Assembly: GCA_965198175.1 (NCBI GenBank)
Contig: OZ240245.1
Location: 160,001-224,000, forward strand
Origin: Candidatus Poribacteria bacterium
Lineage (GTDB): Bacteria; Poribacteria; WGA-4E; PCPOR2b
Direction of reading: 5' to 3'
Length of the DNA: 64,000 bases
The position numbers were made by a program, and so were the translations under genes. Shown one piece after another: positions 1 to 64,000 of the stretch (positions within the stretch are counted from its first letter, which is position 1; the number at the start of each line of letters is the position of its first letter). The notes below the pieces were generated by a model. The model ran no database searches and was not told the origin of the DNA. It saw only the letters and a program-made list of their open reading frames with translations.

Positions 1-500
1 ATATGGCGCGTTGCGCAGATTGCCCCTTCCTTCAAGAAAATTGAACCGTTGGGACCGATTAAGGTTATCGGTTCGGAACCTGCAATATCACCTGAATCGC
101 GAATCGGCGGGTCTAGCCCTAAACGAATTGCATCGGTGCGTGCGACCTCGACTTGTGTATAGCCCCTCACTGGGCCCAGGATGCGAATCCCTTCAATAGC
201 ACGGATACGCCGACCAACAATGGTCAGGGTTTCAGCTGCTGCAAAGGCGCCCGGCTGATATAAAGGGGCATGGACTACCAATTGGTGTCCCGCACCGTAA
301 AGGATTTCTAGGTGCTCCTGGGTAACATGTGCATGTCTTGCCGACACGCCAACAGGTATTTTGTTCTGTTGCAAGACAGCGTCGCAGGCACGATTCCCCA
401 CCGCACAAGTTCGCAAAGCACAGCCGCTACAAGGATGCTCTGTCTGAAGTTGTTCAAGCACCTTATGAGTAATCAACTCAATCAGCGCCTCGTCACGCAT
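1..500 (-). CDS. pduL: Phosphate propanoyltransferase PduL (BMC-associated phosphotransacylase), 3' end runs off the window
   Basis: Not in the ORF track; hand translation from ATG at 500 gives MRDEALIELITHKVLEQL...IPVGVSARHAHV...RILGPVRGYTQVEVARTDAIRLG...GPNGSIFLKEGAICATRH, typical PduL motifs; directly downstream of a BMC shell gene. Confidence 0.9.
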   Translation of the reverse strand, partial: MRDEALIELITHKVLEQLQTEHPCSGCALRTCAVGNRACDAVLQQNKIPVGVSARHAHVTQEHLEILYGAGHQLVVHAPLYQPGAFAAAETLTIVGRRIRAIEGIRILGPVRGYTQVEVARTDAIRLGLDPPIRDSGDIAGSEPITLIGPNGSIFLKEGAICATRH

Positions 501-512
501 CCGCCATCTTCC

Positions 513-842
513 TTAACTTGACGAATCCCCTTCAACCAAATCAATGGCCAGCGCATTGTCTGATTCTCTTTGAGTAGGTAAAATCAATTCGACTTCCGCA
601 TGTGGCCTCGGAATAACATGGACAGATACAACTTCACCTACCCTTGCTGCTGCCTCTGCTCCAACATCTGTCGCAGCTTTGACAGCGCCGACATCGCCGC
701 GAACCATAACTGTAACGTATCCCCCACCGATTGTTTCGCGCCCAATGAGCTTAACATTTGCGGCTTTGACCATCGCATCTGCGGCTTCAACACTTCCGAC
801 GAATCCTCTTGTTTCAACTAACCCCAAAGCGTCTCCTGCCAT
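513..842 (-). CDS. Bacterial microcompartment hexameric shell protein (BMC-H, EutM/PduA-like)
   Basis: ALGLVETRG...[12 protein letters not shown]...[19 protein letters not shown]...HVIPRPH. Confidence 0.97.
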
Positions 843-1231
843 CTAAAAAGTACCCTCCTGAATTTTTTTGTTAGAATACCAGCAGTATATCACAATGTTT
901 AGCCTGATTCAAGTCTTTCTAGCTTAAGCCCGTCACTGCATGTTATGAATTGTTGCTTAAAGTCCAGTCGCTTTTTGTGTCTCATCTAACAGTCATTTCT
1001 TCGACAACGTGCTAGAATTTCAAAGGCCCCACTGTCTGAAGAAGCGCACTCACGATGTTCAACCCCTTCGGTGCAATAAGATATTGCTTCAGATTATGCT
1101 AGCCTTCAAGAATTTGCCAATCGTCATTTTTGCAGCCCCAGTGTGGAAAGTTTACCATATTACGAGATAGGATTGCAAATACCGTCGGATATTTACAATC
1201 CAAGGAGCGAAAGAAAATCGGCGATCCTTAC

Positions 1232-2086
1232 TTAGTGGTATCTAATCGTAGCCCACGTTGTGGTGAGCTTACCCTTCGGTTCAACCGCTAGAGCGTCCGA
1301 ATCGAGCTTGGCGAGCTTTTCGATTTCCGGGGCGGAAAGCGCACGACCGAAGATTACGACATCATCAATGATACCGTCAATGTACTCCCAGTTGTTGACA
1401 TCATCACCACGCCCCCGCGACGCTCCGATAAGAATCGGGAAACCGGAAAAGGTCGCATACGGCGCCGTCAGCGCCATCGGGTCCCTACCGGCTGCGCCGT
1501 GAAATCCGTCAGTGACATGCGCGGGTTTGCCGTTGAGGAACCCCTGGATGGTTTGTCCGTTTCCAACTTGCGCCATGTGTATCCAAGTACCTAGCTTGTA
1601 GGCACCACGAACATTGAACCATCCCTCCGGATTTGCGGCGCCCCGTTCTGGCTTTTTATCCACGGCACCTTTCACATTATTCGAGCCGTACGTCAGGTCC
1701 GTGTCGTTGAGGGTTCCCAGCCGAATATGGAAGTTTGGACCCCAACCGATTTTCTCGCCCTTGAACATAACTGCGCCGTGATCGCTAGACCTTCGAATGA
1801 ACGCCCACACGGCGTGTGTGAATTCATCCGCCATCGCGTTCATTGAAGCATCATCGGGAATCTCGACGTAGGCATCCACCCCGTTGACATCAAGACCGAG
1901 TCCGTGCTTACCAGGAGCAAATCCTGCACCGCCTTTTACGATGCCGTCATTGCGGCCAGTTAGGTCGTTTGCGTTTTCATCGTTAAACGTCAAAACGGTA
2001 ATAACACCATCGCTCAACGCTGCCGATCCGACACTCGTCATGGCGCATAGAGCAACAACCACGAAGTAGTAATTATACCGTAGCAT
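1232..2086 (-). CDS. Secreted LamG/concanavalin-like jelly-roll protein
   Basis: Signal peptide; W.H.A and GIIDDVVIFGRALS motifs; C-terminal AVEPKGKLTTTWATIR tail. Confidence 0.85.
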   Translation of the reverse strand: MLRYNYYFVVVALCAMTSVGSAALSDGVITVLTFNDENANDLTGRNDGIVKGGAGFAPGKHGLGLDVNGVDAYVEIPDDASMNAMADEFTHAVWAFIRRSSDHGAVMFKGEKIGWGPNFHIRLGTLNDTDLTYGSNNVKGAVDKKPERGAANPEGWFNVRGAYKLGTWIHMAQVGNGQTIQGFLNGKPAHVTDGFHGAAGRDPMALTAPYATFSGFPILIGASRGRGDDVNNWEYIDGIIDDVVIFGRALSAPEIEKLAKLDSDALAVEPKGKLTTTWATIRYH

Positions 2087-2482
2087 GGTAAATCTCCTTC
2101 TTGAAATATGAATTTAGGATGATACCTTCACGAAAAACAGAAACTAAGGAGTTGGATTAACGGGGCGAATGTCCCAAAATTATACACACCAAATCCATAA
2201 CTTTAGGAAGGACAAATGCTCATGATTGAGATTATATCACTTCCCGCTTGTTTACATCCAGCATTATCTCGCCGAGCAATGCCCAATTTAGCCGAGTCGG
2301 ATTCGCAGTGCTTGCCGTGCCCGGCGCGCAATGATGACAGGTATCTCGTGTCGGGCGGGTCGTGGTGGACGTTATCTCACCGCCTAACGTATTTTCATCG
2401 CCGTTATCCTTTGGACGTTTAGTCTGTGATTTGATTCCAGTAACTCCGATGTCGAGAACAGATATCCCTGCCTTGTCAAAAC

Positions 2483-2511
2483 ATTATAGCCCGATGGATT
2501 GACTGAGGCAA
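2483..2511 (-). promoter_or_regulatory. Predicted sigma70 promoter (TTGCCT-N17-TATAAT)
   Basis: Reverse complement of 2483-2511; perfect -10 hexamer and 17-nt spacer. Confidence 0.55.
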
Positions 2512-2564
2512 GCTATATTTGCAAAATCATCGTTGTCAATGGAGACCAGTAGCAGACGCACCGA

Positions 2565-2593
2565 TTGACATCGGCGGTAGATTCAGGTAAAAT
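2565..2593 (+). promoter_or_regulatory. Predicted sigma70 promoter of hsdR (TTGACA-N17-TAAAAT)
   Basis: Consensus -35, 17-nt spacer, 50 nt upstream of ATG 2643. Confidence 0.65.
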
Positions 2594-2642
2594 AACGCCG
2601 ACGTACGCACCACAATATCATCTCACGACACATAATGAAGAC

Positions 2643-5390
2643 ATGACACCTGAGCAAAAAGCACGACAGAACATCGACCAACTACTCACAGCCGCGGGCT
2701 GGACGATTCAGGACCGCGAGCAGATGAATCTTGGTGAATCGCAAGGTGTAGCGGTACGCGAATTTCCTATGGCATCCGGGGCCACGGACTACCTGCTATT
2801 CATCGACAGTAAAGCAATCGGTGCAATCGAAGCCAAACCGGTAGGCACCACCCTCAGCGGTGTCTCTGAACAAACCGAGAAATACCTCACCGGGATTCCA
2901 GCACGGCTTCGATCCCATCAGAGACCATTGCCGTTCGGCTATGAGAGCACGGGAGTTGAAACCTTCTTCCGGGACCTACGCGATCCGGACTCCAGATCCC
3001 GCCGCGTTTTCGCCTTTCATAAACCGGAAACCTTGTCGCAGTGGATCGCCCAAGTGGATACACTGCGAAACCATCTCAAGGAACTGCCGTTGCTAGACGC
3101 GCATGGCTTGCGAGACTGCCAAATTGAAGCGATTCAGAATCTAGAGAAGTCGTTCGCGGAAAATCGCCCTCGCGCACTCATCCAGATGGCAACCGGCAGC
3201 GGGAAAACGTACACCGCCGTTAGTTTCGCTTATCGACTCATCAAATTCGCAGGTGCCAAGAGGATACTGTTTCTCGTTGATCGCAGCAATCTCGGAAGGC
3301 AGACGCTCAAAGAATTTCAGCAATATGCCACGCCGGAGGACGGGAGGAAATTAACCGAACTTTACAACGTGCAACATCTCACCACCAACCGGATTGACGG
3401 GGTAAGCAAGGTCTGCATTACCACGATTCAGCGGCTGTATTCGATGCTCAAAGGGGAATCGGATTTAGATGAGCAAATCGAAGGACGTTCGCTGTTCGAC
3501 CTTGGATTGGGGAATCAATCCGCTGCAGAGGTGGAATACCATCCCCATATTCCTATCTCGACCTTTGATTTCATCATCACCGACGAGTGCCCTCGCTCAA
3601 TCTACAACCGATGGAGGCCCGTGCTAGAATACTTCGACGCCTTTATCGTTGGTCTCACTGCGACCCCATCAAAGCAGACCCTTGGATTCTTCAATCAGAA
3701 TTTGGTCACGGAGTACAGCCACGAGCGGGCGGTCGCTGATGGTGTCAACGTTGGGTATGAGGTGTATCGTATCAAGACAGAGATTTCGGAGCAGGGTAGT
3801 AGCGTCGAAGCAGGTTTTTACGTTGACAAACGGGACCGGCTCACTCGCGAAACCCGATGGGAACAGCTTGATGAGGATATGGAATACAGCGCGACGCAGC
3901 TTGACCGTGCTGTGGTGGCTCCAGACCAGATTCGCACCGTAATTCAAACTTTTCGGGATAAACTGTTCACGGAGATTTTTCCCGGCAGAACGGAGGTACC
4001 CAAAACGCTTATCTTCGCCAAGGAGGACTCGCACGCTGAGGATATAGTGCGCACCGTTCGCGAAGAGTTCGGGCGGGGCAACGACTTCTGCAAAAAGATT
4101 ACGTACCAGACAACGGGCGAGAGACCGGAAGACCTACTCGCGAGCTTCCGAAACTCATTCAATCCGCGTATCGCGGTTACGGTGGACATGGTCGCCACAG
4201 GCACGGACATTAAGCCGCTAGAGTGTATTGTCTTCATGCGAAACATCAGATCGCCAGTCTATTTTGAGCAGATGAAGGGCAGAGGCACGCGCACGATTTC
4301 ATCGACAGACTTGCAGGCGGTCACGCCCGACACCAATCACAAAACCCATTTCGTGATTGTCGATGCAGTCGGCGTTTGCGAGAATGATAAAACCGAGTCC
4401 CGACCGCTTGAGCGCAAACACAGTGTGCCGTTTGATAAACTGCTTGAATCTGTGGCGCTCGGGTTCCGAGATTCAGATACCTTGACGACGTTGGCGGGTA
4501 GGCTCGCACGCCTTGACCGTCAAATCGGAGATGATGCGCAAAGACAGATCGTCGAAGCCTCTGGAGGCACCGCCTTGCGAGGTATGATTAACGGGTTGCT
4601 TAAGGCGGTTGACCCGGACCAACATGAACATCTTTTGATATCAACTGACTCATCTGGGGAAACCCCAACACCCGAGCTACTTAGGGAAAGCACGGATCAA
4701 CGCATCACTGAAGCGTGCAAACCTTTTGACAATCCTGAATTGCGCAACACGCTCATTGAAATTAAAAGGCGGCGGGAGCAGACAATCGACACCGTGAGCA
4801 TAGATAGCGTCATCGAATCAGGATTTGACCGCGAGGCGAAGGTGAATGCGGAGCGGATTGTGACGGACTTCAAACAGTTTATCGAAGACAACAGGGACGA
4901 ATTGACAGCGATTCAAATCTTTTACAGCAAACCTTACGGACAGCGCCATCTCACATTTCAACAGGTTAAGCAACTTGCCGATTCAATCGCAAGACCTCCA
5001 CATCACCTCACAACAGCACGGTTATGGCGGGCGTATGAGCAGTTGGAGCATTCGAAAGTCAAGGGGGCGGGACCGGACAAGTTGTTGACCGACATCATAT
5101 CCCTGGTGCGTTTTGCGATTGGGGAAACTGAAACGCTTGAACCTTACAAAGAGAGTGTCGATCGGCAGTTTCAGGGATGGCTTACCAAGCAGGAGAGACT
5201 GTTTTCAGAGGAGCAGATGGCGTGGTTGGAGATGATCAAAGACCATATTGTCACATCGCTGCACATTGAGATTGAAGATTTTGAATTTCCACCGTTTCAG
5301 GCAAAGGGCGGTGCGATTAAGGTTTATGAGCTGTTTGGCGATGCGTTGGGTACGATTCTTGAGGTGTTGAATGAGCAGTTGGCGGCGTAA
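2643..5390 (+). CDS. hsdR: Type I restriction enzyme R subunit (EcoEI/EcoAI-like)
   Basis: MTPEQKAR start; nuclease D...IEAK motif; Walker A MATGSGKT; GLTATP; EQMKGRGTR. Motif II reads DECP instead of DECH. Confidence 0.93.
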   Translation: MTPEQKARQNIDQLLTAAGWTIQDREQMNLGESQGVAVREFPMASGATDYLLFIDSKAIGAIEAKPVGTTLSGVSEQTEKYLTGIPARLRSHQRPLPFGYESTGVETFFRDLRDPDSRSRRVFAFHKPETLSQWIAQVDTLRNHLKELPLLDAHGLRDCQIEAIQNLEKSFAENRPRALIQMATGSGKTYTAVSFAYRLIKFAGAKRILFLVDRSNLGRQTLKEFQQYATPEDGRKLTELYNVQHLTTNRIDGVSKVCITTIQRLYSMLKGESDLDEQIEGRSLFDLGLGNQSAAEVEYHPHIPISTFDFIITDECPRSIYNRWRPVLEYFDAFIVGLTATPSKQTLGFFNQNLVTEYSHERAVADGVNVGYEVYRIKTEISEQGSSVEAGFYVDKRDRLTRETRWEQLDEDMEYSATQLDRAVVAPDQIRTVIQTFRDKLFTEIFPGRTEVPKTLIFAKEDSHAEDIVRTVREEFGRGNDFCKKITYQTTGERPEDLLASFRNSFNPRIAVTVDMVATGTDIKPLECIVFMRNIRSPVYFEQMKGRGTRTISSTDLQAVTPDTNHKTHFVIVDAVGVCENDKTESRPLERKHSVPFDKLLESVALGFRDSDTLTTLAGRLARLDRQIGDDAQRQIVEASGGTALRGMINGLLKAVDPDQHEHLLISTDSSGETPTPELLRESTDQRITEACKPFDNPELRNTLIEIKRRREQTIDTVSIDSVIESGFDREAKVNAERIVTDFKQFIEDNRDELTAIQIFYSKPYGQRHLTFQQVKQLADSIARPPHHLTTARLWRAYEQLEHSKVKGAGPDKLLTDIISLVRFAIGETETLEPYKESVDRQFQGWLTKQERLFSEEQMAWLEMIKDHIVTSLHIEIEDFEFPPFQAKGGAIKVYELFGDALGTILEVLNEQLAA

Positions 5391-5455
5391 GACAGATGCC
5401 TCAACTGGGTAACATCTTTGCGGCTATTAGAATTCTTTAACGCAAATTCTCAAAA

Positions 5456-5537
5456 ACGTTAATAAGACATTGCGTTATTAACGTAAAGTGAGAAAAACGT
5501 TAATAACGCAATGTCTTATTAACGTAAAGTGAGAAAA
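5456..5537. repeat. Two 41-bp tandem units containing a 29-bp site present once in each orientation
   Basis: ACGTTAATAA-GACATTGCG-TTATTAACGT (5456-5484) and ACGTTAATAA-CGCAATGTC-TTATTAACGT (5497-5525), each followed by AAAGTGAGAAAA. Confidence 0.95.
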
Positions 5538-5538
5538 G

Positions 5539-6729
5539 ATGAATCAGGAAGATTTCAAGAATTCAGCCGCCGGTAGATGTATTCGCACGATAACCCAGCC
5601 GTCAAATTGGGCTTATGTGCCGTACCCACTCCCAGCAAAAATCGAAATGGATTGGGAGTTGGCAAATCTTCTATCAAGAGCAGACATCAAACTAGGAGAG
5701 TTATCTGGTGCAGGACAACTGCTTCCGAATCCGCATCTGTTGATTAGACCGTTTATTCGGCGTGAAGCCGTAATGAGTTCAAGAATCGAAAATACCCAAT
5801 CCGGGTTGGACGACCTCTTTTTCTTTGAAGCAGATGAAACGGAATCGCCCCCTGTGTCCGATGTAACGGAAATAATCAACTATGTGAGAGCAATGGAACA
5901 TGGAATCAAACGATTGAAAGAGTTGCCGATTAGCTCCCGGCTAATCTGTGAAATACACGGAATTCTGATGGAGGGAGCACGGGGAGAACATGCCACACCG
6001 GGGGAGATGCGGACAAGCCAAAACTGGATTGGTAGCCCCGGATGTACGTTGATGGATGCCACCTATGTTCCTCCGCCGGTCCCAGAGATGAAAGCATGCT
6101 TTTCAGACTTAGAAAAATACGTCCATTCCGACGCAACGGAACCAGCATTGATTCAATGCGCTCTGGTTCACTATCAGTTTGAAGCGATTCATCCGTTTCT
6201 TGATGGCAACGGTAGGATTGGCAGGCTTCTGATCGCGTTTATGTTATTGGAGACGAGGTTGCTATCGCAGCCCCTGCTTTATCTTTCCGACTTTTTTGAG
6301 CAGCATAGAGATGAGTATTATAGATTATTGTTGACTGTAAGCCAAAAAGGAGACTGGAAAGCGTGGCTCGTGTTTTTCCTAAATGGGGTCCGTCAACAGT
6401 CAGAAGACTCCCTTGCAACGATTCGAAAACTGCTTGACTTACAGAAACAATATAGGGCAGTTGCAACCGGTCGAAGGGTGCCGATGGCTGTAAACCGCTT
6501 GATTGACCATCTGTTTGCGAATCCTATTATCTCAATTTCAGAACTATCCAAGGCTTGGAAGATACCCTTTCCCACCGTTCAACGGGGAGTGGATTACCTT
6601 ATCGAAAAAGGCATACTTGGGGAAATAACCGGAGGACGGCGAAACCGTCTGTTTGTTGCACATGAAATATTCAATACCATCATGACCGAGAGGACAAAAT
6701 CGCTGAATCCACGGAAACACCTAACATGA
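5539..6729 (+). CDS. Fic-domain protein with C-terminal HTH
   Basis: Canonical HPFLDGNGRIGR motif; EAVMSSRIEN N-terminal motif. Confidence 0.95.
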   Translation: MNQEDFKNSAAGRCIRTITQPSNWAYVPYPLPAKIEMDWELANLLSRADIKLGELSGAGQLLPNPHLLIRPFIRREAVMSSRIENTQSGLDDLFFFEADETESPPVSDVTEIINYVRAMEHGIKRLKELPISSRLICEIHGILMEGARGEHATPGEMRTSQNWIGSPGCTLMDATYVPPPVPEMKACFSDLEKYVHSDATEPALIQCALVHYQFEAIHPFLDGNGRIGRLLIAFMLLETRLLSQPLLYLSDFFEQHRDEYYRLLLTVSQKGDWKAWLVFFLNGVRQQSEDSLATIRKLLDLQKQYRAVATGRRVPMAVNRLIDHLFANPIISISELSKAWKIPFPTVQRGVDYLIEKGILGEITGGRRNRLFVAHEIFNTIMTERTKSLNPRKHLT

Positions 6730-6763
6730 ACGAAACAGATGCGGGTTTATGTACACTGCCCGA
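6655..6763 (+). repeat. fic 3' end / hsdS 5' end junction, copy 1 (hsdS part truncated)
   Basis: Ungapped hand alignment to 10806-10914, 81/109 identical; ATG 6726 reads MNETDAGLCTLP versus HsdS MNEADAGLSELP. Confidence 0.85.
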
Positions 6764-6872
6764 AACATTAGCAGAAAAAGCCCTGTTGGATAAATCCAAC
6801 AGGGCTTTTTCTGTTATGAGATTTCGGCATCTATCCGATAGCCTCGTTGTCGCCAACACCTCGGTAAATGCA

Positions 6873-7163
6873 TCAGATACGTGAACCATCAAGCAACAGA
6901 GACATGGTTGATTCGACCGGAGGTACCGGCGCTTCATAGTCTGGGAACAGCCAGAGTTGGTTTGACTCATCCGTGATGTCTTTAACGGATGGTTCGTCGA
7001 ACGGAATCGCCGGGTTCGCCCAGAGTTCCATCCCGTGTACGCTCGGATTAGCCGTGATTCGAGTGCGGATTCGGGCGCGACGCTCAAGTGCGAGTGTTTC
7101 TTCGGCGAAAACCTCTCGCATCAATCGTATGAGTGTGTCAGTAGAAAGGTCGGCTCGCATCAT
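6873..7163 (-). CDS. Small protein with QLWLF clamp-binding-like motif; candidate anti-sigma or clamp partner
   Basis: ATGA overlap with the clamp gene stop; helical N-terminus; acidic/Pro-rich tail containing NQLWLFP. Confidence 0.6.
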   Translation of the reverse strand: MMRADLSTDTLIRLMREVFAEETLALERRARIRTRITANPSVHGMELWANPAIPFDEPSVKDITDESNQLWLFPDYEAPVPPVESTMSLLLDGSRI

Positions 7164-8281
7164 CTCATGGGCATAACAACATATTGAAAGTTTGGCGCCA
7201 ATTCAAGGCGCATATGCGCAGTCGGTTCCGGGCGCATCCAGAGTGTAACCTCGGTCGCATCGGTCTGCAGAAGCGCTTCTTCAAAGAACCTGGCATCGAA
7301 TGCTGCTGCTGTATCTACACCCTCATACTGAATCGGTACACAGGCTTTCGAATTCCCCCAGCGGGTTATAATTTCAACAGTCAACTGTCCAGCACTGACG
7401 CGAAACTCTGTACGGTTGTGTGGGTGGTCGTCGCCTACACGGATGACTCTGAGTGCCCACAACAATTCTTCGCGGTTCACCTTCACGCGCAGATTGGCGC
7501 TGCTCGCTTGTTCAAGGACCCACTTATAATCTGGGAAATCCCCTTTCGGCAAGAGACACCTTAACGAAACTCCTTCAGCCTCAAAACCCATGGCGTTCTC
7601 AGTGAAGCGGAGAAGGCAGACGTGCGGATTTAAGGATTCTACCAAATCAATCATCTTCATGCACGCGGCATAAGGCATTGCCCGCATCGGAACAGAGGTT
7701 TCTGCTACAGCCGGTTTGTTCGTTAATGGTAAGGTAATCATTGCCATCCGTCTACCATCGGTTGCCACGACTCGCTCTTCACCTTCATGTTGATGAAAGA
7801 GTGCCCCTGTAATAAGGGGACGCCGGTTTGCCTCCTCTGAGTCTGATAGCTGTACCGAGGCAAACAGGACAGACTTCAGAGCCGCTCCGAACTGCGGCGC
7901 TTGAACTTCATATTCGGGCGCGTCTGCTAGCTCTGCAAGTGCGGGATTCTGCCATTTCTCCCCATGTGTGCGCACGGCATGTCGATGTTGATTGCCCTCA
8001 ATATCCAAACATCCATGCCATTCGTGGTGACTGAAACGCAGTGTTTCACCAACTGCGTAGTTACAAATACGCGACAGCGTGTCCGGGGGAACAGTTGCCT
8101 TGCCGGGGACTTCGACCTCGACTGGGATTGCATGATCTATACGGAAATTTCCGTCGTCGGTGTAGCATCTAAACTGTAACTGTGCAGCTTGCCCCGTCAT
8201 TGACAGGTGTGTGCCCGGTTCATCAAGTTTCAAAAGGGCTAAGGCACGCTTCAGCGTAGCCACATTACAAGTGAATCTCAT
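7160..8281 (-). CDS. dnaN: Divergent DNA polymerase III beta sliding-clamp paralog
   Basis: 373 aa from ATG 8281 (GGAGG SD); VATDGRRM, GDFPDY, AFDARFF and C-terminal YVVMPMR clamp motifs; not in a dnaA-recF context. Confidence 0.85.
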   Translation of the reverse strand: MRFTCNVATLKRALALLKLDEPGTHLSMTGQAAQLQFRCYTDDGNFRIDHAIPVEVEVPGKATVPPDTLSRICNYAVGETLRFSHHEWHGCLDIEGNQHRHAVRTHGEKWQNPALAELADAPEYEVQAPQFGAALKSVLFASVQLSDSEEANRRPLITGALFHQHEGEERVVATDGRRMAMITLPLTNKPAVAETSVPMRAMPYAACMKMIDLVESLNPHVCLLRFTENAMGFEAEGVSLRCLLPKGDFPDYKWVLEQASSANLRVKVNREELLWALRVIRVGDDHPHNRTEFRVSAGQLTVEIITRWGNSKACVPIQYEGVDTAAAFDARFFEEALLQTDATEVTLWMRPEPTAHMRLELAPNFQYVVMPMR

Positions 8282-8366
8282 CGGTTCCTCCCCACCCGCA
8301 AGGCAAGCATTGAGAAATGTCTTTCCCAATTGATGCCTCGTTGGGTGTTTTGCTTTCAGTCTGGAA

Positions 8367-8924
8367 TTAGAACAGGTCTTCGATTGATGTGTCTCTCTGT
8401 TTGAGTAACCGCAACACCTCATCGCGCAAGGCATTGCGTGCACGCTGCCGAAGCGATTTAACAGCGATTTCGCTTCGTTGGATAATCTTTGCGATTTCTC
8501 TGTTCGGCATATCTTCCAACTCGCCCAACACGAGCACCGTGCGGTCGATTGGTCGTAGTTGAAGTAGGGCAGCCTGCAAGAACTCCCTGCTTTCAGCGCG
8601 GATTAATCGCTTGAGCGGAGATTCTGTTGAAGCCAGTGGGATAACCAACATCTGCGCCATTTCTTCCGTAGTCGTCCTATCGAATGAAATCGCCGGGTGC
8701 TGTCGACGCTGACGCAAGAGGTCAATACACCCATTGTATGCGATGCGAAACAGCCACGAACGCACCGCTGCCGGGGCAAGTAACTCAGACCAGCCCTGAT
8801 ACGCCCGGAGAAACGTCTCAGCAGTCATGTCCTCGGCATCCGTCGGGTTTCCTAAAAACCGATGAATAAACCGATAGATACCGTCAACATACAACTCATA
8901 TACTTCGATGAAAGATCCATCCAC
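8367..8924 (-). CDS. ECF sigma-70 factor
   Basis: DAEDMTAETFLRAY and SWLFRIAYN (region 2); EIAKIIQRSEIAVKSLRQRAR (region 4). Confidence 0.92.
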   Translation of the reverse strand: MDGSFIEVYELYVDGIYRFIHRFLGNPTDAEDMTAETFLRAYQGWSELLAPAAVRSWLFRIAYNGCIDLLRQRRQHPAISFDRTTTEEMAQMLVIPLASTESPLKRLIRAESREFLQAALLQLRPIDRTVLVLGELEDMPNREIAKIIQRSEIAVKSLRQRARNALRDEVLRLLKQRDTSIEDLF

Positions 8925-9100
8925 AAATGAAGCACCTCGTTAGCTTCGCGTTTTCAAGCCTATAAGACGAAATAATTGGGGCAAGGCATCGAAAAAACCG
9001 CACCGCCCAAATCCTCGGAAAATCGGTTGATTGGCTGATATAGATGCGATATACTGTTTGAACGCGGTTTCTGATGAAGATTTGGGGGAGATTTGTTATT

Positions 9101-9907
9101 ATGATAAAATTAGGTACGATGTCTTTGAATCTCAGGGATACAAACGCTACTGAATTTGCACGAATAGTTTACGAACTCGGTTTCGATGTCATTGAACTGC
9201 ACTCAAGCGCTTTTGAATCGACAGATCTCGAGTATCTTCGTGAACTTAAAATGACGTTGATGAAGCAAGGGCTACCGCTCGGCTATATCGGGATTAGCAA
9301 CGATTTCGGGCGTCGCGTAGATGAACATCCAGAGCAGATTGCGTTAATCAAAAAGTGGATTGATGTCGCGGATTTCATGAGTTGCCCACTCGTGCGTGTC
9401 TTCGGTGCGTATGTCCCTGATGAGTGTGAAGATGAAGAAGCGATCTGGGCGCCGATGATTGCTGGATTCCAAGAAGTCGCCGAATACGGATGTGAAAATG
9501 GCATCCTAGTCGGGTTACAGAACCACAATCACAACAATGTCACCCGTACCGGTGACGATGTGCTCCGTGCCCTTCGGGAAACAGATCGCCCCTATTTTAC
9601 ACACATTCTAGATACTGGACAATATGCTGGGTCGCCCGGTGCCAGCGGTCATGGAGGTTCGTCTCATCCCGACTACGATTGCTACGACAGCATTGCGAAA
9701 ACGGCGCCTCACGCTGTATATGTCCGTGCGAAGTTTTATCACATTGACAGCGGTGTTGAGGAGTGGCTCGATTATCCGCGAATTCTTGACATTCTGCGCG
9801 AAGTGGGCTACAATGGTCCCCTCTCCGTAGTATACGAAGGGGAGTCCAATCCGATTGAATCTATGGAAAAAGCGGTCGCTTATTTGCGGTCGCTTATCAA
9901 TGCTTGA
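9101..9907 (+). CDS. Sugar phosphate isomerase/epimerase (xylose isomerase-like TIM barrel)
   Basis: GFDVIEL, LQNHNH, ILDTGQ, GYNGPLSVVYEG. Confidence 0.85.
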   Translation: MIKLGTMSLNLRDTNATEFARIVYELGFDVIELHSSAFESTDLEYLRELKMTLMKQGLPLGYIGISNDFGRRVDEHPEQIALIKKWIDVADFMSCPLVRVFGAYVPDECEDEEAIWAPMIAGFQEVAEYGCENGILVGLQNHNHNNVTRTGDDVLRALRETDRPYFTHILDTGQYAGSPGASGHGGSSHPDYDCYDSIAKTAPHAVYVRAKFYHIDSGVEEWLDYPRILDILREVGYNGPLSVVYEGESNPIESMEKAVAYLRSLINA

Positions 9908-10000
9908 CAACCGGCACATGACTAGATTTACGTAAGAAGATAAAACGTTGTAGGGGGCGGGAAAAACAGAAAAGCTCAGTTAGATAAAGGCGCTCGCATC

Positions 10001-10630
10001 GTGGAACATAAAACGTGGTTTACTATTGACGGAACATTAGATCCGATCGACTTCCCTGAGCCCAGTTTCTTCCGCTTTCCACTAGAACTGGCAGAGTTTG
10101 TCGTGACTCGATTCTCCAATCCCGGTGACTGGGTTCTTGACCCATTCTGCGGATTTGGGACTACGTTGGTGGCTGCTCAGAACCTTGGACGTCAAGCGAT
10201 TGGATTCGAGAAAGACTCGCAACGGAGCGCTTTTGCTGCCAAGCGGTCGTGCCCTCCAAGTCGTGTTATTACTGAAGACAGTCGGCGTATCCTAGCGCAT
10301 GAATTACCGCATTTTGATTTATTGTTCACAAGCCCACCCTATTCGAGTCTTCGCGATGGGAAAACCGAACAACCTGTGCAGGAGTACGCGGTTGATCTTG
10401 TTAAGATCTTTGAACCAATCCACGGTTGCATGAAACCCGAGAGCAAGGTTGTCATTGAATTATCCAATGTTCGTCAGGCGGACGGTATTCGACCGACGTT
10501 GTGGGAAGCGGGGCGGGCACTCGCTGAACTCTTCTGCCTCGAAGACGAGTTAGTACGGTGCAACACAGGGGCAGAGTTGGCTGGGCCCGGCTACAATCAT
10601 TCAACATTGCTCATCTATCGGGTTGCATGA
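10001..10630 (+). CDS. Small DNA amino-methyltransferase (SPPY, N4C-like)
   Basis: VLDPFCGFGTT SAM-binding motif followed by TSPPY. Confidence 0.8.
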   Translation: MEHKTWFTIDGTLDPIDFPEPSFFRFPLELAEFVVTRFSNPGDWVLDPFCGFGTTLVAAQNLGRQAIGFEKDSQRSAFAAKRSCPPSRVITEDSRRILAHELPHFDLLFTSPPYSSLRDGKTEQPVQEYAVDLVKIFEPIHGCMKPESKVVIELSNVRQADGIRPTLWEAGRALAELFCLEDELVRCNTGAELAGPGYNHSTLLIYRVA

Positions 10631-10805
10631 TTGTAACTTAACCCGTCGTTACGCATCACGTCGCACGGTTTATGTCGCCAATCGATCCAACGCTAATCCC
10701 GGCTTTGAAAAAGTGGGACAGAGCTTCAAAACTTACCTATTCATGAAGTCGCTTGATACACTGATACAGCCTATTTCGTAATCTTCTCTACCCCTCTATT
10801 CCTCC

Positions 10806-10914
10806 GTTGCAGATGCGATACTCAATACAATCACAACAGAGAGTACAAAATCAATGAACTCAAGGAAGCATGTGATATGAATGAAGCGGATGCAGGTTTG
10901 TCGGAACTGCCCGA
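10806..10914 (+). repeat. fic 3' end / hsdS 5' end junction, copy 2 (fic part is a remnant)
   Basis: Translates VADAILNTITTESTKSMNSRKHVI* versus Fic C-terminus VAHEIFNTIMTERTKSLNPRKHLT*. Confidence 0.85.
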
Positions 10915-12244
10915 TGGGTGGGTGTGGACGACGTTGGAAGAGGTAAGCAAACTCAATCCGAGAATTGATAGACAAGGCATTGATGATGATTTAGAAGTCA
11001 CGTTTCTGCCAATGAAAAGCGTCGAAGAACTCAGCGGAAAGACAGACTTATCTGAAACAAAACGGTTTTCAGAACTTAAAAGGAAAAGCTACACACCATT
11101 TCGAGACGGGGATATTCTCTTTGCGAAAGTAACCCCGTGTATGGAGAATGGCAAAATCGCCATTGCCCGTGATTTGAAAAATGGAATTGGTTTCGGATCG
11201 ACAGAATTTCACGTGATTCGGTTGTCAGAAGCACAGTCAAGGCAATTCTTTTGCTTCTATTTTTTACAACAGAAATTTAGACAAGAAGCAAAAAGGGCAA
11301 TGACCAGTGCAGTCGGTCTATTGAGAGTGCCAACTGATTACATGAGAAGGGTTCTGCTTCCCCTTCCCTCACTCCCCGAACAACACCGCATCGTCGCCAA
11401 GATCGAAGAACTCTTCACGAAACTTGATGCAGGCATTAACGCACTCCACAAGGTACAAGCCCAACTCAAGCGGTATCGCCAATCAGTCCTGAAAGCCGCC
11501 TTTGAAGGAAAGCTGACAGGAGTGTGGCGGGGGGAGCATCAGGACGAGATTGAGCCTGTCTCACCAATTGCGAGCGATTTGCCTGATGGATGGGTGTGGA
11601 CAACAGTCGGTAGTATCGGGACAATTGCAAGTGGTCAAACACCAAAAGGAATCAATGAATCGAATTCGGAAGGTGACATTCCGTTTTACAAGATTAGCGA
11701 CATGAATAAACTCGGAAATGAGAAATTCATGCGAAACTCAGAAATCGCGCTTCACGATGGCGAAGTCGAGAGATTGAGAATCCATGTTAGGGCACAAGGA
11801 ACAGTGATTTTTCCTAAGAGAGGCGGCGCAATTGCCACAAACAAAAAGCGGATCCTAACCTGTCAATCGGCTTACGACCTAAATATCATGGGGGTATTGC
11901 CTCATATTGTGTCAACAGATTTTTTCTACCAATGGTTGTTATCAATCGATCTTGCTCGATTATCCGATGGCTCGAATGTTCCACAACTTAATCATAAGGA
12001 TATACATCCGTTGCCTTTCCCTCTTCCTCCACTTGGAGAACAACAAGCGATTGTCTCTGAAGTCGAACACCGCCTCTCCGTTGCCGACGAAGTGGAGAAA
12101 ATCATTACGGTAGAGCTGAAACGCGTTGAGCAGTTACGTCAATCGATTCTCAAGAAAGCTTTCTCGGGGAAATTGGTGCCGCAAGACCCGCGCGATCAGC
12201 CTGCCAGCGTCCTGCTTGAACGCATTAAGGCGGAGAAATCATAG
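10877..12244 (+). CDS. hsdS: Type I R-M specificity subunit
   Basis: Two TRDs each starting LPDGWVWTT; PLPSLPEQHRIV and PLPPLGEQQAIV; RQSILKKAFSGKLVPQDP. Confidence 0.95.
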   Translation: MNEADAGLSELPDGWVWTTLEEVSKLNPRIDRQGIDDDLEVTFLPMKSVEELSGKTDLSETKRFSELKRKSYTPFRDGDILFAKVTPCMENGKIAIARDLKNGIGFGSTEFHVIRLSEAQSRQFFCFYFLQQKFRQEAKRAMTSAVGLLRVPTDYMRRVLLPLPSLPEQHRIVAKIEELFTKLDAGINALHKVQAQLKRYRQSVLKAAFEGKLTGVWRGEHQDEIEPVSPIASDLPDGWVWTTVGSIGTIASGQTPKGINESNSEGDIPFYKISDMNKLGNEKFMRNSEIALHDGEVERLRIHVRAQGTVIFPKRGGAIATNKKRILTCQSAYDLNIMGVLPHIVSTDFFYQWLLSIDLARLSDGSNVPQLNHKDIHPLPFPLPPLGEQQAIVSEVEHRLSVADEVEKIITVELKRVEQLRQSILKKAFSGKLVPQDPRDQPASVLLERIKAEKS

Positions 12245-12401
12245 TGCATTCAGAAGAAGATTCGGTTAAAATTATGTTACGCAATTAAACACCCAAAGTT
12301 GATAGTCGGGCAGTTAATTGCTCGTTTATCGCGAATCTTTTCTTTAGACCATTTGTTCTGATTGACTGACAAACCCCATCTTAGATAAGAGGCAAGAAAA
12401 T

Positions 12402-12668
12402 ATGAAGCAATACCAAGAAGCGCAAGTTATCGATCCTCTCCTCGCGTTAGCTGGTACGCTTGAATGTGAAGTGACGGACATAGAAGACCCAATGTCGGCG
12501 ATGATACGGGAGACTAGCACCAATCAATCGCAGGAAACGCAGGGGGCCGATCTACTCCTAGCATTGGCAGGAACACTTGAATGTGAGGTGACAGATATAG
12601 GCGAACGTCACGACGATTATATCGGGGACGCACTGTTAGCAGAGTTACGAGGCGACAACCATCAATGA
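12402..12668 (+). CDS. Small antitoxin-like protein with internal duplication
   Basis: D[PL]LLALAGTLECEVTDI occurs twice; C-terminal DIGERHDDYI resembles partners of PIN toxins. Confidence 0.6.
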   Translation: MKQYQEAQVIDPLLALAGTLECEVTDIEDPMSAMIRETSTNQSQETQGADLLLALAGTLECEVTDIGERHDDYIGDALLAELRGDNHQ

Positions 12669-12740
12669 AGTTTTCTGAGAAACGCACGAATGGACGAGTT
12701 TAATGTAATCATTTCTCAATCCCAGAATAGGTGACGCGAT

Positions 12741-13214
12741 ATGCAAACACAGCAAAAGAACCTCAATTTCAATCCAACACTCGTAAAAGACTCAGCGGTT
12801 GAGAAACAAATGCTTGATCCTTCTTCGGTCGTCGCGCCAGATGTCTTCTCGCTAGAACATGTCCAGCGAGAAATCGCGAATATCCGAGAGGAAGTAGAGG
12901 AAACCTGCGTGGTGGCTGACGATGTGAAAGCTGTCCCGGAATCGACGTACGAAGAAACACTGTCTTTATTGAAGCAGTTGCCGCACGATATCCCGATGCC
13001 CGTCATGATGTGGTTGGAAGACGGAGGCATTGGGTTGGAGTGGCGTCCGGGGGACGGCATCGCGACGATGAGTATTTACGGCGACAATCTTGTCATTTAT
13101 GGCGCCTTTTTTAACCAAAAGCGTGAATTCGATGGAATTTGCTCGCTGTCAGACAGTGTCTTTTTGAAGGGGTTTGTTATAATATTGAGAAACCCCCCTC
13201 AGAAGAACGCTTGA
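12741..13214 (+). CDS. Hypothetical protein
   Basis: 157-aa ORF with SD-like AGGTG; DGGIGLEW motif. Confidence 0.6.
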   Translation: MQTQQKNLNFNPTLVKDSAVEKQMLDPSSVVAPDVFSLEHVQREIANIREEVEETCVVADDVKAVPESTYEETLSLLKQLPHDIPMPVMMWLEDGGIGLEWRPGDGIATMSIYGDNLVIYGAFFNQKREFDGICSLSDSVFLKGFVIILRNPPQKNA

Positions 13215-13252
13215 TATGTATGATTTAGACTGTTAGAACTTGCGCAGCAACG

Positions 13253-13281
13253 GTAGGTCGCGATTCGGAGATCGCTCCTAC
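13253..13281. repeat. REP-like palindrome GTAGG...CCTAC
   Basis: GTAGGTCGCGATTCGGAGATCGCTCCTAC; related sequence at 26922-26941. Confidence 0.65.
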
Positions 13282-13302
13282 AAAACTAGAGTCATTCCGA
13301 AC

Positions 13303-14751
13303 ATGCCAAATGATTCATCAGCCATTGTACAGAAGTTGTGGAATTATTGTAACGTCCTGCGCGACGATGGGGTCAGCTACGGCGACTATGTGGAACAGTT
13401 GACCTATCTTCTGTTTCTGAAAATGGCGGATGAGCAGACAAAACCGCCGTTCAGGAAGGAGTCCGTTGTCCCAGCGGGGCTAGGCTGGGGAAGCCTCGTT
13501 GACGTGGACGGTGATGCACTCGAAATACATTATCGTCATATCCTGAACGAATTGGGCAAGCAGAGCGGCACGCTGGGGGTAATCTTCAGAAAATCCCAAA
13601 ACAAGATTCAAGACCCCGCCAAACTCAAGCGAATCATTCAACTTATCAACGATGAGACGTGGAGCGGTCTGGATACTGATGTTAAAGGGGACATCTACGA
13701 AGGGTTGCTGCAGAAAAACGCTGAAGATACCAAAAGCGGTGCGGGCCAATACTTCACGCCCCGTTCCTTGATTCAGGCAATCGTGGAGGTGATGAGACCG
13801 GAACCAATGCAAACCATCTGCGATCCCGCGTGTGGCACCGGCGGATTTTTTCTGGCTTCCTATGATTACCTTTCCAAGAAAAGCGATCGGCTTGACAGAG
13901 CACAGAAGCGGTTCCTGAGATACGAGACCTTTCACGGCACTGACATCGTGGACAACGTAGTGCGGTTATGTGTGATGAACCTGCACCTTCACGGTATCGG
14001 CGGAAATGAGAGTCCCGTCGAAACCGGGGATAGCCTTATCTCGGATACGGGTGAGCGTTTTGACATGGTGTTGACCAATCCACCCTTTGGCAAGAAAAGC
14101 AGCATCACAATTGTGGATGAAAAAGGCGGAGCGGGTAAAAACTCGCTCATCTACGAGCGGGAGGATTTCTGGGCGACCACCTCTAACAAGCAGCTTAACT
14201 TCCTTCAGCACGTCAAAACGATTCTGAAAATCAACGGCAGGGCGGCGATTGTCGTGCCGGATAACGTCCTGTTTGAAGGCGGCGCGGGTGAGACCATCCG
14301 CAAGAAACTGCTGCACGAATGCGATGTGCATACGCTGCTTCGACTCCCGACGGGCATCTTTTACGCTCAGGGCGTCAAGGCAAACGTACTGTTCTTTGAT
14401 CGCAGACCCGCCAGCGAAACCCCGTGGACAGAAAAGCTGTGGATTTACGACCTCCGAACCAACCGGCGATTCACGCTGAAAACGAAGCCGATGCGCTACA
14501 GCGACCTCCACGATTTCATCGCCTGCTACAACTCCGACAATCGCCATATTCGGAAAGAGACCGAGCGGTTTAAATCTTTCTCCTACGATGAACTGATGCA
14601 GCGGGACAAGGTTAGCCTTGACATCTTCTGGCTGCGAGACGAAAGTCTTGAGGACACGGAGAATCTGCCGGAACCTGATGAATTGGCGGGCGAAATTGTT
14701 GCAAATCTAGCAGCGGCGTTGGAACAGTTTCAGGACATTTATGAGGCGTGA
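13303..14751 (+). CDS. hsdM: Type I R-M N6-adenine methyltransferase subunit
   Basis: GAGQYFTPR, DPACGTGGF, LTNPPF, RLPTGIFY. Confidence 0.96.
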   Translation: MPNDSSAIVQKLWNYCNVLRDDGVSYGDYVEQLTYLLFLKMADEQTKPPFRKESVVPAGLGWGSLVDVDGDALEIHYRHILNELGKQSGTLGVIFRKSQNKIQDPAKLKRIIQLINDETWSGLDTDVKGDIYEGLLQKNAEDTKSGAGQYFTPRSLIQAIVEVMRPEPMQTICDPACGTGGFFLASYDYLSKKSDRLDRAQKRFLRYETFHGTDIVDNVVRLCVMNLHLHGIGGNESPVETGDSLISDTGERFDMVLTNPPFGKKSSITIVDEKGGAGKNSLIYEREDFWATTSNKQLNFLQHVKTILKINGRAAIVVPDNVLFEGGAGETIRKKLLHECDVHTLLRLPTGIFYAQGVKANVLFFDRRPASETPWTEKLWIYDLRTNRRFTLKTKPMRYSDLHDFIACYNSDNRHIRKETERFKSFSYDELMQRDKVSLDIFWLRDESLEDTENLPEPDELAGEIVANLAAALEQFQDIYEA

Positions 14752-15044
14752 ACGGGTGTTCACCTATGTCTAGCAGAGAGATCCCGTCGCCTTAAACAGT
14801 GCTGTCCTCCTTAGAATATTCCCTCGCAGCTTTTTCCCTTCGCGTTCTTCAAATTCGGCGATGAACCGCTAGCCGCCCCATCTGTTTCAATCCCACCCAT
14901 CAGCATCATACGCTCAACGATTAGACTGAACTCGCTTATCGGCGAAAGCTGAGATTCAACAGATGTTAGCATTTCAACCCTCATCTGGTCATTTGATACA
15001 ATTGCGCAGGAACAACTTTTTCAGCGCTCCAGATGGAAAATATA

Positions 15045-15073
15045 TTGACATAGGCGAGAAATGCGGGTAAATT
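15045..15073 (+). promoter_or_regulatory. Predicted sigma70 promoter (TTGACA-N17-TAAATT)
   Basis: Upstream of the rhodanese-pterin operon. Confidence 0.55.
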
Positions 15074-15260
15074 ATAGAATAACAATGGGGTTCAGTTTTC
15101 CTCGGAAGCGTGCGTAAAAGACGTTACTCCGTATCATCTAGGTTCACATCTCAGAGAATTGGCAGAAGGGTGTTTTTGGTTCAAGAGATGTGGACGAAGG
15201 ACCAATCTATCGTCTTGAACAGAAAACCTAAATTAAAATCTGAAATGGGAGGGTTTTATC

Positions 15261-16109
15261 ATGGCAGATTACGCTCAACCTGAAGTCTTGGTCAGCACCG
15301 ATTGGGTGGCACAACACCATAACGATCCAGGCATCCGGCTGCTCGAAGTCGATGTTGATACCGCCGCCTATGACGAAGGACACATCAAAGGCGCAGTAGG
15401 ACTCAACTGGCAGACCCAACTGTGCGATCAAGTGCGGCGGGATATCTTAACCAAAGAGCAATTTGAACAACTGTGCAGCGATTGCGGAATCCGCAACGGC
15501 ACCACCATTATCTTTTATGGTGACAATAACAATTGGTTCGCCACCTACGCGCTCTGGCAGTTCCGATACTATGGTCATGATGAGAGCAAGCTAAAGGTGA
15601 TGAACGGTGGGCGCACAAAATGGATTGATGAAGGACGGGACTTGGTGACGGACCCATCTACGCCCGCTGCCACAGTCTACAAGGCTAAGTTCCCGGACGA
15701 CAACGTGCGGGCAACAAAGGACAACATCCTTCCAACGCTCAATCAGGGGATTATCAATCTCGTTGACGTCCGCTCTCCAGCGGAATTCACCGGCGAGATT
15801 CTCGCACCGCCTGGTTTGTCTGAAACCGCCCAGCGCGGTGGACATATCCCCGGCGCAGCCAATATCCCTTGGGCGACTGCAGTTGCTGAAGATGGGACCT
15901 TTAAGTCCTATGATGAACTTATGGCAATTTACGGAGGTGAGGGGGTTGACCCGAGCAAGGAAACGATAGCCTACTGCCGAATCGGAGAACGCTCCTCGCA
16001 CACCTGGTTCGCACTGAAGTATCTGTTAGGCTACGAGAAAGTGCGCAACTACGATGGCAGTTGGACCGAATGGGGCAACCTAATTGGCGCGCCTATCGCC
16101 AAATCGTAA
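15261..16109 (+). CDS. Two-domain rhodanese / thiosulfate sulfurtransferase
   Basis: LVSTDW, GHIPGA, YCRIGERS, YDGSWTEW. Confidence 0.95.
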   Translation: MADYAQPEVLVSTDWVAQHHNDPGIRLLEVDVDTAAYDEGHIKGAVGLNWQTQLCDQVRRDILTKEQFEQLCSDCGIRNGTTIIFYGDNNNWFATYALWQFRYYGHDESKLKVMNGGRTKWIDEGRDLVTDPSTPAATVYKAKFPDDNVRATKDNILPTLNQGIINLVDVRSPAEFTGEILAPPGLSETAQRGGHIPGAANIPWATAVAEDGTFKSYDELMAIYGGEGVDPSKETIAYCRIGERSSHTWFALKYLLGYEKVRNYDGSWTEWGNLIGAPIAKS

Positions 16110-16181
16110 CTGATGCACGACGCCCTAATGGTTGATTGGGGCGTCGTCAAACCTTTCGAAGGTTTGATGCGGGAGTTTTAC

Positions 16182-16469
16182 ATGGCTAAGTTTGTTTCGG
16201 TCCACATTATCGCCTGCATGACTCGGCAAGATGTTGAGCGTTTGCTTGTGCGATTTGCAGCCGAGGAGGACGACGGGGTAAAGAATCTGCGCGTACAGTG
16301 CGATACCTTGTCCGGTCGGATGGTCTGCGAATGGGAGGCGCGCGACCGCGATACTCTCGTGAAGTGGTTGAAGAAATGCGATGTGTATTTCCGCGGCGGT
16401 AGTGAGTGGCTGATGCGGGTGCAGCTTGAGTCCGTGGACGGCAAGATAGTAACGCTGACACGATCGTAG
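16182..16469 (+). CDS. Small hypothetical protein (DUF4242-like)
   Basis: GGAG SD before ATG 16182; H..AC and GRMVCEWEA pattern. Confidence 0.6.
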   Translation: MAKFVSVHIIACMTRQDVERLLVRFAAEEDDGVKNLRVQCDTLSGRMVCEWEARDRDTLVKWLKKCDVYFRGGSEWLMRVQLESVDGKIVTLTRS

Positions 16470-16498
16470 AGGTCTGTATCTTAAGCATAATTCCTATC

Positions 16499-17365
16499 AT
16501 GCATCATCTGACACGCCAAGTTGCCTTTGAGGCATCACACTATTATCGCATTCCTGAGCTCAGCGAAGCGGAAAATTACGCGCTCTTCGGCGCGACTGCG
16601 AACCCCAACAGCCACGGGCATAACTATGTGCTTGAAGTGACGGTAAAAGGAGATGTTGCCCCTGAACATGGGATGGTTGTCAATATCGCGATTCTAGATG
16701 GGCTCCTCAAAGAACGTGTTGTTGCAGACTACGATCACAAGCTGATTAACCACCAACATCCCGTCTTCGCAAACAACCCCGATTTACAACCGACGTGCGA
16801 AAATCTGGCGATACAGATATGGCGGACGATTGAACTGTATCTGAAAGAGGCGACCTTACATCGAGTCCGTTTATATGAGGATTCGACCGCCTTCGCTGAC
16901 TATTATGGAGAGGGAAAGATGGTTTATCACACCAAGGTCTATGAATTCAGTGCATCACATCGTTTGCACAGCCTAGAACTTGGTGATGCGGAAAATCAGC
17001 GAATCTTCGGAAAATGCAACAATCCTCACGGGCACGGTCACAATTATGTGTTAGAGGTTATGATTAAAGGCGAGGTGAATCCACGGACGGGGTTGGTTAC
17101 GGATCTGGGATTTCTTGATAGAATCATGGAAAAACAGATTTACGCTCGGTTTGATTTCAAACATCTCAACCTAGACACGCCTGAATTTGAGACAATGAAC
17201 CCAACTTCTGAAAATTTTGTGAAAGTGCTTTGGGATATTCTTGAACCGCATCTAAAGCCGGTCAAACTCTATCGGCTTCGATTGAGAGAGACGGCTAGGA
17301 GCAATTTTGATTATTACGGAGAGCAAAGGTTAACCGATGAAAATTTTTCAAGCGGAGTCCTCTGA
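16499..17365 (+). CDS. Tandem-domain 6-pyruvoyl-tetrahydropterin synthase / QueD family protein
   Basis: Two domains, FEASH...NPNSHGHNY...PTCEN and FSASH...[11 protein letters not shown]...PTSEN. Confidence 0.92.
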
Positions 17366-17939
17366 GGACAATACAACCACTCCAAATCCAGAACTTGAGC
17401 GCATCTACACTCAACTGCTGGGGCAAATTGGCGAAGATCTTGCGCGACAAGGGCTACAAAAAACCCCTCAACGCGCAGCGGAAGCGTTTCAGTTCCTGAC
17501 GCAAGGGTATCACCAAACCATTGACGAAGTGCTGAACGATGCGATCTTCGACGAAGAATATGATGAGATGGTCATCGTTAAGGATATTGAATTTTATAGT
17601 GCCTGCGAACATCACCTCCTCCCATTTCTTGGCAAGTGTCATGTTGGCTATATTCCCCAAAAAAAGATTATTGGCCTCAGCAAAATTCCTCGCATCGTAG
17701 ATATGTTCTCCCGCAGATTACAGGTTCAAGAAAGGCTGACTCGACAGATTGCGTTGGCGTTAGAAGAAGCGCTGAATCCTCTCGGTGTCGCTGTTGTCAT
17801 AGAAGCTCAACATATGTGCGTGATGTGTCGTGGCGTGCAAAAGCAACACCCGATAATGATGACCAACATGATGCTCGGCGTCTTTCGAGATGAAGATTCA
17901 ACTCGCGCGGAGTTCATGAGATGCATCCAGACCTCATAG
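17337..17939 (+). CDS. folE: GTP cyclohydrolase I
   Basis: [33 protein letters not shown]. Confidence 0.97.
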
Positions 17940-17987
17940 TGTCTGATCCTTAACAGTTCAGATTAAGAACGGAACGAAGAAAATGCA

Positions 17988-18701
17988 ATGTTGAAGAATA
18001 AGGTTGCGATAATCACTGGCGCGTCGCGCGGTGTCGGCAAAGCCACAGCACTGGCTTTCGCGGGTGCAGGCGCAAAGGTTGTCCTCGCCGCACGCACAAA
18101 ACAAGATTTGGATACTGTAGCAAACCGAATCCACACGGAAGGCGGAGTTGCACGTGTTATACCAACGGATGTAAGGCGAGCCGATGACGTAGTGCGCCTA
18201 ATTCACGAAACGTTGGAGACCTATCATCAGATCGACATTCTCGTAAACAATGCGGGCATCGGCGGCTTCGGTTTGGTGGCGGATTTTGAGGAGACGGAAT
18301 GGAATACGGTTATTGATTCAAACCTCAAGAGCATTTATCTCTGCTCAAAATATGCACTACCATCAATGCTTGAACGTCAGTCGGGGCAGATTATCAACGT
18401 GCTTTCAATTGCCGCGAAAGTTCCGTTCAAGGCATCAAGCGCCTATTGTGCGGCAAAGGCAGGGGCGCTCGCGTTCACAAAAGTCTTGTCGGAAGAAGTT
18501 CGGAATCAGAATATCCGAGTTACTGCTGTCGCGCCTGGCGCCATTCATACTACATTCTGGGACACAATCGAAGAACATCCTGCATTTGATCTGATGTTAA
18601 AACCAAAGCATGTCGCTGAAACAATCCTCTTCGTCGCCGCTCAACCCCCCGACATGGTACTCGAGGAAATTGTCGTTACCCCACCGCATGGCATCCTATA
18701 A
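17988..18701 (+). CDS. Short-chain dehydrogenase/reductase (possible sepiapterin reductase-like)
   Basis: TGASRGVG, NNAG, YCAAK; follows PTPS-folE. Confidence 0.9.
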   Translation: MLKNKVAIITGASRGVGKATALAFAGAGAKVVLAARTKQDLDTVANRIHTEGGVARVIPTDVRRADDVVRLIHETLETYHQIDILVNNAGIGGFGLVADFEETEWNTVIDSNLKSIYLCSKYALPSMLERQSGQIINVLSIAAKVPFKASSAYCAAKAGALAFTKVLSEEVRNQNIRVTAVAPGAIHTTFWDTIEEHPAFDLMLKPKHVAETILFVAAQPPDMVLEEIVVTPPHGIL

Positions 18702-18779
18702 GGAGATAAAATCAGGAAATACGAATAGAAAATGGGTATGATGTGGAGAATGCGTATGCGTTCACTCACTTTCCACGTT

Positions 18780-20126
18780 TCACATCTCACGCGTGATAAA
18801 ACTGCCGCACTTATTACGGATACGTACGCGCCGGATACTGCGTGCATCTGCATCAGAAATCACAATGATTAAATCATCCGTTTCAATCTCATCGCCCGGT
18901 CTGGGAATTGTACTTGTCTGCTCAAGGATAAAACCTGCAATTGTCTCGTAATCCCCTAATGGAATCGGAGCGCCAAACTGATCATGTAAGATACTCACTT
19001 CCGCCCTTCCTTCACATTCAAGAATGCGCGGACTGACCAGACGGATATGCGCGCCTTCATCAAGTTCATACGAGAATTCCCCAACAATCTCCTCAACCAA
19101 ATCCTCGACTGTCACCAATCCGACAACGCCGCCGTACTCATCAACGACAAATACCATCGTGTGCCGGCTGCGCTGAACCTCTTTTAGAAGTACACTGGTA
19201 TTTTTCGATTCGGGGACAACGTGTAAATCCGTGCGGATAAAACGCTGTATGGTACGCGCATCACCGTTAGCGTAGATGACGTCGAGCAGATGAACAATTC
19301 CAACGATATTATAAATTTGCCCTTCGTAAACCGGAATGCGAGAGAATCCGGAATCCGATGCAGTCCGCAGGAACGTCTCAATATCTGTATTCTTCTTGAC
19401 TGCAACAATATCGACGAGAGGAACCATTACCTGCTCAATGGTCTGGCTCTGCAAGTCGAGAACGCTATGAATCATTCGGCGTTGATCCCTCAGAAGTTCA
19501 CCTGACTGTTCTCCCATTGTTGCCAATAGACGTAATTCATCGCGCCGGGCATCTGGCGAAGTAGATTCAGTGTTTTTGCCAATAATCTTTACGAGAAAAT
19601 CTGTGAAGTATGTCACAACATTTACGATAAAGCCTAAGATGAACTCGGAGATTCTTAGCGGATAGGCATAGCGTAAGGTAAGCGCATCCGCCTTGACACG
19701 AAAGATGGTTTTGGGGAGAAGCTCACCAAAGATTAGCAAGAGCACTGTTGTGACGCTTGTTGCAACCTGTTTTTGTGTTGTCGCAGACGCCTCTAGCAGC
19801 ACGACCACAAGCAATAACATAAGTTGCGCGGTAACGACGTTCGCCAGATTGGTTCCGACAAGCGTCAGCCCAAGCATCTTTTCAGGTTTTTTGAGGAAAT
19901 CTCCGATAATTTGCGCCCGTTTATTGTCTTCTTCGGCGAGTCGATTCACCTTAATCTTATCAACGGAGACTAATGCCGTTTCAGATCCAGAGTAGAAAGC
20001 AGACAATATTAGGGAAACAATTAGACCGAGGGTGAGGCAGGCAATCCAAATCAGATTGGCTTCTGTGAGTGAGACGAAGGAATCCGGTGAGGGAATCGCA
20101 CCCATTAGAAAACAGCAAAAAATCAA
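18780..20126 (-). CDS. CNNM/HlyC-CorC family membrane protein (DUF21-CBS-CorC); start uncertain
   Basis: SGSETALVS, LIFGELLPK, FSRIPV, VVDEYGG, EDLVEEIVGE. Confidence 0.92.
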   Translation of the reverse strand: MIFCCFLMGAIPSPDSFVSLTEANLIWIACLTLGLIVSLILSAFYSGSETALVSVDKIKVNRLAEEDNKRAQIIGDFLKKPEKMLGLTLVGTNLANVVTAQLMLLLVVVLLEASATTQKQVATSVTTVLLLIFGELLPKTIFRVKADALTLRYAYPLRISEFILGFIVNVVTYFTDFLVKIIGKNTESTSPDARRDELRLLATMGEQSGELLRDQRRMIHSVLDLQSQTIEQVMVPLVDIVAVKKNTDIETFLRTASDSGFSRIPVYEGQIYNIVGIVHLLDVIYANGDARTIQRFIRTDLHVVPESKNTSVLLKEVQRSRHTMVFVVDEYGGVVGLVTVEDLVEEIVGEFSYELDEGAHIRLVSPRILECEGRAEVSILHDQFGAPIPLGDYETIAGFILEQTSTIPRPGDEIETDDLIIVISDADARSIRRVRIRNKCGSFITREM

Positions 20127-20160
20127 TAATATGAGGAATTTTAGACGGGGTACTCTCGTT

Positions 20161-21537
20161 TTATTGTCCTATCGTGACGCCATCCGCACTTTGAGGAAGA
20201 TTCATAATCACGGCACCAATGAGATTTCCTTCCATTGCAGCAACCTCAAATCGGAGCCCGCGCTTGTCAGTCTGAGATTCGCCGACCAATGGAATACGCC
20301 CAAAAAGTCCCAAGACATAGCCACCAATCGTATCTGCAATTCCCTCATCAATTTTCAGGTTAAACTGCTGATTTATCTGTCTTACGCTGACTCGTCCGAA
20401 GACCTCAATCACACCAGAATTATCAGGGTGCATGATGATTTCAGGATGAGCCAGTGATGTATCATGTTCGTCAATGATATCCCCAACGACTTCTTCGATA
20501 ATGTCTTCAATGGTGACGAGACCGGAAATACCGCCATACTCATCTAAAAGAATAGCCATTTTTGTTTTTTCATGCGTGAATTCCGACAGGAGATCGGCAA
20601 TTTTTTTGGTTTCGAGAACAAAGAAAGGGAGATGTACAAGATTCTGTCCAGATTGTGTGCATCTGAAAGTGTGTCGATTGACGAGAAAATCCTCAATTGT
20701 CACGTTTCCAATGTCTGTCTTTCGCCATAAGGGAAGATCTTTGACATGGAAGACGCCAAAGATATTGTCGATTTGCTTGCGGTAGAGCGGAATCCGGGAG
20801 AGACCAACTTCCCTTGCTTTATCTAACACTTCGTGGATTGTGGCGGAGGACTCCATCGCGACCATTTCGGTTCGCGGCACCATAATTTCTTTGGCTTCAA
20901 TCTCACGGAGTTCGAGAATGTTGCCTAGGATTTCACGCTCATCGGCTTTTAACGTCTCCTCTTCATGTGTATTGACGATTGCCTTGAAATCTTCAGCAGT
21001 GATGCGATCCTCTCTGGGAATATGACTTCCGCCAAATAGCGGTATCAAAAGGTTGGTGATACCGCGTAGAACGGTGCGTAAAGGGTAAATTAGCACCGAA
21101 AAGCCCCAAAGTGGACGTGCTGTGATTCTAGAAAACCCTTCTGCGTATTTTATCGCATACGTTTTAGGAGTAATCTCCCCAAAAATCAGAAGCAGTAATG
21201 TAATGAGGATGGTTGCGGTGACAATGACAGGTCCCGATGGGCGTTGGGCGGGCTCAGTAAGCCCTTGACTAAACAGATTGTAAATAAGGGAGGCAGAGAT
21301 TATCGTAAAAGCCGTGTTAATGAAGGTATTCCCAAGCAGGATGGTGATGAACAATCGGCGGGGATTGTCTACGAAATTGACGATTGCAGCGGCGCTTTTT
21401 CTCTTTTCGCTGCGGAGACGTTCAATCTGTACCTTGTTCAGGGCACACAGCGCCGTCTCAGAACCGGAGAAAAAACCAGATAAAAATAGGAGCAGCCCCA
21501 ATCCAATCAAATGGGGCAAAAGCTGGGCAACTTCCAT
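20161..21537 (-). CDS. CNNM/HlyC-CorC family membrane protein (paralog)
   Basis: FFSGSETAL, IFGEITPK, IMVPR, LLDEYGG, EDIIEEVVGDI. Confidence 0.93.
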   Translation of the reverse strand: MEVAQLLPHLIGLGLLLFLSGFFSGSETALCALNKVQIERLRSEKRKSAAAIVNFVDNPRRLFITILLGNTFINTAFTIISASLIYNLFSQGLTEPAQRPSGPVIVTATILITLLLLIFGEITPKTYAIKYAEGFSRITARPLWGFSVLIYPLRTVLRGITNLLIPLFGGSHIPREDRITAEDFKAIVNTHEEETLKADEREILGNILELREIEAKEIMVPRTEMVAMESSATIHEVLDKAREVGLSRIPLYRKQIDNIFGVFHVKDLPLWRKTDIGNVTIEDFLVNRHTFRCTQSGQNLVHLPFFVLETKKIADLLSEFTHEKTKMAILLDEYGGISGLVTIEDIIEEVVGDIIDEHDTSLAHPEIIMHPDNSGVIEVFGRVSVRQINQQFNLKIDEGIADTIGGYVLGLFGRIPLVGESQTDKRGLRFEVAAMEGNLIGAVIMNLPQSADGVTIGQ

Positions 21538-21808
21538 TTTGTTTGGTGTATCCGTAAGCGAGGCGGATATACAATCGGAGCCTCAGTCGGTCGTTGGTAT
21601 GGAACAGCAGTCTGATGATTATAAGCGCTTCTATTCCCCAAAACCTGAAACCTCAACATTGTAGCACATTAAGGAACAGAAAATCAAGGAAACTGATAAC
21701 TCAATCTGAGTTTACTCACAGATTCGATGAATCAGTGGCATTCGGGTTACAATGAACAAATTCAGGGATTATGCTTCTCATTCTACGAATTCCCGAAAGA
21801 GGTAATAG

Positions 21809-22470
21809 ATGACAAAACTGGGACACATGCAGCGGATTGAAGCGTGCGGCGTAATCGCCATTATCCGCACAGATAACGCATCTGAGCTAATTGAGGTTGT
21901 TGACGCTATTAAAACAATATTATCGAAGTCACGATGACCACGCCGAATGCCTTGAGCGTAATCAGCGATGTGGCGGCGAAGTACGGTGATGAAGTGTTGG
22001 TGGGAGTTGGATCGGTGCTTGATGCGGAGACAGCCCGTGCTGCAATGCTAGCAGGCGCAGAATTGGTTGTCAGCCCCGTAACCAAACCGGATATCATCGA
22101 AATGTGCAACCGGTATGGTAAGGTTGTTATGCCCGGCGCATTCACACCCACTGAGATTTTAGAGGCGTGGGAAGCCGGTGCAGACTATGTCAAAGTTTTC
22201 CCGTCAAGCGGTGTTGGCCCGGGCTACATCAAAGACATCAAAGCACCAATGCCACACATTCCGCTTGTTCCAACTGGTGGCGTCAACCTCAATAATGCAG
22301 GAGAATTCATCAAGGCTGGTGCAGTAGCATTAGGAGTTGGCAGCGCACTAGTTAATAATAAGGTTATTGCTGAAGGGCAGCTCAATCTTTTGACAGAACA
22401 AGCAAGGAGATTAGTTGAGGCAGTGCAAGTTGCAAAAAGCGAATCAACAAATGAGCGGGCATCAAGATGA
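21809..22470 (+). pseudogene. eda: KDPG/KHG aldolase, frameshifted near 21915
   Basis: ATG 21809 gives MTKLGHMQRIEACGVIAIIR...VDAIK and then stops; the sequence continues in another frame as NIIEVTMTTP...GVGSVLD...TPTE...VKVFP...VPTGGV; the usual GG-[VI] segment is missing. Confidence 0.8.
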
Positions 22471-22615
22471 AACCTAACCTCTGTCACGTTTCGCAGTTCG
22501 CGTCAATTATCGAACCCGCCTTGATCGTGTTTACGTTTATTTTTCAATAGCACAACCCGCTCAAATACGAAATGCTAAAAGCGCACCAGGCAATCGATCC
22601 TCTGCTAATTAAGGC

Positions 22616-22644
22616 TTGACAGCCTATTGGTCATATGCTACGCT
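22616..22644 (+). promoter_or_regulatory. Predicted sigma70 promoter (TTGACA-N17-TACGCT, TG extension)
   Basis: Upstream of the kinase gene. Confidence 0.5.
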
Positions 22645-22698
22645 TTTTACGCTAGCATACATCCCCGATACTACTAAGCAGCATTAAGGATTATGTAG

Positions 22699-24648
22699 AT
22701 GCAATTAGACGGATTGGTCTTAGGAAAATATTGGATTGAAACGCTGATTAACAGCGGCAGTTTTGCTTCCGTTTTTCGCGCGAAAGAGCAACTCACCAAC
22801 CGCATTGTCGCTATCAAGACATTGTCCAAATCTTCCTATCCCCCGGGGCGGATGCGTTATCTGCTTACCGAGCTGAGCGCGATGGGCTTGAATTGGGGCC
22901 ATCCGAACATCGTTTCAATTCATACGGTTGAACCCGGAGACGACAATTATATTGCCTATATTATCATGGAGCACGTTGATGGACCAAGTTTGCGGGAACT
23001 GATGAATGAAAAGCCGCTCCCGCCCAATCAAGCAATTAGCATTGCATTGGATGTTTGCCGGGGATTGAGTGCAGCGCATGAATGTAACATTATTCACCGA
23101 GACGTTAAACCGCAAAATATCCTCTTGACCTCTGATCTCACAGCGAAGATTTCCGACTTTGGCGTCGCACGCATTCTTGAAACATCGAACGAATATGCAG
23201 GAACCATCACAGGAACACGCAAGTACATGTCGCCTGAGCAGTACGATGGCAATTATGACCATCGGGCAGATCTCTACTCGACAGGGTTAACGTTCTACGA
23301 AATGTTGACCGGCAGATCGCCTTTTCGAGGTGCAGACCATAATGAGATGCAGGCGAAGAAGCGGTCCGCAGCGTTTGACCTTGCTGGCGTTCCTGAAGAT
23401 TTTCACGAAATCTTGCGAAAAGCATTGCATCCCGATGTGAACGGGCGTTATCGAACAGCTGCGGAAATGTACGATGACTTGGATGAAATTCGTAGAAAAT
23501 GGTATGCCGCCGCGACGAGAGGCGCCATAAGCAGTTACTCAAATACAGACATTTTATCTGCGACTTTATCCAAAAACAGAGGGGACTTAAGACTCTCTAC
23601 CGATGCGGCTGAGAAAATCGAATCAGAAATACTATACGAGAGGCGAGTTGAAGCAGAGGGACAGAAACGGATTGAGTGTGAAAATGAGGTGGATAAGCAC
23701 TATGAACTAGCGACTGAGAATCTCTGTTCTGATTCCCCACAGGTTGCCTTGCAGGAGATGCAACAAGCGCATCGCCTATACCTGACGAATGTTGGTGCAA
23801 CGAAGAAAGCAGATGCAATATTTCGCGAGCTGTCGAATCTTATTTCCAACCCCAACCCTCCCACAACAGCAAGGGATTTAATCAACTCCATCAATGGATT
23901 ACCAGCCAACGAGATATTGGAATTGAAGGAGTGGTTTTACAATCAATTCCCGTCCAGTGAGTCAGATGTCTCGTCCTCCCTCGATTCTCAAGTCACAGAT
24001 AATAAGCATCCACTGCCTCTAGGACAGCCCGCTACCCCAGGGCAAAATCCGTCGCCTGAATATATTTTGAAAAGCCTTCATGAGGAGATACGAAACTCTC
24101 ACGAAATCGAGGCGACTGAGATATGTCAATCCGCTGAAGAGTATGCTCGACAGAGAAAAGCGAGACGATCTCGATCAGAATATAAAAGACTCGGCGAATT
24201 TTATCGAAAACAAGCCGATCAGTTTATCGCATCAGAGGCTTGGGGATTAGCCTCCGAATGTTATGCACGTTCTCGACTCGCCTACATCGCAGCTCGACGC
24301 TTTGGTAATGCGAAACAAAGCGCCGGAGATGCCGGCATACACTATGCTACGTCAGCCGCGCTACTTGAAAGAGGACAAAGTTGGGCTGAAGCCGGCAGAT
24401 TGTATGTACTTTCGGCGGAACAATATGAATACACGGAGCAATCGGAACCGGCTGATGAGAGCCGCATGCGAGCAACAATCTGCTATTTCAACGTCGCTGA
24501 GGATGCACGTGCGGCTGGAAAGCTGAAACAGGCTTACGACTTTTGTGAAAAAACCTTGATGATTGAAAAAGAGATGCGCAGACCTTCTAAAGCGGCAACC
24601 GGCGCACGAAAACTAATCAACGAGATTGAGGGGCTTTTTTCGCGGTAA
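22699..24648 (+). CDS. Hanks-type Ser/Thr protein kinase with C-terminal helical-repeat domain
   Basis: VAIK, HRDVKPQN, DFG, YMSPEQ, DLYSTG; no transmembrane segment; TPR/SNAP-like C-terminus. Confidence 0.93.
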   Translation: MQLDGLVLGKYWIETLINSGSFASVFRAKEQLTNRIVAIKTLSKSSYPPGRMRYLLTELSAMGLNWGHPNIVSIHTVEPGDDNYIAYIIMEHVDGPSLRELMNEKPLPPNQAISIALDVCRGLSAAHECNIIHRDVKPQNILLTSDLTAKISDFGVARILETSNEYAGTITGTRKYMSPEQYDGNYDHRADLYSTGLTFYEMLTGRSPFRGADHNEMQAKKRSAAFDLAGVPEDFHEILRKALHPDVNGRYRTAAEMYDDLDEIRRKWYAAATRGAISSYSNTDILSATLSKNRGDLRLSTDAAEKIESEILYERRVEAEGQKRIECENEVDKHYELATENLCSDSPQVALQEMQQAHRLYLTNVGATKKADAIFRELSNLISNPNPPTTARDLINSINGLPANEILELKEWFYNQFPSSESDVSSSLDSQVTDNKHPLPLGQPATPGQNPSPEYILKSLHEEIRNSHEIEATEICQSAEEYARQRKARRSRSEYKRLGEFYRKQADQFIASEAWGLASECYARSRLAYIAARRFGNAKQSAGDAGIHYATSAALLERGQSWAEAGRLYVLSAEQYEYTEQSEPADESRMRATICYFNVAEDARAAGKLKQAYDFCEKTLMIEKEMRRPSKAATGARKLINEIEGLFSR

Positions 24649-24805
24649 CTTCGCCTATAAATCTGCTCACCGTACCTTGTGAGGAATAAACCATCCTCTA
24701 TGCTCAAATAGAAAGTAAAGTGCTCACAATACTTTTCAATGGGCAGATTTAGAGAGAATATCTATCAATTCTTAACATCATATTGTCAAGAGAGATTGGG
24801 GGAAA

Positions 24806-25624
24806 ATGGGCGCAAATCAGATTAAATCTACTCTACACAAGGGAGAAGTTTTAATCGGAACCTTTGTAATGGAATTTTCGGTGTCTTCAGTCGCAACCCT
24901 ATTGGCAAGCGCCGGCGCGGATTTTATCGTTGTGTGTATGGAACACACGACTTTTACGATAGAAACAGTCGGACGCATCATCAGGGCTGCTAGAGGGTCT
25001 AATCTGCCCAGCATTGTGCGGCCACCGGCTCTTGAGCGGCATTTCATCTCCCGAGCCCTAGACGCAGGCGCTTCAGGGTTGATGGTACCGCGCGTCGAAT
25101 CCCGCAGAGATGTTGAAAATATCACCGCATGGGCAAAATATGCGCCGGAAGGCGATCGAGGCGTCGCATTCGGCATCGCGCATACCGATTATGGAGATTT
25201 TCGCAAGTTAGATGGTGTCAATTACACAAAGCAGGCAAATGAGGAGATATTGATTGTCGGGCAGATTGAAACCGCCAAAGCGGTCGAAAATATTGATGAA
25301 ATCCTCGCTAGTGGCGGATTAGATGCCATCTTTATCGGACCCTACGATTTATCAACATCATTAGGGATATCGGGACAGCTCGATCATCCATTAGTCGTCG
25401 CCAACATTGAGGAAGTCATTGCCAAAGCGAAAGCCTACGATATTATTCTAGGGAGCTACGTGAACGATTTTGAGAGTGGAAAACGCTGGGCTGATGCGGG
25501 CATTCAATTGATTGCTTGTGGCAACGACGCTTTTCTACTGACCTGCAAATTTGCTGAAGAGCACCAGAAATTCAAAGATTACTCAGGTGGCAATCGGGGA
25601 ATCAACGCACCGGTGAATGGGTGA
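24806..25624 (+). CDS. HpcH/HpaI family class II aldolase
   Basis: CMEH, RALDAGA, QIET, FIGPYDLS. Confidence 0.92.
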   Translation: MGANQIKSTLHKGEVLIGTFVMEFSVSSVATLLASAGADFIVVCMEHTTFTIETVGRIIRAARGSNLPSIVRPPALERHFISRALDAGASGLMVPRVESRRDVENITAWAKYAPEGDRGVAFGIAHTDYGDFRKLDGVNYTKQANEEILIVGQIETAKAVENIDEILASGGLDAIFIGPYDLSTSLGISGQLDHPLVVANIEEVIAKAKAYDIILGSYVNDFESGKRWADAGIQLIACGNDAFLLTCKFAEEHQKFKDYSGGNRGINAPVNG

Positions 25625-25691
25625 ATCGGTGCCCACCTATATTGCACACAAGGTCATGAACCGATAGAGCACATTTGTACGGAGCAAATAC

Positions 25692-25931
25692 ATCACAGCA
25701 TCTGAACTCTTAGCGAAAGTCAAGGCGGGCGAGTCCGTCCCATGCGATACATGTCACGGAGGCATTCCGGCGGATGACATTGGAAGGATCGCTTTTAAGT
25801 TGGGCAAGCTCGCGCCGCGAATGGACAGCGCACGGGTTGGATCGATTGTCTGCGTCCAGTGTCAGCACGATGATCCCAACATGGTGGTTGAACCCCGAGG
25901 ACCGGATATCAAGTTCGTGAGAGGCGATTAA
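25692..25931 (+). CDS. Unannotated 79-aa protein with two CxxC motifs and an apparent ATC start
   Basis: ITASELLAKVKAGESVPCDTCH...VCVQCQ...IKFVRGD*; GGAG SD 7 nt before ATC; in-frame TAG at 25665. Confidence 0.6.
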   Translation: MTASELLAKVKAGESVPCDTCHGGIPADDIGRIAFKLGKLAPRMDSARVGSIVCVQCQHDDPNMVVEPRGPDIKFVRGD

Positions 25932-25943
25932 AGTAGGGTTGAG

Positions 25944-26831
25944 TTAGGGAGCATCTGCACCGAGAAGTCCCTTTTCTATCAACTCAAAAGTGAAAGATCT
26001 GAGCAGGTACATCGGTTCCTGATTTACGGTTACTGGAATCATTTGGCTGTATTGATATTTAACGACGCCAACATTGGGAACGACCCAGTATTTTGCCGGT
26101 TCATATCTGGCAACTTCCAGTTGAGACGGATCAGTCGTAGATTGTTTAACAGCCTTTTCCTCCGACAAACCCACAATCTCCTCTTCAATCAGGTATGCAT
26201 CGTAATCGCCATCGGGAACCGTCACGGGAACATCTTCATCAAGGACACGACGGATTACGTGGGCGGTCGGCTCAGTCACCTTCTCAAGCACAGTCCACGC
26301 TTTGCCTGTCTTCAATGGAAAATCCCAGAGTCGGTACGGGGTAAAGTGTTTCAGATGGAGAACCCTTGAAGGAAGGATAACATCAAATGCGGATTCGATT
26401 TGAGCCTGTGACGTTTTCAGAAAATAGGTCGCAAAGATTGGTTGTACAATCCGTATATTGGACTGAAAAAAGTAGACGGCGTTTGCAGTAAGGTGATCGA
26501 TAGGTTCACGGCTGACGCTGTCAGGGTCTCCGGGAATTCCTATTTCGCTGATAGTCATCTGCCGATGGGTCAATCCTTCAACATCTCGGGTGTTCTCAAT
26601 TCTCAAAGTGAATTCCTGACCGTCATCCACATTTACATAACTCCAAGCAGAGCCGTTGTTGGTGGGAAAATTCACGGCGCGGAGTCCTTCGCTGGAAGGC
26701 GGAGAATCGTCCACGTCATCGTGCGGATCTATCAGCCCTTCCTCGCCACAGCCTAGACTGAATTGCAGCAGGAGACCAACAAGCACCACCCAGCGCATTG
26801 GAACGAGAAGTATAGTCGCATATTTTGTCAT
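25944..26831 (-). CDS. Lipoprotein, hypothetical
   Basis: Lipobox SLGC; FPLKTGKAW, VTVPDG and WVVPNVGVVK beta-rich motifs. Confidence 0.75.
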   Translation of the reverse strand: MTKYATILLVPMRWVVLVGLLLQFSLGCGEEGLIDPHDDVDDSPPSSEGLRAVNFPTNNGSAWSYVNVDDGQEFTLRIENTRDVEGLTHRQMTISEIGIPGDPDSVSREPIDHLTANAVYFFQSNIRIVQPIFATYFLKTSQAQIESAFDVILPSRVLHLKHFTPYRLWDFPLKTGKAWTVLEKVTEPTAHVIRRVLDEDVPVTVPDGDYDAYLIEEEIVGLSEEKAVKQSTTDPSQLEVARYEPAKYWVVPNVGVVKYQYSQMIPVTVNQEPMYLLRSFTFELIEKGLLGADAP

Positions 26832-26891
26832 CTATAAGATTCCCTTCGTTTTAACGAGGCAGATTCCCGACTGCCGCGAGTCAAGAAAAGC

Positions 26892-26921
26892 CTATCGCAC
26901 TCGCTATTCGATCGCTTGATC
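26892..26921 (-). mobile_element. 30-nt structured mini-element, full copy, abutting a REP arm
   Basis: Reverse complement GATCAAGCGATCGAATAGCGAGTGCGATAG. Confidence 0.8.
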
Positions 26922-26937
26922 GATTCGGAGATTGCTC

Positions 26938-29334
26938 CTACTTCAGGATGGTCATTTTCTGCGTATCAACAGAATCGCCCGCCCTTAAGCTGTAGAAATA
27001 GATGCTACTCGCAGCACGCTCACCTGTACTAGTGCGCCCATCCCAATAGGCTGCCTCTCCTTGCTTGATGTACCGTCCTCGCACTTTCACACCGAGATCT
27101 AAGGTACGAACCAACTGACCAGTGATATCGTAGATTTCAATCGAAACAGGTGTATCCTCTGCCAATTCGTAAGGGATCCAAACGTCTGGATTGAAGGGGT
27201 TAGGGTAACTTTGGAGCAAGCGGGTGTGTAGCGGCGGTGCAGCAGTGGTATTCGGCGGAGTAAAGGCGGGTGTGATACCTAGTACATCAATGCTTGGCGT
27301 TCCCATGAGACCGATAGTATTGACTGGAACTACAGCGTAATAATAGCGCGTATTCTGCGGATCGAAACGAGAATCTTCGACATCAATGTCTTGAAATATG
27401 GTCATGTCTTCAAAGCTGGTGTCGGTCGCATTGACGCGCCCGACAATATTGATATCGCCTTCAGAGATACCGTCGCCATTTCGATCCGCGGCAACCAAGA
27501 CTTCTGATGTATCTTGGAACGGCTGCGGGCTATCATTATCCTGTATAGATGTATACCGTTTTCGAACAATGACGACTTCCCGAATATCGGTCAGATCTTG
27601 AAGTGTCCATTGAACTAACACACCACCGTCGCTCGCTTGTGACACAGTGGGAGTAGAAAGCCCGCCAGCGGGTGGACGACCTGCCATATAGTTCACCGAT
27701 CCACCAAAGGATGCTGGAACGAAACGTCCTCGCACAGATTGTCCCCCCGGAATAATGACCTGTTCAACATCTGGACGTACATTGATTAGGATTAACGTAA
27801 TCTTTTCGATCGCCCCCCCAAAATCTTTGAACGTGATTTGGGCTTCTTGGGAACGATGATAGGTCAATGCTTCTCGAACTTCAGTTGTCCCATCCCGCTT
27901 TTCGACGACAAACTTCGCCCCCCAGCCGCGCAATCCGGTGACTTCATGCCGATCTAACTCCCGTTGAATAGCGTCTCGATCTCCCGCAGAAACCTCGTTC
28001 ATATCGATTGGGGCGAGATCTGCACCATTAACCTTTATTGCAAATTCGTCTATGACGCCATCGGGCTCGAAAACGATATAGCGGGCTGAGAAGGGCTCGG
28101 GCATTGACTCCGAATCGAAGTCTATACGCACGGGGTAGTGCTGATGTACATCGCTGGGATGGATAGCAACAGGCGGGAACCGATGACCGTTGAAATAGTG
28201 CTTCCCATCATCCCGATTATGCGTGAAGTAATTCCATTCGGTGAACGTCTTAAATGCTTCAACAAGCGATGTGCCGCGATTCCTGAAGACGCCTTCGAAG
28301 TTGCCATACTCGCGGTACGAGCCTTCGGTGGCGCCACCGTAAAATTGCCTGACTATATCGACGCCGAACCGCTCTGTCATGTAAAATACAAAAATCACAG
28401 ACCCGTATTCATGGTCGCCGACCCGATTTCTGAGGGCGATGTCCGGTTGAAGAAACCAACGGCGCAACTGACCAGAATAGTAGTTGTAAGAGTCAGTCTC
28501 ACCGATCTCGTCAGGGTCCGGAATGTCGTCAAGATCGTCAATCAACCCGCCGTCGTATACCTTTGATTCTGACCATGTCGCTGACGCCTCCATAAACCAT
28601 GTCGGCATCAGCGCGTTGTAAGCATACTGCACACCGTGAAAAAACTCATGTGCGCACGTCGTTTCAATAAACCGAACGGCTTCCGACTTTCCGAAATACA
28701 GGTGCATGCGTGAGTTGATTGCGAACCATGGAGCGGTGGTTACAACTGTCGACAATACACGTCCATAACTGCTGCTGCTTACTGTCACACCGAGTGCACC
28801 GAACGTAAACAGGTATACGTCGTATTTATGATTGCCTCCATTTTGCTTAACCCAAAAGTCATCGAGCGGTGGCTTATAACCCATCAATTCTATCTGGACA
28901 TGAAATGAGCGCTCCAGCGCATCCGCGCAGATATCAACATAATCGGGAACACCGTTCATCGGTTGGAAGTCGTCGGGCGGTGGCGCGTGGCGACCAACCG
29001 TGGTGTAGTGGAGTCGGAAGTGCGGCGTGTCAAACTTTTTGGGGAGATAGACGGATCCAAAGAGGCTTCCGGGCAAACCAGGTCTAAGGAAAATACCCTG
29101 AAATTCCCTTTGATAGATTGCTGGAAGGTGATGCCAATTTGCAGCAAGGATATTTAAGCTGTCGGTGAAGCACTCTTCGAGTTCGGTGGAAGTATAACTC
29201 GTTTTGAGGTTAATGTACTTTCGAGCGTCTCGAATTGCGCTGTACAACTCCGGATCGGGAGGGAGCGCATCAACAGATAACGCCGTAAGTCCAAAAATGC
29301 CGATAATTGATAAAACCAGTAAGCGCAATGTCAT
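26938..29334 (-). CDS. Secreted zinc metalloprotease (HEXXH, MXAN_6640-like) with C-terminal FlgD/T9SS-like sorting domain
   Basis: Signal peptide; AHEFFH...WFMEASA; YPNPFNPDVWIPY...YWDGR. Confidence 0.8.
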   Translation of the reverse strand: MTLRLLVLSIIGIFGLTALSVDALPPDPELYSAIRDARKYINLKTSYTSTELEECFTDSLNILAANWHHLPAIYQREFQGIFLRPGLPGSLFGSVYLPKKFDTPHFRLHYTTVGRHAPPPDDFQPMNGVPDYVDICADALERSFHVQIELMGYKPPLDDFWVKQNGGNHKYDVYLFTFGALGVTVSSSSYGRVLSTVVTTAPWFAINSRMHLYFGKSEAVRFIETTCAHEFFHGVQYAYNALMPTWFMEASATWSESKVYDGGLIDDLDDIPDPDEIGETDSYNYYSGQLRRWFLQPDIALRNRVGDHEYGSVIFVFYMTERFGVDIVRQFYGGATEGSYREYGNFEGVFRNRGTSLVEAFKTFTEWNYFTHNRDDGKHYFNGHRFPPVAIHPSDVHQHYPVRIDFDSESMPEPFSARYIVFEPDGVIDEFAIKVNGADLAPIDMNEVSAGDRDAIQRELDRHEVTGLRGWGAKFVVEKRDGTTEVREALTYHRSQEAQITFKDFGGAIEKITLILINVRPDVEQVIIPGGQSVRGRFVPASFGGSVNYMAGRPPAGGLSTPTVSQASDGGVLVQWTLQDLTDIREVVIVRKRYTSIQDNDSPQPFQDTSEVLVAADRNGDGISEGDINIVGRVNATDTSFEDMTIFQDIDVEDSRFDPQNTRYYYAVVPVNTIGLMGTPSIDVLGITPAFTPPNTTAAPPLHTRLLQSYPNPFNPDVWIPYELAEDTPVSIEIYDITGQLVRTLDLGVKVRGRYIKQGEAAYWDGRTSTGERAASSIYFYSLRAGDSVDTQKMTILK

Positions 29335-29421
29335 CTTGTTCACGCTATCTTCTCTAAGGAAGAATGTTTGTCTAACCAATTCTTGAGCTATTGAAGTTAA
29401 ACTTCAAATAGTTACACAGAC

Positions 29422-30198
29422 TCAAGTTATCATGCCTTCCCAGGGGCTTGATGCGGACGCATAGAGCTTTCTTGGGATGCGCCCAGCTAAAAACGCCAGA
29501 TGTCCAGCTTCAATCGCTTTCCTCATGGCTTCTGCCATCAACACTGGATGACGCGCCTTGGCAACTGCGGTATTGAGCAAAACGCCATCGCATCCGAGCT
29601 CCATTGCAACGGTTGCATCCGAGGCAATTCCCACGCCGGCATCGACGATGAGGGGAAGGCTAACCCTGTCGCGAATGATCTGGATGTTGTAGGGGTTGCG
29701 AATCCCCATTCCTGAACCGATAGGCGCCCCCAAAGGCATGACAGCCGCACATCCCAGGTCCTCGAGTTTCTTGCAGGTGATTGGATCGTCGTTACAGTAC
29801 GGCAGCACAGTGAATCCGTCTTTGACCAACGTTGCGGCTGCGGATAGCAATTGTTCAACATCGGGAAACAGCGTCTGTTCGTCACCGATGACTTCCAACT
29901 TGATGAGATTCGTTTCGAGCGCTTCCCGTGTTAATTGAGCGGTCAGTATCGCCTCCTTTGCTGTATAACAGCCCGCAGTGTTCGGCAAGATAGTATATCC
30001 GCACTTGTGAAGCATATTAAACAGATTCTCTTCGGCGCCTGATAACTTCACCCGCCGGAGGGCAACTGTGACCATTTCTACACCAGCTATTTCAAGTGCG
30101 CGAAGCATCACATCGAAATTTGGGTAACCCGAAGTCCCCATGATTAATCGGGATTGATAAACGGTGTCGCCAATTTTGAGTCCATTCATCTCTTGCAT
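29422..30198 (-). CDS. thiG: Thiazole synthase
   Basis: [36 protein letters not shown]. Confidence 0.97.
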
Positions 30199-30345
30199 CT
30201 TGTACAGATCCCTGAGCGCATTCACGCAACGATAGATAGCGCATTTTCAGAAAGTGGGCAACCTCCACAAGTCTGTCAAAGCAGACCACGATTGGATACA
30301 ATCAAACAAACTGATAAAAGAGGGTAGCGTCTCATCATCAAATAG

Positions 30346-30957
30346 TTAGAAGTTTCTTAGAAAGAAGAACATGCCAATTGCAAAGATTACCGTGATCGCT
30401 CCCATCACCAAATTAAAAACACAGGAAATCATATTTGTAGGTACGGACGAAATGCGGAAATACTCGTTCATCGCATTGACAACTTCTCTGAGCACAGGTT
30501 GGTGCGCGCGTTGTTTAACCTTGATAATGCCCGTTCCCATCCACGACTGAACAGACACTTGCAGGTCGGCTTCAACAGATGTAAGCCGTATTACGGAGAG
30601 ACTCTCTTCGTAGGAGAACTCTAGTTTCTGGAGAGCCGCTAGCAGCGCCTCACGAAACGACGTATCTGTAACGCCGTACGCCGTGTAACCCTTTAGTTGA
30701 TAGTACATCATTAGAAGAAGAGGCCCAATTATAAGAGGGGTTACCCAATTTATGGGGTTGAAACTGCTTGGTAACGATAACGAGAAGTTCAGTAGAATTA
30801 TTGGAATGAAAACAACGAACAAAATCGACAGCCACCATCTATTTGAAATTAAGAAAGGCCGCTTTGTCAAGATGCCCCGAAGCCCAGTGGTCGAGGAGAA
30901 TATTGCCATAATTCCAAGCAGTATTGGAAACATCAGGTCGTAGAAATCTAGTTGCAT
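30346..30957 (-). CDS. Membrane protein, tandem copy 2
   Basis: About four hydrophobic segments; near-identical to 31027-31650. Confidence 0.8.
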   Translation of the reverse strand: MQLDFYDLMFPILLGIMAIFSSTTGLRGILTKRPFLISNRWWLSILFVVFIPIILLNFSLSLPSSFNPINWVTPLIIGPLLLMMYYQLKGYTAYGVTDTSFREALLAALQKLEFSYEESLSVIRLTSVEADLQVSVQSWMGTGIIKVKQRAHQPVLREVVNAMNEYFRISSVPTNMISCVFNLVMGAITVIFAIGMFFFLRNF

Positions 30958-31026
30958 GTTCTTTCTTATCCTCTCTCCAAAACGCCAAACACAATGAAAG
31001 AACGGAAGCGTTTCGGCATCAAATAG

Positions 31027-31650
31027 TCAGAAATTGCTTCGAAGGAAGAACATGCCAATTGCGAGGATAACTACAATCGCTCCCATCACCAAATCAAAAA
31101 CACAGGAAATCATATTTGTAGGTAGGGACGAAATGCGGAAATACTCGTTCATCGCATTGACAACTTCTCTGAGCACAGGTTGGTGCGCGCGTTGTTTAAC
31201 CTTGATAATGCCCGTTCCCATCCACGACTGAACAGACACTTGCAGGTCGGCTTCAACAGATGTAAGCCGTATTACGGAGAGACTCTCTTCGTAGGAGAAC
31301 TCTAGTTTCTGGAGAGCCGCTAGCAGCGCCTCACGAAACGACGTATCTGTAACGCCGTACGCCGTGTAACCCTTTAGTTGATAGTACATCATTAGAAGAA
31401 GAGGCCCAATTATAAGAGGGGCTACCCAATTTATGGGGTTGAAACTGCTTGGTAACGATAACGAGAAGTTCAGTAGAATTATTGGAATGAAAACAACGAA
31501 CAAAATCGACAGCCACCATCTATTTGAAATTAAGAAAGGCCGCTTTGTCAAGATGCCCCGAAGCCCAGTGGTCAAGGAGAAGATTGCCATAATTCCAAGC
31601 AGAACAGGCAACATAATTGAAATCATCAGGTCGTAATATTCAGGCTTCAT
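31027..31650 (-). CDS. Membrane protein, tandem copy 1
   Basis: AGGAG SD before MKPEYYD; 681-bp offset from the neighbouring copy. Confidence 0.8.
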   Translation of the reverse strand: MKPEYYDLMISIMLPVLLGIMAIFSLTTGLRGILTKRPFLISNRWWLSILFVVFIPIILLNFSLSLPSSFNPINWVAPLIIGPLLLMMYYQLKGYTAYGVTDTSFREALLAALQKLEFSYEESLSVIRLTSVEADLQVSVQSWMGTGIIKVKQRAHQPVLREVVNAMNEYFRISSLPTNMISCVFDLVMGAIVVILAIGMFFLRSNF

Positions 31651-31721
31651 GTTCTTTTCCTCCTTGCAACCAAATACAGTTGCGACGGGGGGTTCCGATA
31701 AAGGTTTCCAACGCCCGTCCA

Positions 31722-31955
31722 TCAATCGGAACGGCGGGTTAGATGCTTCGCATCATCCATTACTTTTAATACGAATCGCAAAGCTTCATTCACAGCTTCG
31801 TCATTGGGAAAAGCGGCGGCAACATCTGGAGCGAGACGGACAATGTTTGTACCGGCGGCATATTGCTGAGCATATTTCCCACGAATCCCATCTTTCAACA
31901 ATGTTTCGTCGTACTCGGTACGTAATTCGTCATTAGGTGCGGTTATGTCAGCCAT
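31722..31955 (-). CDS. BrnA-type antitoxin
   Basis: DELRTEYD...GIRGKY...LAPDVAAAFPNDEAVNEALR; overlaps the brnT stop. Confidence 0.85.
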   Translation of the reverse strand: MADITAPNDELRTEYDETLLKDGIRGKYAQQYAAGTNIVRLAPDVAAAFPNDEAVNEALRFVLKVMDDAKHLTRRSD

Positions 31956-32220
31956 TTTCGTATATTCTCCTTTCTCGACGCTTGGCTTCGCGGGCACTGA
32001 TGATTCGGATTCGTTGTGTGCGATCTGCGTGGGAGATAATGAGCAAGCGTTTTCGCGTTGACTCACCAATCGTAATATATCGGGATTCATCATCCGAATG
32101 ATCCGGGTCCGGAAATGTAAGTGACAATGGGTCGCCAAATGCAGTTGACGCTTCATGAAAAGACACATTATGCTTAGCGAGATTACTTACTGCTTTGTTA
32201 GGATGCCACTCAAATTCCAT
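31948..32220 (-). CDS. brnT: BrnT family ribonuclease toxin (DUF497)
   Basis: MEFEW...K...NLAKH.VSF...RIRIISAR. Confidence 0.93.
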   Translation of the reverse strand: MEFEWHPNKAVSNLAKHNVSFHEASTAFGDPLSLTFPDPDHSDDESRYITIGESTRKRLLIISHADRTQRIRIISAREAKRRERRIYENG

Positions 32221-32452
32221 GTTTACGACTCAGAAAACTCGCTGTCAACCGTGGCTACTTGTTAAACGCGTACCCTCTTCCCAGGGTGGGCAGAGATGTA
32301 CGCAGGGATTTTATTAGTGGTAACCAATTTGCGTAAGCGCTCAATAAGAATGACATTTACTAGTGTTTCATATTGGTACACCTTGGACATGGGAACGCTG
32401 CATGAGTTCTTCGACAACCTTAAGACAGCGTTGAAGTTCCATTTCGGATTAC

Positions 32453-33043
32453 CTATAATTTTTTCATGACTGTCAAGCCATCACTCCCATCAGGGTTCAG
32501 TACAAGTGTATCCTCTGTCCGCTCCCATGTGCCTGTTTCCACCTCATCAAATGTTTCGGTTGTGTAAGCGGAGCCAATCACAGAGTAGTTACCCGGTATC
32601 CGATCCGTGCCGACAAGCACTCCCAGAATATCTTCCACCTGCAGTTGCAGCCGGATAACAATTTCTAATTCCATGATTCCAGCCCCGTGAAACGAGTAAG
32701 AGATGGAGCCATCATAACCAGTAACACCTTCCCCAGACCAAAACGCTGCTATAGCCTGCTCTCGGAGATTTCCCTCCAGAACCGAACCGTCAGCGTCGAG
32801 AAAAGTCCAGTCCTCATCGTCATAATCATCGTATTCGGCAAGCGTCTCTAGCAAACTGAGTCCCTGATAGCTTTCAAGTGCCCAGGTGCCAATCCACTCA
32901 TTATCTTCAGGTTCAATCGGTTCCGGATCTATAATTTCTGCAACCAACGCCTCAAAATTATCGCAGCCGATGAATCCGAAAAGTCCACAAATTCCAATAA
33001 CCCCTAAAAACAGATTCATAACAACTTGTCTAAACATTTTCAT
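32453..33043 (-). CDS. Acidic lipoprotein with lipocalin-like domain
   Basis: FIGC lipobox; IGTW and GTWE...TLVL motifs. Confidence 0.7.
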   Translation of the reverse strand: MKMFRQVVMNLFLGVIGICGLFGFIGCDNFEALVAEIIDPEPIEPEDNEWIGTWALESYQGLSLLETLAEYDDYDDEDWTFLDADGSVLEGNLREQAIAAFWSGEGVTGYDGSISYSFHGAGIMELEIVIRLQLQVEDILGVLVGTDRIPGNYSVIGSAYTTETFDEVETGTWERTEDTLVLNPDGSDGLTVMKKL

Positions 33044-33171
33044 GTCCTCTTCTTCTTAGTATATTTGGTTGGTTTATTTTTAGAGAAAGTGCAAAACACA
33101 CACTACGCATAGTTAGCGCCAGTTTGCTGTCCGTCCATAAAGACGATAGCGATTGCGCCCTTGACGGTGGG

Positions 33172-33339
33172 CTAAATGTATCGGAGTGGTGGTTCAAAGT
33201 GCAGTTCCAGTGCTTCTCCTAGATTGACCAACGCCTCTTCTTCGCTTTCACCTTGACTCGCAATATCAACTTCTAAACATTGGGCAATAAACCAGCCATC
33301 TTCTTGCCATATACTCGCCGTAAACGTGTGAGTCTTCAT
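33172..33339 (-). CDS. Orphan HicB-like antitoxin (short)
   Basis: QEDGWFIAQCLEVDIASQGESEEEALVNLGEALELHF. Confidence 0.8.
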   Translation of the reverse strand: MKTHTFTASIWQEDGWFIAQCLEVDIASQGESEEEALVNLGEALELHFEPPLRYI

Positions 33340-33371
33340 GTTATATTCGATTCCTTCGCTCCCCAAACGCA

Positions 33372-34187
33372 CTACATGTCAGATTCTTCAATCTTATTAT
33401 AAACGTCGCTGCCCATGTTAACCATTTTCTCGCGAATCTCGCGCCAATCGTCCCGAATTTTCTTCCCTTTATCAAGAACAGGGAATATAATCGATACGGG
33501 CGTCTCTTTACACTTGAATTCATATTCCGATTCCCGAAATAGCGCCACGATTTCGTTCCGGCGCTCCAATCCGTTCTCCTCCGGGAACCTTAGTTGAATA
33601 TCGCAGTGGTCATTAAGAAGGTGGAGAATCAGTTGTACGCCCTTAACGCTCTTTGTAACCCAATGTTCGATCTTGCGAGGGATAGGTTTACGGGCGAATA
33701 GTCCATTCCCGTCGCGAATCGGCTCCCAGAATTCGCTGTGTTCTGCGCCGGCTTTCTTCTCGGCTTGGATATCTACTGACGGTTTAACAACATGGTGAAA
33801 GGAAAGTTCATGGTGTTCATTTGCTTGTGCTTCAATGAGATACCATCCGATTTCGCTATCTTGATTTCGCAGGTCGCAAGTGGCCTTCATAAGGTCTTCA
33901 AAATCCTCAGCAACCAATGCAGCAACTGTAGCCTGCTTTAATCGCGCGTAGGCTTCAAGCCTGCCCCAATGATCCCAATCTGCTTTGCCAAACTGGTTCT
34001 CAATTACGAGTGTGCCATCCTCACCTTTAGCAACAATATCTGCCTCGCGCGTACCGACCCTAGATTCCGTCTCCGCATCTTCAAAGTTACCGACTTCAAG
34101 AGCATCGAGCTCAGTGGAGAGGTCTTCCGAGAAATCCTCTTCTCGTCCGTAGATGCCTGAGAGCGGTATTGACTGTTGAAGGTTCAT
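33372..34187 (-). CDS. PD-(D/E)xK-like nuclease-fold protein with DUF4268-like C-terminus
   Basis: E..VG..ADIVA...VIENQFGKADWDHWG. Confidence 0.7.
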   Translation of the reverse strand: MNLQQSIPLSGIYGREEDFSEDLSTELDALEVGNFEDAETESRVGTREADIVAKGEDGTLVIENQFGKADWDHWGRLEAYARLKQATVAALVAEDFEDLMKATCDLRNQDSEIGWYLIEAQANEHHELSFHHVVKPSVDIQAEKKAGAEHSEFWEPIRDGNGLFARKPIPRKIEHWVTKSVKGVQLILHLLNDHCDIQLRFPEENGLERRNEIVALFRESEYEFKCKETPVSIIFPVLDKGKKIRDDWREIREKMVNMGSDVYNKIEESDM

Positions 34188-34270
34188 TTGATTATGATTC
34201 TTCTATTGGGGATGTTCCGGTTGAAACCACCGGGGAAATGTTAAAACCTAAGTCAAGCGACTTGTTCACA

Positions 34271-37200
34271 TCAAAAATCCAGACTCACACCCATCATAAC
34301 CAAGCGCGGCGTACTCCACGAGAGCGGACTCGAATGCTTCTTATTGTTGAGCGGGATACCGTACCGGTCGTATGTGATCGGATCAATCAGGTCATCCAAA
34401 TTTTTAGTGTTGAAGATGTTCCGAATGTCCGCAAAGACGGTGTACGTCATCCCGGAAAGAGCGATTCGCTTGCTAAGAAGCACGTCAACATTGTAAGTTG
34501 GCGGGTAGCGGTTCGAGTTCACGTCAGGTTTGATCGGCGCGTTAGGGTTTGGCGTGAAAGGCAAGCCGCTAGCGTACCTGCCAATGAGGTTGACCGCAGC
34601 ATTGAGCGGCAATTGAATACCCAGTGTTCCGGAGACAATGTGCCGCTGGTCCCAGTCTAAGGGATGACTTTCAGTCACTTCAGGTTGTGCCCGATAATAG
34701 GTCAGGTAGCCCAGATTTCGGCTGGAGCCTTTCCCTTTCGCGACGGAATACGTATAGCTGAACATCCCGGAAACTCGACTCTGCCCCGTGCCCCACTTGC
34801 GAGCTGTGAACTCAAATCCTTGAACCCTTCCGTAAATGTCATTGATAAAATAGCTGTAATCGTTTGTAATGTCGACATGCACACTACTCACAAGGTCGTC
34901 GATATCCTTCGTAAACCCAGTCAGGTCAACGGTTAAGTCATCGGTGAGTTGCTGCGCCACTCCGACTTCGTAGGCGATTGTTTTCTCCGGTTCGAGATCG
35001 GGATTCCCCCTTCTGCGAATGGCGCCCCGCATATCAAAGTAAAGATTTTCGTAGAGATCGTCGCCCCGCGGAATCTGGTAGTAATGCCCGTAAGTAAAGT
35101 GCAACTTCGCCCGATCTGTAATCGGAAACGACATACCGAGGCGTGGGGCGAGCGTCTGTTTAACCGAAGCCTCAGCCGGATTCTTGATGATGGGTAACCC
35201 GACTTTGTAGACGCTTTTATCTAGCTTGATTGTTCCATCTTCGTTGAGTTCAAGCGGATCCAAGGAATCGGAGGGTGAGATTCCATCTGGACTATACAGA
35301 TCATACCGCAATCCCGCATTGACAATCATTCCGGCATACTCCATCTTGTCTTGCGCATATACACTCATGGAGCTAGGCGTCACGTCATAGAACTCCATAT
35401 AGAGGTTTGAACTCCCATAATTTGTCGCTCCGAGATTATAGAGATCGTGCGCCGTAAATCCAACACCTGTCTGGATTTGGTGATTTTCCGTAACTTGGCT
35501 GGAAAAATCCGCTTTCAGTATTGATGTCGTCGAATTACGAGTCGTCCAAGCATTTTCATCACCCGCAATGAAGTAGTTTGTATCGTTGTACGCTTGCTGG
35601 GTCGGGTTTCTAATCCTTCCCTCTTCCTCATTTTCTTCAACAGATTTTTCGGAGTCCCAAGCGTTTTCATCAAACGTTTTGTCCAACGGATCCCACAATT
35701 TCCCCGGTTGATGGCTCTCATAGGAACGATGGAATTGCCCAACCGTCAGCGTGTAGAAGGTGCCTGAGTTGAGATTGTGTGAAAGTTGAACGGACATGCT
35801 CCGCCCATCCCGATTCACCACTGGGATCGCGCTGGGTAAAAAGCGTAGGGCACCGCCATAGGAGTCGGATTCACGTTGATCGAACAACCCACTTGCCGTG
35901 AGTTTAATCTCGGGTGTTACTTCAAACTTGAGTTTGCCCTGAAACGTGTATCCCCTTGCGCTATTATTGGGCAGGTAGCTTTCATCACGCCGCAACTGGC
36001 TGGCGGCGGAAAATGTCAAGCGATTGCCCCATATCGGTCCGCTGAGCGCGAATTCCCCAATATGAGTGGGACGCAAATCGTAGTTTTTCGTCTTGTTGAA
36101 CAACCCACTGTACTGGTCCAAATCCACGATGTAGCCGTCTAACAGTGTCACCTGTTTTTTCTCATAGTCAATAACGGTGCCATCCGCGTCCTGAAAAGGT
36201 TGGCGTGCCATAATGACTTTGCCCGTATCGAGGTTTACTTTGGGTTCACCCGTTTCCGGATCGATAACCGGAAGAAGCGGATTTTTCGTCATGTCCGCAT
36301 AAACACCGGGGAGAATCTCCGTGAATTCTACCTTTGCATCGCCCTCTCGCTCTGCCAACTCGGTAACGGTAATGCCTTCCCCACGATAAGGCGTTTGATA
36401 ATTGTAGGGTTTACCGAGGAAGATGCCTCTGAATGGTTCAAGTGCCACTGGTCGAAAGCCGTTGTCCGGATCGAGCCAAGGACCGTACAGCGGGTCGCCG
36501 TGGTGCTCTCCCCACTGCCCAACGCGATACCGGATTCGACCAGAAAATTTTTGGGTGCCGGCTTTCGTGATGAGATTAATCACGCCGGATTGCGCATCAC
36601 CGTGTTCCGCATTGAATCCACCCGTGATGACTTCCATCTGTTCGATTGCATTCGCGCTGACCTGCACACCCAAGCCTCTGCCAATTGGATCATTAATCGG
36701 GATGCCGTCAATCAGATATTTAATCTCCATCGAACGACCACCACGAATGTGGAGCGTGCCGGTTGCGTTATCCACCGCGACGCCAGCCTGCGTTTCGAGA
36801 ATCCCATTCACGGTGTCACGGGGCATGGCGGCGATATCCTCTGCTTCAATAATCCTCGTGCTTTGCGTAACATCCCGCTTAATCAGCGGTTTAGTTGCTG
36901 TCACCTCTATCTCTTCGAGGGTGATAATCTCAGCAGCATCCAGCGCGAAGTTTAAGGTTGTGGTGAGTCCGGCGAACACCTTCGCACCCATCACAGTCTC
37001 CGAAGCGTAGCCAGTGAGTTCGGCTCTTACATCATAACCTCCCGGTGGGATGTTCGTCATGACAAAATAGCCGTCGTCATTTGTGGTCGCGGTACTGCTT
37101 GTCCCGATAATTTTTACTGTGACATTCGCGAGCGGTGCACTCGCCGCTTCATCGGTGATTATCCCCGAAATCTTGCCGATGATGGCGGCAGAGGCACTAT

Positions 37201-37273
37201 GGATGCCTGCCTCAAGCATAAGCACCGCTATACAAGCCATAAGTATCCAGAAGAAAGGTGTCGTTTTTTTCAT
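34271..37273 (-). CDS. TonB-dependent receptor with carboxypeptidase-regulatory-like N-domain
   Basis: GKISG; HIRGGR plug; GGFNAEHG; GNPDLEPEKT; C-terminal Phe. Confidence 0.93.
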   Translation of the reverse strand: MKKTTPFFWILMACIAVLMLEAGIHSASAAIIGKISGIITDEAASAPLANVTVKIIGTSSTATTNDDGYFVMTNIPPGGYDVRAELTGYASETVMGAKVFAGLTTTLNFALDAAEIITLEEIEVTATKPLIKRDVTQSTRIIEAEDIAAMPRDTVNGILETQAGVAVDNATGTLHIRGGRSMEIKYLIDGIPINDPIGRGLGVQVSANAIEQMEVITGGFNAEHGDAQSGVINLITKAGTQKFSGRIRYRVGQWGEHHGDPLYGPWLDPDNGFRPVALEPFRGIFLGKPYNYQTPYRGEGITVTELAEREGDAKVEFTEILPGVYADMTKNPLLPVIDPETGEPKVNLDTGKVIMARQPFQDADGTVIDYEKKQVTLLDGYIVDLDQYSGLFNKTKNYDLRPTHIGEFALSGPIWGNRLTFSAASQLRRDESYLPNNSARGYTFQGKLKFEVTPEIKLTASGLFDQRESDSYGGALRFLPSAIPVVNRDGRSMSVQLSHNLNSGTFYTLTVGQFHRSYESHQPGKLWDPLDKTFDENAWDSEKSVEENEEEGRIRNPTQQAYNDTNYFIAGDENAWTTRNSTTSILKADFSSQVTENHQIQTGVGFTAHDLYNLGATNYGSSNLYMEFYDVTPSSMSVYAQDKMEYAGMIVNAGLRYDLYSPDGISPSDSLDPLELNEDGTIKLDKSVYKVGLPIIKNPAEASVKQTLAPRLGMSFPITDRAKLHFTYGHYYQIPRGDDLYENLYFDMRGAIRRRGNPDLEPEKTIAYEVGVAQQLTDDLTVDLTGFTKDIDDLVSSVHVDITNDYSYFINDIYGRVQGFEFTARKWGTGQSRVSGMFSYTYSVAKGKGSSRNLGYLTYYRAQPEVTESHPLDWDQRHIVSGTLGIQLPLNAAVNLIGRYASGLPFTPNPNAPIKPDVNSNRYPPTYNVDVLLSKRIALSGMTYTVFADIRNIFNTKNLDDLIDPITYDRYGIPLNNKKHSSPLSWSTPRLVMMGVSLDF

Positions 37274-37357
37274 GGATATCTCTACTGAAAATCAAGCATC
37301 GTGGGTTTTAAAACGCAATGAGTCATGTTTAACTTGAATTTTCAATTCTTGATCCGA

Positions 37358-37909
37358 CTACTCTGCACGTCTCGTAAGAACAATAGTTCCGGTTACCCCG
37401 GTTGAACTTAGGGTGAGCGTATCTCCTGCTAAACTCCAAGTTGCTTCCTCAATGGAAATTGGGCTTCGCTCTACCGTGTAATTTAGCGAATCCCAGACAT
37501 CTTTAGGTTCAAGTATTACATTTTCTTCTTCTGCAACGAATGACAACATCGAACCCGATAGAGTATACTTCCCGTTAGTGGTAAACGTCTGCCTGAGCGT
37601 GACGAGAACGCCATCACGTTTATTGACGAGCGACTCAAATCCAAGATTGAGAGAATACGAACCATCGGCGGCAAAAACAACCTCATTCGCGGCAATCTTG
37701 GTCTCTATTCCTTGTATCTGCCCTTCTTCTTCAAAACCAAAGGCAAACGACAAAGCAAATGAAAGCAAGCTGGCAACTGAGCTAAGGGGTTGGTCACCAA
37801 TTGATACTATCTCCCACGAACCAACCAATGTTGACTCGTCTTCGTCACTGCTACCGCAACCCATCACAACCAGTAGAATTAGTCCGAACACGGGAGATTT
37901 CCGCATCAT
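37358..37909 (-). CDS. Lipoprotein with lipocalin-like domain
   Basis: VMGC lipobox; LVGSW; GKYTLSG. Confidence 0.7.
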   Translation of the reverse strand: MMRKSPVFGLILLVVMGCGSSDEDESTLVGSWEIVSIGDQPLSSVASLLSFALSFAFGFEEEGQIQGIETKIAANEVVFAADGSYSLNLGFESLVNKRDGVLVTLRQTFTTNGKYTLSGSMLSFVAEEENVILEPKDVWDSLNYTVERSPISIEEATWSLAGDTLTLSSTGVTGTIVLTRRAE

Positions 37910-38160
37910 ATCTCTTTTCCTCCATACTTGTAATTAGGTAAGGTGGTCGAAACCACGATACTTTTGTCGCCTTTCAATATGCGATAATTCTTACCTTAAA
38001 GGGCTTTCGATTACCCGCGTCTGAATCAACTCGTTCGCGTCAATTTATAACACAGTGGATTTCTTTAGCCAGCCAGCGTTTGAGTTCGTCAAAAGACAAA
38101 TCTCAAGAAGGGTATGTCCTTCCTAGTACAGCATCAGATAAGAATCGACAATATCTGTAG

Positions 38161-38190
38161 GATCAACTGAGCGAATAGCGAAGGCGATAG
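38161..38190 (+). mobile_element. 30-nt structured mini-element, full copy
   Basis: GATCAACTGAGCGAATAGCGAAGGCGATAG, directly after TGTAG. Confidence 0.8.
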
Positions 38191-38219
38191 TAAACCCGCA
38201 CGATAGTCCTGCTTAGATT

Positions 38220-38244
38220 CTCTGCCCCGATTATCGGGGCAGAG
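38220..38244. repeat. Perfect 12-bp inverted repeat downstream of BCCT (possible terminator or REP-like element)
   Basis: CTCTGCCCCGAT-T-ATCGGGGCAGAG. Confidence 0.7.
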
Positions 38245-38282
38245 ATGTCCCTCCTTCAGTAGAATAATAAAACCGGTCTAAG

Positions 38283-39866
38283 CTAGTCTGACGGTGTACT
38301 TGGGTGATTCGTCTCGAATCCACGGGATTCTTGTCGAAGCCCCATCCAGACGCAGACCGCCATACCCAATAGGACAATGGCGAACGGGAAGCCGGTTGCG
38401 AGCGAGGCTGCCTGCAACGACTTCAGACCTCCACCCAGTAGCAGCGCAATGGCGACCAACCCTTCAATCGTACACCAGAAAACACGTTGAGGTACCGGTG
38501 CATCCATTTTGCCGCCGGCCGCGATGGTGTCAATGATGAGCGAGCCGGAGTCTGACGAGGTAACGAAAAAGATGATTGTCAGAAGCATTGCGACGGAAGA
38601 AAGCAGCCTTGTCCACGGCAGTTCATCAAACATCTTGAACAGTGCAATCTCCAGTTTCCCTGCCTCAACGATCTCGGTCACGCCGGTATAGCCGTCAACA
38701 ATATGCTGGTGGAGCGCGGTACCGCCAAAGGCGCCAAACCAGAGTAAACATAACAGCGTCGGCAGGAGTAACACAAAGATCACGAACTGGCGTACCGTAC
38801 GCCCCTTTGAGATACGGGCGATGAAGGTGCCAACGAACGGTGCCCATGCTATCCACCACGCCCAATAGAACGTGGTCCACCCGTGAAAGAAGCCGGTGTC
38901 CTCCCGTCCAATCCAGTTGCTGAGTGGCACAATCTTAACAACATAGCCAACAAGCCCATTGAACATACTGCGGAAAATGTAGAGCGTTGGACCGAGAATG
39001 ATAACAGCCAACAGCAACAGAAACGCGAGAATTATGTTGAACTGGCTAAGACGCTTGATACCGACATTAATTCCCGTCATCACCGATATCAGCGCGATAG
39101 CCGTAATCACAACAATCAGCACCACCATCGTGGTGTTGTTTTCGGGAACATCAAACAGATAGTTGAGGCCCGATGTGACCTGTTTCACCCCCAATCCGAG
39201 CGAGGTCGCGAGTCCAAACAGGCCTGCGAATATGGCGAACGTATCAATGATATGGCCAGGCCAACCCCAGACGCGGTCGCCGAGCAATGGATAAAACGCC
39301 GAGCGGATGGTGAGAGGTAATCCCCGGTTGTAGGCGAAGTATCCGAGCGCAAGTCCGACGACACCGTAGATTGCCCAGCCTTGAAGTCCCCAGTGAAAGA
39401 CCGTCGCCGATATGCCGGTGACAGCGGCTTCCGCCGACCCGGCGGTAATACCGAGCGGGGGGTTCTTCAGGTAGTACATCGGCTCCGCCACGCCGAAAAA
39501 CAGCAGACCGATGCCTACGCCTGCCGCGAAGAGCATGGAAATCCAAGTTAAGTTGGAGTATTCCGGTTTCGCATCTGCTCCCCCGAGGCGCACCTTGCCG
39601 AGTGGGGAGAACGCCACAGCCAGACAAAATAGAGTGACAAGATTGGCTGTGATCATGAACAACCAATCAAGGTTCGTCGTGAGCCACGTGCGGGTGTTTC
39701 CGAAAACCTTTGTCGCACCTTCCTGAAAAACGAGTGCCCCAACGACAAAGGCGAGGATGGCGATTGCGGAAATTACGAAGACTGGCGTCAAGTAGATATC
39801 TAAACCGAATAACTTCCGGTACTCCCTGTCCTCCGGCAGTTGTGGTTGCTTTCCTTCTTCACGCAT
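38283..39866 (-). CDS. BCCT family betaine/choline/carnitine transporter
   Basis: WISMLFAAGVGIG, FHWG, WTTFYWAWWIAWAPFVGTFIARISKGRT, FFVTSSDS. Confidence 0.96.
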   Translation of the reverse strand: MREEGKQPQLPEDREYRKLFGLDIYLTPVFVISAIAILAFVVGALVFQEGATKVFGNTRTWLTTNLDWLFMITANLVTLFCLAVAFSPLGKVRLGGADAKPEYSNLTWISMLFAAGVGIGLLFFGVAEPMYYLKNPPLGITAGSAEAAVTGISATVFHWGLQGWAIYGVVGLALGYFAYNRGLPLTIRSAFYPLLGDRVWGWPGHIIDTFAIFAGLFGLATSLGLGVKQVTSGLNYLFDVPENNTTMVVLIVVITAIALISVMTGINVGIKRLSQFNIILAFLLLLAVIILGPTLYIFRSMFNGLVGYVVKIVPLSNWIGREDTGFFHGWTTFYWAWWIAWAPFVGTFIARISKGRTVRQFVIFVLLLPTLLCLLWFGAFGGTALHQHIVDGYTGVTEIVEAGKLEIALFKMFDELPWTRLLSSVAMLLTIIFFVTSSDSGSLIIDTIAAGGKMDAPVPQRVFWCTIEGLVAIALLLGGGLKSLQAASLATGFPFAIVLLGMAVCVWMGLRQESRGFETNHPSTPSD

Positions 39867-39926
39867 TGTCAATATTCTCCTTCCGGTTGGACAGACACAG
39901 AGGTCCGTCACTACAAGCGTAGACGC

Positions 39927-41216
39927 TTAGAAATAGTAACCGAAGTTAAAGTTAATTCGCCAATTCCACGCGTCATTTCCGTTGGCGCCATAATCACCGG
40001 CACCCGTATAGATGTTGGCGTAGTCCTCTTTGTTTCCGTCAGCATTGACGTTACCGACAAAGCCGTTGCCGTTGGAAAGTGCAAAATCGCTATACGTATA
40101 CAGCGAACCGAAGATTGTCCAACTCGCACCAAGCGTCATGAGCGTACTGTTGTTGAAGCCTTCTACCGTTTTCATAATGGTGCTCCACTCGATATAAGGC
40201 GTAACACTATTCACCCACGAGATACCCGATGCATCTATACCGTTGTAGCGCAGAGATAGCGCGGGAATTAATCCCTTGGATGCTATGGGCCAAGCGAAAT
40301 CGTAAGCACCCATTGGGATCAGGTCGCCGGTTCCCCAGGGCGTTTCATCAGCAATGTTGTATGCATAATAGGAAAATTGAGAGAAGAGCGTGAAATCCGA
40401 GAATGTGTTCTTCATATGCGCGGAAAGGGCATAGTGATTCGCGCCATCATCATCCACATCCGTTCCCTTCAACAACCCGTATTGAAGCGACGCGCCCACA
40501 TCTCCGATTTTCTCAAGCGTATAGATTCCACGCAGGTTAAGTTGATGTTGTTCATCAAACCCGTTTTCCTTTTTCACCTTATTACCATCTTTATCCTTAA
40601 TAACAGTGCCTTCTGAATCAACCGTAGTGTACCAACTGACAATGTCATAGCTGTACCGCGAACTCGCAAGGCTACTTCCATCCGTCTGGGGTTCGCTCTG
40701 AAGAAAGTAGCCCACATCAAGCGCCAGTTTACCCATGGTATCACTCCATCTAATTCCCAGATCCATGTCGTCGGCGAGCCCGACATAAAAATGTTGGTCA
40801 AAGAACCAACTGCTTGAAACACCGTAGGGACCTGGACCAAAGGGGACACGTACAATACCCGCTTTGACTGTGCCTAACTCACCGAGGTTATACCCTAACC
40901 AAGCGGTATGTATCATGCTGTAGGTGTCGTACCATCGGTATTCGAGTCTACTGATGACATTCCGGTAGTCCAAATCGGCATTCAGGCGGAAAATCTCAAG
41001 GTCAACATCACCAATCTTTTCGCCGCGGCGGTGGGGGTTTTCCTCATCCCCGTAGGTGCCGTAGGCATATCCCACCCGCATAGCGCCCCCAATCTTAATC
41101 GGGCTTTTTTTGTCCTCCGCAAGCGCAACCCATTGTGAGGCAAACAACAGAGCTGCGATACCGAGACTCAAGGTTCGTCTGTAATTCTTAATTTTCACAG
41201 CATGTATCCTTTCCAT
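39927..41216 (-). CDS. Outer-membrane beta-barrel porin; start at 41216 or GTG 41198
   Basis: Signal peptide; aromatic beta-strands; ends NFNFGYYF; directly upstream of BCCT. Confidence 0.8.
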   Translation of the reverse strand: MERIHAVKIKNYRRTLSLGIAALLFASQWVALAEDKKSPIKIGGAMRVGYAYGTYGDEENPHRRGEKIGDVDLEIFRLNADLDYRNVISRLEYRWYDTYSMIHTAWLGYNLGELGTVKAGIVRVPFGPGPYGVSSSWFFDQHFYVGLADDMDLGIRWSDTMGKLALDVGYFLQSEPQTDGSSLASSRYSYDIVSWYTTVDSEGTVIKDKDGNKVKKENGFDEQHQLNLRGIYTLEKIGDVGASLQYGLLKGTDVDDDGANHYALSAHMKNTFSDFTLFSQFSYYAYNIADETPWGTGDLIPMGAYDFAWPIASKGLIPALSLRYNGIDASGISWVNSVTPYIEWSTIMKTVEGFNNSTLMTLGASWTIFGSLYTYSDFALSNGNGFVGNVNADGNKEDYANIYTGAGDYGANGNDAWNWRINFNFGYYF

Positions 41217-42122
41217 TTTTGTAAAGACATGATGAGAAAATGTTCTGTCTTTGTCTATCCGATCCGCAAATTCGCGGAACTGTATCATCGATACCTTTTG
41301 GCTTCGTGAATTTTTGGATACGAGAACGCTCGTCACCAGAGCAAATCCCCGGGCGAGCCGTAATCAACGAATCCTGTGTCCATTGTAACCCTTGAACAAA
41401 TTAGAATCAACTAAATTATTATCTTGGGCATTCGGTTTCGGTTTTTATGCCCGAATTTATTGATATCACCCTGCCAACACCGTCTGAATACTTAACGAGA
41501 AACGCACAAAGGACAAGAACACACACAATTTTTGAATGATTTCTGTATTTGAAAAAGCCAAGTTGCTACTTGAAAACACTGTCGAGAAATGCTCGGAAGT
41601 TTCATAGTTTTCATAGTTTTGCCGAGGAAACGCGAGAATATGATTGAGACAGAAAAGGGTGAGAACTCTTGCTATAACTGGTTTTTGTGCGCTTTGCGCA
41701 AGAAGAGATCGGAAAAGCACTATGAAATCCAAGTTGCCACCTTAAGTAGTTTCCTTTGTTAAATTTGACCCAAGCTACTGCCGATTCCAGAGAAACCGTT
41801 GAGCCACCGCCCACCAAGCCCTCTGCTAGGCGGTTGTAATAATCGCGATGTCACAAATTGTCACATGCTTTTACCGTGTATGGTCATTAAAGCACGGATT
41901 CCTCCCCCACAGTCTAGAACCTGTTTGAAATAGGCTGTCAGGAAACGTAGATATCGTAGCAGTAGGTCCTCATCAAAAGGTAAATCAGCCTTTGGGCAGG
42001 TGTTGGCGTTTTCAGTGCTTGAATTTTGTCTAACCCTTCTAGGTGGTACAGCATGTTACTCCGGCAGAGAATGTTCTTTGTGTCTTAGCGCTGTTAGCAA
42101 TTTAGTTTTTTGATTGATTGTT

Positions 42123-42154
42123 GTAGGGAACGCGTATTATGGTATCGCCCCTAC
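42123..42154. repeat. REP-like palindrome
   Basis: GTAGGG...CCCTAC. Confidence 0.55.
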
Positions 42155-42173
42155 AGCTCCCGCTCCGATGGCA

Positions 42174-42635
42174 TCACACCTTCTCATATTCCTTGAGAAA
42201 CCCGACAAATTCTCTCCGATGCTTTTCCTCATCAGCGAGCAATTTGATGCAGAGGTCTTGTGTGACGTAGTCAATGCCGTCGCACAAGCGGATAACCATA
42301 TTGTAATGTTCAATCGCCCCGTTCTCTGCGTCGATCACGCCGTGGATAGCTGTAACAACATCGGTCGAATCTTCGGGGGGTTGGAGTGTCCTCTGGTCAG
42401 GTGCAAAGGAGAGCGACCCGGGAACCCGTCCGCCGATTTCTTTAATCCGATTCGCAAGTTGCTGTGCGTGCGTTAACTCGGCTTGAATATCCGCAGCCAA
42501 TGACTTCTTGATTTCTTCAGCGCGGACACCATCCAAATCAATTGAAATCGCGAGATAGTTGAGAGTGGTTTCGATTTCCATCCAATAGGCGCGAATCAGT
42601 ACCGTGACAATTGCGTCACTTTTTTCCATGTCCAT
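42174..42635 (-). CDS. Ferritin-like (bacterioferritin/Dps-like) protein
   Basis: AYWMEIET, ELTHA...RIKEIGG, AE..AI..Y, DEEKH di-iron motifs. Confidence 0.88.
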   Translation of the reverse strand: MDMEKSDAIVTVLIRAYWMEIETTLNYLAISIDLDGVRAEEIKKSLAADIQAELTHAQQLANRIKEIGGRVPGSLSFAPDQRTLQPPEDSTDVVTAIHGVIDAENGAIEHYNMVIRLCDGIDYVTQDLCIKLLADEEKHRREFVGFLKEYEKV

Positions 42636-43020
42636 AATTAACTATTTGGACTTACGCAAATTTCAAGAGACAGTCAATCATAGCGTCCTTCTATTTTGCG
42701 TAAATACAATCTCCTTTCAGTTTGAAATTGGTTCTATTTGATTCGATAAGGCTTCAATGAAGTTGGGCAAGACAATCTGTCTCAGATTTGATGCAAGATA
42801 ATCATGCCAACGGGCGTGCTTGCAAGTGAAAAGTACAGAGGCGCCAAACGTTGCTTCTGCAAGGATTGGAATGAAAAGGGAGGATGTACCATGAAAACTC
42901 AATAACAACGAGCGTGCCCAGCTTCGCCTGCTGAAGTATTATCGCGTAAGTTGAAACTTCTGTGAACATAACGTCCCTCTGGAGCGAAAGCGTCGGAGCT
43001 ATGCCCATTCTGTCTATTCC

Positions 43021-43056
43021 AGAAAAACCGAGTTTTTCCGAAAAAACTCGGTTTCT
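43021..43056. repeat. Inverted repeat downstream of the PorV-like gene
   Basis: AAACCGAGTTTTT-CCGA-AAAAACTCGGTTT. Confidence 0.7.
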
Positions 43057-43068
43057 GCGATGCAACGC

Positions 43069-44172
43069 TCAGAATTTCAACCCCAAGCTAACTCGGTGCG
43101 CCCGTTGCAGATGCCCAAAATCAGCAAACGCATAATCGAGAGAAAGCATTGTTGCGGCAAAATTCATGTGGATACCCAAGCCGAGCGTAAGCCCCTCTTC
43201 ATCATCACTTCGTTCAGCGCCCAAGCGGAATTTATAACCGCCACGGAGGGCTACCATCTTTTTGTACCAATACTCTAATCCGAAATTTATCCGTTCGCTA
43301 TTGTCATTCGGATGGTTGCCATCAAGTACGATGGTGACGAGGTTTTCGCTAGTATCAATCAAATCGTAGGCGATGCCGAGGCGGAAATTGGACGGCAACG
43401 GAAATTCCACAGTTTCTAACTCAGCCTTTCGCATCGGATTCGTGGTATCTGGATAGGGGCGGTAATCCGCGTTTCTCGAATCTCCGGCTACCTCGGCTCC
43501 GGTCTCAAGGTCTGGACCGCTGAAACGCATTTCGGCTCCAAAGTTTGAGAAGGACATCCCGATGCGTAAACTTCTCCAGCCAGTGTGGTACAAGGTCCCA
43601 ACATCAACGGCAACCCCTTTGGCACTCTCCCGATGAATCTGCTGGTGGATGTATTTGGCATTGATACCGAAGGAGAGGCTGACCCCCGATTCTTTTTCGT
43701 AGAGTTGTCTGGAATACGCCACCGACACCGCCGCATCCCATGCCGAGAACCAGAGCCCCGTCCCATCCGGCTTTGCAAGGGTTGTGATTTCCATATCCGG
43801 GACGTTGAGGAATGTAACGCTTGCGCCCAAGGTGCCTACCTTTTCTATAGGCGTAGCGAACGCGAGGTAGTTGTATCGGATGTCGGCGAGCCATATCGTA
43901 TGCGTGTCTGAAAAGCTGGTCTGTTTGAGTTGGCTTAGCCCGGCTGGATTCCAGTAGATGCTAGTAACATCGTTGGCAAGCCCTCCAAACGCGCCTCCTA
44001 AACTGTCGACCCGCGCCCCGGGACCAATTTTCAGAAACTGTGCACCGGCAGTGCCGACATTGGTGGTCGCATCACTTGGAACTGCCCATAAAAACGTAAC
44101 GATAACTAAGAGAATAGAAATTATCGAGACAAATTGCCGCAACGCTTGATACTCAAAAATGGTATTGTGCAT
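43069..44172 (-). CDS. PorV/PorQ-like (UPF0164) outer-membrane protein
   Basis: AQFLKIGPGAR...YWNPAGL...LDYA...HRVSLGLKF. Confidence 0.88.
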   Translation of the reverse strand: MHNTIFEYQALRQFVSIISILLVIVTFLWAVPSDATTNVGTAGAQFLKIGPGARVDSLGGAFGGLANDVTSIYWNPAGLSQLKQTSFSDTHTIWLADIRYNYLAFATPIEKVGTLGASVTFLNVPDMEITTLAKPDGTGLWFSAWDAAVSVAYSRQLYEKESGVSLSFGINAKYIHQQIHRESAKGVAVDVGTLYHTGWRSLRIGMSFSNFGAEMRFSGPDLETGAEVAGDSRNADYRPYPDTTNPMRKAELETVEFPLPSNFRLGIAYDLIDTSENLVTIVLDGNHPNDNSERINFGLEYWYKKMVALRGGYKFRLGAERSDDEEGLTLGLGIHMNFAATMLSLDYAFADFGHLQRAHRVSLGLKF

Positions 44173-44216
44173 GTGCTTCTCCTGAAGAGTGCGCTTCCAG
44201 GGCGCGTTCCGCTTTG

Positions 44217-47200
44217 TTATCGAATAATCGCAAACCGACTAATCCTATTTCCGACAACAGCGTCGCTTTCATCGCGCGCCTCAACATGATAGATGTAGAC
44301 GCCGCTGGCAAGGGCTTGATTGTAGAGATTTAGGAGCTCAAACGTTTCTGTGCCGCCCTTATCGCCCTGTGCTAAACGCTCATCCGGACTGAAGGGTGCG
44401 GTGTGTTCGTGCTCAATTTCTCGTACTAACTCACCCGCCGTCGTATAAATCCGAATCGTACATTTCGGCGGAAGGTGCGTGAAAAAGATTCTATCCGTCC
44501 CTTCAGCAGTCACAGCCCGGTTGGTGACGAAATAGGGGTTCGGCACGACGCGGATGCGCCCTAGATCCGCTTCGATGTCTTCAGCGGCGAGCGTTTCTTC
44601 ACCCGTCTTCAAGAGCACCACGTCACCATCCCACGGGGCACTAACACCGCCCATTTCAACCATGAATACATCCCCAGCGGAGATTTCATGGTTGGGATCT
44701 TTGATGAAGACGTACCCACCCCGAATGTAAATCCGAAAAAAGTCCGGTGTGTCTTCCCGGCTGTATGTATCACTCCAACCTGCACCCGTCAGAATTGCGT
44801 ATCCGTCGGCACGCTGGTCGTTGAATTGAATGTCTTCGCCCGTATCTTCGTCCACCACTTTGACGTGTGTATCGTCGATAAACGTGATTGAATAGGTATG
44901 CGGGCGGTAATACGTTGCCCAGAAGATGTTGGGCCAAGTGTTCTCTCCGGCACCGGGAGATTGGATATCCACACTCCAGCCCGTTACTGTACCTTCGATT
45001 AACTCAACGTTGTTAATCGAGTTTTCGGTTGGACTCTCGTAGGACACGTCTACCCCCTTTATCTTCAAGACGATTCCGTCAAACATCGGGGAGAGCGCCT
45101 CAACAGCCTCGCTGTGGTCCGGGTCATACCACCCAAACGCTTGCTGCTCCACTACCGTTTGATTTGTTGTCATGTCAATAATCCCATAAGCGGGTGGCTG
45201 ATATCCGGGGCCTGTGATATACGCACCGGGACCTGTCTGTTGGGCACCCTGCCAGACGATTTGATATTGATGTCCCGTTACCTCGTTTGGTGCAAGCACC
45301 ATCGGTTCAACGGTGACAGTCCCCGTCCGACCGGAAGACGTTTCCACTATATCAGCAGTGGCTCCTCGATACCCCGCGGGTTGCGCGCGCGGAATAACAT
45401 GAACCATCGTCTCAATCTGGCTGCTCTCCATCGCGATAAGACCCGTTTTTGGGTTGCCTGTATCATAAGACGTAACCGCATAGGTGTATTGAATCCCGTT
45501 AGTCAACCCTGCGTCAGTGTAGAAATTTTTGATGCCCGCATCTTCACCGAGCGACATTGAAGGCGTAGAAACAACACGGAAGATATCGCCCGCCACAGGG
45601 GGACCTGAGGGACCGTCCGTAATTGCTACATACAAACCCCCGAAGTAAATTAGCGCACCCGAGCGATAGGTTTCATCAGGATACGATTCACCCGTATTCG
45701 GATCTTTCACGACAACATATCCCTCACCATCCGCTGGGAATTCGGGGTTATACGCCATAACCTCCCAGAGCGTTGTATTAACCACCTCAAAGGATGTGCT
45801 GGAATTGAATTGGATTGCGTAAACCGCGTTTTTGAAGAAGTCAGCAAAAAACGGTTCATCGCCCATGCTTTCAATGGTAGCGTCCGACTGTTTACCGACA
45901 TGCGCGACCGTGAAGAAATTACCGGTTGCGCTTGGTTTATCAAACTCCGCCAGCATTTTCCAATCTTCAACGGGGTTGCCAGTAGATGGATCATAGGACG
46001 TATCTCGCCGGTACACTTTATAGCCCTCAAAAACCTTCTCCGGGTCGGTCACATCAACATATTCTTCGATACTTTTACTGACACCTTGGTTCACCCAGCG
46101 CCCAGCACTTTCCCAGATGAGCGTCACTTGTCCATCGGCGGGATAAGCCGTTACCTGCGGGGACGGCGGCGGTGCCGGTGCAACATACCCATCGTCATAC
46201 AACTTCTGCGCCCAGTCAGAAGACGCTTGCAAGCCCTCAAGTCCTTCACCGATAGCCACTGCCGTGATGACGGTAAACTCTTGCCCGGGAGCAATCGATT
46301 CTACGGGACCGTAGGACTGGATAAAGCGTTGGTCGTCGTAGTTTGCGGGAAGCGGTTCAACACCAGGGATGCTGATTAAAGCGTACTTTTCCGCATCAGT
46401 CGTTGGATCGGTGGATATCGTAATCCGCTTGTGCGCTGCAAAAGGAATTCTTGCCCCGGCACCCTGTGGATTGCCCCCCACATACGCATCTAATACCCGC
46501 AAACCGATGTACCCGGTCGCAGATGCATTGGAGAAGCCGTAAGAGAGGTAACGGTTTGGGTGCGCTTCAGGGCTGAGAGCGTCCGGTGTCTCATCCAGCG
46601 CAACGAAGTCGTCTGCGGAGTAACTTGCCGTGCCCGTTTCGTTGCTAGAGATGTCCACGTCGTACCGGAACGCCATAAATAGGTCTTCGAGCGTCTCGTT
46701 CCCAACATTTTTGACCTTATATTCGAGAATAAAGAAATCGTAGAGCGGTGCATAACTCCATTGGAACCCGTTGACTTCAAGCTCTAACCCGAGAATCAAT
46801 CCCTTATTCGCTTCAGGGTTCGTGTCCGTGCATTTGAACCGAATCGCTTGGCTCGTCGGCGTTCCTTTTGTTGTTACACCGGGCTTGTTGGAAATCACCT
46901 CGGGCACATCGTCAGTGGGCCAGATTTCACTTTGTCTGCCATCTGATTCAGAAACGCCAACCTCGCCGCCTTTTTTGGCACCGATCCAGATATCGCCTTC
47001 AAAGATGTAGGAATCGTTCGTTCCCGCGGGCCACCATCCTGAAGGGTTTGCGGTTGGGTTGCTGGGGTAGCCGACAACTGCGGTGTTGTAAACAGCAGAC
47101 GATAGATTGCCTACATCAAGTGCCTTCCAATCCACGCCAGCCATCACCGGCAGAATTGCTATGATGGATAGCACAGACGTAATCAATGCCAGTTGGCGTC

Positions 47201-47222
47201 TGCCGTGTCTTATAGGTTTCAC
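44217..47222 (-). CDS. Large secreted protein with Fn3-like segments and C-terminal T9SS-like sorting domain
   Basis: GGAGG SD before GTG 47222; signal peptide; APPPSP, FEGYKVYR, YTYAVTSYD; IRVVPNPY...IRIYTTAGELV...ASGVYIY. Confidence 0.82.
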   Translation of the reverse strand: MKPIRHGRRQLALITSVLSIIAILPVMAGVDWKALDVGNLSSAVYNTAVVGYPSNPTANPSGWWPAGTNDSYIFEGDIWIGAKKGGEVGVSESDGRQSEIWPTDDVPEVISNKPGVTTKGTPTSQAIRFKCTDTNPEANKGLILGLELEVNGFQWSYAPLYDFFILEYKVKNVGNETLEDLFMAFRYDVDISSNETGTASYSADDFVALDETPDALSPEAHPNRYLSYGFSNASATGYIGLRVLDAYVGGNPQGAGARIPFAAHKRITISTDPTTDAEKYALISIPGVEPLPANYDDQRFIQSYGPVESIAPGQEFTVITAVAIGEGLEGLQASSDWAQKLYDDGYVAPAPPPSPQVTAYPADGQVTLIWESAGRWVNQGVSKSIEEYVDVTDPEKVFEGYKVYRRDTSYDPSTGNPVEDWKMLAEFDKPSATGNFFTVAHVGKQSDATIESMGDEPFFADFFKNAVYAIQFNSSTSFEVVNTTLWEVMAYNPEFPADGEGYVVVKDPNTGESYPDETYRSGALIYFGGLYVAITDGPSGPPVAGDIFRVVSTPSMSLGEDAGIKNFYTDAGLTNGIQYTYAVTSYDTGNPKTGLIAMESSQIETMVHVIPRAQPAGYRGATADIVETSSGRTGTVTVEPMVLAPNEVTGHQYQIVWQGAQQTGPGAYITGPGYQPPAYGIIDMTTNQTVVEQQAFGWYDPDHSEAVEALSPMFDGIVLKIKGVDVSYESPTENSINNVELIEGTVTGWSVDIQSPGAGENTWPNIFWATYYRPHTYSITFIDDTHVKVVDEDTGEDIQFNDQRADGYAILTGAGWSDTYSREDTPDFFRIYIRGGYVFIKDPNHEISAGDVFMVEMGGVSAPWDGDVVLLKTGEETLAAEDIEADLGRIRVVPNPYFVTNRAVTAEGTDRIFFTHLPPKCTIRIYTTAGELVREIEHEHTAPFSPDERLAQGDKGGTETFELLNLYNQALASGVYIYHVEARDESDAVVGNRISRFAIIR

Positions 47223-47513
47223 TTTTCCTCCTAAATTGAGGTAAAGATACTTCTCTACATTATTGCGAAGGGCAATTCCGCCTACATTGTCCCAATAGGG
47301 CACGTTTCAGTTCAACTGCCTTTTTAGAGCGGAAAGTTTATGTTTTGGGTTGGGTGCCACAATAAATGAATCTGTTCTCGCTTTCATTTGGCGATTCTGA
47401 TGGATTCGTTTTCAATTTTTGCCTCACTTCCATTATCAAGATGATTATAGCACATCTTACGAGTTCCCTTCCATTAAAACCCTTCAGATCTGCTCCACAC
47501 AGTGAACGCGTTT

Positions 47514-49439
47514 TCATGGGTAGAGACTATAGACCTTCATGCCGAATGCGACGCCGATGAGGCTCCAGATCCCCCAAGCAAGGAATTGCCCCAGAATGAA
47601 GCCCAGAAAAAGGGGCAACGCGCGACGATAGGCGCCAATCCCACCCCCTTTAAAGATAAGCCGCTTGAGTAGCCAACCGCAAAAGATAGAGAACCACATA
47701 CCACTAATGCACCATCCATACGAAACGGCGAAGCCTACAGGGTAGAACGACCACCAGAGAAATCGACGCTTTAGGAACGCAAGCAAGATTGTGAAGAAGA
47801 AACCAAATCCAAATCCACGAATCTGGCGAATGCTAGGGTCGCGCGGATGGGAAATCCAACTCGAAAGAAAATGGAAAGGGGCTATAGCGTCCAATCCCTG
47901 TCTGTAGTGATACTGATAGTAAAGGACGATATGCGCGCCAATAGCTATCAACGATCCAACGATGCCGGCAAAAATCATCGCCGCGACGAGGCGATTATCC
48001 CGTATCCCCAGCGCTGAACCAATCTTGAATCCTTCGAGTTGGTGGGGCATCGGATGAGAGCGGTAGCCATAGGCGAGCCATTGAAGGAGTGTCGTCAGGG
48101 AAAGGCTTTTTGCACCGACAACACGTGTCCCTGCAAACATGATGATAAGGCGATCTGGAAGCGCGTCATGAAGCTCATGCGTGGGTGGACCTAACTCTGC
48201 ACGCATACGCGCCATAGCGATGCAGAGGAGGAAATGAATGATAAAGTAGAGTGACGCCACCCAGTATGGGAGACCTGCAGCGTGCCAGAAAGCAAGCATG
48301 ATGAGAAACCCGCCGATTCCCCCATAGATTGCGAAACGGTACAGGGGCTCCTGCTCTGCCGCTTTCTGGCTTCTGCTGAAGAGTCCACGGAGCATTTGCC
48401 AGATATGATGTCGACCGGTCCAGAGTGCAATAAATCCAATTGCAAGCCATGCGCCGGCACGCTGTTCTCCATGCCACCGGTCGAGAGGACGCCAACCCAT
48501 TGCCGCGAAAACAACATGCTCTGCTTTCCAGAAAAGAAAGAAGAACCAGAGCGAGAAGGAAAGTCCGAGCGGCATCAAGTAACCCACTCCCACCGCGAAA
48601 AGATAAATCTTCATCGGAAACCACGAGATAGCATTCCACGGTTTCTCAGTCATGTACTGAGCAATTTCAATGTCCTTCAGCGGGAGAGCGGGAATCCAAG
48701 GATAGAGATAGTTTAACCCTGCAAACACCTCGATAGTCAGCGCCACAGCGAAACCAATCCACGTGAGCCTGCTAGAGAAGACCCCCGCCGTATCACCAAT
48801 TATCTCAATGGGAAGTTGCGCAATCGGGTAGTTCAGTCTCTCATGTTCTATCCACTGCCTTCGGAGCACGATGTTGATACAGAGCGTTACAAAGAGGAAG
48901 ATACTAGTGAAGATAGACCACGCAACGAAAGGCTTAAGCCACGACAGAACAATGAACCGTTGCCAGAAGGGCTCTGTGCCGGGTTCATAATACCCCTGAA
49001 GCACGGTGCGATCAGAGATAGTCAGCCAGTTAGGGAGATAGGCGTGGAAAAGTTTCGCCCAGTCGTTCTCAGGTGTCGCAAGCCAAAACCCGTTGATGGT
49101 CGTTGGGACGAGTTGGCGGGCAATGTCACGTCCCGAAAGCGCCGTGGCAATGGAAATCATGACGTAGAGCGTTGCAAGTTCGGGTCGTGTCAGTGCAAAG
49201 CGGGGGGCGAAGCGTTTTATTCCGTGATTGATCAGCGCAAGCATAAACAAGGTGAACAGCACCGTTGGAAAGAATGAGAAGACCGTGACTTCCCCAACAA
49301 CGCGGTGCTCTGCCGCGACAATCCAGTAAACATTGAAAAAAATTAGAGGCGCCCCAAATCCGAGCACCCGGGCAATAAAGCGGAATGTGCTAGTTGTGTC
49401 GGTAATAGCCGGATTCTTTGTTCGAGACGCTGAAATCAT
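47514..49439 (-). CDS. Polytopic membrane protein (DUF6785/DUF6784, putative peptide transporter)
   Basis: LRRQWIEHERLNYPIAQLP, RMRAELG, HPMPHQLEGFK, PLFLGFILG. Confidence 0.8.
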   Translation of the reverse strand: MISASRTKNPAITDTTSTFRFIARVLGFGAPLIFFNVYWIVAAEHRVVGEVTVFSFFPTVLFTLFMLALINHGIKRFAPRFALTRPELATLYVMISIATALSGRDIARQLVPTTINGFWLATPENDWAKLFHAYLPNWLTISDRTVLQGYYEPGTEPFWQRFIVLSWLKPFVAWSIFTSIFLFVTLCINIVLRRQWIEHERLNYPIAQLPIEIIGDTAGVFSSRLTWIGFAVALTIEVFAGLNYLYPWIPALPLKDIEIAQYMTEKPWNAISWFPMKIYLFAVGVGYLMPLGLSFSLWFFFLFWKAEHVVFAAMGWRPLDRWHGEQRAGAWLAIGFIALWTGRHHIWQMLRGLFSRSQKAAEQEPLYRFAIYGGIGGFLIMLAFWHAAGLPYWVASLYFIIHFLLCIAMARMRAELGPPTHELHDALPDRLIIMFAGTRVVGAKSLSLTTLLQWLAYGYRSHPMPHQLEGFKIGSALGIRDNRLVAAMIFAGIVGSLIAIGAHIVLYYQYHYRQGLDAIAPFHFLSSWISHPRDPSIRQIRGFGFGFFFTILLAFLKRRFLWWSFYPVGFAVSYGWCISGMWFSIFCGWLLKRLIFKGGGIGAYRRALPLFLGFILGQFLAWGIWSLIGVAFGMKVYSLYP

Positions 49440-49515
49440 CCTAAACCGTTTCGTCAGGTAATGAAGAGGTTAGATTCAGGGGTCTGAAATACGTTCACAC
49501 TAAGTCTAAGTTATC

Positions 49516-49722
49516 CTAGCCGCCTTGAACTGCATGAACAATCTCAACCTCGCTTCCGGGATGGACGACCGTCTCCTGCCACTGTTTTCTGGAAATTAAC
49601 TCCTGATCGATGGCAACGGCAACTCCTGGTTGGACTGGATCGATTTGCAAATCTAAAAGTAATTGATAAAGCGATAACTCCTGCTCAACTGTCTTGACTT
49701 CGCCATTCACTCGTATATCCAT
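49516..49722 (-). CDS. thiS: Sulfur carrier protein ThiS
   Basis: IRVNGE...VEIVHAVQGG C-terminus. Confidence 0.96.
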   Translation of the reverse strand: MDIRVNGEVKTVEQELSLYQLLLDLQIDPVQPGVAVAIDQELISRKQWQETVVHPGSEVEIVHAVQGG

Positions 49723-49742
49723 TGATTCTTTCCGTTGGACAC

Positions 49743-49833
49743 GTTCAACCGACCGAATAGGGAGGGATCAAGCGAGCGAGTAGCGAGCGCGATAGTCTTC
49801 GCTGGCGATCCGCCCCTATGAGCTCAGTTGATC
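49743..49833 (+). mobile_element. Nested cluster of 30-nt mini-elements
   Basis: Partial copy 49743-49765 interrupted by a full copy 49766-49795; degenerate inverted copy ending at 49833. Confidence 0.8.
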
Positions 49834-49838
49834 CTTTT

Positions 49839-50990
49839 TCATGAAAACCTTGACAACTGAAACGGTGCGATGACTTCTGAGGTTTGACCGGTCAAGACGA
49901 GTGAAGCAATTTCACGAGCGGTCACCGGCGCCAGAAGAATGCCGTTCCGATAGTGTCCAGTCGCCATAACCAGATTCTCAACAGCCGTTTCACCGAGGAT
50001 GGGGGCGTTGTCACGGCTTCCCGGACGCAATCCGGTCCACGTCTCTACAATGGGGAGATCGTAAACGCCAGGAACGGCTTCCCAAGCGCCCCGAAGCAGC
50101 TCGAATAAACCTCCAGCGGTCAGTCGGGTATCGAATCCCATTTCTTCGTTTGTCGCTCCAATTACCAGACGCCCATCATTCTTGGGGGCAAGATAGACAT
50201 CCGTCAGATACTTCGCACGAATCGTGCGAATCACCTTTTCGAGAATAACTCCTGCTTCCATCTGTAGCGCGAGTATTTGCCCCTTGACCGGGCGTAGAGG
50301 CGGTTTCACAATTCCCGGCAACCCTTCAATCTCGTTAGACCAGCATCCGGCAGCGAGCACAATGACATCGCCATTGTCCAGAACCCCTTCGACCCAAACC
50401 CCACGCGCTTTTACATCTCGAATCTCAATTTTCTCGACGGGCATGTTTTCATACAGACTTCCTCCCGCTCTCTGATACGCTACAATCAAGGCTTCAACCA
50501 TCAAGCGGTTGTCAACCTGATGGTCACTTGGGCTGAAAATCGCGGCGGTGACTTTCGGGGAAAGCAACGGTTCCATCTCCCTCGCTTCAGAACCAGTGAG
50601 CCATTTGCACGGGAGATTCAAGAATTGTTGGGATTCATACAGATGCTTGAGTTCACGGGCGTCATCCTGGTCTAAGCCGACAATTAACGTCCCCTCTGTC
50701 CGGTAGCCGACGGACATCCCACTATCCGCCTCCAATGCCTCAACCCATTCCGGATACAGCTGAAGACTGAGATTGCCCAATTGAAGGAGCGCTTTCTCTT
50801 CAAAGTGAACCTCGGCGAGCGGGGCTAACATCCCCGCGGCTGACCACGATGCCGAACGTCCTGCGTAATTTCGCTCATAAATTGATACGCCACAACCTGC
50901 CTTTGCCAGTTGCCATCCGATGCTCAGCCCAATCACGCCACCGCCGACGATAATCACTCGTGGATCTGAATGTGGCTTGTGGGTTTGCAT
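49839..50990 (-). CDS. thiO: Glycine oxidase ThiO
   Basis: GGGVIG, AAGMLAP, PVKGQ, GLRPG, GHYRNGILLAP. Confidence 0.95.
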   Translation of the reverse strand: MQTHKPHSDPRVIIVGGGVIGLSIGWQLAKAGCGVSIYERNYAGRSASWSAAGMLAPLAEVHFEEKALLQLGNLSLQLYPEWVEALEADSGMSVGYRTEGTLIVGLDQDDARELKHLYESQQFLNLPCKWLTGSEAREMEPLLSPKVTAAIFSPSDHQVDNRLMVEALIVAYQRAGGSLYENMPVEKIEIRDVKARGVWVEGVLDNGDVIVLAAGCWSNEIEGLPGIVKPPLRPVKGQILALQMEAGVILEKVIRTIRAKYLTDVYLAPKNDGRLVIGATNEEMGFDTRLTAGGLFELLRGAWEAVPGVYDLPIVETWTGLRPGSRDNAPILGETAVENLVMATGHYRNGILLAPVTAREIASLVLTGQTSEVIAPFQLSRFS

Positions 50991-51149
50991 CCTTTTTCTC
51001 ACTGTGAACGAAACACGAATCGTGAACAGCAAGTCCCAGGCAGTCGTCTAAACTGCTTCTTGAAATCGTGAACTTTGAGTTGCGATTTTCTCACGCCTCA
51101 CATCAATGATGTTTTTTGACGTTTGACCCGCTCCACTCGGTTCAATTGA

Positions 51150-53075
<1,926 letters not shown>

Positions 53076-53220
53076 CTATTCCTCCTGTCAGTAGGGAAAC
53101 AATACCGATCAAAAAAAAACCGTCTTCCAGCATAAGGAAAACGGTGTCCTAAACAGAAAGGATCCCATCGCATAAGAACGAGGATTTCCGATCTGAATCA
53201 ATATTTGTGGGTTAACTCGT

Positions 53221-53312
53221 GTTTTCCTACGCTGGTATTACCCAGGTCAGGTTCAAAGGGTTTGTTCTCAGCTCTCGCCGACCCTTATAATTTAGAGAGA
53301 GCACCCCTAACA
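53221..53312 (-). ncRNA. TPP riboswitch
   Basis: Reverse complement GGGGTGC...GCTGAGA...ACCCTTTGAACCTGACCTGGGTAATACCAGCGTAGGAA, upstream of thiC. Confidence 0.95.
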
Positions 53313-53328
53313 ACCTATACTGCATGCT

Positions 53329-53357
53329 ATAGTACATCATTTGCAGAAAAAAGTCAA
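53329..53357 (-). promoter_or_regulatory. Predicted sigma70 promoter of the thi operon (TTGACT-N17-TACTAT)
   Basis: Immediately upstream of the riboswitch. Confidence 0.65.
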
Positions 53358-53407
53358 GGAAAAGATAATTCAATCGCCTGCCGCCGTAGAGACCGAAGAA
53401 AAGCACA

Positions 53408-54176
53408 TCACGGCTTCATCGGCAAGATGGTGTTTCGAAGCCCGCCCATCAACGCTTTGATTTCGCGCTCACCTAGCGCAACGTCCAATACGGCGAACTC
53501 GTCAATAATACCCCCGAATGTACCGCCCGTCAAGGATTTGTGCCGACCTCCGATGTGCAAATCCGCAGTACGGGGAAAATAGTGACACACACTCTGCCTC
53601 GACGCTACTTCTGACCCATTTCTGTAGATTTTCATGGAATTTTGGCTCGCGCTGCATACAAAGCCCCAGTGTTCCCACCTGCCCAGAGTATCCAAGGGAC
53701 GTTCCAACCTAATCTGTTTTCCACCAAATTGCCAGTGAATAGCGTTAGGTATGGGCTTATTCCACGGGAAGTGCACGGTGAAGCGATCATCTATGTCGGG
53801 TCTCCAATGACCACTTCGGTTAATTGGAACCAAACTGAAAAGGTCGTGATTTTTGACCTCTTCAAGTTTGACCCATGCCACGACGGTCACTTCGCTACTG
53901 GGAACAGACTTCCCAAAATCAGGGACGACGACTGCATCGCCATCTCCACCAAATTGTAGCGCTGTACCAAACTTGCCGGGGACTCGCTTGGGGTGCTCCA
54001 TCAGGTTCCCATCGTGTCCATTGCCAGACGAATCAGTGGCGATATGGTCGTGGTCATCGTCAAAAAGCCACATGGCGACAATCTTCTCTGGACTGATTAT
54101 AGGGGACTGCTTTGCGCATCCGATTGTAAAGATATAGAAACGCAATATATAAAACACACACTCTATTTAGCTTCAT
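53408..54176 (-). pseudogene. LamG-domain lipoprotein with an apparent frameshift in its signal peptide
   Basis: DSSGNGHDG, GKFGTAL, WEHW, GIIDEFAV; the ATG with an AAGGAG SD (54176) is out of frame with the TIGC lipobox. Confidence 0.65.
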
Positions 54177-54343
54177 TTTGGACATCTCCTTTCGTATGGT
54201 GCCGCATGGTCAATGGCGCGGTCCATAACATAGAATTTAAGATTACGCACATCAAACGCTGTGCACTTGGATTTTGCAACTTTAAACACCTTCGAATCCG
54301 TGGCACCGTAGCAATCCCACAGCAAGTTTTTGTAGGTTGGGCA

Positions 54344-54435
54344 GATCAACTGCGAATAGATCAAGCGAACGAATAGTGAGTGCGATAGTTTTTCCGAAAC
54401 CCAACGATCAAGCGAGCGAATAGCGAGTGCGATAG
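54344..54435 (+). mobile_element. Three mini-element copies within and beside a GTAGGTTGGG...GAAACCCAAC REP
   Basis: Partial 54344-54358; full 54359-54388; full 54406-54435. Confidence 0.82.
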
Positions 54436-54840
54436 AGTCCTCATTGCTGCAAAAATAACGACGATTCCGAACCTCCTATCACTCGCCCGCCTTAAGTATG
54501 ATTAACAAAAACATCTCTTTACTTGACGCTTGATAAATCAACTTATCTACTATCAACGCCTCGGAAGGCACATCCGAGACACACGAGGCTTTGTAACAGT
54601 CGATTGACGAAGTTGAATTGTCGCGCGGGCTGGCAGGGCTGCTGGGTCGTATTATGGATAATAAAAAGATCGGGTTTGCTAACTAGCAATAGGGTTGGCT
54701 TCGTTGCCGAATATGATGCGTTCGCTGGGTTCGTCGAATTGCAAGGCGACTCAATACCGATACTCATAATGGCAAGCGTTGCTCACAATTAAGGACGAAC
54801 AAGATAAGTGGGGGTTAGGAGGTTAAGATTCGTTGAGGCA

Positions 54841-55062
54841 TCAGGCGCGTTTGAAATCTGTCCAATTTATACCTAATTGACGAATACATGCGCGAATTGT
54901 TCCAATTGGCATATCGTTAGTTCCGTGATCAGGAATAACAGTCGCGCTTTCAGTAATGGGGTTGAACCATTTTCGATGAGAGCCTCGTGTTCTGTGTTTC
55001 GTTTCTTGACAACCGAGTTTTTTAAGTTTACGCGACATTTCTCGATATGTCATAGTGCTCAC
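54841..55062 (-). CDS. hicA: HicA family toxin
   Basis: LKKLG...RGSHRKW...VIPDHG...GTIRACIRQLG. Confidence 0.9.
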   Translation of the reverse strand: MSTMTYREMSRKLKKLGCQETKHRTRGSHRKWFNPITESATVIPDHGTNDMPIGTIRACIRQLGINWTDFKRA

Positions 55063-55378
55063 GATTTAGAGTTGCTTGAAAGACGTAAGGCACGGGCGAG
55101 TCATCAGCCCCTTGTAATTTTGGGGTCATTGTCTGAAACGGGTGAAGTGCTGGTTCTTGTTTTGACTCATGAATAATGTTGTCAGGCAATGTACGTCCCA
55201 AATCTTCATATAGTTCAAATGTTGCGATGAATGCGTCTTTGACATTATTTAGCGCCTCATCTACCGAATGCCCGTCCGTTATCAATTCAGGCAATTCCTC
55301 ACATGTTACGGTATAACCGCCTTCCGGCTCCGGGTTCAACCTCACAGTAATGCAATATACTGTGGTTGGGACGTTCAC
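55028..55378 (-). CDS. hicB: HicB family antitoxin
   Basis: AAGGAG SD before GTG 55378; EGGYTVTCEELPELITDG.SVDEAL.NVKDA. Confidence 0.88.
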   Translation of the reverse strand: MNVPTTVYCITVRLNPEPEGGYTVTCEELPELITDGHSVDEALNNVKDAFIATFELYEDLGRTLPDNIIHESKQEPALHPFQTMTPKLQGADDSPVPYVFQATLNREHYDISRNVA

Positions 55379-55633
55379 TGTCAAATCTCCTTTTTGGGTA
55401 GGTTTCGGTATATAAATATGATCTGTTACAATGCCAAAGGCGTACAAATTTGCGTCGCCTTTCGGTGGGGATTATACCATTGGGATCGAGACATTGTCAA
55501 GAGATACGCACGATGCAATATCAAGATTTTGTAGGTTGGGTTAAGCGTGTATTTCCAACCCCGTTACTGCACCCGTACCTCGTCCCAATTTCTTTACGAT
55601 GTCCTAAAAAAAATTCGCAGAGCGTAACCCAAC

Positions 55634-55663
55634 GATCAACTGAGCGTATAGCGAAGGCGATAG
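55634..55663 (+). mobile_element. 30-nt mini-element, full copy, at the end of a REP-like element (55531-55633)
   Basis: GATCAACTGAGCGTATAGCGAAGGCGATAG, directly after GTAACCCAAC. Confidence 0.8.
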
Positions 55664-56166
55664 TTTTCTCCGAAATTTCCAAATTCGTCCCGCCCGGATT
55701 TTTTGGGAATTTCGATGGGAATTGAACGGTGGACAGTCAGATTGGGATCTGTTAATCTAAATGTATCGCATTCGTTGAGGAGTGTCACGGTCGTCAACCC
55801 CGGCGACCGCCCTCAACCAAATACATGATTAGATAAAATAATTAACTCAATGTTCGTTTTCGGATTTCTGAGGAGTGTTCCCGATGACGCTTAGGAAACC
55901 GAACATAAGGAATAAAAAGTGTTCCAAATCCTTCGACTGCTGAGGTCACTACGGTACGCAAAGAACGCTTGGTGCACTGAGGTTCCGTGCTGCCTCTCGC
56001 TTGCACATAGGGGCGGTACGGCATTAACCATGTTGAATCCTATTACGAGGGGCACTTAAAGAGGAATCTCAATATGTCCGAACACGAGGCAAAACAACTT
56101 GAAAAAAAGAACTGCCCTACCTGTGTGTATGTTTACTGATGGAATCACAATAGAAAAAGGCACAAA

Positions 56167-56583
56167 ATGATGAAGAATGCAAAAGCACTGGCGATGCTCC
56201 CATACGTTTTGATTGCAGGTTGTGCAGCCTCTACGTCGTCACCTACTTTGAATGAGGTGATGGACTCATGGATGGGCCATCATGTTTCAGAAGTTATACG
56301 GGCATGGGGACCGGCTGATCGGCTCGCTGAAGATGGTGCAGGTGGGAAGATTTACATCTGGATAACGCCAGGAATTTCACCTTCACCACCACGACGGGTG
56401 TGGGTTACAGAATGGAACCCTGTGCTAGGGCAGTGGGAAGGGCGATGGAAAGAAGAGTCCACCGGAATATCAGGTGCTATTCGAAAAAGCCTTGAGCGTG
56501 AGCTCGCTCGTTCACGCCGAAAGGAATTTTTTGTGCGTCCAGACGGTATAATTTATTGGTATCGCACTGGATACGAAGAATGA
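56167..56583 (+). CDS. Lipoprotein, hypothetical
   Basis: IAGC lipobox; SWMG...VIRAWGP motif. Confidence 0.7.
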   Translation: MMKNAKALAMLPYVLIAGCAASTSSPTLNEVMDSWMGHHVSEVIRAWGPADRLAEDGAGGKIYIWITPGISPSPPRRVWVTEWNPVLGQWEGRWKEESTGISGAIRKSLERELARSRRKEFFVRPDGIIYWYRTGYEE

Positions 56584-56918
56584 CACCTCACCATGCGAGC
56601 ATAGGATATTTGCTGATTCGACAAAACACAAAAATCGCGGTGCGTCGCAATTTGCCGAATATTTAGGCAAGGTGAGGAATTACTCCAGCCACAGCATAAA
56701 ACTACAGGGGACACAGGTTGGAACCAGTTTTGCGGGTCGGTTACGCTCTCTGCCACGACGAAAAGCGGACCGAAGGTTTGTACAGTAATGTAGGTGGATC
56801 TGCACCTCGGTGCCAGTGTCGATTAGCGCCGACCGCATTCAACAGTCGTATCGGCTGAGATGTTCTATTCGAAATAAGGAGGTATACTATGAGCGAAGTT
56901 ATGCAAATTGAAGTTTTT

Positions 56919-57011
56919 GTAGGTTGGGTTGAGCCAACGGCGAAACCCAACGCTTTATGATTCACATGTGGATTGGATGTTGGATTTCACTATCGCACAA
57001 CCCAACCTTAC
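56919..57011. repeat. Inverted pair of REP-like palindromes (uninterrupted reference copy)
   Basis: GTAGGTTGGGTTGAGC...GCGAAACCCAAC and GTTGGATTTCAC...CAACCCAACCTTAC. Confidence 0.75.
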
Positions 57012-57180
57012 TACTCCCATGTCTGCTGAATGATGGTTCAATGTCTCATCTGTGCGCACGCTAGCACAATTACCACCGCAGACCGTAAGAAACTATATAC
57101 ATGTTAAGTATGCAGGGATAAACCTACCCTACAGCAACGCTTTCAGATTCCATACCCTCCAATCCATCGGTTCTATCGTT

Positions 57181-58134
57181 TCAGTCTGCGTTTTCCCCTT
57201 CACTGTCCGTCGGCGCAGGCAGGGCGTTCGCTCCATTGCCATCCGTCTTCTGCTCAGGCGCTTTAAGTGCAAGTGCCAACTTCTGCAGAACCCCAACAAG
57301 CTCCGCACTATCACCGCCAATAGCGTTCTGGTCGGGTGCTCTCAGCGCAAGCGTCAGCCGTTCCAATACCGCAACAAGCTGAGGAGGAGACAGGTTCTCA
57401 GCAACCGGTACTTCCACCGCCGATAGCTCTCGCAGGTTCTTAAAAGTTTGCGTCAACGAATTCGTGAGCAGTTGATATCCTTTCACGTCAAGCGATTTCT
57501 TCTCCAATATTCGGTTGGTTCGCTCCGCATGTTTGGCTAAAAGCGCCATCTGCTCCTCTTTAGAGGTTAACGGAATGTCGCTCACTGTCTGCTTATACGC
57601 CTCCCGAGCTTCGCGCCACAGCGCGCCGTACTTCTTTTCAGGCCACCGCGCCGAACCCGGCTTCAGATACGCTACCCGCGGAATCAGAGCATCACGTAGT
57701 CCCTGAGTCCCCATCGCGTCCTTATGCGCCAATCGATTCATAGTCTCGTCTGACCACATCAACTCTGTGACTGCATCAGATGTGGAAATGCCTTGCGCAT
57801 GTGCACGGACAAAATACTCGCGGTGCGTATCTGTAATGAAAGACGAAATGTACCAACCCAACTCTTCCCTTACTATATCTCTTATTTTATCCAGATAATA
57901 CGAATCCAACTCGCTAATATCGCCAAAATCGTCGTCTTCGTCCTCACCATATATATCCACAATTATCTCCAGCGCATAACGCTGAATTCGTTCAACAACT
58001 GCATTAGCAAGCTCATGACCGCTGCCCGTATTAAACAACTCTTTTACATCTGACCTGAGCTCGGAAAGTCCTTTCTTCTCGGCATCCCCAAGAAGTGCCG
58101 CCTTAAGTGTAGTCTTCGGCTTTTCTGTCGCCAT
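57181..58134 (-). CDS. Hypothetical helical protein with a DUF2280-like segment
   Basis: GAGG SD; KKYGALWREAREAY...SDIPLTSK pattern. Confidence 0.6.
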   Translation of the reverse strand: MATEKPKTTLKAALLGDAEKKGLSELRSDVKELFNTGSGHELANAVVERIQRYALEIIVDIYGEDEDDDFGDISELDSYYLDKIRDIVREELGWYISSFITDTHREYFVRAHAQGISTSDAVTELMWSDETMNRLAHKDAMGTQGLRDALIPRVAYLKPGSARWPEKKYGALWREAREAYKQTVSDIPLTSKEEQMALLAKHAERTNRILEKKSLDVKGYQLLTNSLTQTFKNLRELSAVEVPVAENLSPPQLVAVLERLTLALRAPDQNAIGGDSAELVGVLQKLALALKAPEQKTDGNGANALPAPTDSEGENAD

Positions 58135-58387
58135 TATTGCACCTCGTCTTTTAGGCAAGTTTGATTTTTTCATAGTAAGATTCCGCGTCCCGTCCGATGA
58201 AAACCACGCTAAGATCCGACCACGACTGGATTGTCGTCTGTTTTCTATTTAAATCACAACTGCGCGCAACTATGAAAACTATGAATATTTTGAACAACTG
58301 TGAAGTTGCAATATCCCTATTGTTAAAATTTGCCATTGCCTGACCTGTTTTGCAACCCTTTTTGCAATTGCTTTTAGGTTAGGTTGA

Positions 58388-58493
58388 GATCAACCGACCG
58401 AATAGTGAGGGATCAACTGAGCGGATAGATCAAGTGACCGAATAGGAAACGCGATAGAGATGTTAGGCGATAGTCTTCTGGTGACTGCGGTAG
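58388..58493 (+). mobile_element. Triple-nested mini-element cluster
   Basis: Starts at 58388, 58411 and 58428; ends at 58457 (GCGATAG), 58473 (AGGCGATAG) and 58493 (GCGGTAG). Confidence 0.82.
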
Positions 58494-58615
58494 TTTTTTC
58501 CGACAGCACCGCTTCACCTACCGTGAATTTCCCCTTTTTTTATAGACTGTAAAAACTGTAATTTTTTAGTCCCAACTTTGTCATTCACCACATCAAGTTT
58601 GGAGGAAGAAAAACA

Positions 58616-58644
58616 TTGACAATCCAATCGACTCTAGTTAAAGT
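58616..58644 (+). promoter_or_regulatory. Predicted sigma70 promoter of guaA (TTGACA-N17-TAAAGT)
   Basis: Consensus -35 with 17-nt spacer. Confidence 0.55.
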
Positions 58645-58691
58645 ATATCTAGTGTTGTTTCGATAATACCCTTGCCTAAGGATGAGGAGCA

Positions 58692-60230
58692 ATGAACCGC
58701 GACACCATTGTCGTTTTAGATTTTGGCTCACAGTATACGCAGTTAATTGCGAGGCGCATTCGAGAACAGAACGTGTATTGTGAAATTCATCCATACCACA
58801 TTTCCGTTGATCGTTTAGTTTCGATGCGACCTAAGGGAATTGTTTTGTCCGGTGGGCCCTCAAGCGTTTACGCGCCAGATGCTCCTCTTCCCGATACCAG
58901 AATTTTTGCGCTTGGTGTTCCGATTCTAGGCATCTGTTACGGCATGCAGGTCGTCGCACATTTGTTAAATGGAGGCAAGGTACACCCAGCCGTTGAACGT
59001 GAATACGGTTCGGCAGAGCTGACTGTTGATTTGCCGATTCCGCTGTTTGCCAATCTGCGAGGTCAGTTGAAGGTGTGGATGAGCCATGGCGATCGAATCG
59101 AGGTTCCGCCGCAAGGATTCCATCGAATCGCGCACACGAGCAACTCACCAATTGCGGCGATGGGCGATATAGATCGGGATATCTATGGTTTGCAGTTCCA
59201 TCCAGAGGTTGTTCATACTATAGATGACAACCAGATCCTTTCGAACTTTGTCCTTGAGATTTGTGGGTGCAGCAAGGGATGGACGATGAAATCCTTTGTC
59301 GTCGAGGCAACAGAGAAAATCCGAAGGCAGATTGAAGGAAATCGCGTTTTATGCGCTGTGAGCGGCGGTGTTGATTCAACCGTCCTTGCAGTGTTGCTTC
59401 AGCGTGCCATCGGCGAGGCGCTTGTTTGCGTTTTCGTGAACAATGGCTTGTTGCGAAATAATGAAGCGGAAAGCGTGCTTGCAGATTTTCGGAAGCTTGG
59501 AATTGAGGTGCATTATATTGATGCGACAGATCGATTCCTGAGTTGCCTTGCGAACGTTGATAGTCCCGAAGAGAAGCGCAAGCGAATCGGGTATCAGTTT
59601 ATCGAAGTTTTTAGGGACGAGTTGGGAACGCTAGGGCAGATCGACTTCCTTGCGCAGGGCACCCTCTACCCTGATGTCATCGAAAGTGTGTCCGTCAAAG
59701 GACCTTCTGCGACAATCAAGACCCATCATAATGTTGGTGGATTGCCCAAAGATTTACCCTTCAAACTCATCGAACCTTTCCGAGAGTTATTCAAAGACGA
59801 AGTGCGAGCAGTAGGACTTGAGTTAGACATCCCGAAATCAATCCTTGGACGACACCCATTTCCGGGCCCCGGTCTAGCTGTCCGGGTGATTGGCACTGTT
59901 ACTCAGAAGCGGCTAGATATTCTGCGTGAAGCAGATGAAATCTTCATTTCGGAGATTAAGAAAGCTGGGTTGTATGATGAGATTTGGCAAGCGTTGACGG
60001 TGCTTCTGCCAGTCAAGAGCGTCGGTGTGATGGGTGATGAGCGAACCTACGAAAACGTGCTAGCACTCCGCGCTGTTACGAGCACCGATGCCATGACCGC
60101 GGATTGGGCGCGAATTCCTGACGAAGTATTGGCTGTAATCTCCAATCGCATCATCAACGAGGTGCAGGGCATTAACCGCGTTGTTTACGATATTAGCTCA
60201 AAACCACCGAGCACAATTGAGTGGGAGTGA
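58692..60230 (+). CDS. guaA: GMP synthase (glutamine-hydrolysing)
   Basis: [37 protein letters not shown]. Confidence 0.99.
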
Positions 60231-60337
60231 TCAACCGATCAAGCGACTGGATAAAGAGCGATCAACCGAGTGAATAACGAGGGCGATAGTCTTCACCGGC
60301 ATTAAAACTATTGCGTTCCCTATTCGCTCACTTGAAC
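60229..60337. mobile_element. Cluster of four mini-element copies
   Basis: Partials 60229-60236 and 60237-60259; full 60260-60289; inverted full 60308-60337. Confidence 0.82.
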
Positions 60338-60398
60338 TGTTTGCCTTGTTTTGCAACCCATTCTTTCTGGAATGCCTGTAACGGCGAATGAAATCTTA

Positions 60399-62555
60399 AT
60401 GACAGATCTTCTTGAGTCTTTGAATCCAGTTCAACGTAAAGCAGTGCAACATACCGAAGGTCCCTTGCTGCTCTTCTCAGGCGCAGGCAGCGGCAAAACC
60501 CGTGTGATTACCCACCGAATAGCCTACCTCATCCGCCAACACAATATTTCGCCGTTTAATATCCTTGCGGTAACCTTCACCAACAAAGCTGCCGCGGAGA
60601 TGAAAGGGCGTCTTGAGAAACTAATTGGTGCGGACAGTCAACTCCTGTGGGCATCGACTTTCCATTCGACCTGTGCACGGATTCTGCGCAAGGACATTGA
60701 GCGGCTCGGCTATTCCCGCTCTTTCACGATTTACGATACCCTAGATCAGCTTACGCTTATTAAGGAAATTCTCAAGCAACTCCAACTGCGGGAGAGCGAT
60801 GTTCATCCAAAGGCTGTCCTCAGTACCATCAGTAAAGCCAAGAACGAACTCGCTACCCCTGAAATGTACGCGAAGACAGTCAGCGATTTCTTTGAGGAGC
60901 GAGTCGAACAGATTTATCGGATGTACCAGGACCGCCTTCGGGAGAATAACGCCGTCGATTTTGACGATCTCATCATGCTGACGGTCGAGTTGTTTGAATC
61001 TCGGTCTGATGTCCTGGGGTTCTATCAGAGCAAATTTCGATATATCCTTATTGATGAGTATCAGGACACAAACCACAGCCAGTATCGACTGATACATGCG
61101 TTGGCGAAAAAGCATCGTAACATCTGCGCCGTAGGCGACGACGATCAGTCAATATACTCGTGGAGAGGCGCCGACATCAACAACATCCTCGATTTTGAGA
61201 GAGACTATCCGAACACGACTGTCCTCCGCTTAGAGCAAAACTATCGCTCCACCCAAAATATCCTCGAAGCAGCTTATGAAGTTGTACGGAACAATCGGAG
61301 GCGAACGGAGAAAAAACTGTGGACTCAGAACAAGATGGGAGAGGGCATCCGCTGCTTTGAAGCTCTGGACGAGACCGAGGAGGCTGACGTAGTTTTGCGC
61401 GAGATTGAGCGTTGGCGAGAGAAAGGGGTGAAATACGGAGAATGTGTAATTTTCTATCGAATCAATGCGCAGTCCCGCACGTTTGAGGACGCTCTCAGAA
61501 AAGCCAATATCCCGTATCAGATTGTGGGAAGCGTCCGATTCTATGAGCGGATGGAAATTAAAAACATAATGGCATACCTGCGAGTTATTGCCAACCCGGC
61601 AGACGCAATCAGTCTTAAGCGCATCATCAATGTCCCGCGCAGGGGGATTGGTGAAACAACGCTACAACGACTGGAGATTTTCGCTCGCGCTGCGGACATC
61701 TCCCTGTTCAAAGCTATCAAGCGAGTCGGCGAAGTCGCCACGCTTCGTGAAGCGGAGCGGGACAAAGTCCGCATCTTCGCTCAACTCATCAACTCTTTTG
61801 ACGTAGACGATGCACCAGCACAGACAGTAGAGCAACTTCTCGATCGATCTGGGTACCTTAAATCTCTGATGCAAGAAGGCACAATTGAGGCGCAAAGTCG
61901 AGTCGAGAACGTCCATGAGTTAATCACTGCCGCCGTTGAATATGAAGAGCGTGAGACCGAACCGACGCTAGCCGGTTTTCTGGAGATGATTACGCTAGTC
62001 GCTGACATCGACACTATGGATGACAAAAGCGACGTAGTCACACTCATGACCCTGCATAGCGCAAAAGGGCTGGAATTTCCCATTGTTTTCATGGTCGGGA
62101 TGGAACAAGGGTTATTGCCCCATAAGCGTTCATTTTCCAGCGAAGCCGAACTGGAGGAGGAACGGCGGCTCTGTTACGTTGGGCTTACACGAGCGAAAGA
62201 GCAGGTTTACCTGATTTACGCTCGCGAGCGGCGGCAGTACGGCTACACTGAACATTCGATACCCTCGTGTTTCATTGAAGAGATTCCCCACGAATTGCTA
62301 AATCGTGAAGAAGTCTATAAACCTTCCCACCGTCCGGTCGTATCATCCTATGACCCGGATCAGCCAAACGATGATGTAGACTATTCATTCGATTACGAAG
62401 TTGGAGAGGTTGTGTACCACGCAAAGTTCGGCAGAGGAAAAATTGCCGCCATGAGTGGATATGGGGCTGATATGCGTGTCACTATACGGTTCGCACGTGG
62501 AATTGAGAAAACCCTGATGGCGGGTTACGCGAGGCTGCAAAGAGCAGAGCCATAA
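60399..62555 (+). CDS. pcrA: ATP-dependent DNA helicase PcrA/UvrD
   Basis: GAGSGKT, DEYQDTN, VGDDDQSIY, LEQNYRS, HSAKGLEF, EERRLCYVG. Confidence 0.96.
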   Translation: MTDLLESLNPVQRKAVQHTEGPLLLFSGAGSGKTRVITHRIAYLIRQHNISPFNILAVTFTNKAAAEMKGRLEKLIGADSQLLWASTFHSTCARILRKDIERLGYSRSFTIYDTLDQLTLIKEILKQLQLRESDVHPKAVLSTISKAKNELATPEMYAKTVSDFFEERVEQIYRMYQDRLRENNAVDFDDLIMLTVELFESRSDVLGFYQSKFRYILIDEYQDTNHSQYRLIHALAKKHRNICAVGDDDQSIYSWRGADINNILDFERDYPNTTVLRLEQNYRSTQNILEAAYEVVRNNRRRTEKKLWTQNKMGEGIRCFEALDETEEADVVLREIERWREKGVKYGECVIFYRINAQSRTFEDALRKANIPYQIVGSVRFYERMEIKNIMAYLRVIANPADAISLKRIINVPRRGIGETTLQRLEIFARAADISLFKAIKRVGEVATLREAERDKVRIFAQLINSFDVDDAPAQTVEQLLDRSGYLKSLMQEGTIEAQSRVENVHELITAAVEYEERETEPTLAGFLEMITLVADIDTMDDKSDVVTLMTLHSAKGLEFPIVFMVGMEQGLLPHKRSFSSEAELEEERRLCYVGLTRAKEQVYLIYARERRQYGYTEHSIPSCFIEEIPHELLNREEVYKPSHRPVVSSYDPDQPNDDVDYSFDYEVGEVVYHAKFGRGKIAAMSGYGADMRVTIRFARGIEKTLMAGYARLQRAEP

Positions 62556-62669
62556 TGATAGGAAGTTTATTTAATCCAGAATCGGATAGCGAATCTACGG
62601 CTGAAACTGATGCCCATCGCAATTCTTGGTAGCTTGTAGTTTAGAAAAGCGAGAGGTAGGAGAACCAAG

Positions 62670-62960
62670 ATGGCAACCATCACGACAAACGAAGTGAAAC
62701 ACGTTGCGACCCTTGCACGACTTGAATTTAACGAAGAAGATATACAGCAGTTCGCCCATCAACTCGCCCGGATTCTAGACTATATTGGAAAGTTGAACGA
62801 ATTGGATACGATCGATGTGCCGCCAACTTCGCATGTCCTTCCCATTCGCAACGTCGTCAAAGCAGATGTTGCGAAGTCCTCCTATCCACGAGATGATGTT
62901 TTGGAAGGTGCACCGAGCGCACAGGAGGGATATTTTGAGGTACCGAAGGTGATTGAGTAA
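62670..62960 (+). CDS. gatC: Asp/Glu-tRNA amidotransferase subunit C
   Basis: VKHVATLARL...YFEVPKVIE. Confidence 0.96.
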   Translation: MATITTNEVKHVATLARLEFNEEDIQQFAHQLARILDYIGKLNELDTIDVPPTSHVLPIRNVVKADVAKSSYPRDDVLEGAPSAQEGYFEVPKVIE

Positions 62961-63063
62961 ACTGTGGAAAAGCGGAAAAGCAGTAGATAGTGGTGAACCA
63001 AACCCACTCCTACGCTTCACTAGCTACTGACCACTAACCACTGGGTCTTGGAGTACACGTTTC

Positions 63064-64000
63064 ATGTCACTACACGAACTGACTGCCCACGAACTGCACG
63101 AAAAATTGAAAGCACGCGAAATCACTTCTGCTGATCTCACGCAATCAGTGTATGACCGCATTGACGCCGTTGAAGAACAGATACAAGGGTATATTACATT
63201 AACAAAGGAGATAGGTTTCGAGCAAGCCGCTGCTGCTGACGCAGGCTTTGAACGCGGCGATGATATGCAGCCGCTCGCAGGAATTCCTATTGCTATCAAG
63301 GATGTGATCTGTACCAAAGACGTGTTGACAACCTGTGGCTCGAAGATATTGCACAGTTTCGTTTCGCCCTACGACGCCACCGTTATGACCAAAATCCGTC
63401 ATCAGGGGTTTGTGATGATCGGCAAGACAAACATGGACGAATTTGCGATGGGGTCATCAACAGAGAATTCGGCGTATAAGATTACGCGCAATCCCTGGAA
63501 TCTGGAAACCATCCCCGGTGGCTCAAGCGGCGGTTCCGCAGCCGTTGTCGCCGCAGATGCTGCAATCTGCTCTCTCGGTTCGGACACCGGCGGTTCGATT
63601 CGACAACCAGCTGCGCTTTGCGGTGTCGTTGGAATGAAGCCAACTTACGGACGTGTGTCGCGGTATGGGCTAGTTGCCTTTGCATCGTCCTTAGATCAGA
63701 TTGGGCCATTCTCCAAGGATGTGACCGATAACGCTTTGATGCTCAACGCCATCTGTGGACATGATCCGATGGATTCTACCTCCGCGAATCTTCCCGACAC
63801 GGACTTCACCCACAGCTTAATCAACGACATCAAAGGGATCAAGATCGGCATCCCGAAGGAATATTTCTTAGAAGGGATAGATGCTGAAGTCGAAGCGTGC
63901 GTGCGGGACGCGATTGAGGTGCTTCGAGGGTGCGGCGCGATTGTCGAAGAGATTTCCTTACCCCATACCGAATATGCGATTGCAACATATTACATCATCG
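63064..64000 (+). CDS. gatA: Asp/Glu-tRNA amidotransferase subunit A, 3' end runs off the window
   Basis: Hand translation: MSLHELTAH...PLAGIPIAIKD...GKTNMDEFAMGSSTENS...PGGSSGGSAA...LGSDTGGSIRQPA. Confidence 0.97.
   Translation, partial: MSLHELTAHELHEKLKAREITSADLTQSVYDRIDAVEEQIQGYITLTKEIGFEQAAAADAGFERGDDMQPLAGIPIAIKDVICTKDVLTTCGSKILHSFVSPYDATVMTKIRHQGFVMIGKTNMDEFAMGSSTENSAYKITRNPWNLETIPGGSSGGSAAVVAADAAICSLGSDTGGSIRQPAALCGVVGMKPTYGRVSRYGLVAFASSLDQIGPFSKDVTDNALMLNAICGHDPMDSTSANLPDTDFTHSLINDIKGIKIGIPKEYFLEGIDAEVEACVRDAIEVLRGCGAIVEEISLPHTEYAIATYYII

Follow-up and report, generated by a model that had tools for sequence, protein, structure and literature searches.

Some sponge-dwelling Poribacteria carry a self-contained cassette in which a stress-type sigma factor is encoded together with its own divergent sliding clamp and a small protein. 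In the window analyzed here, a 64,000-nucleotide stretch of a Candidatus Poribacteria contig, an ECF sigma factor gene is followed by a paralogue of the beta clamp (DnaN) and a 96-aa ORF, all on the minus strand (Table 1), as the first-pass annotation of this DNA had described them. From conserved sequence features, we tentatively propose, at somewhat less than an even chance, that the cassette is a positively autoregulated three-protein switch, in which an autoregulated pair of sigma factor and anti-sigma-like protein would be docked on a dedicated clamp.

Table 1. Features of the sigma/clamp/small-protein cassette (window coordinates)
Feature	Position	Strand	Basis
Whole cassette as insertion/deletion unit	6745..9087	-	block missing in congener G034
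Terminator-like hairpin, 19-bp stem, ~60 nt past the small ORF stop	6772..6813	-	sequence
Small protein, 96 aa	6873..7163	-	conservation, coding signal
QLWLF motif, residues 69-73, in acidic tail	6945..6959	-	alignment
Divergent beta sliding clamp paralogue, 372 aa	7160..8278	-	profiles, alignment, fold
Spacer between sigma and clamp genes, including the GGGAGGAA ribosome-binding site of the clamp	8279..8366	-	family alignment
ECF sigma factor, 185 aa, GTG start	8367..8924	-	Pfam r2 + r4_2; TIGR02937 above cut-off
Sigma C-terminal tail SIEDLF, residues 180-185, clamp-binding-motif-like	8370..8387	-	alignment
Conserved ECF-type promoter-like element: TTTTCGATGCC (8985-8995), 13-nt spacer, TTCGTCTTA (8963-8971)	8960..8995	-	22-locus alignment

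The three genes are inherited as a unit. The trio was found in all 22 loci examined (the window and 21 full-length loci), and 20 of the 22 retrieved loci come from Candidatus Poribacteria, whereas the next most common neighboring gene is present in 12 of the 22; a further 1.9-kb contig (L019) also contains the promoter, the sigma gene, and the start of the clamp gene. The triad that the first-pass annotation proposed to search for in gene neighborhoods therefore recurs more often than chance would allow. A congener (G034) with flanks 91% identical to ours aligns to positions 3–6744 of the window and resumes at 9088, with ≈6 bp between, so that the missing 2.3-kb block corresponds exactly to the cassette; no target-site duplication is evident at this junction. 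The cassette occurs in 22 of the 176 genomes from this phylum and in 8 of 20 from one genus, and complete single-contig genomes without the cassette exist. The cassette is accessory and patchy in its distribution.

The surroundings of the cassette vary among its carriers. In this genus it lies in variable regions and adjoins a type I restriction system and SoFic, group-A loci share a syntenic metabolic neighborhood, and the neighbors of group-B loci are antibiotic-modifying-type enzymes and a MacB permease. These group-B neighbors would loosely fit a xenobiotic theme, but no biosynthetic cluster for a clamp-targeting compound is adjacent. PADLOC 2.0 matched SoFic and a methyltransferase among the neighbors and returned 0 families for each of the sigma factor, clamp, and small protein. 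An origin in a mobile element was considered and rejected: tblastn of the clamp against phages (five records, ≤26% identity) and plasmids (three records, ≤31% identity) recovered generic dnaN only, a scan of viral contigs returned 0 relatives, and no tRNA was found in positions 1–20000 of the window. A search of positions 6000–10000 against Rfam gave only sub-threshold matches, all on the terminator hairpin.

Profile searches place the sigma factor in the ECF family (group 4). Its 185 residues comprise regions 2 and 4 only, which match Sigma70_r2 (PF04542, residues 9–74, 1.8e-15) and r4_2 (PF08281, residues 116–166, 1.2e-12), and it scores 81.9 bits against TIGR02937 (sigma70-ECF, cut-off 42.9); no specific NCBIfam equivalog reaches its cut-off. 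Mean column identity among the 22 orthologues is 85%. The SIEDLF end pointed out in the first-pass annotation is present and conserved, with its DLF directly behind region 4: every orthologue ends in [IL]-x-D-L-[FL], D183 and L184 are invariant, and F185 occurs in 20 of 22. Family members at 41–60% identity retain [IL]-x-[DES]-[LF]-[FLI] near the end although the flanking residues differ, and six unrelated ECFs (33–39% identity) do not have the tail motif. The 88 nt that follow the sigma stop codon are partly conserved, with insertions in loci L005 and L006 and deletions in L021 and L022.

The second gene encodes a clamp that has diverged from its replicative counterpart. The mechanically called ORF (7160–8443) is over-extended, and the family alignment sets the start at MRFTC (8278), giving 372–373 residues. 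Its predicted three-domain fold (AF2, mean pLDDT 80.1) resembles known clamps, as all matches listed among the best 50 ranks of a Foldseek search of the PDB are DnaN clamps (E ≈1e-23, TM 0.55–0.63); a profile search of PDB sequences gave 52 matches, all clamps. Among Pfam domains PF02767 alone passes (30.7 bits), and the score against TIGR00663, the replicative DnaN equivalog, is 82 bits with a cut-off of 137.65. The first-pass annotation had asked for a separate housekeeping dnaN, and one is present elsewhere in the genome (G000:C1, ≈372.8–373.9 kb), adjoining a RecF/SMC_N gene and matching all three clamp domains of Pfam at 93–119 bits each, so that the cassette clamp is not the sole dnaN. 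The two proteins share 25% identity. At this distance, the paralogue might not be loaded onto DNA, and it might not be able to stand in for the host clamp. The paralogue scores 104 bits against phrog_947, a DnaN-type processivity factor family; a phage affinity was considered on this account and rejected, since host DnaN scores 265 bits there.

Despite its divergence, the paralogue keeps the peptide-pocket motifs that the first-pass annotation had listed. ATDGRR, FPDY, and YVVMPMR are all present, and ATDGRR, FPDY, and VVMPM align with ATDGRR, YPKY, and IMPM of the host clamp. T174, G176, R178, V369, and M370 are invariant in 23 clamp family members, and conservation is at least 90% at P250, Y252, and P371; from E. 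coli structures, we take these residues to line the peptide pocket between domains II and III. The predicted inner helices retain basic residues, with K209 and R270 invariant. The family has its own set of conserved histidine and cysteine residues (H86, H89, H99, H101, H163, C207, C222, and C242), and the paralogue contains 14 His and 8 Cys, compared with 3 of each in host DnaN. No clamp loader gene was found in the cassette or nearby.

The small protein is fast-evolving and has no named relatives: it belongs with 130 protein clusters, none of which carries a name. Pfam, NCBIfam, PADLOC, and PHROGs gave 0 matches, with no known anti-sigma domain among the Pfam, NCBIfam, and PHROG families, a sequence profile run against the PDB gave 0 at E up to 10, and the ESM Atlas held no usable match. 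A VIA-align comparison with 48,161 chains reached at best Z 4.7, to generic helical hairpins. The ORF is nevertheless coding in its frame, as third-position differences over the N-terminal 40 codons exceed those at first and second positions both in group A (781 versus 440 and 390) and in group B (261 versus 86 and 67). Its ATG overlaps the clamp TGA (ATGA), and an overlap of 4 or 1 nt between the two is found in 21 of 22 loci; judged from this arrangement, translation of the small ORF is coupled to that of the clamp and not to that of the sigma factor. The helical N terminus and acidic flexible tail of the first-pass description are borne out by prediction. The N-terminal part is basic (pI 11.2 for residues 1–40) with two predicted helices (residues 8–19 and 26–37), and the tail, which contains NQLWLF, is acidic (pI 4.05) and predicted to be disordered (pLDDT ≤56).

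The ORF and its motif are conserved, as the earlier proposal had supposed. W71, L72, and F73 are invariant in all 22 orthologues, the full QLWLF is present in 18, and WLF persists in relatives at ≤35% identity, including the distant proteins P0322, P0323, P0325, and P0326, which retain xWLFP without the canonical Q. By alignment, the sigma tail and the WLF motif are both conserved far beyond their surroundings, in distant relatives as well. Many orthologues of the small protein also start with M(M)QTDLF, with the N-terminal DLF reading DLS in 8 of 22.

Both peptides resemble known ligands of the bacterial clamp. The clamp-binding consensus is QL[SD]LF or QLxLx[LF], and by sequence it is matched by QLWLF in the disordered tail of the small protein and by the DLF-type end of the sigma factor. 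The PDB contains entries whose titles describe the E. coli clamp bound to AcQADLF and AcQLALF (4k3o and 4k3p), peptides that are, in sequence, close to the EDLF end of the sigma factor and to QLWLF of the small protein. When the clamp, sigma factor, and small protein were submitted to complex prediction as a single job, the scores were 0.61, 0.58, and 0.60. Replacing the partner (the small protein) reduced the score to 0.00 and 0.00, and replacing the clamp still gave 0.57, so that the tool's mark was not reached and the prediction speaks neither for nor against any binding.

A promoter-like element with a fixed block spacing of 24 nt lies in all 22 aligned upstream regions, including that of the most distant locus, L025. 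The distance from its start to the sigma GTG downstream is 68–70 nt in 21 of the 22 loci and 89 nt in L025, and its downstream block contains CGTC. We infer that this element is the promoter from which the sigma factor's own gene is read. With a 42-nt position weight matrix (PWM), no other site in the 4.92-Mb genome scores above 18 bits; this one reaches 52.7 bits, where the 99.9999th percentile is 6.0. A second, two-block PWM scored the same site at 36.0 and found two others, at 25.1 and 21.6, without a gene downstream, and relaxed pattern A gave 26 matches versus 9 in reversed-sequence controls, none of them promoter-like before a gene. Altogether, the two matrices and three relaxed regular expressions yielded no convincing regulon member in this genome beyond the operon's promoter. 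As no other match to the motif is convincing, the operon is apparently its own principal target, although diverged regulon members could escape a promoter model that was trained on orthologous sites. The suggestion in the first-pass annotation that the sigma factor induces the extra clamp agrees with the operon's promoter being the only strong match to the conserved element. In assembled RNA libraries of sponge metatranscriptomes, parts of the clamp gene are covered in all four runs (two studies); one contig overlaps the sigma gene in part, another spans the junction of clamp and small ORF, and four are identical to the window. The support from these contigs is weak, since DNA carry-over is possible. 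The lack of cover over the promoter region and the 5' part of the sigma gene (≈8776–9228), as over several other bins, in the four runs is uninformative on transcription.

In the switch that we tentatively favor, the ECF sigma factor would direct transcription of the operon that encodes it, starting at the conserved promoter, and the small protein, with its basic two-helix head like that of a minimal anti-sigma factor and its acidic flexible tail, would be its partner and negative regulator. The C-terminal DLF of the sigma factor and the QLWLFPD stretch of the small protein would dock into the peptide pockets of the co-encoded clamp; since a clamp dimer offers two pockets, the pair could be held on it together. 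Availability of the sigma factor, and hence the level of the paralogue, would then be set by free pockets or by the state of the clamp. The input could be other ligands in the pockets (antibiotics, toxins, and phage or replisome proteins), the loading of the clamp onto DNA, or the His/Cys cluster specific to the family. We infer the contacts between the proteins, the sign of the regulation, and the signal from these sequence features. The strict co-occurrence, the exact indel in the congener, the promoter in every locus, the conservation of the sigma tail, WLF, and pocket, and the two-helix head with its disordered tail would all fit such a switch. Against it, the small protein matches no anti-sigma or other family and is encoded at position +2 relative to the sigma gene rather than the usual +1, the paralogue has diverged, and the distant small proteins have lost the Q. 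Translational coupling suggests one small protein per clamp protomer, which would leave no free pocket for the sigma tail, and an operon that regulates only itself would need an output. The first-pass interpretation, in which the small protein links sigma activity to occupancy of the clamp pocket, is partly supported.

The closest analog that we found, which the first-pass annotation missed, is the late transcription system of phage T4 (gp55/gp33/gp45), and by analogy it would predict activation rather than sequestration. There, linker-borne clamp-binding motifs are found both in a sigma-family protein and in a small helical co-activator, and they contact hydrophobic patches of the clamp, on separate protomers and on the upstream side of the polymerase; gp33 occupies the site on the beta flap that sigma region 4 would take, and the late promoters have only a −10-like element (PMC7892883). 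As in T4 (PMC7892883 and PMC2988020), the cassette pairs a sigma-family protein and an ≈100-aa helical protein, each with a flexible tail of the clamp-binding type, with a sliding clamp, and places such a tail at, or right behind, the region-4/beta-flap site. In a related case, MuC of phage Mu is a small transcription factor with near-consensus clamp-binding motifs near both its ends that needs a DnaN-type clamp for transcription (PMC12867686). A cellular analog of these systems, which we regard as the chief alternative to the switch and as possible but rather unlikely, would have the paralogue loaded at nicks or primer ends and sliding to the promoter, where it would recruit or stabilize RNA polymerase through the DLF tail; the small protein would be a co-activator or pocket competitor, and transcription would be coupled to replication, damage, or foreign free-ended DNA. 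The T4-like architecture with DLF directly after region 4, the clamp requirement of MuC, the M(M)QTDLF start of many small proteins, and the basic residues of the predicted inner clamp helices would speak for this. However, the T4 clamp is a replicative, trimeric PCNA-type protein, whereas the cassette encodes a dedicated DnaN paralogue of the dimeric type in a genome that also has a housekeeping dnaN, and gp55 lacks region 4 and uses −10-like promoters, whereas the cassette encodes a full ECF sigma factor with a conserved two-part promoter. The T4 genes are phage-borne and the cassette is cellular and chromosomal. No homology to gp55, gp33, or gp45 was found, the PHROG matches being to a generic sigma family and the DnaN-type family, so that the likeness is one of analogy only. 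MuC works with sigma70 and the host replicative clamp, whereas the small protein has its own sigma factor and clamp, and it matched no Pfam family, the Mor family included. Genome scans that found no target besides the operon itself, the lack of a clamp loader nearby, and the DLS variants of the N-terminal motif also argue against clamp-activated transcription.

Other readings give the clamp a less direct part, or a harmful one. The motifs may not be clamp ligands at all, and the operon would then simply co-express an accessory replication or repair clamp under an ECF sigma factor; the small protein would be an ordinary novel anti-sigma factor or an unrelated partner whose WLF and LW motifs touch sigma or RNA polymerase, and the DLF end of the sigma factor would be structural or serve as a degradation tag. 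Disordered tails often contain short hydrophobic motifs, distant small proteins lack the canonical Q, and conservation of the sigma end is partly expected in a protein that is highly conserved throughout. We nevertheless consider this quite unlikely, as the tail motif persists in distant sigma relatives and is absent from the next-nearest ECFs, two clamp-type motifs are strictly co-inherited with a pocket-conserving clamp, and the coupling of the small ORF is to the clamp. It is more improbable still that the cassette is a toxin–antitoxin-like or abortive module, in which the paralogue would act as a poison or decoy, using its pocket to titrate replisome proteins. A labile small protein would plug that pocket and restrain the sigma factor, and its loss on infection or stress would free both, with positive feedback producing a burst of clamp that arrests or protects replication. 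The patchy occurrence and clean indel, the variable regions with the restriction system and SoFic alongside, the disordered, fast-evolving, and coupled small ORF, and the self-activating operon would suit such a module, but PADLOC recognizes none of the three proteins, phage, plasmid, and viral-contig collections gave only generic DnaN, and group-A loci lie in a syntenic metabolic neighborhood. SocAB of Caulobacter, in which a toxin binds the clamp pocket, resembles the cassette in that a small protein is proposed to occupy the peptide pocket, but its target is the replicative clamp and no sigma factor is involved. An extra dnaN (griR) confers self-resistance to griselimycin. DnaN is the target of griselimycin and mycoplanecin (PMC10817943). 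Although the cassette likewise adds a second clamp gene with a retained pocket to a housekeeping dnaN, a griR-like resistant replicative clamp, as envisaged in the first-pass annotation, is doubtful given its low identity to host DnaN, its position neither in nor beside a biosynthetic cluster for clamp-targeting compounds, and its dedicated sigma factor and motif-bearing small protein.

Among the alternative sigma factors of bacteria, the ECF family is the largest, and the modes of control known for it are anti-sigma factors, C-terminal extensions, kinases, and two-component systems. A regulator is usually encoded alongside an ECF sigma factor, and short extensions at the C terminus have been proposed as modulators (PMC7826278). 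The switch that we favor would share with ECF/anti-sigma pairs an autoregulated operon, a small candidate regulator, and a short conserved sigma extension (PMC7826278), but a clamp gene takes the place of an anti-sigma gene at +1, and no known anti-sigma domain is present in the candidate regulator. The terms clamp, DnaN, polymerase III, and Poribacteria are absent from the main text of the ECF classification (0 occurrences; PMC7826278), and part of its supplementary text has at least one match to polymerase III, a delta subunit beside ECF30. The available portions of the 2021 re-classification and full-text literature searches revealed no sliding clamp as a mode of ECF control. The first-pass annotation knew of no described system of this kind, and the literature searched likewise yielded none for any cellular sigma factor.

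Clamp-dependent transcription has long been regarded as a peculiarity of T4. A 2026 study of phage Mu argues that it is more widespread (PMC12867686), and a sigma factor with a private clamp and two clamp-type docking peptides in a conserved chromosomal operon would extend it to cells. It is conceivable, though unlikely, that the cassette is a cellular counterpart of the T4 "mobile enhancer," in which a DNA-tracking paralogue would couple an ECF sigma factor to the state of the DNA (nicks, forks, or foreign ends) through tails on the sigma factor and a small cofactor, with the His/Cys residues as a metal or redox input. If so, it would be the first bacterial, non-phage sigma factor shown to be under sliding-clamp control and the first sliding clamp to have evolved for signaling rather than replication. 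As a compact three-protein system, the cassette could be rebuilt in E. coli. If pocket occupancy is what is sensed, the sponge microbiome, rich as it is in natural products, would hold in this cassette a natural biosensor of compounds that target the clamp.

The cassette comprises three closely packed minus-strand genes, with a two-block promoter-like element upstream of sigma and a terminator-like hairpin downstream of the small ORF. An 88-nt spacer carrying a GGGAGGAA ribosome-binding site separates the sigma and clamp genes, and the TGA of the clamp gene is overlapped by the ATG of the small ORF as ATGA. The clamp start was placed at MRFTC (8278) by alignment of 23 family members; the mechanical ORF spans 7160-8443. 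Gene neighborhoods bear out the triad singled out in the first-pass annotation: sigma, clamp, and small ORF occur together and in the same order in 22/22 loci (that of the window and 21 full ones from genome contigs), and the next commonest neighbor is present in only 12 of these. The 1.9-kb contig L019 also has the promoter, sigma, and the clamp start. In two loci, the sigma-clamp spacer holds insertions of 120-170 nt (L005, 5760-5950; L006, 5800-5950) that are flanked by inverted repeats (..TAGGACTTACGCAA .. TTGCGTAAGTCCTA..) and look like miniature inverted-repeat elements, and in a third locus, L025, a perfect hairpin takes the place of such an insertion.

Features of the cassette and of the surrounding restriction-modification genes in the window
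Feature	Position	Strand	Remarks
ECF sigma factor	8367-8924	minus	185 aa, GTG start
DnaN-like clamp paralog	7160-8278	minus	372-373 aa, start MRFTC
Small ORF	6873-7163	minus	96 aa
Two-block promoter-like element TTTTCGATGCC-N13-TTCGTCTTA	8995-8960	minus	upstream of sigma
Terminator-like hairpin	6813-6772	minus	19-bp stem, downstream of small ORF
hsdR-like	2565-5390		type I restriction-modification system
SoFic	5539-6729
hsdS	10877-12244		type I restriction-modification system
hsdM	13240-14751		type I restriction-modification system

The sigma factor can be assigned by sequence to the ECF family, with Pfam matches to Sigma70_r2 (1.8e-15) and r4_2 (1.2e-12) and 81.9 bits on TIGR02937 (cut-off 42.9). 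Sigma is better conserved than either of its partners (mean column identity 85%; clamp, 66%; small protein, 38%). At its C terminus, no substitution occurs at D183 or L184, and residue 185 is Phe (F185) in 20/22 sequences and Leu in the remaining two. Relatives at 41-60% identity end in ..TIDDLF, ..TIEEFFFDV, ..TIESLFQD, ..DIQDLIET, and ..NLDDLLK, whereas nothing similar occurs in the next-nearest ECFs (six proteins, 33-39% identity), which argues that the tail motif is specific to this sigma family.

The clamp paralog folds like DnaN but does not pass as its equivalog. Its AF2 model (mean pLDDT 80.1) has three repeated domains; every chain among the best 50 Foldseek ranks against the PDB is a DnaN clamp (E about 1e-23), and all 52 PDB sequences matched by the family profile are clamps. 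The central domain alone passes in Pfam (30.7 bits), and the TIGR00663 score of 82 bits lies below the cut-off of 137.65. A separate housekeeping dnaN, whose existence the first-pass annotation had left to be confirmed, is present ≈205 kb from the cassette, adjoining a RecF/SMC_N gene; all three Pfam domains match its product, at 93-119 bits apiece. With 25% identity to this protein over 251 residues, the paralog is far removed from a replicative DnaN. A search of 5.8 billion proteins places it in a closed group of 57 clusters at 44-100% identity, below which there is a drop to 26% (E 4e-15) for ordinary DnaNs. The cassette clamp does not match the griR-type resistance clamps of the earlier comparison: it lies outside any biosynthetic cluster and is this distant from the host clamp. 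The description as a full-length paralog with intact pocket motifs proved accurate: among 23 family members T174, G176, R178, V369, and M370 are invariant and P250, Y252, and P371 are conserved at 90% or more, all residues that we take, from E. coli clamp structures, to line the peptide pocket. The paralog also has 14 His and 8 Cys residues where the host DnaN has three of each, and H86, H89, H99, H101, H163, C207, C222, and C242 are kept in 21-23 of the 23 members. This cluster, to judge from the alignment, is a family feature absent from ordinary clamps; one might guess at a metal or redox site.

The small ORF is evidently a real gene, because third-position differences dominate over its N-terminal 40 codons in both clades of loci (781 versus 440 and 390 at first and second positions in group A; 261 versus 86 and 67 in group B) and because the protein has 130 database relatives, none of them named. 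It lies outside every described family, and when 1.84 billion representatives were searched exhaustively with an HMM, only 12 clusters came up. The predicted structure, of low confidence (pLDDT 62), has helices at residues 8-19 and 26-37 followed by disorder, and a basic head (pI 11.2) is joined to an acidic tail (pI 4.05). Across 22 orthologs T8, I12, R16, R29, R35, W48, W71, L72, F73, and L90 are invariant. The clamp-binding-like motif noted at first pass is largely conserved: QLWLF is found in 18/22, the others having QPWLF, PLWLF (twice), or QGWLF, so that the WLF portion is kept in 22/22. Distant full-length relatives (P0322, P0323, P0325, and P0326) retain the head together with LxLWP and xWLFP motifs but lack the Gln. 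In one ortholog (L015, 7134-7484) the motif region is duplicated in tandem, as DQLWLFPDFEAQ then DRLALFLDFEAQ.

All 22 upstream regions, that of the most distant locus among them, contain the two-block element with unchanged spacing, and no fetched locus has a second site. Scanned on both strands of the 4.92-Mb genome, its PWM (99.9999th percentile of all positions, 6.0 bits) gives a single site that exceeds 18 bits, namely that of the operon, which scores 52.7 bits. A two-block scan scores this site at 36.0 and two others at 25.1 and 21.6, neither of which is followed by a gene; counts for relaxed patterns remain near controls. The cassette itself is thus the one recognizable target, although diverged ones may escape a model trained on orthologous sites, and we infer that the operon is autoregulated. 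Logan contigs from four sponge metatranscriptome libraries (two studies) partly cover the clamp gene in all four. One lies on part of the sigma gene (8554-8775), one spans the clamp/small-ORF junction (6993-7189), two extend over the clamp start into the spacer, and four are identical to the window. These contigs hint at transcription, and no more than hint, because they do not show strand and DNA carry-over is possible.

Candidatus Poribacteria account for 20/22 fetched loci. The clamp occurs in 22/176 genomes of the phylum, in two families (12/28 and 8/11) and one further genome, and is patchy within genera (8/20 in one); several complete single-contig genomes of the phylum are without it. 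A same-genus genome with 91% identical flanks is missing exactly window 6745-9087, from promoter to terminator. The genome G023 has two copies of the cassette (L008 and L012) on different contigs with the same upstream neighbors, either because the segment was duplicated or because the assembly mixes two strains. Neighbors in one clade include genes for a TIM-barrel protein, a DNA methyltransferase, a 2-hydroxyacid dehydrogenase, a STAS protein, and a VIT-VWA protein; those in the other encode DUF4037, APH-like, and chloramphenicol-phosphotransferase-like proteins, methyltransferases, and a MacB-type permease. In this second clade (L015-L024), the cassette sits within a co-oriented island of DUF4037 genes (up to three copies), an APH/choline-kinase-like protein, a transglutaminase-NUDIX fusion, a chloramphenicol-phosphotransferase-like kinase, SAM methyltransferases, a PhyH dioxygenase, and a MacB-type permease. 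The island resembles one for modifying small molecules or resisting them, and the cassette promoter motif is absent from all of its genes.

In the window, the cassette is flanked by SoFic and by the genes of a type I restriction-modification system, spread over 2565-14751. The end of Fic and the start of hsdS recur as a 109-nt direct repeat (6655-6763 and 10806-10914; 74% identity), so that an hsdS 5' fragment (ORF 6726-6884) is left directly after the cassette terminator; from these traces, the block from cassette to methyltransferase looks recombined into the operon. The ≈28 nt at the hsdM ORF start (13256-13283) recur in dozens of 97-100% identical copies on congeners' chromosomes, some serially about 490 bp apart in the genome G033, and may be a dispersed repeat or miniature element. 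An 88-aa ORF (12402-12668) contains LLALAGTLECEVTDI twice, as an internal duplication, and an ordinary pterin-synthesis run (16499-18701) encodes a two-domain 6-pyruvoyl-tetrahydropterin synthase, GTP cyclohydrolase I, and a short-chain dehydrogenase.

The known kinds of system that the cassette touches are ECF regulation and clamp-coupled transcription; a full-text literature search found no description of a sigma-clamp operon itself, and clamp, DnaN, and Poribacteria have 0 mentions in the main text and one partial supplementary file of the ECF re-classification paper. Four features call for explanation: an apparently autoregulated ECF operon whose visible products, besides sigma, are only a small protein of two parts and a clamp of its own; two peptides resembling clamp-docking motifs, one where sigma region 4 ends and the other in the flexible tail of the small protein; the conservation of the clamp pocket; and strict three-gene co-inheritance. 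That the two motifs are not clamp ligands at all seems to us improbable, and a poison or decoy clamp with a plug-type antidote more improbable still. The strongest rival, itself rather unlikely, reverses the sign, in that a DNA-loaded paralog would recruit polymerase via the DLF tail and activate transcription. Two reports supply precedents: in T4, a linker in each of gp55 and gp33 bears a motif for clamp binding, and the clamp, once loaded on DNA, acts from upstream to activate transcription (PMC7892883), and in Mu, MuC requires clamp-binding motifs (PMC12867686). The cassette is analogous, not homologous, to these systems. Its geometry would suit such activation because the DLF tail lies directly behind region 4, but a complete region 4, a two-block promoter, and the absence of other targets fit less well.

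We tentatively favor, at somewhat below an even chance, a clamp-docked switch between sigma and its partner as the most likely mechanism. The basic two-helix head of the small protein would hold sigma, and the sigma and small-protein tails would both plug into pockets of the paralog dimer. Pocket availability or state would then set sigma release and, through positive feedback, the level of the paralog. The earlier proposal that the small protein ties sigma activity to pocket occupancy survives in close to this form, with all of its contacts still putative, and the clamp-docked switch keeps its appeal as a possible sensor for pocket-directed agents.

Follow-up and report, generated by a model that had tools for sequence, protein, structure and literature searches.

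A family of very small DNA elements, probably mobile and with a covarying hairpin, in two genera of Candidatus Poribacteria

The question raised by this locus is whether a 30-nt pattern scattered over both strands of a Candidatus Poribacteria contig, with variable positions that appear to pair with one another, represents a genuine family, whether a fold rather than a sequence is being kept, and whether, and by what means, the pattern moves. As to the first point, the pattern described in the initial annotation is real, both in the window (the whole 64,000-nt stretch of DNA analysed here) and genome-wide. Nine full copies with 0-2 mismatches to the pattern are present in the window, versus 0 expected, and not one of 100 dinucleotide shuffles contained any match to the 30-nt pattern. 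About 15 full or partial copies had been claimed; the nine full ones lie exactly where they had been placed, and the listed partials are found on reading the sequence. The features are as follows.

26892..26921, minus strand: full 30-nt core, 0 mismatches
38161..38190, plus strand: full core with TGTAG directly 5', 0 mismatches
49743..49765, plus strand: 23-nt 5' partial (positions 1-23) immediately 5' of the next copy, from sequence reading
49766..49795, plus strand: full core followed by a TCTT-type tail, 0 mismatches
54332..54341, plus strand: head (GTAGGTTGGG) of a GTAG REP, a carrier hairpin whose loop houses the next copies
54344..54358, plus strand: irregular 15-nt 5' partial, from sequence reading
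54359..54388, plus strand: full core within the REP loop, 0 mismatches
54397-54405: 3' arm AAACCCAAC of the GTAG REP headed at 54332
54406..54435, plus strand: full core immediately 3' of the REP 3' arm ACCCAAC, 0 mismatches
55634..55663, plus strand: full core immediately 3' of ACCCAAC, with the REP head at 55531-55540, 1 mismatch
58388..58410, plus strand: 23-nt partial, the 5' part of an outer copy broken after position 23
58411..58427, plus strand: 17-nt partial, through the loop
58428..58457, plus strand: full core, innermost of the nest, 1 mismatch
58467..58478, plus strand: GCGATAG (58467-58473) and TCTTC, the 3' remainder of the broken outer copy
60229..60259, plus strand: 5' partials of 8 nt (60229-60236) and 23 nt (60237-60259), from sequence reading
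60260..60289, plus strand: full core, left arm of a tail-to-tail doublet, 0 mismatches
60290..60307, no strand: 18-nt doublet spacer, consisting of two tails
60308..60337, minus strand: full core, right arm of the doublet, 2 mismatches

The nest at 58388-58478 recurs in the same arrangement at genome position 4114435, and the doublet arms at 60260 and 60308 have 21 of 30 letters in common.

In the 4.92-Mb source genome (G000), the 30-nt core occurs in 259 copies at three mismatches or fewer (123 of them exact), representing 175 distinct sequences. The consensus, GATCAA-ab-GA-cd-GRATA-d'c'-GA-b'a'-GCGATAG, comprises 22 nearly invariant positions and eight that are free, provided that the four pairs can form on the GATCAA strand. 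While the 30-nt core has been confirmed, the unit that moves also takes a 7-8-nt tail, making 37 nt in the clean filled/empty cases described below. The tail is of the TCTT type in the genus of the source genome, with T[CT]TT downstream of the core conserved across the 259 copies, and reads AGATCCC in the other genus. Likewise, the claim that terminal inverted repeats are lacking holds for the source genome, where the core ends are GATCAA and GCGATAG, but not for the other genus, where the ends make a short terminal palindrome, GGGATC...GATCCC, of only 4-6 nt (64.5% of cells paired). Among 176 genomes of the phylum examined, hundreds of copies are found in only two genera, from different families, with about 240 copies each in G002 and G003, and all of the 147 loci among the matches listed belong to Candidatus Poribacteria. 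The hosts are sponge-symbiont Poribacteria.

As to the second point, the data support the view that it is the fold of the element, and not its sequence, that is conserved. The four proposed pairs are formed in 92-99% of the 259 source-genome copies, with 176 Watson-Crick and 62 G/T combinations at 7/23, 231 and 9 at 8/22, 226 and 12 at 11/19, and 237 and 20 at 12/18, and mutual information is 0.34-1.06 bit within the pairs, versus at most 0.26 between any other variable columns. An independent set of 147 sequences among the matches listed, 138 of these from other Candidatus Poribacteria MAGs, was collected with a search pattern that left the paired positions free; in this set 97.3% of cells are paired versus 79.8% in shuffles (none of 500 as high), 229 cells carry double changes versus 39.6 in shuffles, and slid controls are 14-48% paired. 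Covariation first noticed in the window is thus kept both genome-wide and in the 138 copies from other MAGs, and in both the two 2-bp stems flanking the GA/GA steps are maintained by compensatory change, around a loop that reads GRATA. The wobbles are one-sided, G7.T23 occurring 61 times versus once for A7.C23, and T12.G18 20 times versus once for C12.A18, and this limitation of G.T to one strand identifies the GATCAA strand as the folded one. The columns ATC(2-4) and GAT(26-28), also suggested to pair, are invariant in all copies. The 30-mer alone, however, has no stable hairpin fold: nearest-neighbour energies with DNA parameters are -0.2 to -1 kcal/mol, which does not improve on shuffled sequences. 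Being too weak to hold by itself, the fold points to a protein reader, and it is most likely a protein that reads the pairing.

Covariation and one-strand wobbles of the G.U type are typical of RNA structure, and one alternative is a structured RNA motif selected in each transcript (a protein-binding G.A hairpin, a stabiliser or a terminator), with spread being secondary. The density of copies between convergent genes is 1.8 times that between divergent ones, as might suit such a motif, and one RNA-library contig reaches copy 60260 from the gene upstream of it, a weak indication, as this is a contig and DNA carry-over is possible. Most copies (212 of 259) lie outside crude ORFs, although these cover 85% of the genome, and 84 copies are co-oriented with the flanking genes while 55 are anti-oriented; with 55 of 139 copies in co-directional gaps pointing against the genes, this mixture argues against a role at the transcript level. 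No orientation bias with replication direction, a trait of IS200/IS605-type transposition, could be shown, GC skew being noisy. Membership in a known Rfam family, which the initial annotation had named as grounds for refutation, was not found: at the gathering score the sole match in the window is a TPP riboswitch elsewhere, and 54200-60500 gives no match even at E up to 1. With the distribution being all-or-none by genus, the fold energetically marginal (with DNA parameters), and the truncated left parts and nests being insertion debris rather than functional units, we consider an RNA motif very unlikely.

The third point, movement of a DNA element, can be addressed by comparing genomes that are 96-98% identical, in which three clean filled/empty pairs were obtained, all within one stretch of about 260 nt; the orthologous empty sites proposed as a check in the initial annotation do therefore exist. 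In the first, a 37-nt unit replaces GCG at a GCCCC..GGGGC hairpin; in the second, it replaces GCA at the edge of the loop in a GTAG-tagged hairpin; and in the third, it replaces GCG (positions 24-26) of an older resident copy. The clean targets are thus 3-nt GCR (GCG or GCA) read on the strand of the element, no target duplication is seen at these three sites, and each empty form agrees with the consensus of the repeat family to which it belongs. The unit of the third event is found elsewhere in the same genome (G053) in two further identical copies and three with one mismatch, tail included, showing that the unit is copied to new sites with its tail. The landing place is also shown, at or beside the loops of hairpin repeats, these being GTAG REPs, other hairpin families and the element's own copies.

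More distant comparisons reveal a less tidy turnover. Between the source genome and G001 (about 92% identical), copy number differs in 10 of 21 anchored clusters. The 38161 copy is identical in G001 (site 198100), and the 26892 copy is absent at the matching site (186844), with a 52-nt difference; at this and another presence/absence site (365564), simple replacement of three bases does not fit. Different partials are present at the site of 60229..60259, and the counterpart of the 60260 copy differs at two covarying pairs, indicating that the copy was replaced. At site 340907, two nearly identical inverted arms enclose a spacer that has opposite orientations in the two genomes, showing that the arms have recombined, and 17-nt units have been gained or lost between direct repeats.

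These last two observations fit spread without an enzyme of its own, through gene conversion between dispersed carrier repeats or replicative template switching at hairpins, in which case the covariation might partly stem from arm-to-arm copying within a quasi-palindrome. Short flanking homology is certainly available, 87 of the 259 copies being located within or right after a GTAG REP (24 of 259 directly after its 3' arm ACCCAAC), and no enzyme has been tied to the element. However, the three clean targets differ in sequence and have no flanks in common, the ends of the inserted unit are identical in each of the three events, with the third unit recurring unchanged in G053, and arm-to-arm copying should result in perfect pairs, not in 61 one-sided G.T wobbles. 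Spread without a dedicated enzyme is therefore unlikely.

Movement of a defined unit is also recorded in the arrays. In the source genome, 206 of 270 arrays are single copies and 64 are direct nests, in which 17- and 23-nt left parts precede a full copy and right parts follow it; 23 nt is the commonest spacing of unit starts genome-wide (38 cases), and 17 nt occurs in 25 cases. In loci from other MAGs that have a 23-nt left part, a (G)RTAG remainder immediately follows the inner tail in 23 of 25 contexts, versus just 14 of 146 where the left part is lacking; where the left part is 17/18 nt long, the first remainder met downstream pairs with it in four of six cases, and in the source genome a clean remainder is seen in only one of 18 left-part contexts. 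Taken with the filled/empty sites and the differences between congeneric genomes, these nests with their downstream remainders bear out the earlier suggestion of a very small non-autonomous mobile element. The many one-sided truncations (347 left halves versus 248 right halves) and the strand specificity of the fold could alternatively be ascribed to an RNA copy moved by a reverse transcriptase, a route reportedly once considered for the small dispersed repeats (SDRs) of Nostoc. Nesting already explains the shortened copies, however, their other ends being found downstream, and the mixed gene orientation disfavours transcription from host promoters, making this route highly improbable.

The context of the element includes a classical GTAG REP family, which often hosts its copies and also flanks a RAYT transposase gene; both family and gene had been overlooked in the initial annotation. 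The source genome encodes one intact RAYT, P0001, a REP-associated tyrosine transposase (NF047646, 195 bits, cut-off 80), whose gene is located in the densest 10-kb interval for the element (10 copies). Could the 30-mer then be the cognate REP/REPIN of this RAYT, bound and spread as in Pseudomonas or E. coli? It is a short, extragenic, imperfect hairpin in hundreds of copies, and tail-to-tail inverted doublets do exist, with 34 convergent versus four divergent pairs among neighbours less than 500 nt apart (19 of the 34 with an 18-20-nt spacer). REP heterodimers and insertions into palindromes are also already described by Di Nocera et al. (2013; PMC3733652). However, it is GTAGGTTGGGT, and not the 30-mer, that flanks the RAYT gene, in inverted orientation, in nine of nine loci from four genera, the 30-mer lying close to it in no genera other than the two that carry the element anyway. 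GTAG REPs are present in 54 of 61 relatives, versus hundreds of copies of the 30-mer in only 14. RAYT orthologues of at least 65% identity are encoded by four genomes of another genus and one of another family, and none of these five genomes has copies of the element, while no orthologue of at least 50% identity was found in G002 or G003, despite their many copies. A second RAYT lineage is a pseudogene in the source genome and is widespread in genomes without the element. Neither RAYT lineage tested thus tracks the element, and a HUH/RAYT gene, of the kind that the initial annotation proposed to look for, is found in the densest cluster but is not co-inherited. As the element also has no GTAG tag (only six of 259 copies follow RTAG) and occurs mainly as singlets or direct nests rather than doublets, its being a cognate REPIN appears distinctly unlikely.

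The reading we prefer, at a probability of about 55%, is that these copies form a family of non-autonomous mobile DNA elements of very small size, restricted to two Candidatus Poribacteria genera. The element would be recognised and moved as folded single-stranded DNA by a trans-acting protein, which may recognise the helical shape as well as the flanks, the G.A steps and the invariant loop. As the mover, our best guess would be a HUH/Y1 single-strand transposase of RAYT/IS200 type, based on the single intact RAYT of the source genome and its position in the densest cluster. HUH single-strand transposition is not known to delete or duplicate target bases, and the loss of three target bases would be an unusual signature for it.

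The closest known kinds are the REP/REPIN elements and the Nostoc SDRs. The REP/REPINs moved by RAYT are 20-40-nt imperfect extragenic hairpins present in hundreds of copies (PMC3116915, Bertels and Rainey, 2011; PMC3733652, Di Nocera et al., 2013). The element resembles them in size, imperfect hairpin, extragenic location, copy number, a RAYT gene in the genome, inverted doublets (including those with unlike arms) and insertion into other palindromes. Unlike them, as so described, it has no GTAG or CGTC tag at its end, is not the repeat that flanks RAYT and shows no co-occurrence with the two RAYT lineages tested, is found mostly as singlets and direct self-nests, replaces three target bases, and varies only at four covarying pairs. 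The GTAG before copies in the other genus is part of the interrupted target hairpin, as seen in one filled/empty case (the second event).

The initial annotation had named the SDRs as the closest precedent, and this stands for the shared fold and nesting, with REP/REPIN now named equally. SDR1-8 of Nostoc and relatives, reportedly described by Elhai et al. in 2008, are said to be 21-27 nt long, to have secondary structure with compensatory changes, to nest in their own copies, to hit precise short targets and to have a narrow taxonomic range; we know of no enzyme for them. By this description the likeness covers tiny size, a fold kept by compensatory change, self-nesting, precise short targets and narrow range. 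The differences are that SDRs are cyanobacterial, the comparison being by description and not by sequence, and that filled/empty sites define here the exact 37-nt unit, its replacement of three bases and its preference for landing at hairpin loops. IS200/IS605 elements (HUH Y1) have two different end hairpins, usually a gene of their own, and insert beside a 4-5-nt target with no base loss; our element shares a strand-specific hairpin, a target that is read on this same strand and a lack of target duplication, but has one hairpin, no gene, and a loss of three target bases. Like MITEs, it is non-autonomous, intergenic and repeated, but it is 37 nt long rather than 70-300 nt, does not duplicate its target, and, in place of terminal inverted repeats of about 15-30 bp, has only GGGATC/GATCCC, in the other genus.

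With the core pattern GATCAANNGANNGRRTANNGANNGCGATAG, allowing up to three mismatches, nine full copies of the 30-nt element are found in the window, each of them where the initial annotation had placed one, versus no match in any of 100 shuffles, and the shorter partial copies that it had also claimed are present on reading the sequence. The single-contig genome to which the window belongs (G000; 4.92 Mb, 48.9% G+C) contains 123 exact copies of the 30-mer, and 259 copies, representing 175 distinct sequences, at up to three mismatches. Across these 259 copies, 22 positions of the core are nearly invariant, and the eight variable positions make up four pairs:

Pair 7/23: Watson-Crick in 176 copies, G/T in 62, of 259
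Pair 8/22: Watson-Crick in 231 copies, G/T in 9, of 259
Pair 11/19: Watson-Crick in 226 copies, G/T in 12, of 259
Pair 12/18: Watson-Crick in 237 copies, G/T in 20, of 259

Mutual information in the same copies amounts to 0.34-1.06 bit inside the pairs versus at most 0.26 bit among other variable columns, and the wobbles are one-sided, with 61 instances of G7.T23 versus one of A7.C23, and 20 of T12.G18 versus one of C12.A18, thus identifying the strand that reads GATCAA as the folding strand. In a further alignment, composed of the nine window copies and 138 copies from other genomes, selected by a pattern that left the paired columns free, paired cells reach 97.3% versus 79.8% when shuffled (none of 500 shuffles being as high), cells changed on both sides number 229 versus 39.6 in shuffles, and slid controls are 14-48% paired. 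The covarying pairs proposed by the initial annotation are kept both across the full set of 259 copies and, far above shuffles, in this alignment, while the columns of the outer ATC/GAT pairing that it proposed never vary.

The fold of the core is thus subject to a strand-specific constraint. By DNA nearest-neighbour energies (-0.2 to -1 kcal/mol, not better than shuffles), the 30-mer in isolation is predicted not to be a stable hairpin; a 45-nt form from a second genus, belonging to another family, has a nearest-neighbour energy of -6.4. We infer that the pairing matters since some protein reads the shape, and the element may be regarded as a mutational scan, performed by nature, of the site at which a protein recognizes a hairpin: the moving machinery would read the 22 fixed bases and the shape, but not the eight free bases. 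A rival explanation is that of a selected RNA motif. Of the 259 copies, 212 are outside crude open reading frames, which occupy 85% of the genome. The copies show no uniform orientation relative to the genes on either side: where these are co-directional, 84 copies run along the genes and 55 against, and convergent and divergent gaps contain 37 and 36 copies, respectively. The cumulative GC skew of the genome is noisy (minimum at 1.12 Mb, maximum at 2.46 Mb), and copy orientation has no clear pattern along it. A single RNA-library contig reaches the copy at window position 60260, evidence too slight to establish transcription, and Rfam contains no match to the element at the gathering score, nor at E values up to 1.

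As to its distribution, scanning one genome per species gave at least 147 loci, all, among the matches listed, in metagenome-assembled genomes of Candidatus Poribacteria. Among 61 relatives, only two genera carry hundreds of copies, the window's own (4 of 4 genomes, 228-246 copies each) and the second genus (10 of 10 genomes, 687-1440 copies each), and this picture was unchanged when 176 genomes of the phylum were scanned. A covariance-model search for diverged relatives gave approximately 100 scored matches in each of the same 14 genomes, and only two borderline matches (E 0.003-0.009) in other genera. A few copies are found in G030, G006, and G016. One more genome, G024, was rejected as a true carrier: its 21 copies are confined to four contigs (C72, C83, C91, and C116, with 11 copies within 5.5 kb) in a genus otherwise free of copies, and these contigs look probably mis-binned from the second genus. 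A plasmid collection searched with the doublet gave no match, and the literature retrieved on Poribacteria with RAYT (REP-associated tyrosine transposase), REPIN, or repetitive extragenic palindromic terms, in part as titles and abstracts, contains no description of the element.

In the second genus, a tail of 7 nt, AGATCCC (a variant has 8 nt), adjoins the core downstream, and GG often precedes it, so that the ends form GGGATC/GATCCC. Four genomes of this genus (G036, G042, G053, and G033) are 96-98% identical across approximately 11 kb and provide three clean filled/empty pairs, all in one stretch of approximately 260 nt (a second region compared is only 76-94% identical between genomes). 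Read on the element's strand, these are:

Event 1: empty site ...CAGCGGG/GCG/ACAGGT; filled site, a 37-nt unit between these flanks
Event 2: empty site ...GGGTGC/GCA/CTGCGC, at the edge of the loop in a GTAG-tagged hairpin; filled site, a 37-nt unit between these flanks
Event 3: resident copy intact in one genome; in another, GCG at positions 24-26 replaced by a new 37-nt unit

In all three events, the empty form corresponds to the consensus of its own repeat family, and the filled form is therefore the derived one. The event-3 unit, including its tail, has two more exact copies and three one-mismatch copies in the same genome. The mobile unit is thus the core plus the tail, and it is copied; three target bases (GCR) are replaced at hairpin loops, and none are duplicated; and the element nests in itself, with the inner copy younger than the outer. 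Nesting is also apparent in loci from other assembled genomes: where a 23-nt left part precedes a full copy, the remainder of the interrupted copy directly follows the inner tail in 23 of 25 contexts, as compared to 14 of 146 where no left part is present, and among left parts of 17 or 18 nt, 4 of 6 pair with the first remainder encountered downstream. Retro-mobility is a rival explanation. Replacement of three bases without duplication at hairpin loops is not textbook transposition, and it gives the search for the enzyme something concrete to start from; few mobile DNA units whose ends are exact and whose target is defined are as small as 37 nt, and in this genus the unit reaches 690-1440 copies per genome.

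Other small repeats accompany the unit in this genus. The hairpin families GCCCCAGAGGGGC, GCACTCCAGAGGAGTGC, and GTAGGGTGGGCACCGCCCACC are often interrupted by it (loci L008, L035, L036, L042, and L048). A MITE-like element of approximately 260 nt (locus L218, about 17100-17470, in G036; also L221 and L222), with inverted ends (CTTAGAGCCTGTTTGAA...) and CTTAG on each side, contains two hairpin repeats that are targets of the 37-nt unit, and is absent from one of the four genomes (L220 in G033). A GC-rich element of 72 nt beside ACGCTCTGCG (columns 5498-5597 of the alignment of L218, L220, L221, and L222), found in three genomes and not in G036, represents a further small mobile repeat in this genus.

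The presence/absence polymorphism that the initial annotation had tied to mobility, seen in these three pairs, is also evident in the window's genus: between G000 and G001, approximately 92% identical, the number of left-half seeds differs at 10 of 21 anchored clusters. Among the differences are copies that just one of the two genomes has, and units of 17-18 nt gained or lost; at window position 60260 a copy is replaced by another variant, and at 340984-341097 of G000 two nearly identical inverted copies enclose a 41-nt spacer whose orientation is opposite at the corresponding site in G001. Such older sites are untidy and misfit a simple three-base replacement rule. Another rival explanation is spread through conversion or template switching. 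Comparisons with G002 and G003 involve intergenic regions too diverged for clean filled/empty sites. As to the anatomy of the G000 copies, T[CT]TT is conserved downstream of the core, and neighboring copies form 34 tail-to-tail versus 4 head-to-head pairs, the former with a spacer of 18-20 nt in 19 of 34 cases and with arms that usually differ at the free positions (21-24 of 30 letters common to both). Left parts outnumber right parts (347 versus 248, at up to one mismatch) and are stacked ahead of full copies, the spacing being 17 nt in 25 cases, 18 nt in 5, and 23 nt in 38.

A further rival explanation is that the 30-mer is a plain REP of the RAYT encoded in G000. The RAYT genes of this genome, and the heads of a second repeat in the window, are located as follows:

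G000:C1:1436691-1437230 (L149:1357-1899), minus strand: intact RAYT gene with a GTAG REP, a separate GTAG-tagged repeat, on both sides
G000:C1:1596907-1597170 (L148:1486-1749), plus strand: truncated second RAYT-like gene, family profile matched only to position 89 of 146
Window 54332-54341, 55531-55540, and 56919-56928, plus strand: GTAG REP heads

The intact gene (180 aa; NF047646, 195 bits against a cut-off of 80) is the only intact one in G000, and its locus is the densest 10-kb window for the 30-mer in the genome. The second gene is probably a pseudogene, judging from where the profile match stops; three 30-mer copies lie within 300 nt upstream of it. The repeat flanking the intact gene is a classical GTAG-tagged REP, GTAGGTTGGGT...AACCCAAC, in its fuller form GTAGGTTGGGT(T/A)GAGC ... 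AACCCAAC, whose GTAGGTTGGG occurs exactly 221 times in G000 and whose loop is short, or approximately 90 nt, or contains the 30-mer. Of the 259 copies of the latter, 63 are just inside a GTAG REP and 24 directly after its 3' arm, and 41 of 155 complete GTAG REPs carry a copy. The link of the 30-mer to the RAYT is nevertheless indirect, because 54 of 61 relatives have the 16-nt head motif of the GTAG REP (at most one mismatch), because the GTAG REP flanks the gene in 9 of 9 orthologous loci, because orthologs of the intact RAYT are present in genomes without any 30-mer and were not found in G002 and G003, with approximately 240 copies each, and because a second RAYT lineage is equally unlinked. 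Both lineages were thus rejected as a specific partner, neither tracking the element, and the family-level profile PF01797, found in 54 of 61 relatives, does not discriminate.

The element would move as folded single-stranded DNA, handled by a protein supplied in trans. HUH/Y1 enzymes of the RAYT kind act on hairpins in single strands, and such an enzyme would be a first guess for the protein, since one is encoded in G000 and the targets are hairpin loops; against it stand the differing phyletic distributions of RAYTs and the element and the loss of three target bases, which is not known to be part of the HUH/Y1 mechanism. A bolder and less probable reading, at a probability of about 0.3, is a so far undescribed DNA movement, in which a non-RAYT enzyme would cut and paste, or copy, the 37-nt single-hairpin unit, swapping a GCR trinucleotide for the unit in the loops of hairpin repeats; the element would then be a parasite of REP-type repeats, bearing its own next target (GCG, positions 24-26), and would have been transferred between two genera of sponge symbionts that belong to different families.

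The finding is real and well supported, and the element belongs with very small dispersed hairpin repeats. It works like the small dispersed repeats of Nostoc, reportedly the subject of work by Elhai in 2008. It also works like REP/REPIN elements (PMC3116915 and PMC3733652), but it lacks three defining features of REP-RAYT systems, namely the tag, doublets as the main form, and a flanked, co-inherited RAYT, as well as those of MITEs. It is set apart by its exact unit and unusual insertion signature.

Public sequencing runs containing the element are kept as contigs, which end at the repeats; short-read assemblies of Poribacteria are broken by them, and they could serve as strain markers. The window also contains a TPP riboswitch (RF00059, 70.8 bits) at 53207-53318 on the minus strand, and a 41-nt unit is repeated in tandem at 5452-5537 (2.1 copies, 88% matches).

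Follow-up and report, generated by a model that had tools for sequence, protein, structure and literature searches.

Results

Structure of the nested repeat at 58388-58493

The window, by which we mean the whole 64,000-nucleotide stretch of Candidatus Poribacteria DNA analysed here, carries at 58388-58493 a nest made of copies of one short repeat, named E30; window position 58388 corresponds to position 218388 of the source genome (G000). On its 5′ side the nest is preceded by what appears, by likeness, to be the degenerate 5′ arm of a GTAG-tagged REP1 hairpin framing it (58370..58387, + strand; GCTTTTAGGTTAGGTTGA, compare TTTTGTAGGTTGGGTTGA), and the usual junction between REP1 and E30 is ...GGGTTGA followed directly by GATCAA. 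Three starts then follow on the + strand: an outer 23-nt head (E30 positions 1-23, CC/CC subtype; 58388..58410), a middle 17-nt head (positions 1-17, CT/GC subtype; 58411..58427) and an innermost full copy of 30 nt (GT/CC subtype; 58428..58457). Behind the full copy, the stretch 58458..58473 (+) is made up of AGATGTT and AGGCGATAG (58465-58473), the latter being the 3′ remainder (positions 22-30) and partner of the 17-nt head. The tail TCTTCTGGTGACT (58474..58486, +) lies 3′ of this composite and opens with the T[CT]TT extension of the E30 family. Last comes the outer end GCGGTAG (58487-58493, positions 24-30), from which TTTTTTCCGA makes the usual run into the 3′ arm of REP1 (58487..58503, +). 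The three starts and three ends of the original prediction were thus found in place. Instead of pairing with the 23-nt head, the outer end may have belonged to an outermost CT/GC host that is now lost.

The middle and inner layers also occurred elsewhere as one piece. The segment 58411-58478 was a dispersed 68-nt composite, with 94% identity over 64-68 nt at 2158595, 2623097 and 3590432 of G000; the arrangement of 17-nt head, full copy, AGATGTT and AGGCGATAG was present at no fewer than six loci, and ...ATAG AGATCTT AGGCGATAG at about 23. Since these layers are dispersed together, they were not assembled in place, and the nest is a pre-formed composite within another host, in a decayed REP1 frame. 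Sequencing reads agreed with this arrangement in part. Unitigs of run X1, which may be the source sample, tiled 58100-58800 with 0 differences, no single piece spanning the nest; run X3 covered both flanks, and run X7 had an extra 12-nt head (GATCAACTGAGC) ahead of 58388.

Other E30 sites in the window

A second nest (49743..49804, +) consisted of a 23-nt head, a full copy, the tail TCTTCGCTG and a truncated remainder GCGAT, with a partial inverted copy beside it (49816-49833, −). It was kept in G001 and absent from G002 and G003, these three genomes being of the same genus as G000. At 54344..54442 (+), behind a REP1 5′ arm (54332-54342), a 15-nt head, that is, the 17-nt head minus 2 nt, was followed by a full copy, the spacer TTTTTCCGAAACCCAAC and a second full copy. 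The third nest (60229..60337, +) comprised an 8-nt head, a 23-nt head, a full copy, an 18-nt spacer and an inverted partner (60308-60337, −), and no orphan ends were seen in it; the first two bases of its outer head at 60229 completed the stop codon TGA of guaA (60228-60230). At this site G001 carried an 18-nt outer head with different content, and G002 and G003 had no E30. Solo copies were located at 55634..55663 (+), behind ...AACCCAAC (REP1 3′ arm), at 38161..38190 (+), identical in G001, and at 26892..26921 (−), with no counterpart at the orthologous site of G001, G002 or G003. The breakpoints first named from the sequence alone were correct at 49765, 58410 and 60259 (23 nt), 58427 (17 nt) and 60236 (8 nt); only the head ending at 54358, which had been grouped with the 17-nt breaks, measured 15 nt.

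Genome-wide occurrence and predicted fold of E30

E30 is a non-coding, hairpin-forming element of about 35 nt (30-35), in which a 30-nt core with the consensus GATCAA NN GA NY GRATAR N GA NN GCGATAG is followed by a T-rich tail (T[CT]TT extension). The genome contained 258 full copies (at most 3 mismatches), 224 of them outside crude ORFs. An 18-nt core pattern matched 14 times within the window against 0.82 expected, a number reached in 0 of 100 shuffles. Copies on the two strands were intermixed along the genome (130 + and 128 −), and a replication-strand bias was rejected on the same counts. Doublets were frequent: 33 convergent pairs with facing tails (66 of the 258 copies) and a modal gap of 18-19 nt were counted, against 1 divergent pair. 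Exact matches in a collection of genome contigs all belonged to Candidatus Poribacteria among the matches listed (at least 80), and the sequence GATC was under-represented (observed/expected 0.52).

The tail accompanied nearly all copies, nested or not (T at +1 in 180/232, at +3 in 176 and at +4 in 211). The T/C-rich tails reported behind inner copies are therefore real, but they are no footprint of nesting. Tail class showed no association with E30 subtype (chi-square p=0.18), by which a donor-specific flank was ruled out as their origin.

Pairs 7-23, 8-22, 11-19 and 12-18 were standard in 155-173 of 174 distinct E30 sequences, where shuffles reached maxima of 104-165. The stem cells held 84 G.T against 27 A.C combinations, which points to the + strand as the folding strand. 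RNA folding of this strand returned the structure seen by covariation (−6.1 and −6.3 kcal/mol, ensemble frequency 0.83-0.84), and the structure was not formed by the − strand; as single-stranded DNA, E30 gave a weak hairpin of −0.5 to −1.6 kcal/mol, not better than shuffles. By these models, the + strand of E30 is a small three-helix hairpin.

Such a fold would also suit a selected RNA module, whose + strand hairpin serves transcripts through stability, termination or protein binding and whose stacks are by-products of selection. The wobble bias, the agreement of RNA fold and covariation and the position of most copies outside ORFs all fit this idea, as does the excess of sense orientation in tandem gene pairs (97 vs 56; isolated copies 54 vs 26), counted with crude gene calls. 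However, E30 loci are hardly common to species of one genus, unlike conserved regulatory sites, the partial heads are unable to form the hairpin, and the preference of breaks for a following G, described below, is left unexplained. No Rfam family matched E30 or REP1 in 48000-64000 either, a TPP riboswitch being the only match there. As the source of the nests an RNA module is very improbable, and such a role could go together with mobility instead of replacing it. In RNA run X17, only short contigs from unassigned copies matched parts of E30, which does not bear on transcription of the nest.

Nesting occurs at a few fixed breakpoints before G

Upstream of 72 of the 258 full copies we validated 89 partial heads, stacked up to three deep. 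Their lengths were 23 nt (42 heads), 17 nt (28), 18 nt (8), 12 nt (5), 8 nt (4), 10 nt (1) and 24 nt (1), and no head of any other length was found between 6 and 29 nt. The breaks recurred in many host and insert combinations (30 distinct among the 42 breaks at nt 23, 17 among the 28 at nt 17) and in G038, a genome of another family, where 94 of 100 matches listed ended at 23, 19, 18, 17, 12 or 10; random breakpoints are thereby dismissed, as had been predicted.

Breaks at 23, 17, 12 and 8 precede the host consensus bases G24, G18, G13 and G9. In the 18-nt heads, C at position 11 (9/9) predicts G19, and the same C11 was present in 19/19 of the G038 18-nt heads among the matches listed. The claim that a break always precedes a G consequently holds at 23, 17, 12, 8 and 18, the single 24-nt and the single 10-nt head being exceptions or unknowns; as the junction G is also the first G of the next copy, the break could equally fall just after it. 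G was necessary and not sufficient, frequent G at positions 22, 23 and 26 being unused. The contexts upstream of E30 differed (..GAGG, ..AATA, ..AACC, ..TAGA, ..GAGC, ..CAAC), and only the junction G was common to them.

Heads and following copies are direct repeats arranged head to tail, the pattern that replication slippage or a local tandem duplication within one copy might leave, and loss of a head by slippage does occur (site 340968; run X7). None of the 89 heads, however, matched the copy behind it at all variable positions (mean of 5.2/10 differences for 23-nt heads), and only seven head lengths exist. Slippage, which the first reading of the locus had already set aside, is refuted as the source of the nests, with next to no chance of having made them, and stays a route of loss.

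The mirrored order of starts and ends was true of the window nest but exceptional across the genome. A further strong end lay within 110 nt in 28/46 cases with short heads and in 9/38 nests with a 23-nt head. Complementarity of head and end, used originally as an argument (CT with AG in the middle layer), was not significant genome-wide (16/28 against 13.5 expected, p about 0.12).

Gains, losses and remodelling between sister genomes

We compared 22 E30 clusters of G000, lying in 313 kb, with the other members of the genus. Present, absent and not anchored numbered 12/6/4 in G001, 3/11/8 in G002 and 1/12/9 in G003, so that most E30 loci were not common to the genus. Three gains were polarised by outgroups: at 365612 of G000, E30 plus TCTTAACC stood in place of GAGAT with no REP at the site; at 319270, an E30 doublet gained as a unit stood in place of GCCCCGC; and at 308933, a whole nest with its partner was new since the split from G001. 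The direction of some gain and loss events is based on two or three outgroups only. At 365612 and 319270, 5-7 nt were replaced and nothing was duplicated. Comparison with empty alleles, proposed at the outset, thus yielded real gains, but replacements only: none of the anchored sister-genome comparisons showed a clean empty site whose target was intact, each gain replacing a few bases. A search for donors of the recent gains turned up nothing identical; at best, matches reached 92-95% over 38-55 nt.

Existing nests were reshuffled as well, by inversion and deletion, and head deletions were seen between sister genomes. In G001, the copy at 340968 combines head positions 1-8 with inner positions 9-30 as a hybrid whose stem does not pair, and "extra ends" lie on the opposite arm in G001 at 340968 and 220229.

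These data bear on one-step concatenation, in which a polymerase copying E30 templates drops off, within a single event, at favoured places after adding a G and restarts on the fixed end of another template, the heads being abortive products. Interrupted hosts should predate their inserts, and an age signal is expected on that ground; heads were no more decayed than the enclosed copies (0.033 vs 0.039 mismatches per constrained site; head above inner in 18 pairs, below in 25, equal in 36). About two thirds of the nests had no strong orphan end, the nest at 308933 appeared whole, and heads ending before G would suit a restart on one-base homology. On the other hand, heads and orphan ends co-occurred (an orphan end within 40 nt in 24/72 nests vs 17/186 head-less copies, Fisher p=7e-6), and at 1729435 of G000 a 12-nt head and its remainder pair at three positions. 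At 220229, moreover, the outer head is common to G000 (8 nt) and G001 (18 nt) and the inner content differs, which indicates successive events in a lasting host, and the dispersed composites reveal that layers can predate their present place. Overall, we regard one-step concatenation as possible and rather unlikely.

E30, REP hairpins and RAYT genes

Where E30 followed REP1 arms, the orientation was the same in 81 cases and opposite in 1, and 65 of these E30 copies lay at +3 or +5 nt. E30 was also seen after GTAGGCGGG, GTAGGGTGC and GTAGGA in other REP kinds, at least four kinds holding it across two bacterial families. In unoccupied twins of seven REP target contexts, G was the next base in 296/462.

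An intact RAYT gene (NF047646, 195 bits) had REP1 hairpins on its flanks and a dense E30 cluster nearby. RAYT flanks carried GTAG REPs of their own kind in G000, G001, G011, G023, G032, G038, G003 and G035, and another palindromic repeat without the GTAG tag in G002; in these nine genomes E30 was either absent from RAYT flanks or an insert within those REPs. A RAYT remnant at 1596922 of G000 shared about 30% identity with either RAYT type.

Several candidate drivers were rejected. RAYT1 as the cognate enzyme was discarded upon finding orthologues (at least 74% identity) in G011, G012, G018 and G023, all without E30; the REP1 flanks of RAYT1 were confirmed in G001, G011 and G023. A reverse transcriptase was not supported as present driver, PF00078 not being found in the E30-bearing G002, G003 and G035, and a past role is possible. 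A GATC-cutting enzyme making the fixed 5′ end was rejected, as the four genomes of the genus yielded neither MutH/Sau3AI (PF02976) nor DpnII (PF04556). No gene content tracked E30, and RAYT family members occurred in genomes with and without it.

E30 might nevertheless be passive cargo, a sequence with no insertion activity of its own, of which a few founder REP plus E30 composites were spread by RAYTs and varied by recombination or gene conversion. The intact RAYT between REP1 hairpins near the E30 cluster, the two main positions in REP1 with one orientation (81 to 1), the dispersal of composites as units and the inversions and deletions directly seen between copies would all be accounted for. 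This explanation has to face the 30 distinct host and insert combinations at a single breakpoint, the several REP kinds in two families, and the solo gain at 365612 away from any REP. In addition, orthologues of RAYT1 with REP1 flanks exist in G011 and G023 without E30, as does an orthologue in each of the E30-less G012 and G018, and the REP1 pattern was present in 36/41 relatives vs 12/41 for E30. We therefore judge passive cargo decidedly unlikely.

Discussion

The evidence fits best, and with fair probability, a recently mobile repeat that joins by its exact 5′ end to a target G, prefers hairpin boundaries, has a ragged 3′ end and is remodelled later. The serial targeted insertion first proposed for this locus is upheld in part by the fixed breaks, the co-occurrence of heads and orphan ends and the polarised gains, but not for the inner layers at 58411-58478, which were pre-formed.

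According to this targeted joining, the 5′ end of a new copy (G/ATCAA) would be attached exactly at a target G, preferably at helix/loop boundaries of hairpin-forming DNA. In E30 itself the targets would lie after positions 8, 10, 12, 17, 18, 19 or 23, and in GTAG-tagged REP hairpins at the 5′ arm or 3′ foot, always in REP orientation. The 3′ junction would be ragged, with a variable stretch behind the core and a loss of target bases past the G that ranges from 0 to about 10 nt, occasionally more. Repeated hits might then build stacks of 5′ heads, host remainders being intact, shortened or gone, and remodelling proceeds through deletion between direct-repeat heads, inversion between inverted partners and copying of composites to new places.

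Structure, breakpoints, the G rule, gains and losses and the remodelling are direct results of this analysis. Beyond them, an exact 5′ junction together with a ragged 3′ junction suggests that E30 is copied from a fixed-end, single-stranded template, not cut and pasted, presumably by copy-choice with primed synthesis on 1-2 nt homology. One may speculate further that E30 spreads without a dedicated transposase, a short single-stranded RNA or DNA copy with the fixed end G/ATCAA templating a growing strand that has stalled at the edge of a hairpin and pairs anew through its terminal G; we think this quite unlikely. If true, E30 would rank as the smallest type of "copy-in" element that propagates itself and seeks out hairpins, and it would live as a hyperparasite on REP elements.

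The movement of very small repeats (20-40 nt) has long been a puzzle, REPs having been described about four decades ago and SDRs in 2008, and E30 brings unusually rich and countable junctions to it. Its breaks favour seven positions and obey a one-base rule, the junction is exact on the 5′ side and ragged on the 3′ side, and copies have been gained and lost between complete genomes of one genus; two families of this uncultured phylum of sponge symbionts show the same behaviour. Countable junctions combined with gains and losses between genomes bring the mechanism within reach of comparative and population sequencing. Elements of this type remodel intergenic regions quickly, even supplying the stop codon of guaA here.

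Self-nesting mini repeats and REP-targeting inserts have already been described, and E30 is not a new kind of biology. Insertion sequences including IS1397 and ISKpn1 are said to target the loops of REP/PU elements. E30 resembles them as mobile DNA landing in REP hairpins; they are complete insertion sequences encoding a transposase, whereas E30 is non-coding and 30-35 nt long. Members of the IS200/IS605 family insert exactly on the 3′ side of a fixed word of four or five nucleotides. With them E30 has in common hairpin-bearing ends, strand-specific insertion and no target duplication, but its upstream contexts vary around a single common G, its 3′ junction is ragged and small target losses accompany it. 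Nor does E30 look like a MITE, its ends GATCAA/GCGATAG not being inverted repeats and no target-site duplication being present at 365612 or 319270.

The likeness to REP, BIME and REPIN sequences is wider: hundreds of short extragenic hairpin repeats, inverted doublets, mosaic clusters and RAYT genes in the genome are also features of the REP systems, as far as the consulted parts of two papers describe them (Bertels & Rainey 2011, PMC3116915; Di Nocera et al. 2013, PMC3733652). The second states that some REP families sit inside other palindromes and that a REP is distinguished by the conserved tetranucleotide GTAG or CGTC on one of its ends (Di Nocera et al. 2013, PMC3733652); the word "nested" occurs in neither paper (PMC3116915, PMC3733652). 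E30 differs in its ends (GATCAA.../...GCGATAG), which have neither GTAG nor CGTC, GTAG being borne by REP1 and others, and in that none of the RAYT genes examined is directly flanked by E30 as its own repeat. A literature search found no relevant paper joining Poribacteria with repetitive extragenic palindromes.

Along with the REP/REPIN elements, the closest counterparts are the SDR elements, which reportedly occur in Nostoc punctiforme and relatives, are 21-27 nt long, lie inside other repeats and keep a conserved hairpin through compensatory changes. They are said to be confined to a subgroup of cyanobacteria, and SDR1 and SDR4 have reportedly been found within copies of themselves. E30 shares the very small size, the hairpin kept by compensatory changes and the copies inside its own copies; it differs in length (30-35 nt vs 21-27 nt) and in host, Candidatus Poribacteria rather than cyanobacteria. 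SDR5 enters GCGATCGC precisely between its third and fourth base (Elhai 2015, PMC4390886). This places the insertion at G^ATC, the same dinucleotide step as at the 5′ junction of E30. GCGATCGC itself was not enriched in the E30 genome (113 copies). For E30, the present analysis established the catalogue of breakpoints, the G rule and the raggedness of the 3′ junction. Should the transposase-free route hold for E30, it might also explain the cyanobacterial SDR elements, of which SDR5 likewise joins at G^ATC.

Nested starts and ends at 58388-58493

The nest was made up of pieces of E30, a hairpin-forming repeat of about 30-35 nt. As read from the forward strand, a 23-nt E30 start (58388-58410) and a 17-nt start (58411-58427) were followed by a complete 30-mer (58428-58457), AGATGTT, AGGCGATAG (58465-58473), TCTTCTGGTGACT and GCGGTAG (58487-58493), after which came TTTTTTCCGA. 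The original prediction of three starts followed by their ends was thus confirmed, the starts, the 30-mer and the ends all being E30 pieces. What looks like a decayed arm of REP1, a GTAG-tagged REP hairpin, lay directly before the nest (58370-58387), and the closing TTTTTTCCGA was the usual continuation toward the REP1 3′ arm. In a related strain (sequencing run X7), an extra 12-nt head GATCAACTGAGC, that is, a partial 5′ start upstream of a full copy, was present before 58388. The segment 58411-58478 was found again at positions 2158595, 2623097 and 3590432 of the genome under study (G000) (94% identity over 64-68 nt), with weaker matches at three further loci, indicating that whole composites travel; ...ATAG AGATCTT AGGCGATAG was present at about 23 loci.

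Consensus, structure and distribution of E30

The consensus of E30 was GATCAA NN GA NY GRATAR N GA NN GCGATAG. Its 18-nt core pattern matched the window 14 times, where chance predicts 0.82, and 258 full copies (≤3 mismatches) were found genome-wide in the single 4.92-Mb contig (48.9% G+C). Behind the core, T[CT]TT was conserved in most copies (T at +1 in 180/232 and at +4 in 211/232) with no dependence on subtype, so the unit is about 35 nt long. The T/C-rich tails, which had been taken as a footprint of nesting, start with this T[CT]TT, which is an ordinary part of every copy.

Covariation was found at positions 7-23, 8-22, 11-19 and 12-18, which exchanged C-G, G-C, A-T and G-T; standard pairing was kept in 155-173 of 174 distinct sequences, the maximum of 2000 shuffles being 104-165. 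Positions 9-10 and 20-21 formed an invariant tandem G.A/A.G, and positions 26-28 paired with 2-4. G.T cells outnumbered A.C cells (84 vs 27), indicating that pairing is kept on the plus strand. RNA folding of this strand returned exactly the three-helix hairpin of the covariation model (-6.1 and -6.3 kcal/mol, ensemble frequency 0.83-0.84) and that of the minus strand returned nothing; as single-stranded DNA, E30 folded weakly.

At least 80 exact matches were obtained in the species-genome collection and, among the matches listed, all were in Candidatus Poribacteria records. When 41 relatives were surveyed at ≤2 mismatches, E30 was present in all four genomes of its own genus, with 225-243 copies per genome, in all four of g11, a genus of another family (831-1427 per genome), and in four further genomes (21, 3, 1 and 1 copies), and was absent from the remaining 29. 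An Rfam search of window 48000-64000 returned no family matching E30, and no publication on such repeats in Poribacteria was found in the literature. Most copies (224/258) lay outside crude ORFs. Between co-directional genes, again by crude ORFs, sense copies exceeded antisense ones (97 vs 56; isolated copies, 54 vs 26), and inverted doublets were convergent in 33 pairs and divergent in one.

Other repeated or structured sequences were also seen. The abundant 12-mers CAGTCCCGATGG (97 copies), CTCTGGGACGCC (47) and AAAACTCGGTTT (51) are not related to E30 or REP1 and suggest additional repeat families. A longer sequence resembling an element end, ...CACTGCG GTAGGTTCGGTTTCCTAACCGAACC...GAAACATGTGTAAATATGAATGGAATTGACTATAG, was present in some ten nearly identical copies (G000 845448, 1903310, 1934828, 1993665, 2847138, 3233826, 3388785, 4318898, 4676718 and 4814992) and may be where an insertion sequence or MITE terminates. 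A TPP riboswitch lies on the minus strand at window 53207-53318 (RF00059, 70.8 bits, E 1.6e-12).

Recurrent breakpoints before a G

Tracing back from every full copy, we accepted a head only if it was an E30 prefix ending exactly at the next start. This yielded 89 heads distributed over 72 nests, of which 58 had a single layer of heads, 11 had two and 3 had three. Among the lengths of 6 to 29 nt tested in G000, only seven occurred, namely 23 (42 heads), 17 (28), 18 (8), 12 (5), 8 (4), 10 (1) and 24 (1), and an unfiltered count gave the same peaks plus a background of chance matches at short lengths. G038, a genome of the other family, contained 150 head-plus-start matches; lengths derived from match coordinates for the 100 listed were 23 (22), 19 (18), 18 (19), 17 (12), 12 (15), 10 (8) and other (6). 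The breakpoints are indeed recurrent and non-random, and they recur in this other family too. Slippage within a copy is excluded as the source of the heads, since none of the 89 was identical to the following copy at the variable positions. Nor are the breaks copies of a few founders, because many subtype pairs of host (outer copy) and insert (inner copy) were involved: 30 different ones among 42 breaks at nt 23 and 17 among 28 at nt 17.

The host consensus carried a G directly after almost every used break (G9, G13, G18, G20 and G24), in line with the expectation that interruptions fall just before a G. An independent check came from the 18-nt heads, where position 19 is variable: C at position 11, whose pairing partner would be G at 19, was found in 9/9 such heads in G000 (unfiltered) and in 19/19 of the listed G038 matches, but in only 66/232 of all copies. 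As the next copy itself begins with G, the break may equally fall just after the host G. A G is not sufficient for a break, since it is frequent at positions 22, 23 and 26, yet unused there.

Evidence for and against serial nesting

Orphan ends, defined as GCGATAG with ≤1 mismatch outside any full copy, occurred within 40 nt behind 24/72 nests and 17/186 head-less copies (p=7e-6), and at G000 1729435 a 12-nt head and its remainder paired at three positions. A further strong end was found within 110 nt for 28/46 heads of ≤19 nt and for 9/38 nests with a 23-nt head; remainders after nt-23 breaks were usually shortened (ATAG, ACTAG, TATAG, CAG). The CT of the middle start and the AG of the middle end had been read as evidence of nesting, but complementarity of head positions 7-8 with end positions 22-23 (16/28) hardly exceeded the 13.5 obtained by shuffling, and reflects no more than the predominance of CT hosts and AG ends. 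Nested insertion is thus partly supported: the fixed breakpoints and the association of orphan ends with heads speak for it, whereas remainders are often shortened or missing and head and end show no excess of complementarity. The spread of ready-made composites, such as the one at 58411-58478, limits this reading further. Heads were no more decayed than the copies that they enclose, and this lack of an age difference favours a one-step variant, in which heads would be abortive partial copies; given the orphan ends, we regard that variant as rather unlikely.

Occurrence of E30 within REP hairpins

The commonest 12-mer of G000, TGTAGGTTGGGT (161 copies), was part of REP1, whose consensus was GTAGGTTGGGT[AT]GAGC...GCGAAACCCAAC(CTAC). 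After its 364 5′ arms (≤1 mismatch), E30 followed within 40 nt in the same orientation in 81 cases and in the opposite one in a single case, with 65 copies lying precisely at +3 or +5 nt and a further 10 at +22 or +23 nt. Unoccupied twins of the seven junction contexts had G next in 296/462, against 24% G in the genome. E30 was also placed after GTAGGCGGG of a second REP, after GTAGGGTGC of a third in g11 genomes, and after GTAGGA of a fourth in G035.

REP1 itself came in two forms, one a short hairpin and the other about 110 nt long, the latter having a variable middle of 85 nt that ends in AGCGAAACCCAACGCTTTT (examples at window 54332-54342 and locus L014 1313-1345), and its pattern was found in 36/41 relatives.

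Gains, losses and remodelling in sister genomes

Within its own genus, G000 was compared with the collinear G001 (about 92% identical) and with G002 and G003 (about 85%). Across 313 kb of synteny, G000 had 22 clusters; of these, G001 had 12 present, 6 absent and 4 not anchored, G002 had 3, 11 and 8, and G003 had 1, 12 and 9. As each genome carries about 230 copies, so few shared clusters indicate fast turnover.

Three gains in G000 were empty in G001-G003. At 365612, E30 plus TCTTAACC stood in place of GAGAT of G001, followed by GACA, which the tail's customary continuation (TCTTAACCGACAG) shares; an inverted doublet of 80 nt took the place of GCCCCGC of G001 at 319270; and about 80 nt at 308933 gave way to an entire nest together with its partner. 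The bases replaced at the first two sites, where they could be read, both begin with G; a few target bases were lost and no target duplication was observed there. Conversely, at 303589, where G001-G003 carry E30, G000 retains only GGCATTCTGT, probably a remnant of its 3′ end. Existing nests were also remodelled. At 340968 the G001 copy joined positions 1-8 of the G000 head to positions 9-30 of the inner copy, giving a stem that no longer pairs, and the extra ends, which lie on the other arm of this inverted pair, reflect inversion; G000 226661 was a deletion hybrid. At 220229 (window 60229), G000 had an 8-nt outer head, a 23-nt head and a full copy, G001 had the outer head of that host at a length of 18 nt, a different full copy and an orphan end on the other arm, and G002 and G003 had no E30. 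The outer head common to both genomes counts for nested insertion.

Some further differences were also seen. The guaA stop TGA (window 60228-60230) takes its last two bases from the start of the outer head, and in G002 and G003, which have no E30 there, guaA ends in TAA. In the G001 orthologue of 226661 (about 1708700), two E30 copies enclose a short second copy of the downstream gene's ribosome-binding region and first codons (ATGATTACCAAGCGCATTATTCCC...). Opposite window 53372, G001 has 452 extra nt (G001:C1:1696277-1696730) with CTTCA on both sides, containing a REP1 arm and a three-start nest of the composite family of G000 2608276, 3815178 and 4368405.

Candidate enzymes

The only intact REP-associated tyrosine transposase (RAYT) of G000, of 180 aa (G000:C1:1436691-1437230; L014 1357-1899, minus strand; NF047646, 195 bits vs cut-off 80), had REP1 hairpins on its flanks and a dense E30 cluster nearby. 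A truncated remnant retaining the HUH motif (G000:C1:1596922-1597164; L013 1489-1740) was interrupted where the 3′ portion of an E30 copy begins, and was surrounded by copies of the second REP (GTAGGCGGGG...CCCCGCCTAC) bearing E30 inserts. Orthologues of the intact gene (≥74% identity) were found in G001 (81%) and in four genomes of another genus (G011, G012, G018 and G023; 74%), and REP1 flanked it in all three loci scanned (G001, G011 and G023); E30 was absent (≤2 mismatches) from the latter four genomes. At the RAYT genes of G032, G038, G003 and G035 the flanking repeats were other GTAG REPs, and at that of G002 a different palindromic repeat without the tag, E30 being absent or only an insert at all five. 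RAYTs therefore go with GTAG REPs, and no enzyme is assignable to E30. The families of reverse transcriptase, MutH/Sau3AI and DpnII did not track with E30 in the genomes examined.

GGCC (O/E 0.25) and GATC (O/E 0.52) were palindromic tetramers strongly under-represented genome-wide, much as restriction pressure would cause; a search of the own genus yielded no gene of the DpnII or MutH/Sau3AI families.

Proposed mechanism and comparison with known systems

E30 junctions were exact at the 5′ side, with one G shared, and variable at the 3′ side with small target losses; neither target duplication nor a fixed target word was seen, and terminal inverted repeats were lacking. Such junctions fit templated copying better than cut-and-paste, and a single-stranded template with a fixed end most likely accounts for them better than IS200-type or DDE cut-and-paste. 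The growing strand would stall at a hairpin boundary and re-pair by its terminal G with a single-stranded E30 template of fixed end, either RNA or DNA, and the copied strand would then re-enter the target slightly further on. The junction rules are clear enough for testing this mechanism.

Cyanobacterial SDR elements are reportedly small hairpin repeats with compensatory changes, SDR1 and SDR4 being nested in themselves, and by that account are among the closest cases to E30. SDR5 is described in a passage of Elhai (2015, PMC4390886) as inserted at GCG^ATCGC, and REPs inserted within other palindromes are mentioned in a passage of Di Nocera et al. (PMC3733652). The REP, BIME and REPIN elements that go with RAYTs are likewise among the closest cases. 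E30 carries no REP tag and, at the loci scanned, flanks no RAYT gene of its own, but it shares with them the habit of forming inverted doublets (33 convergent vs 1 divergent).
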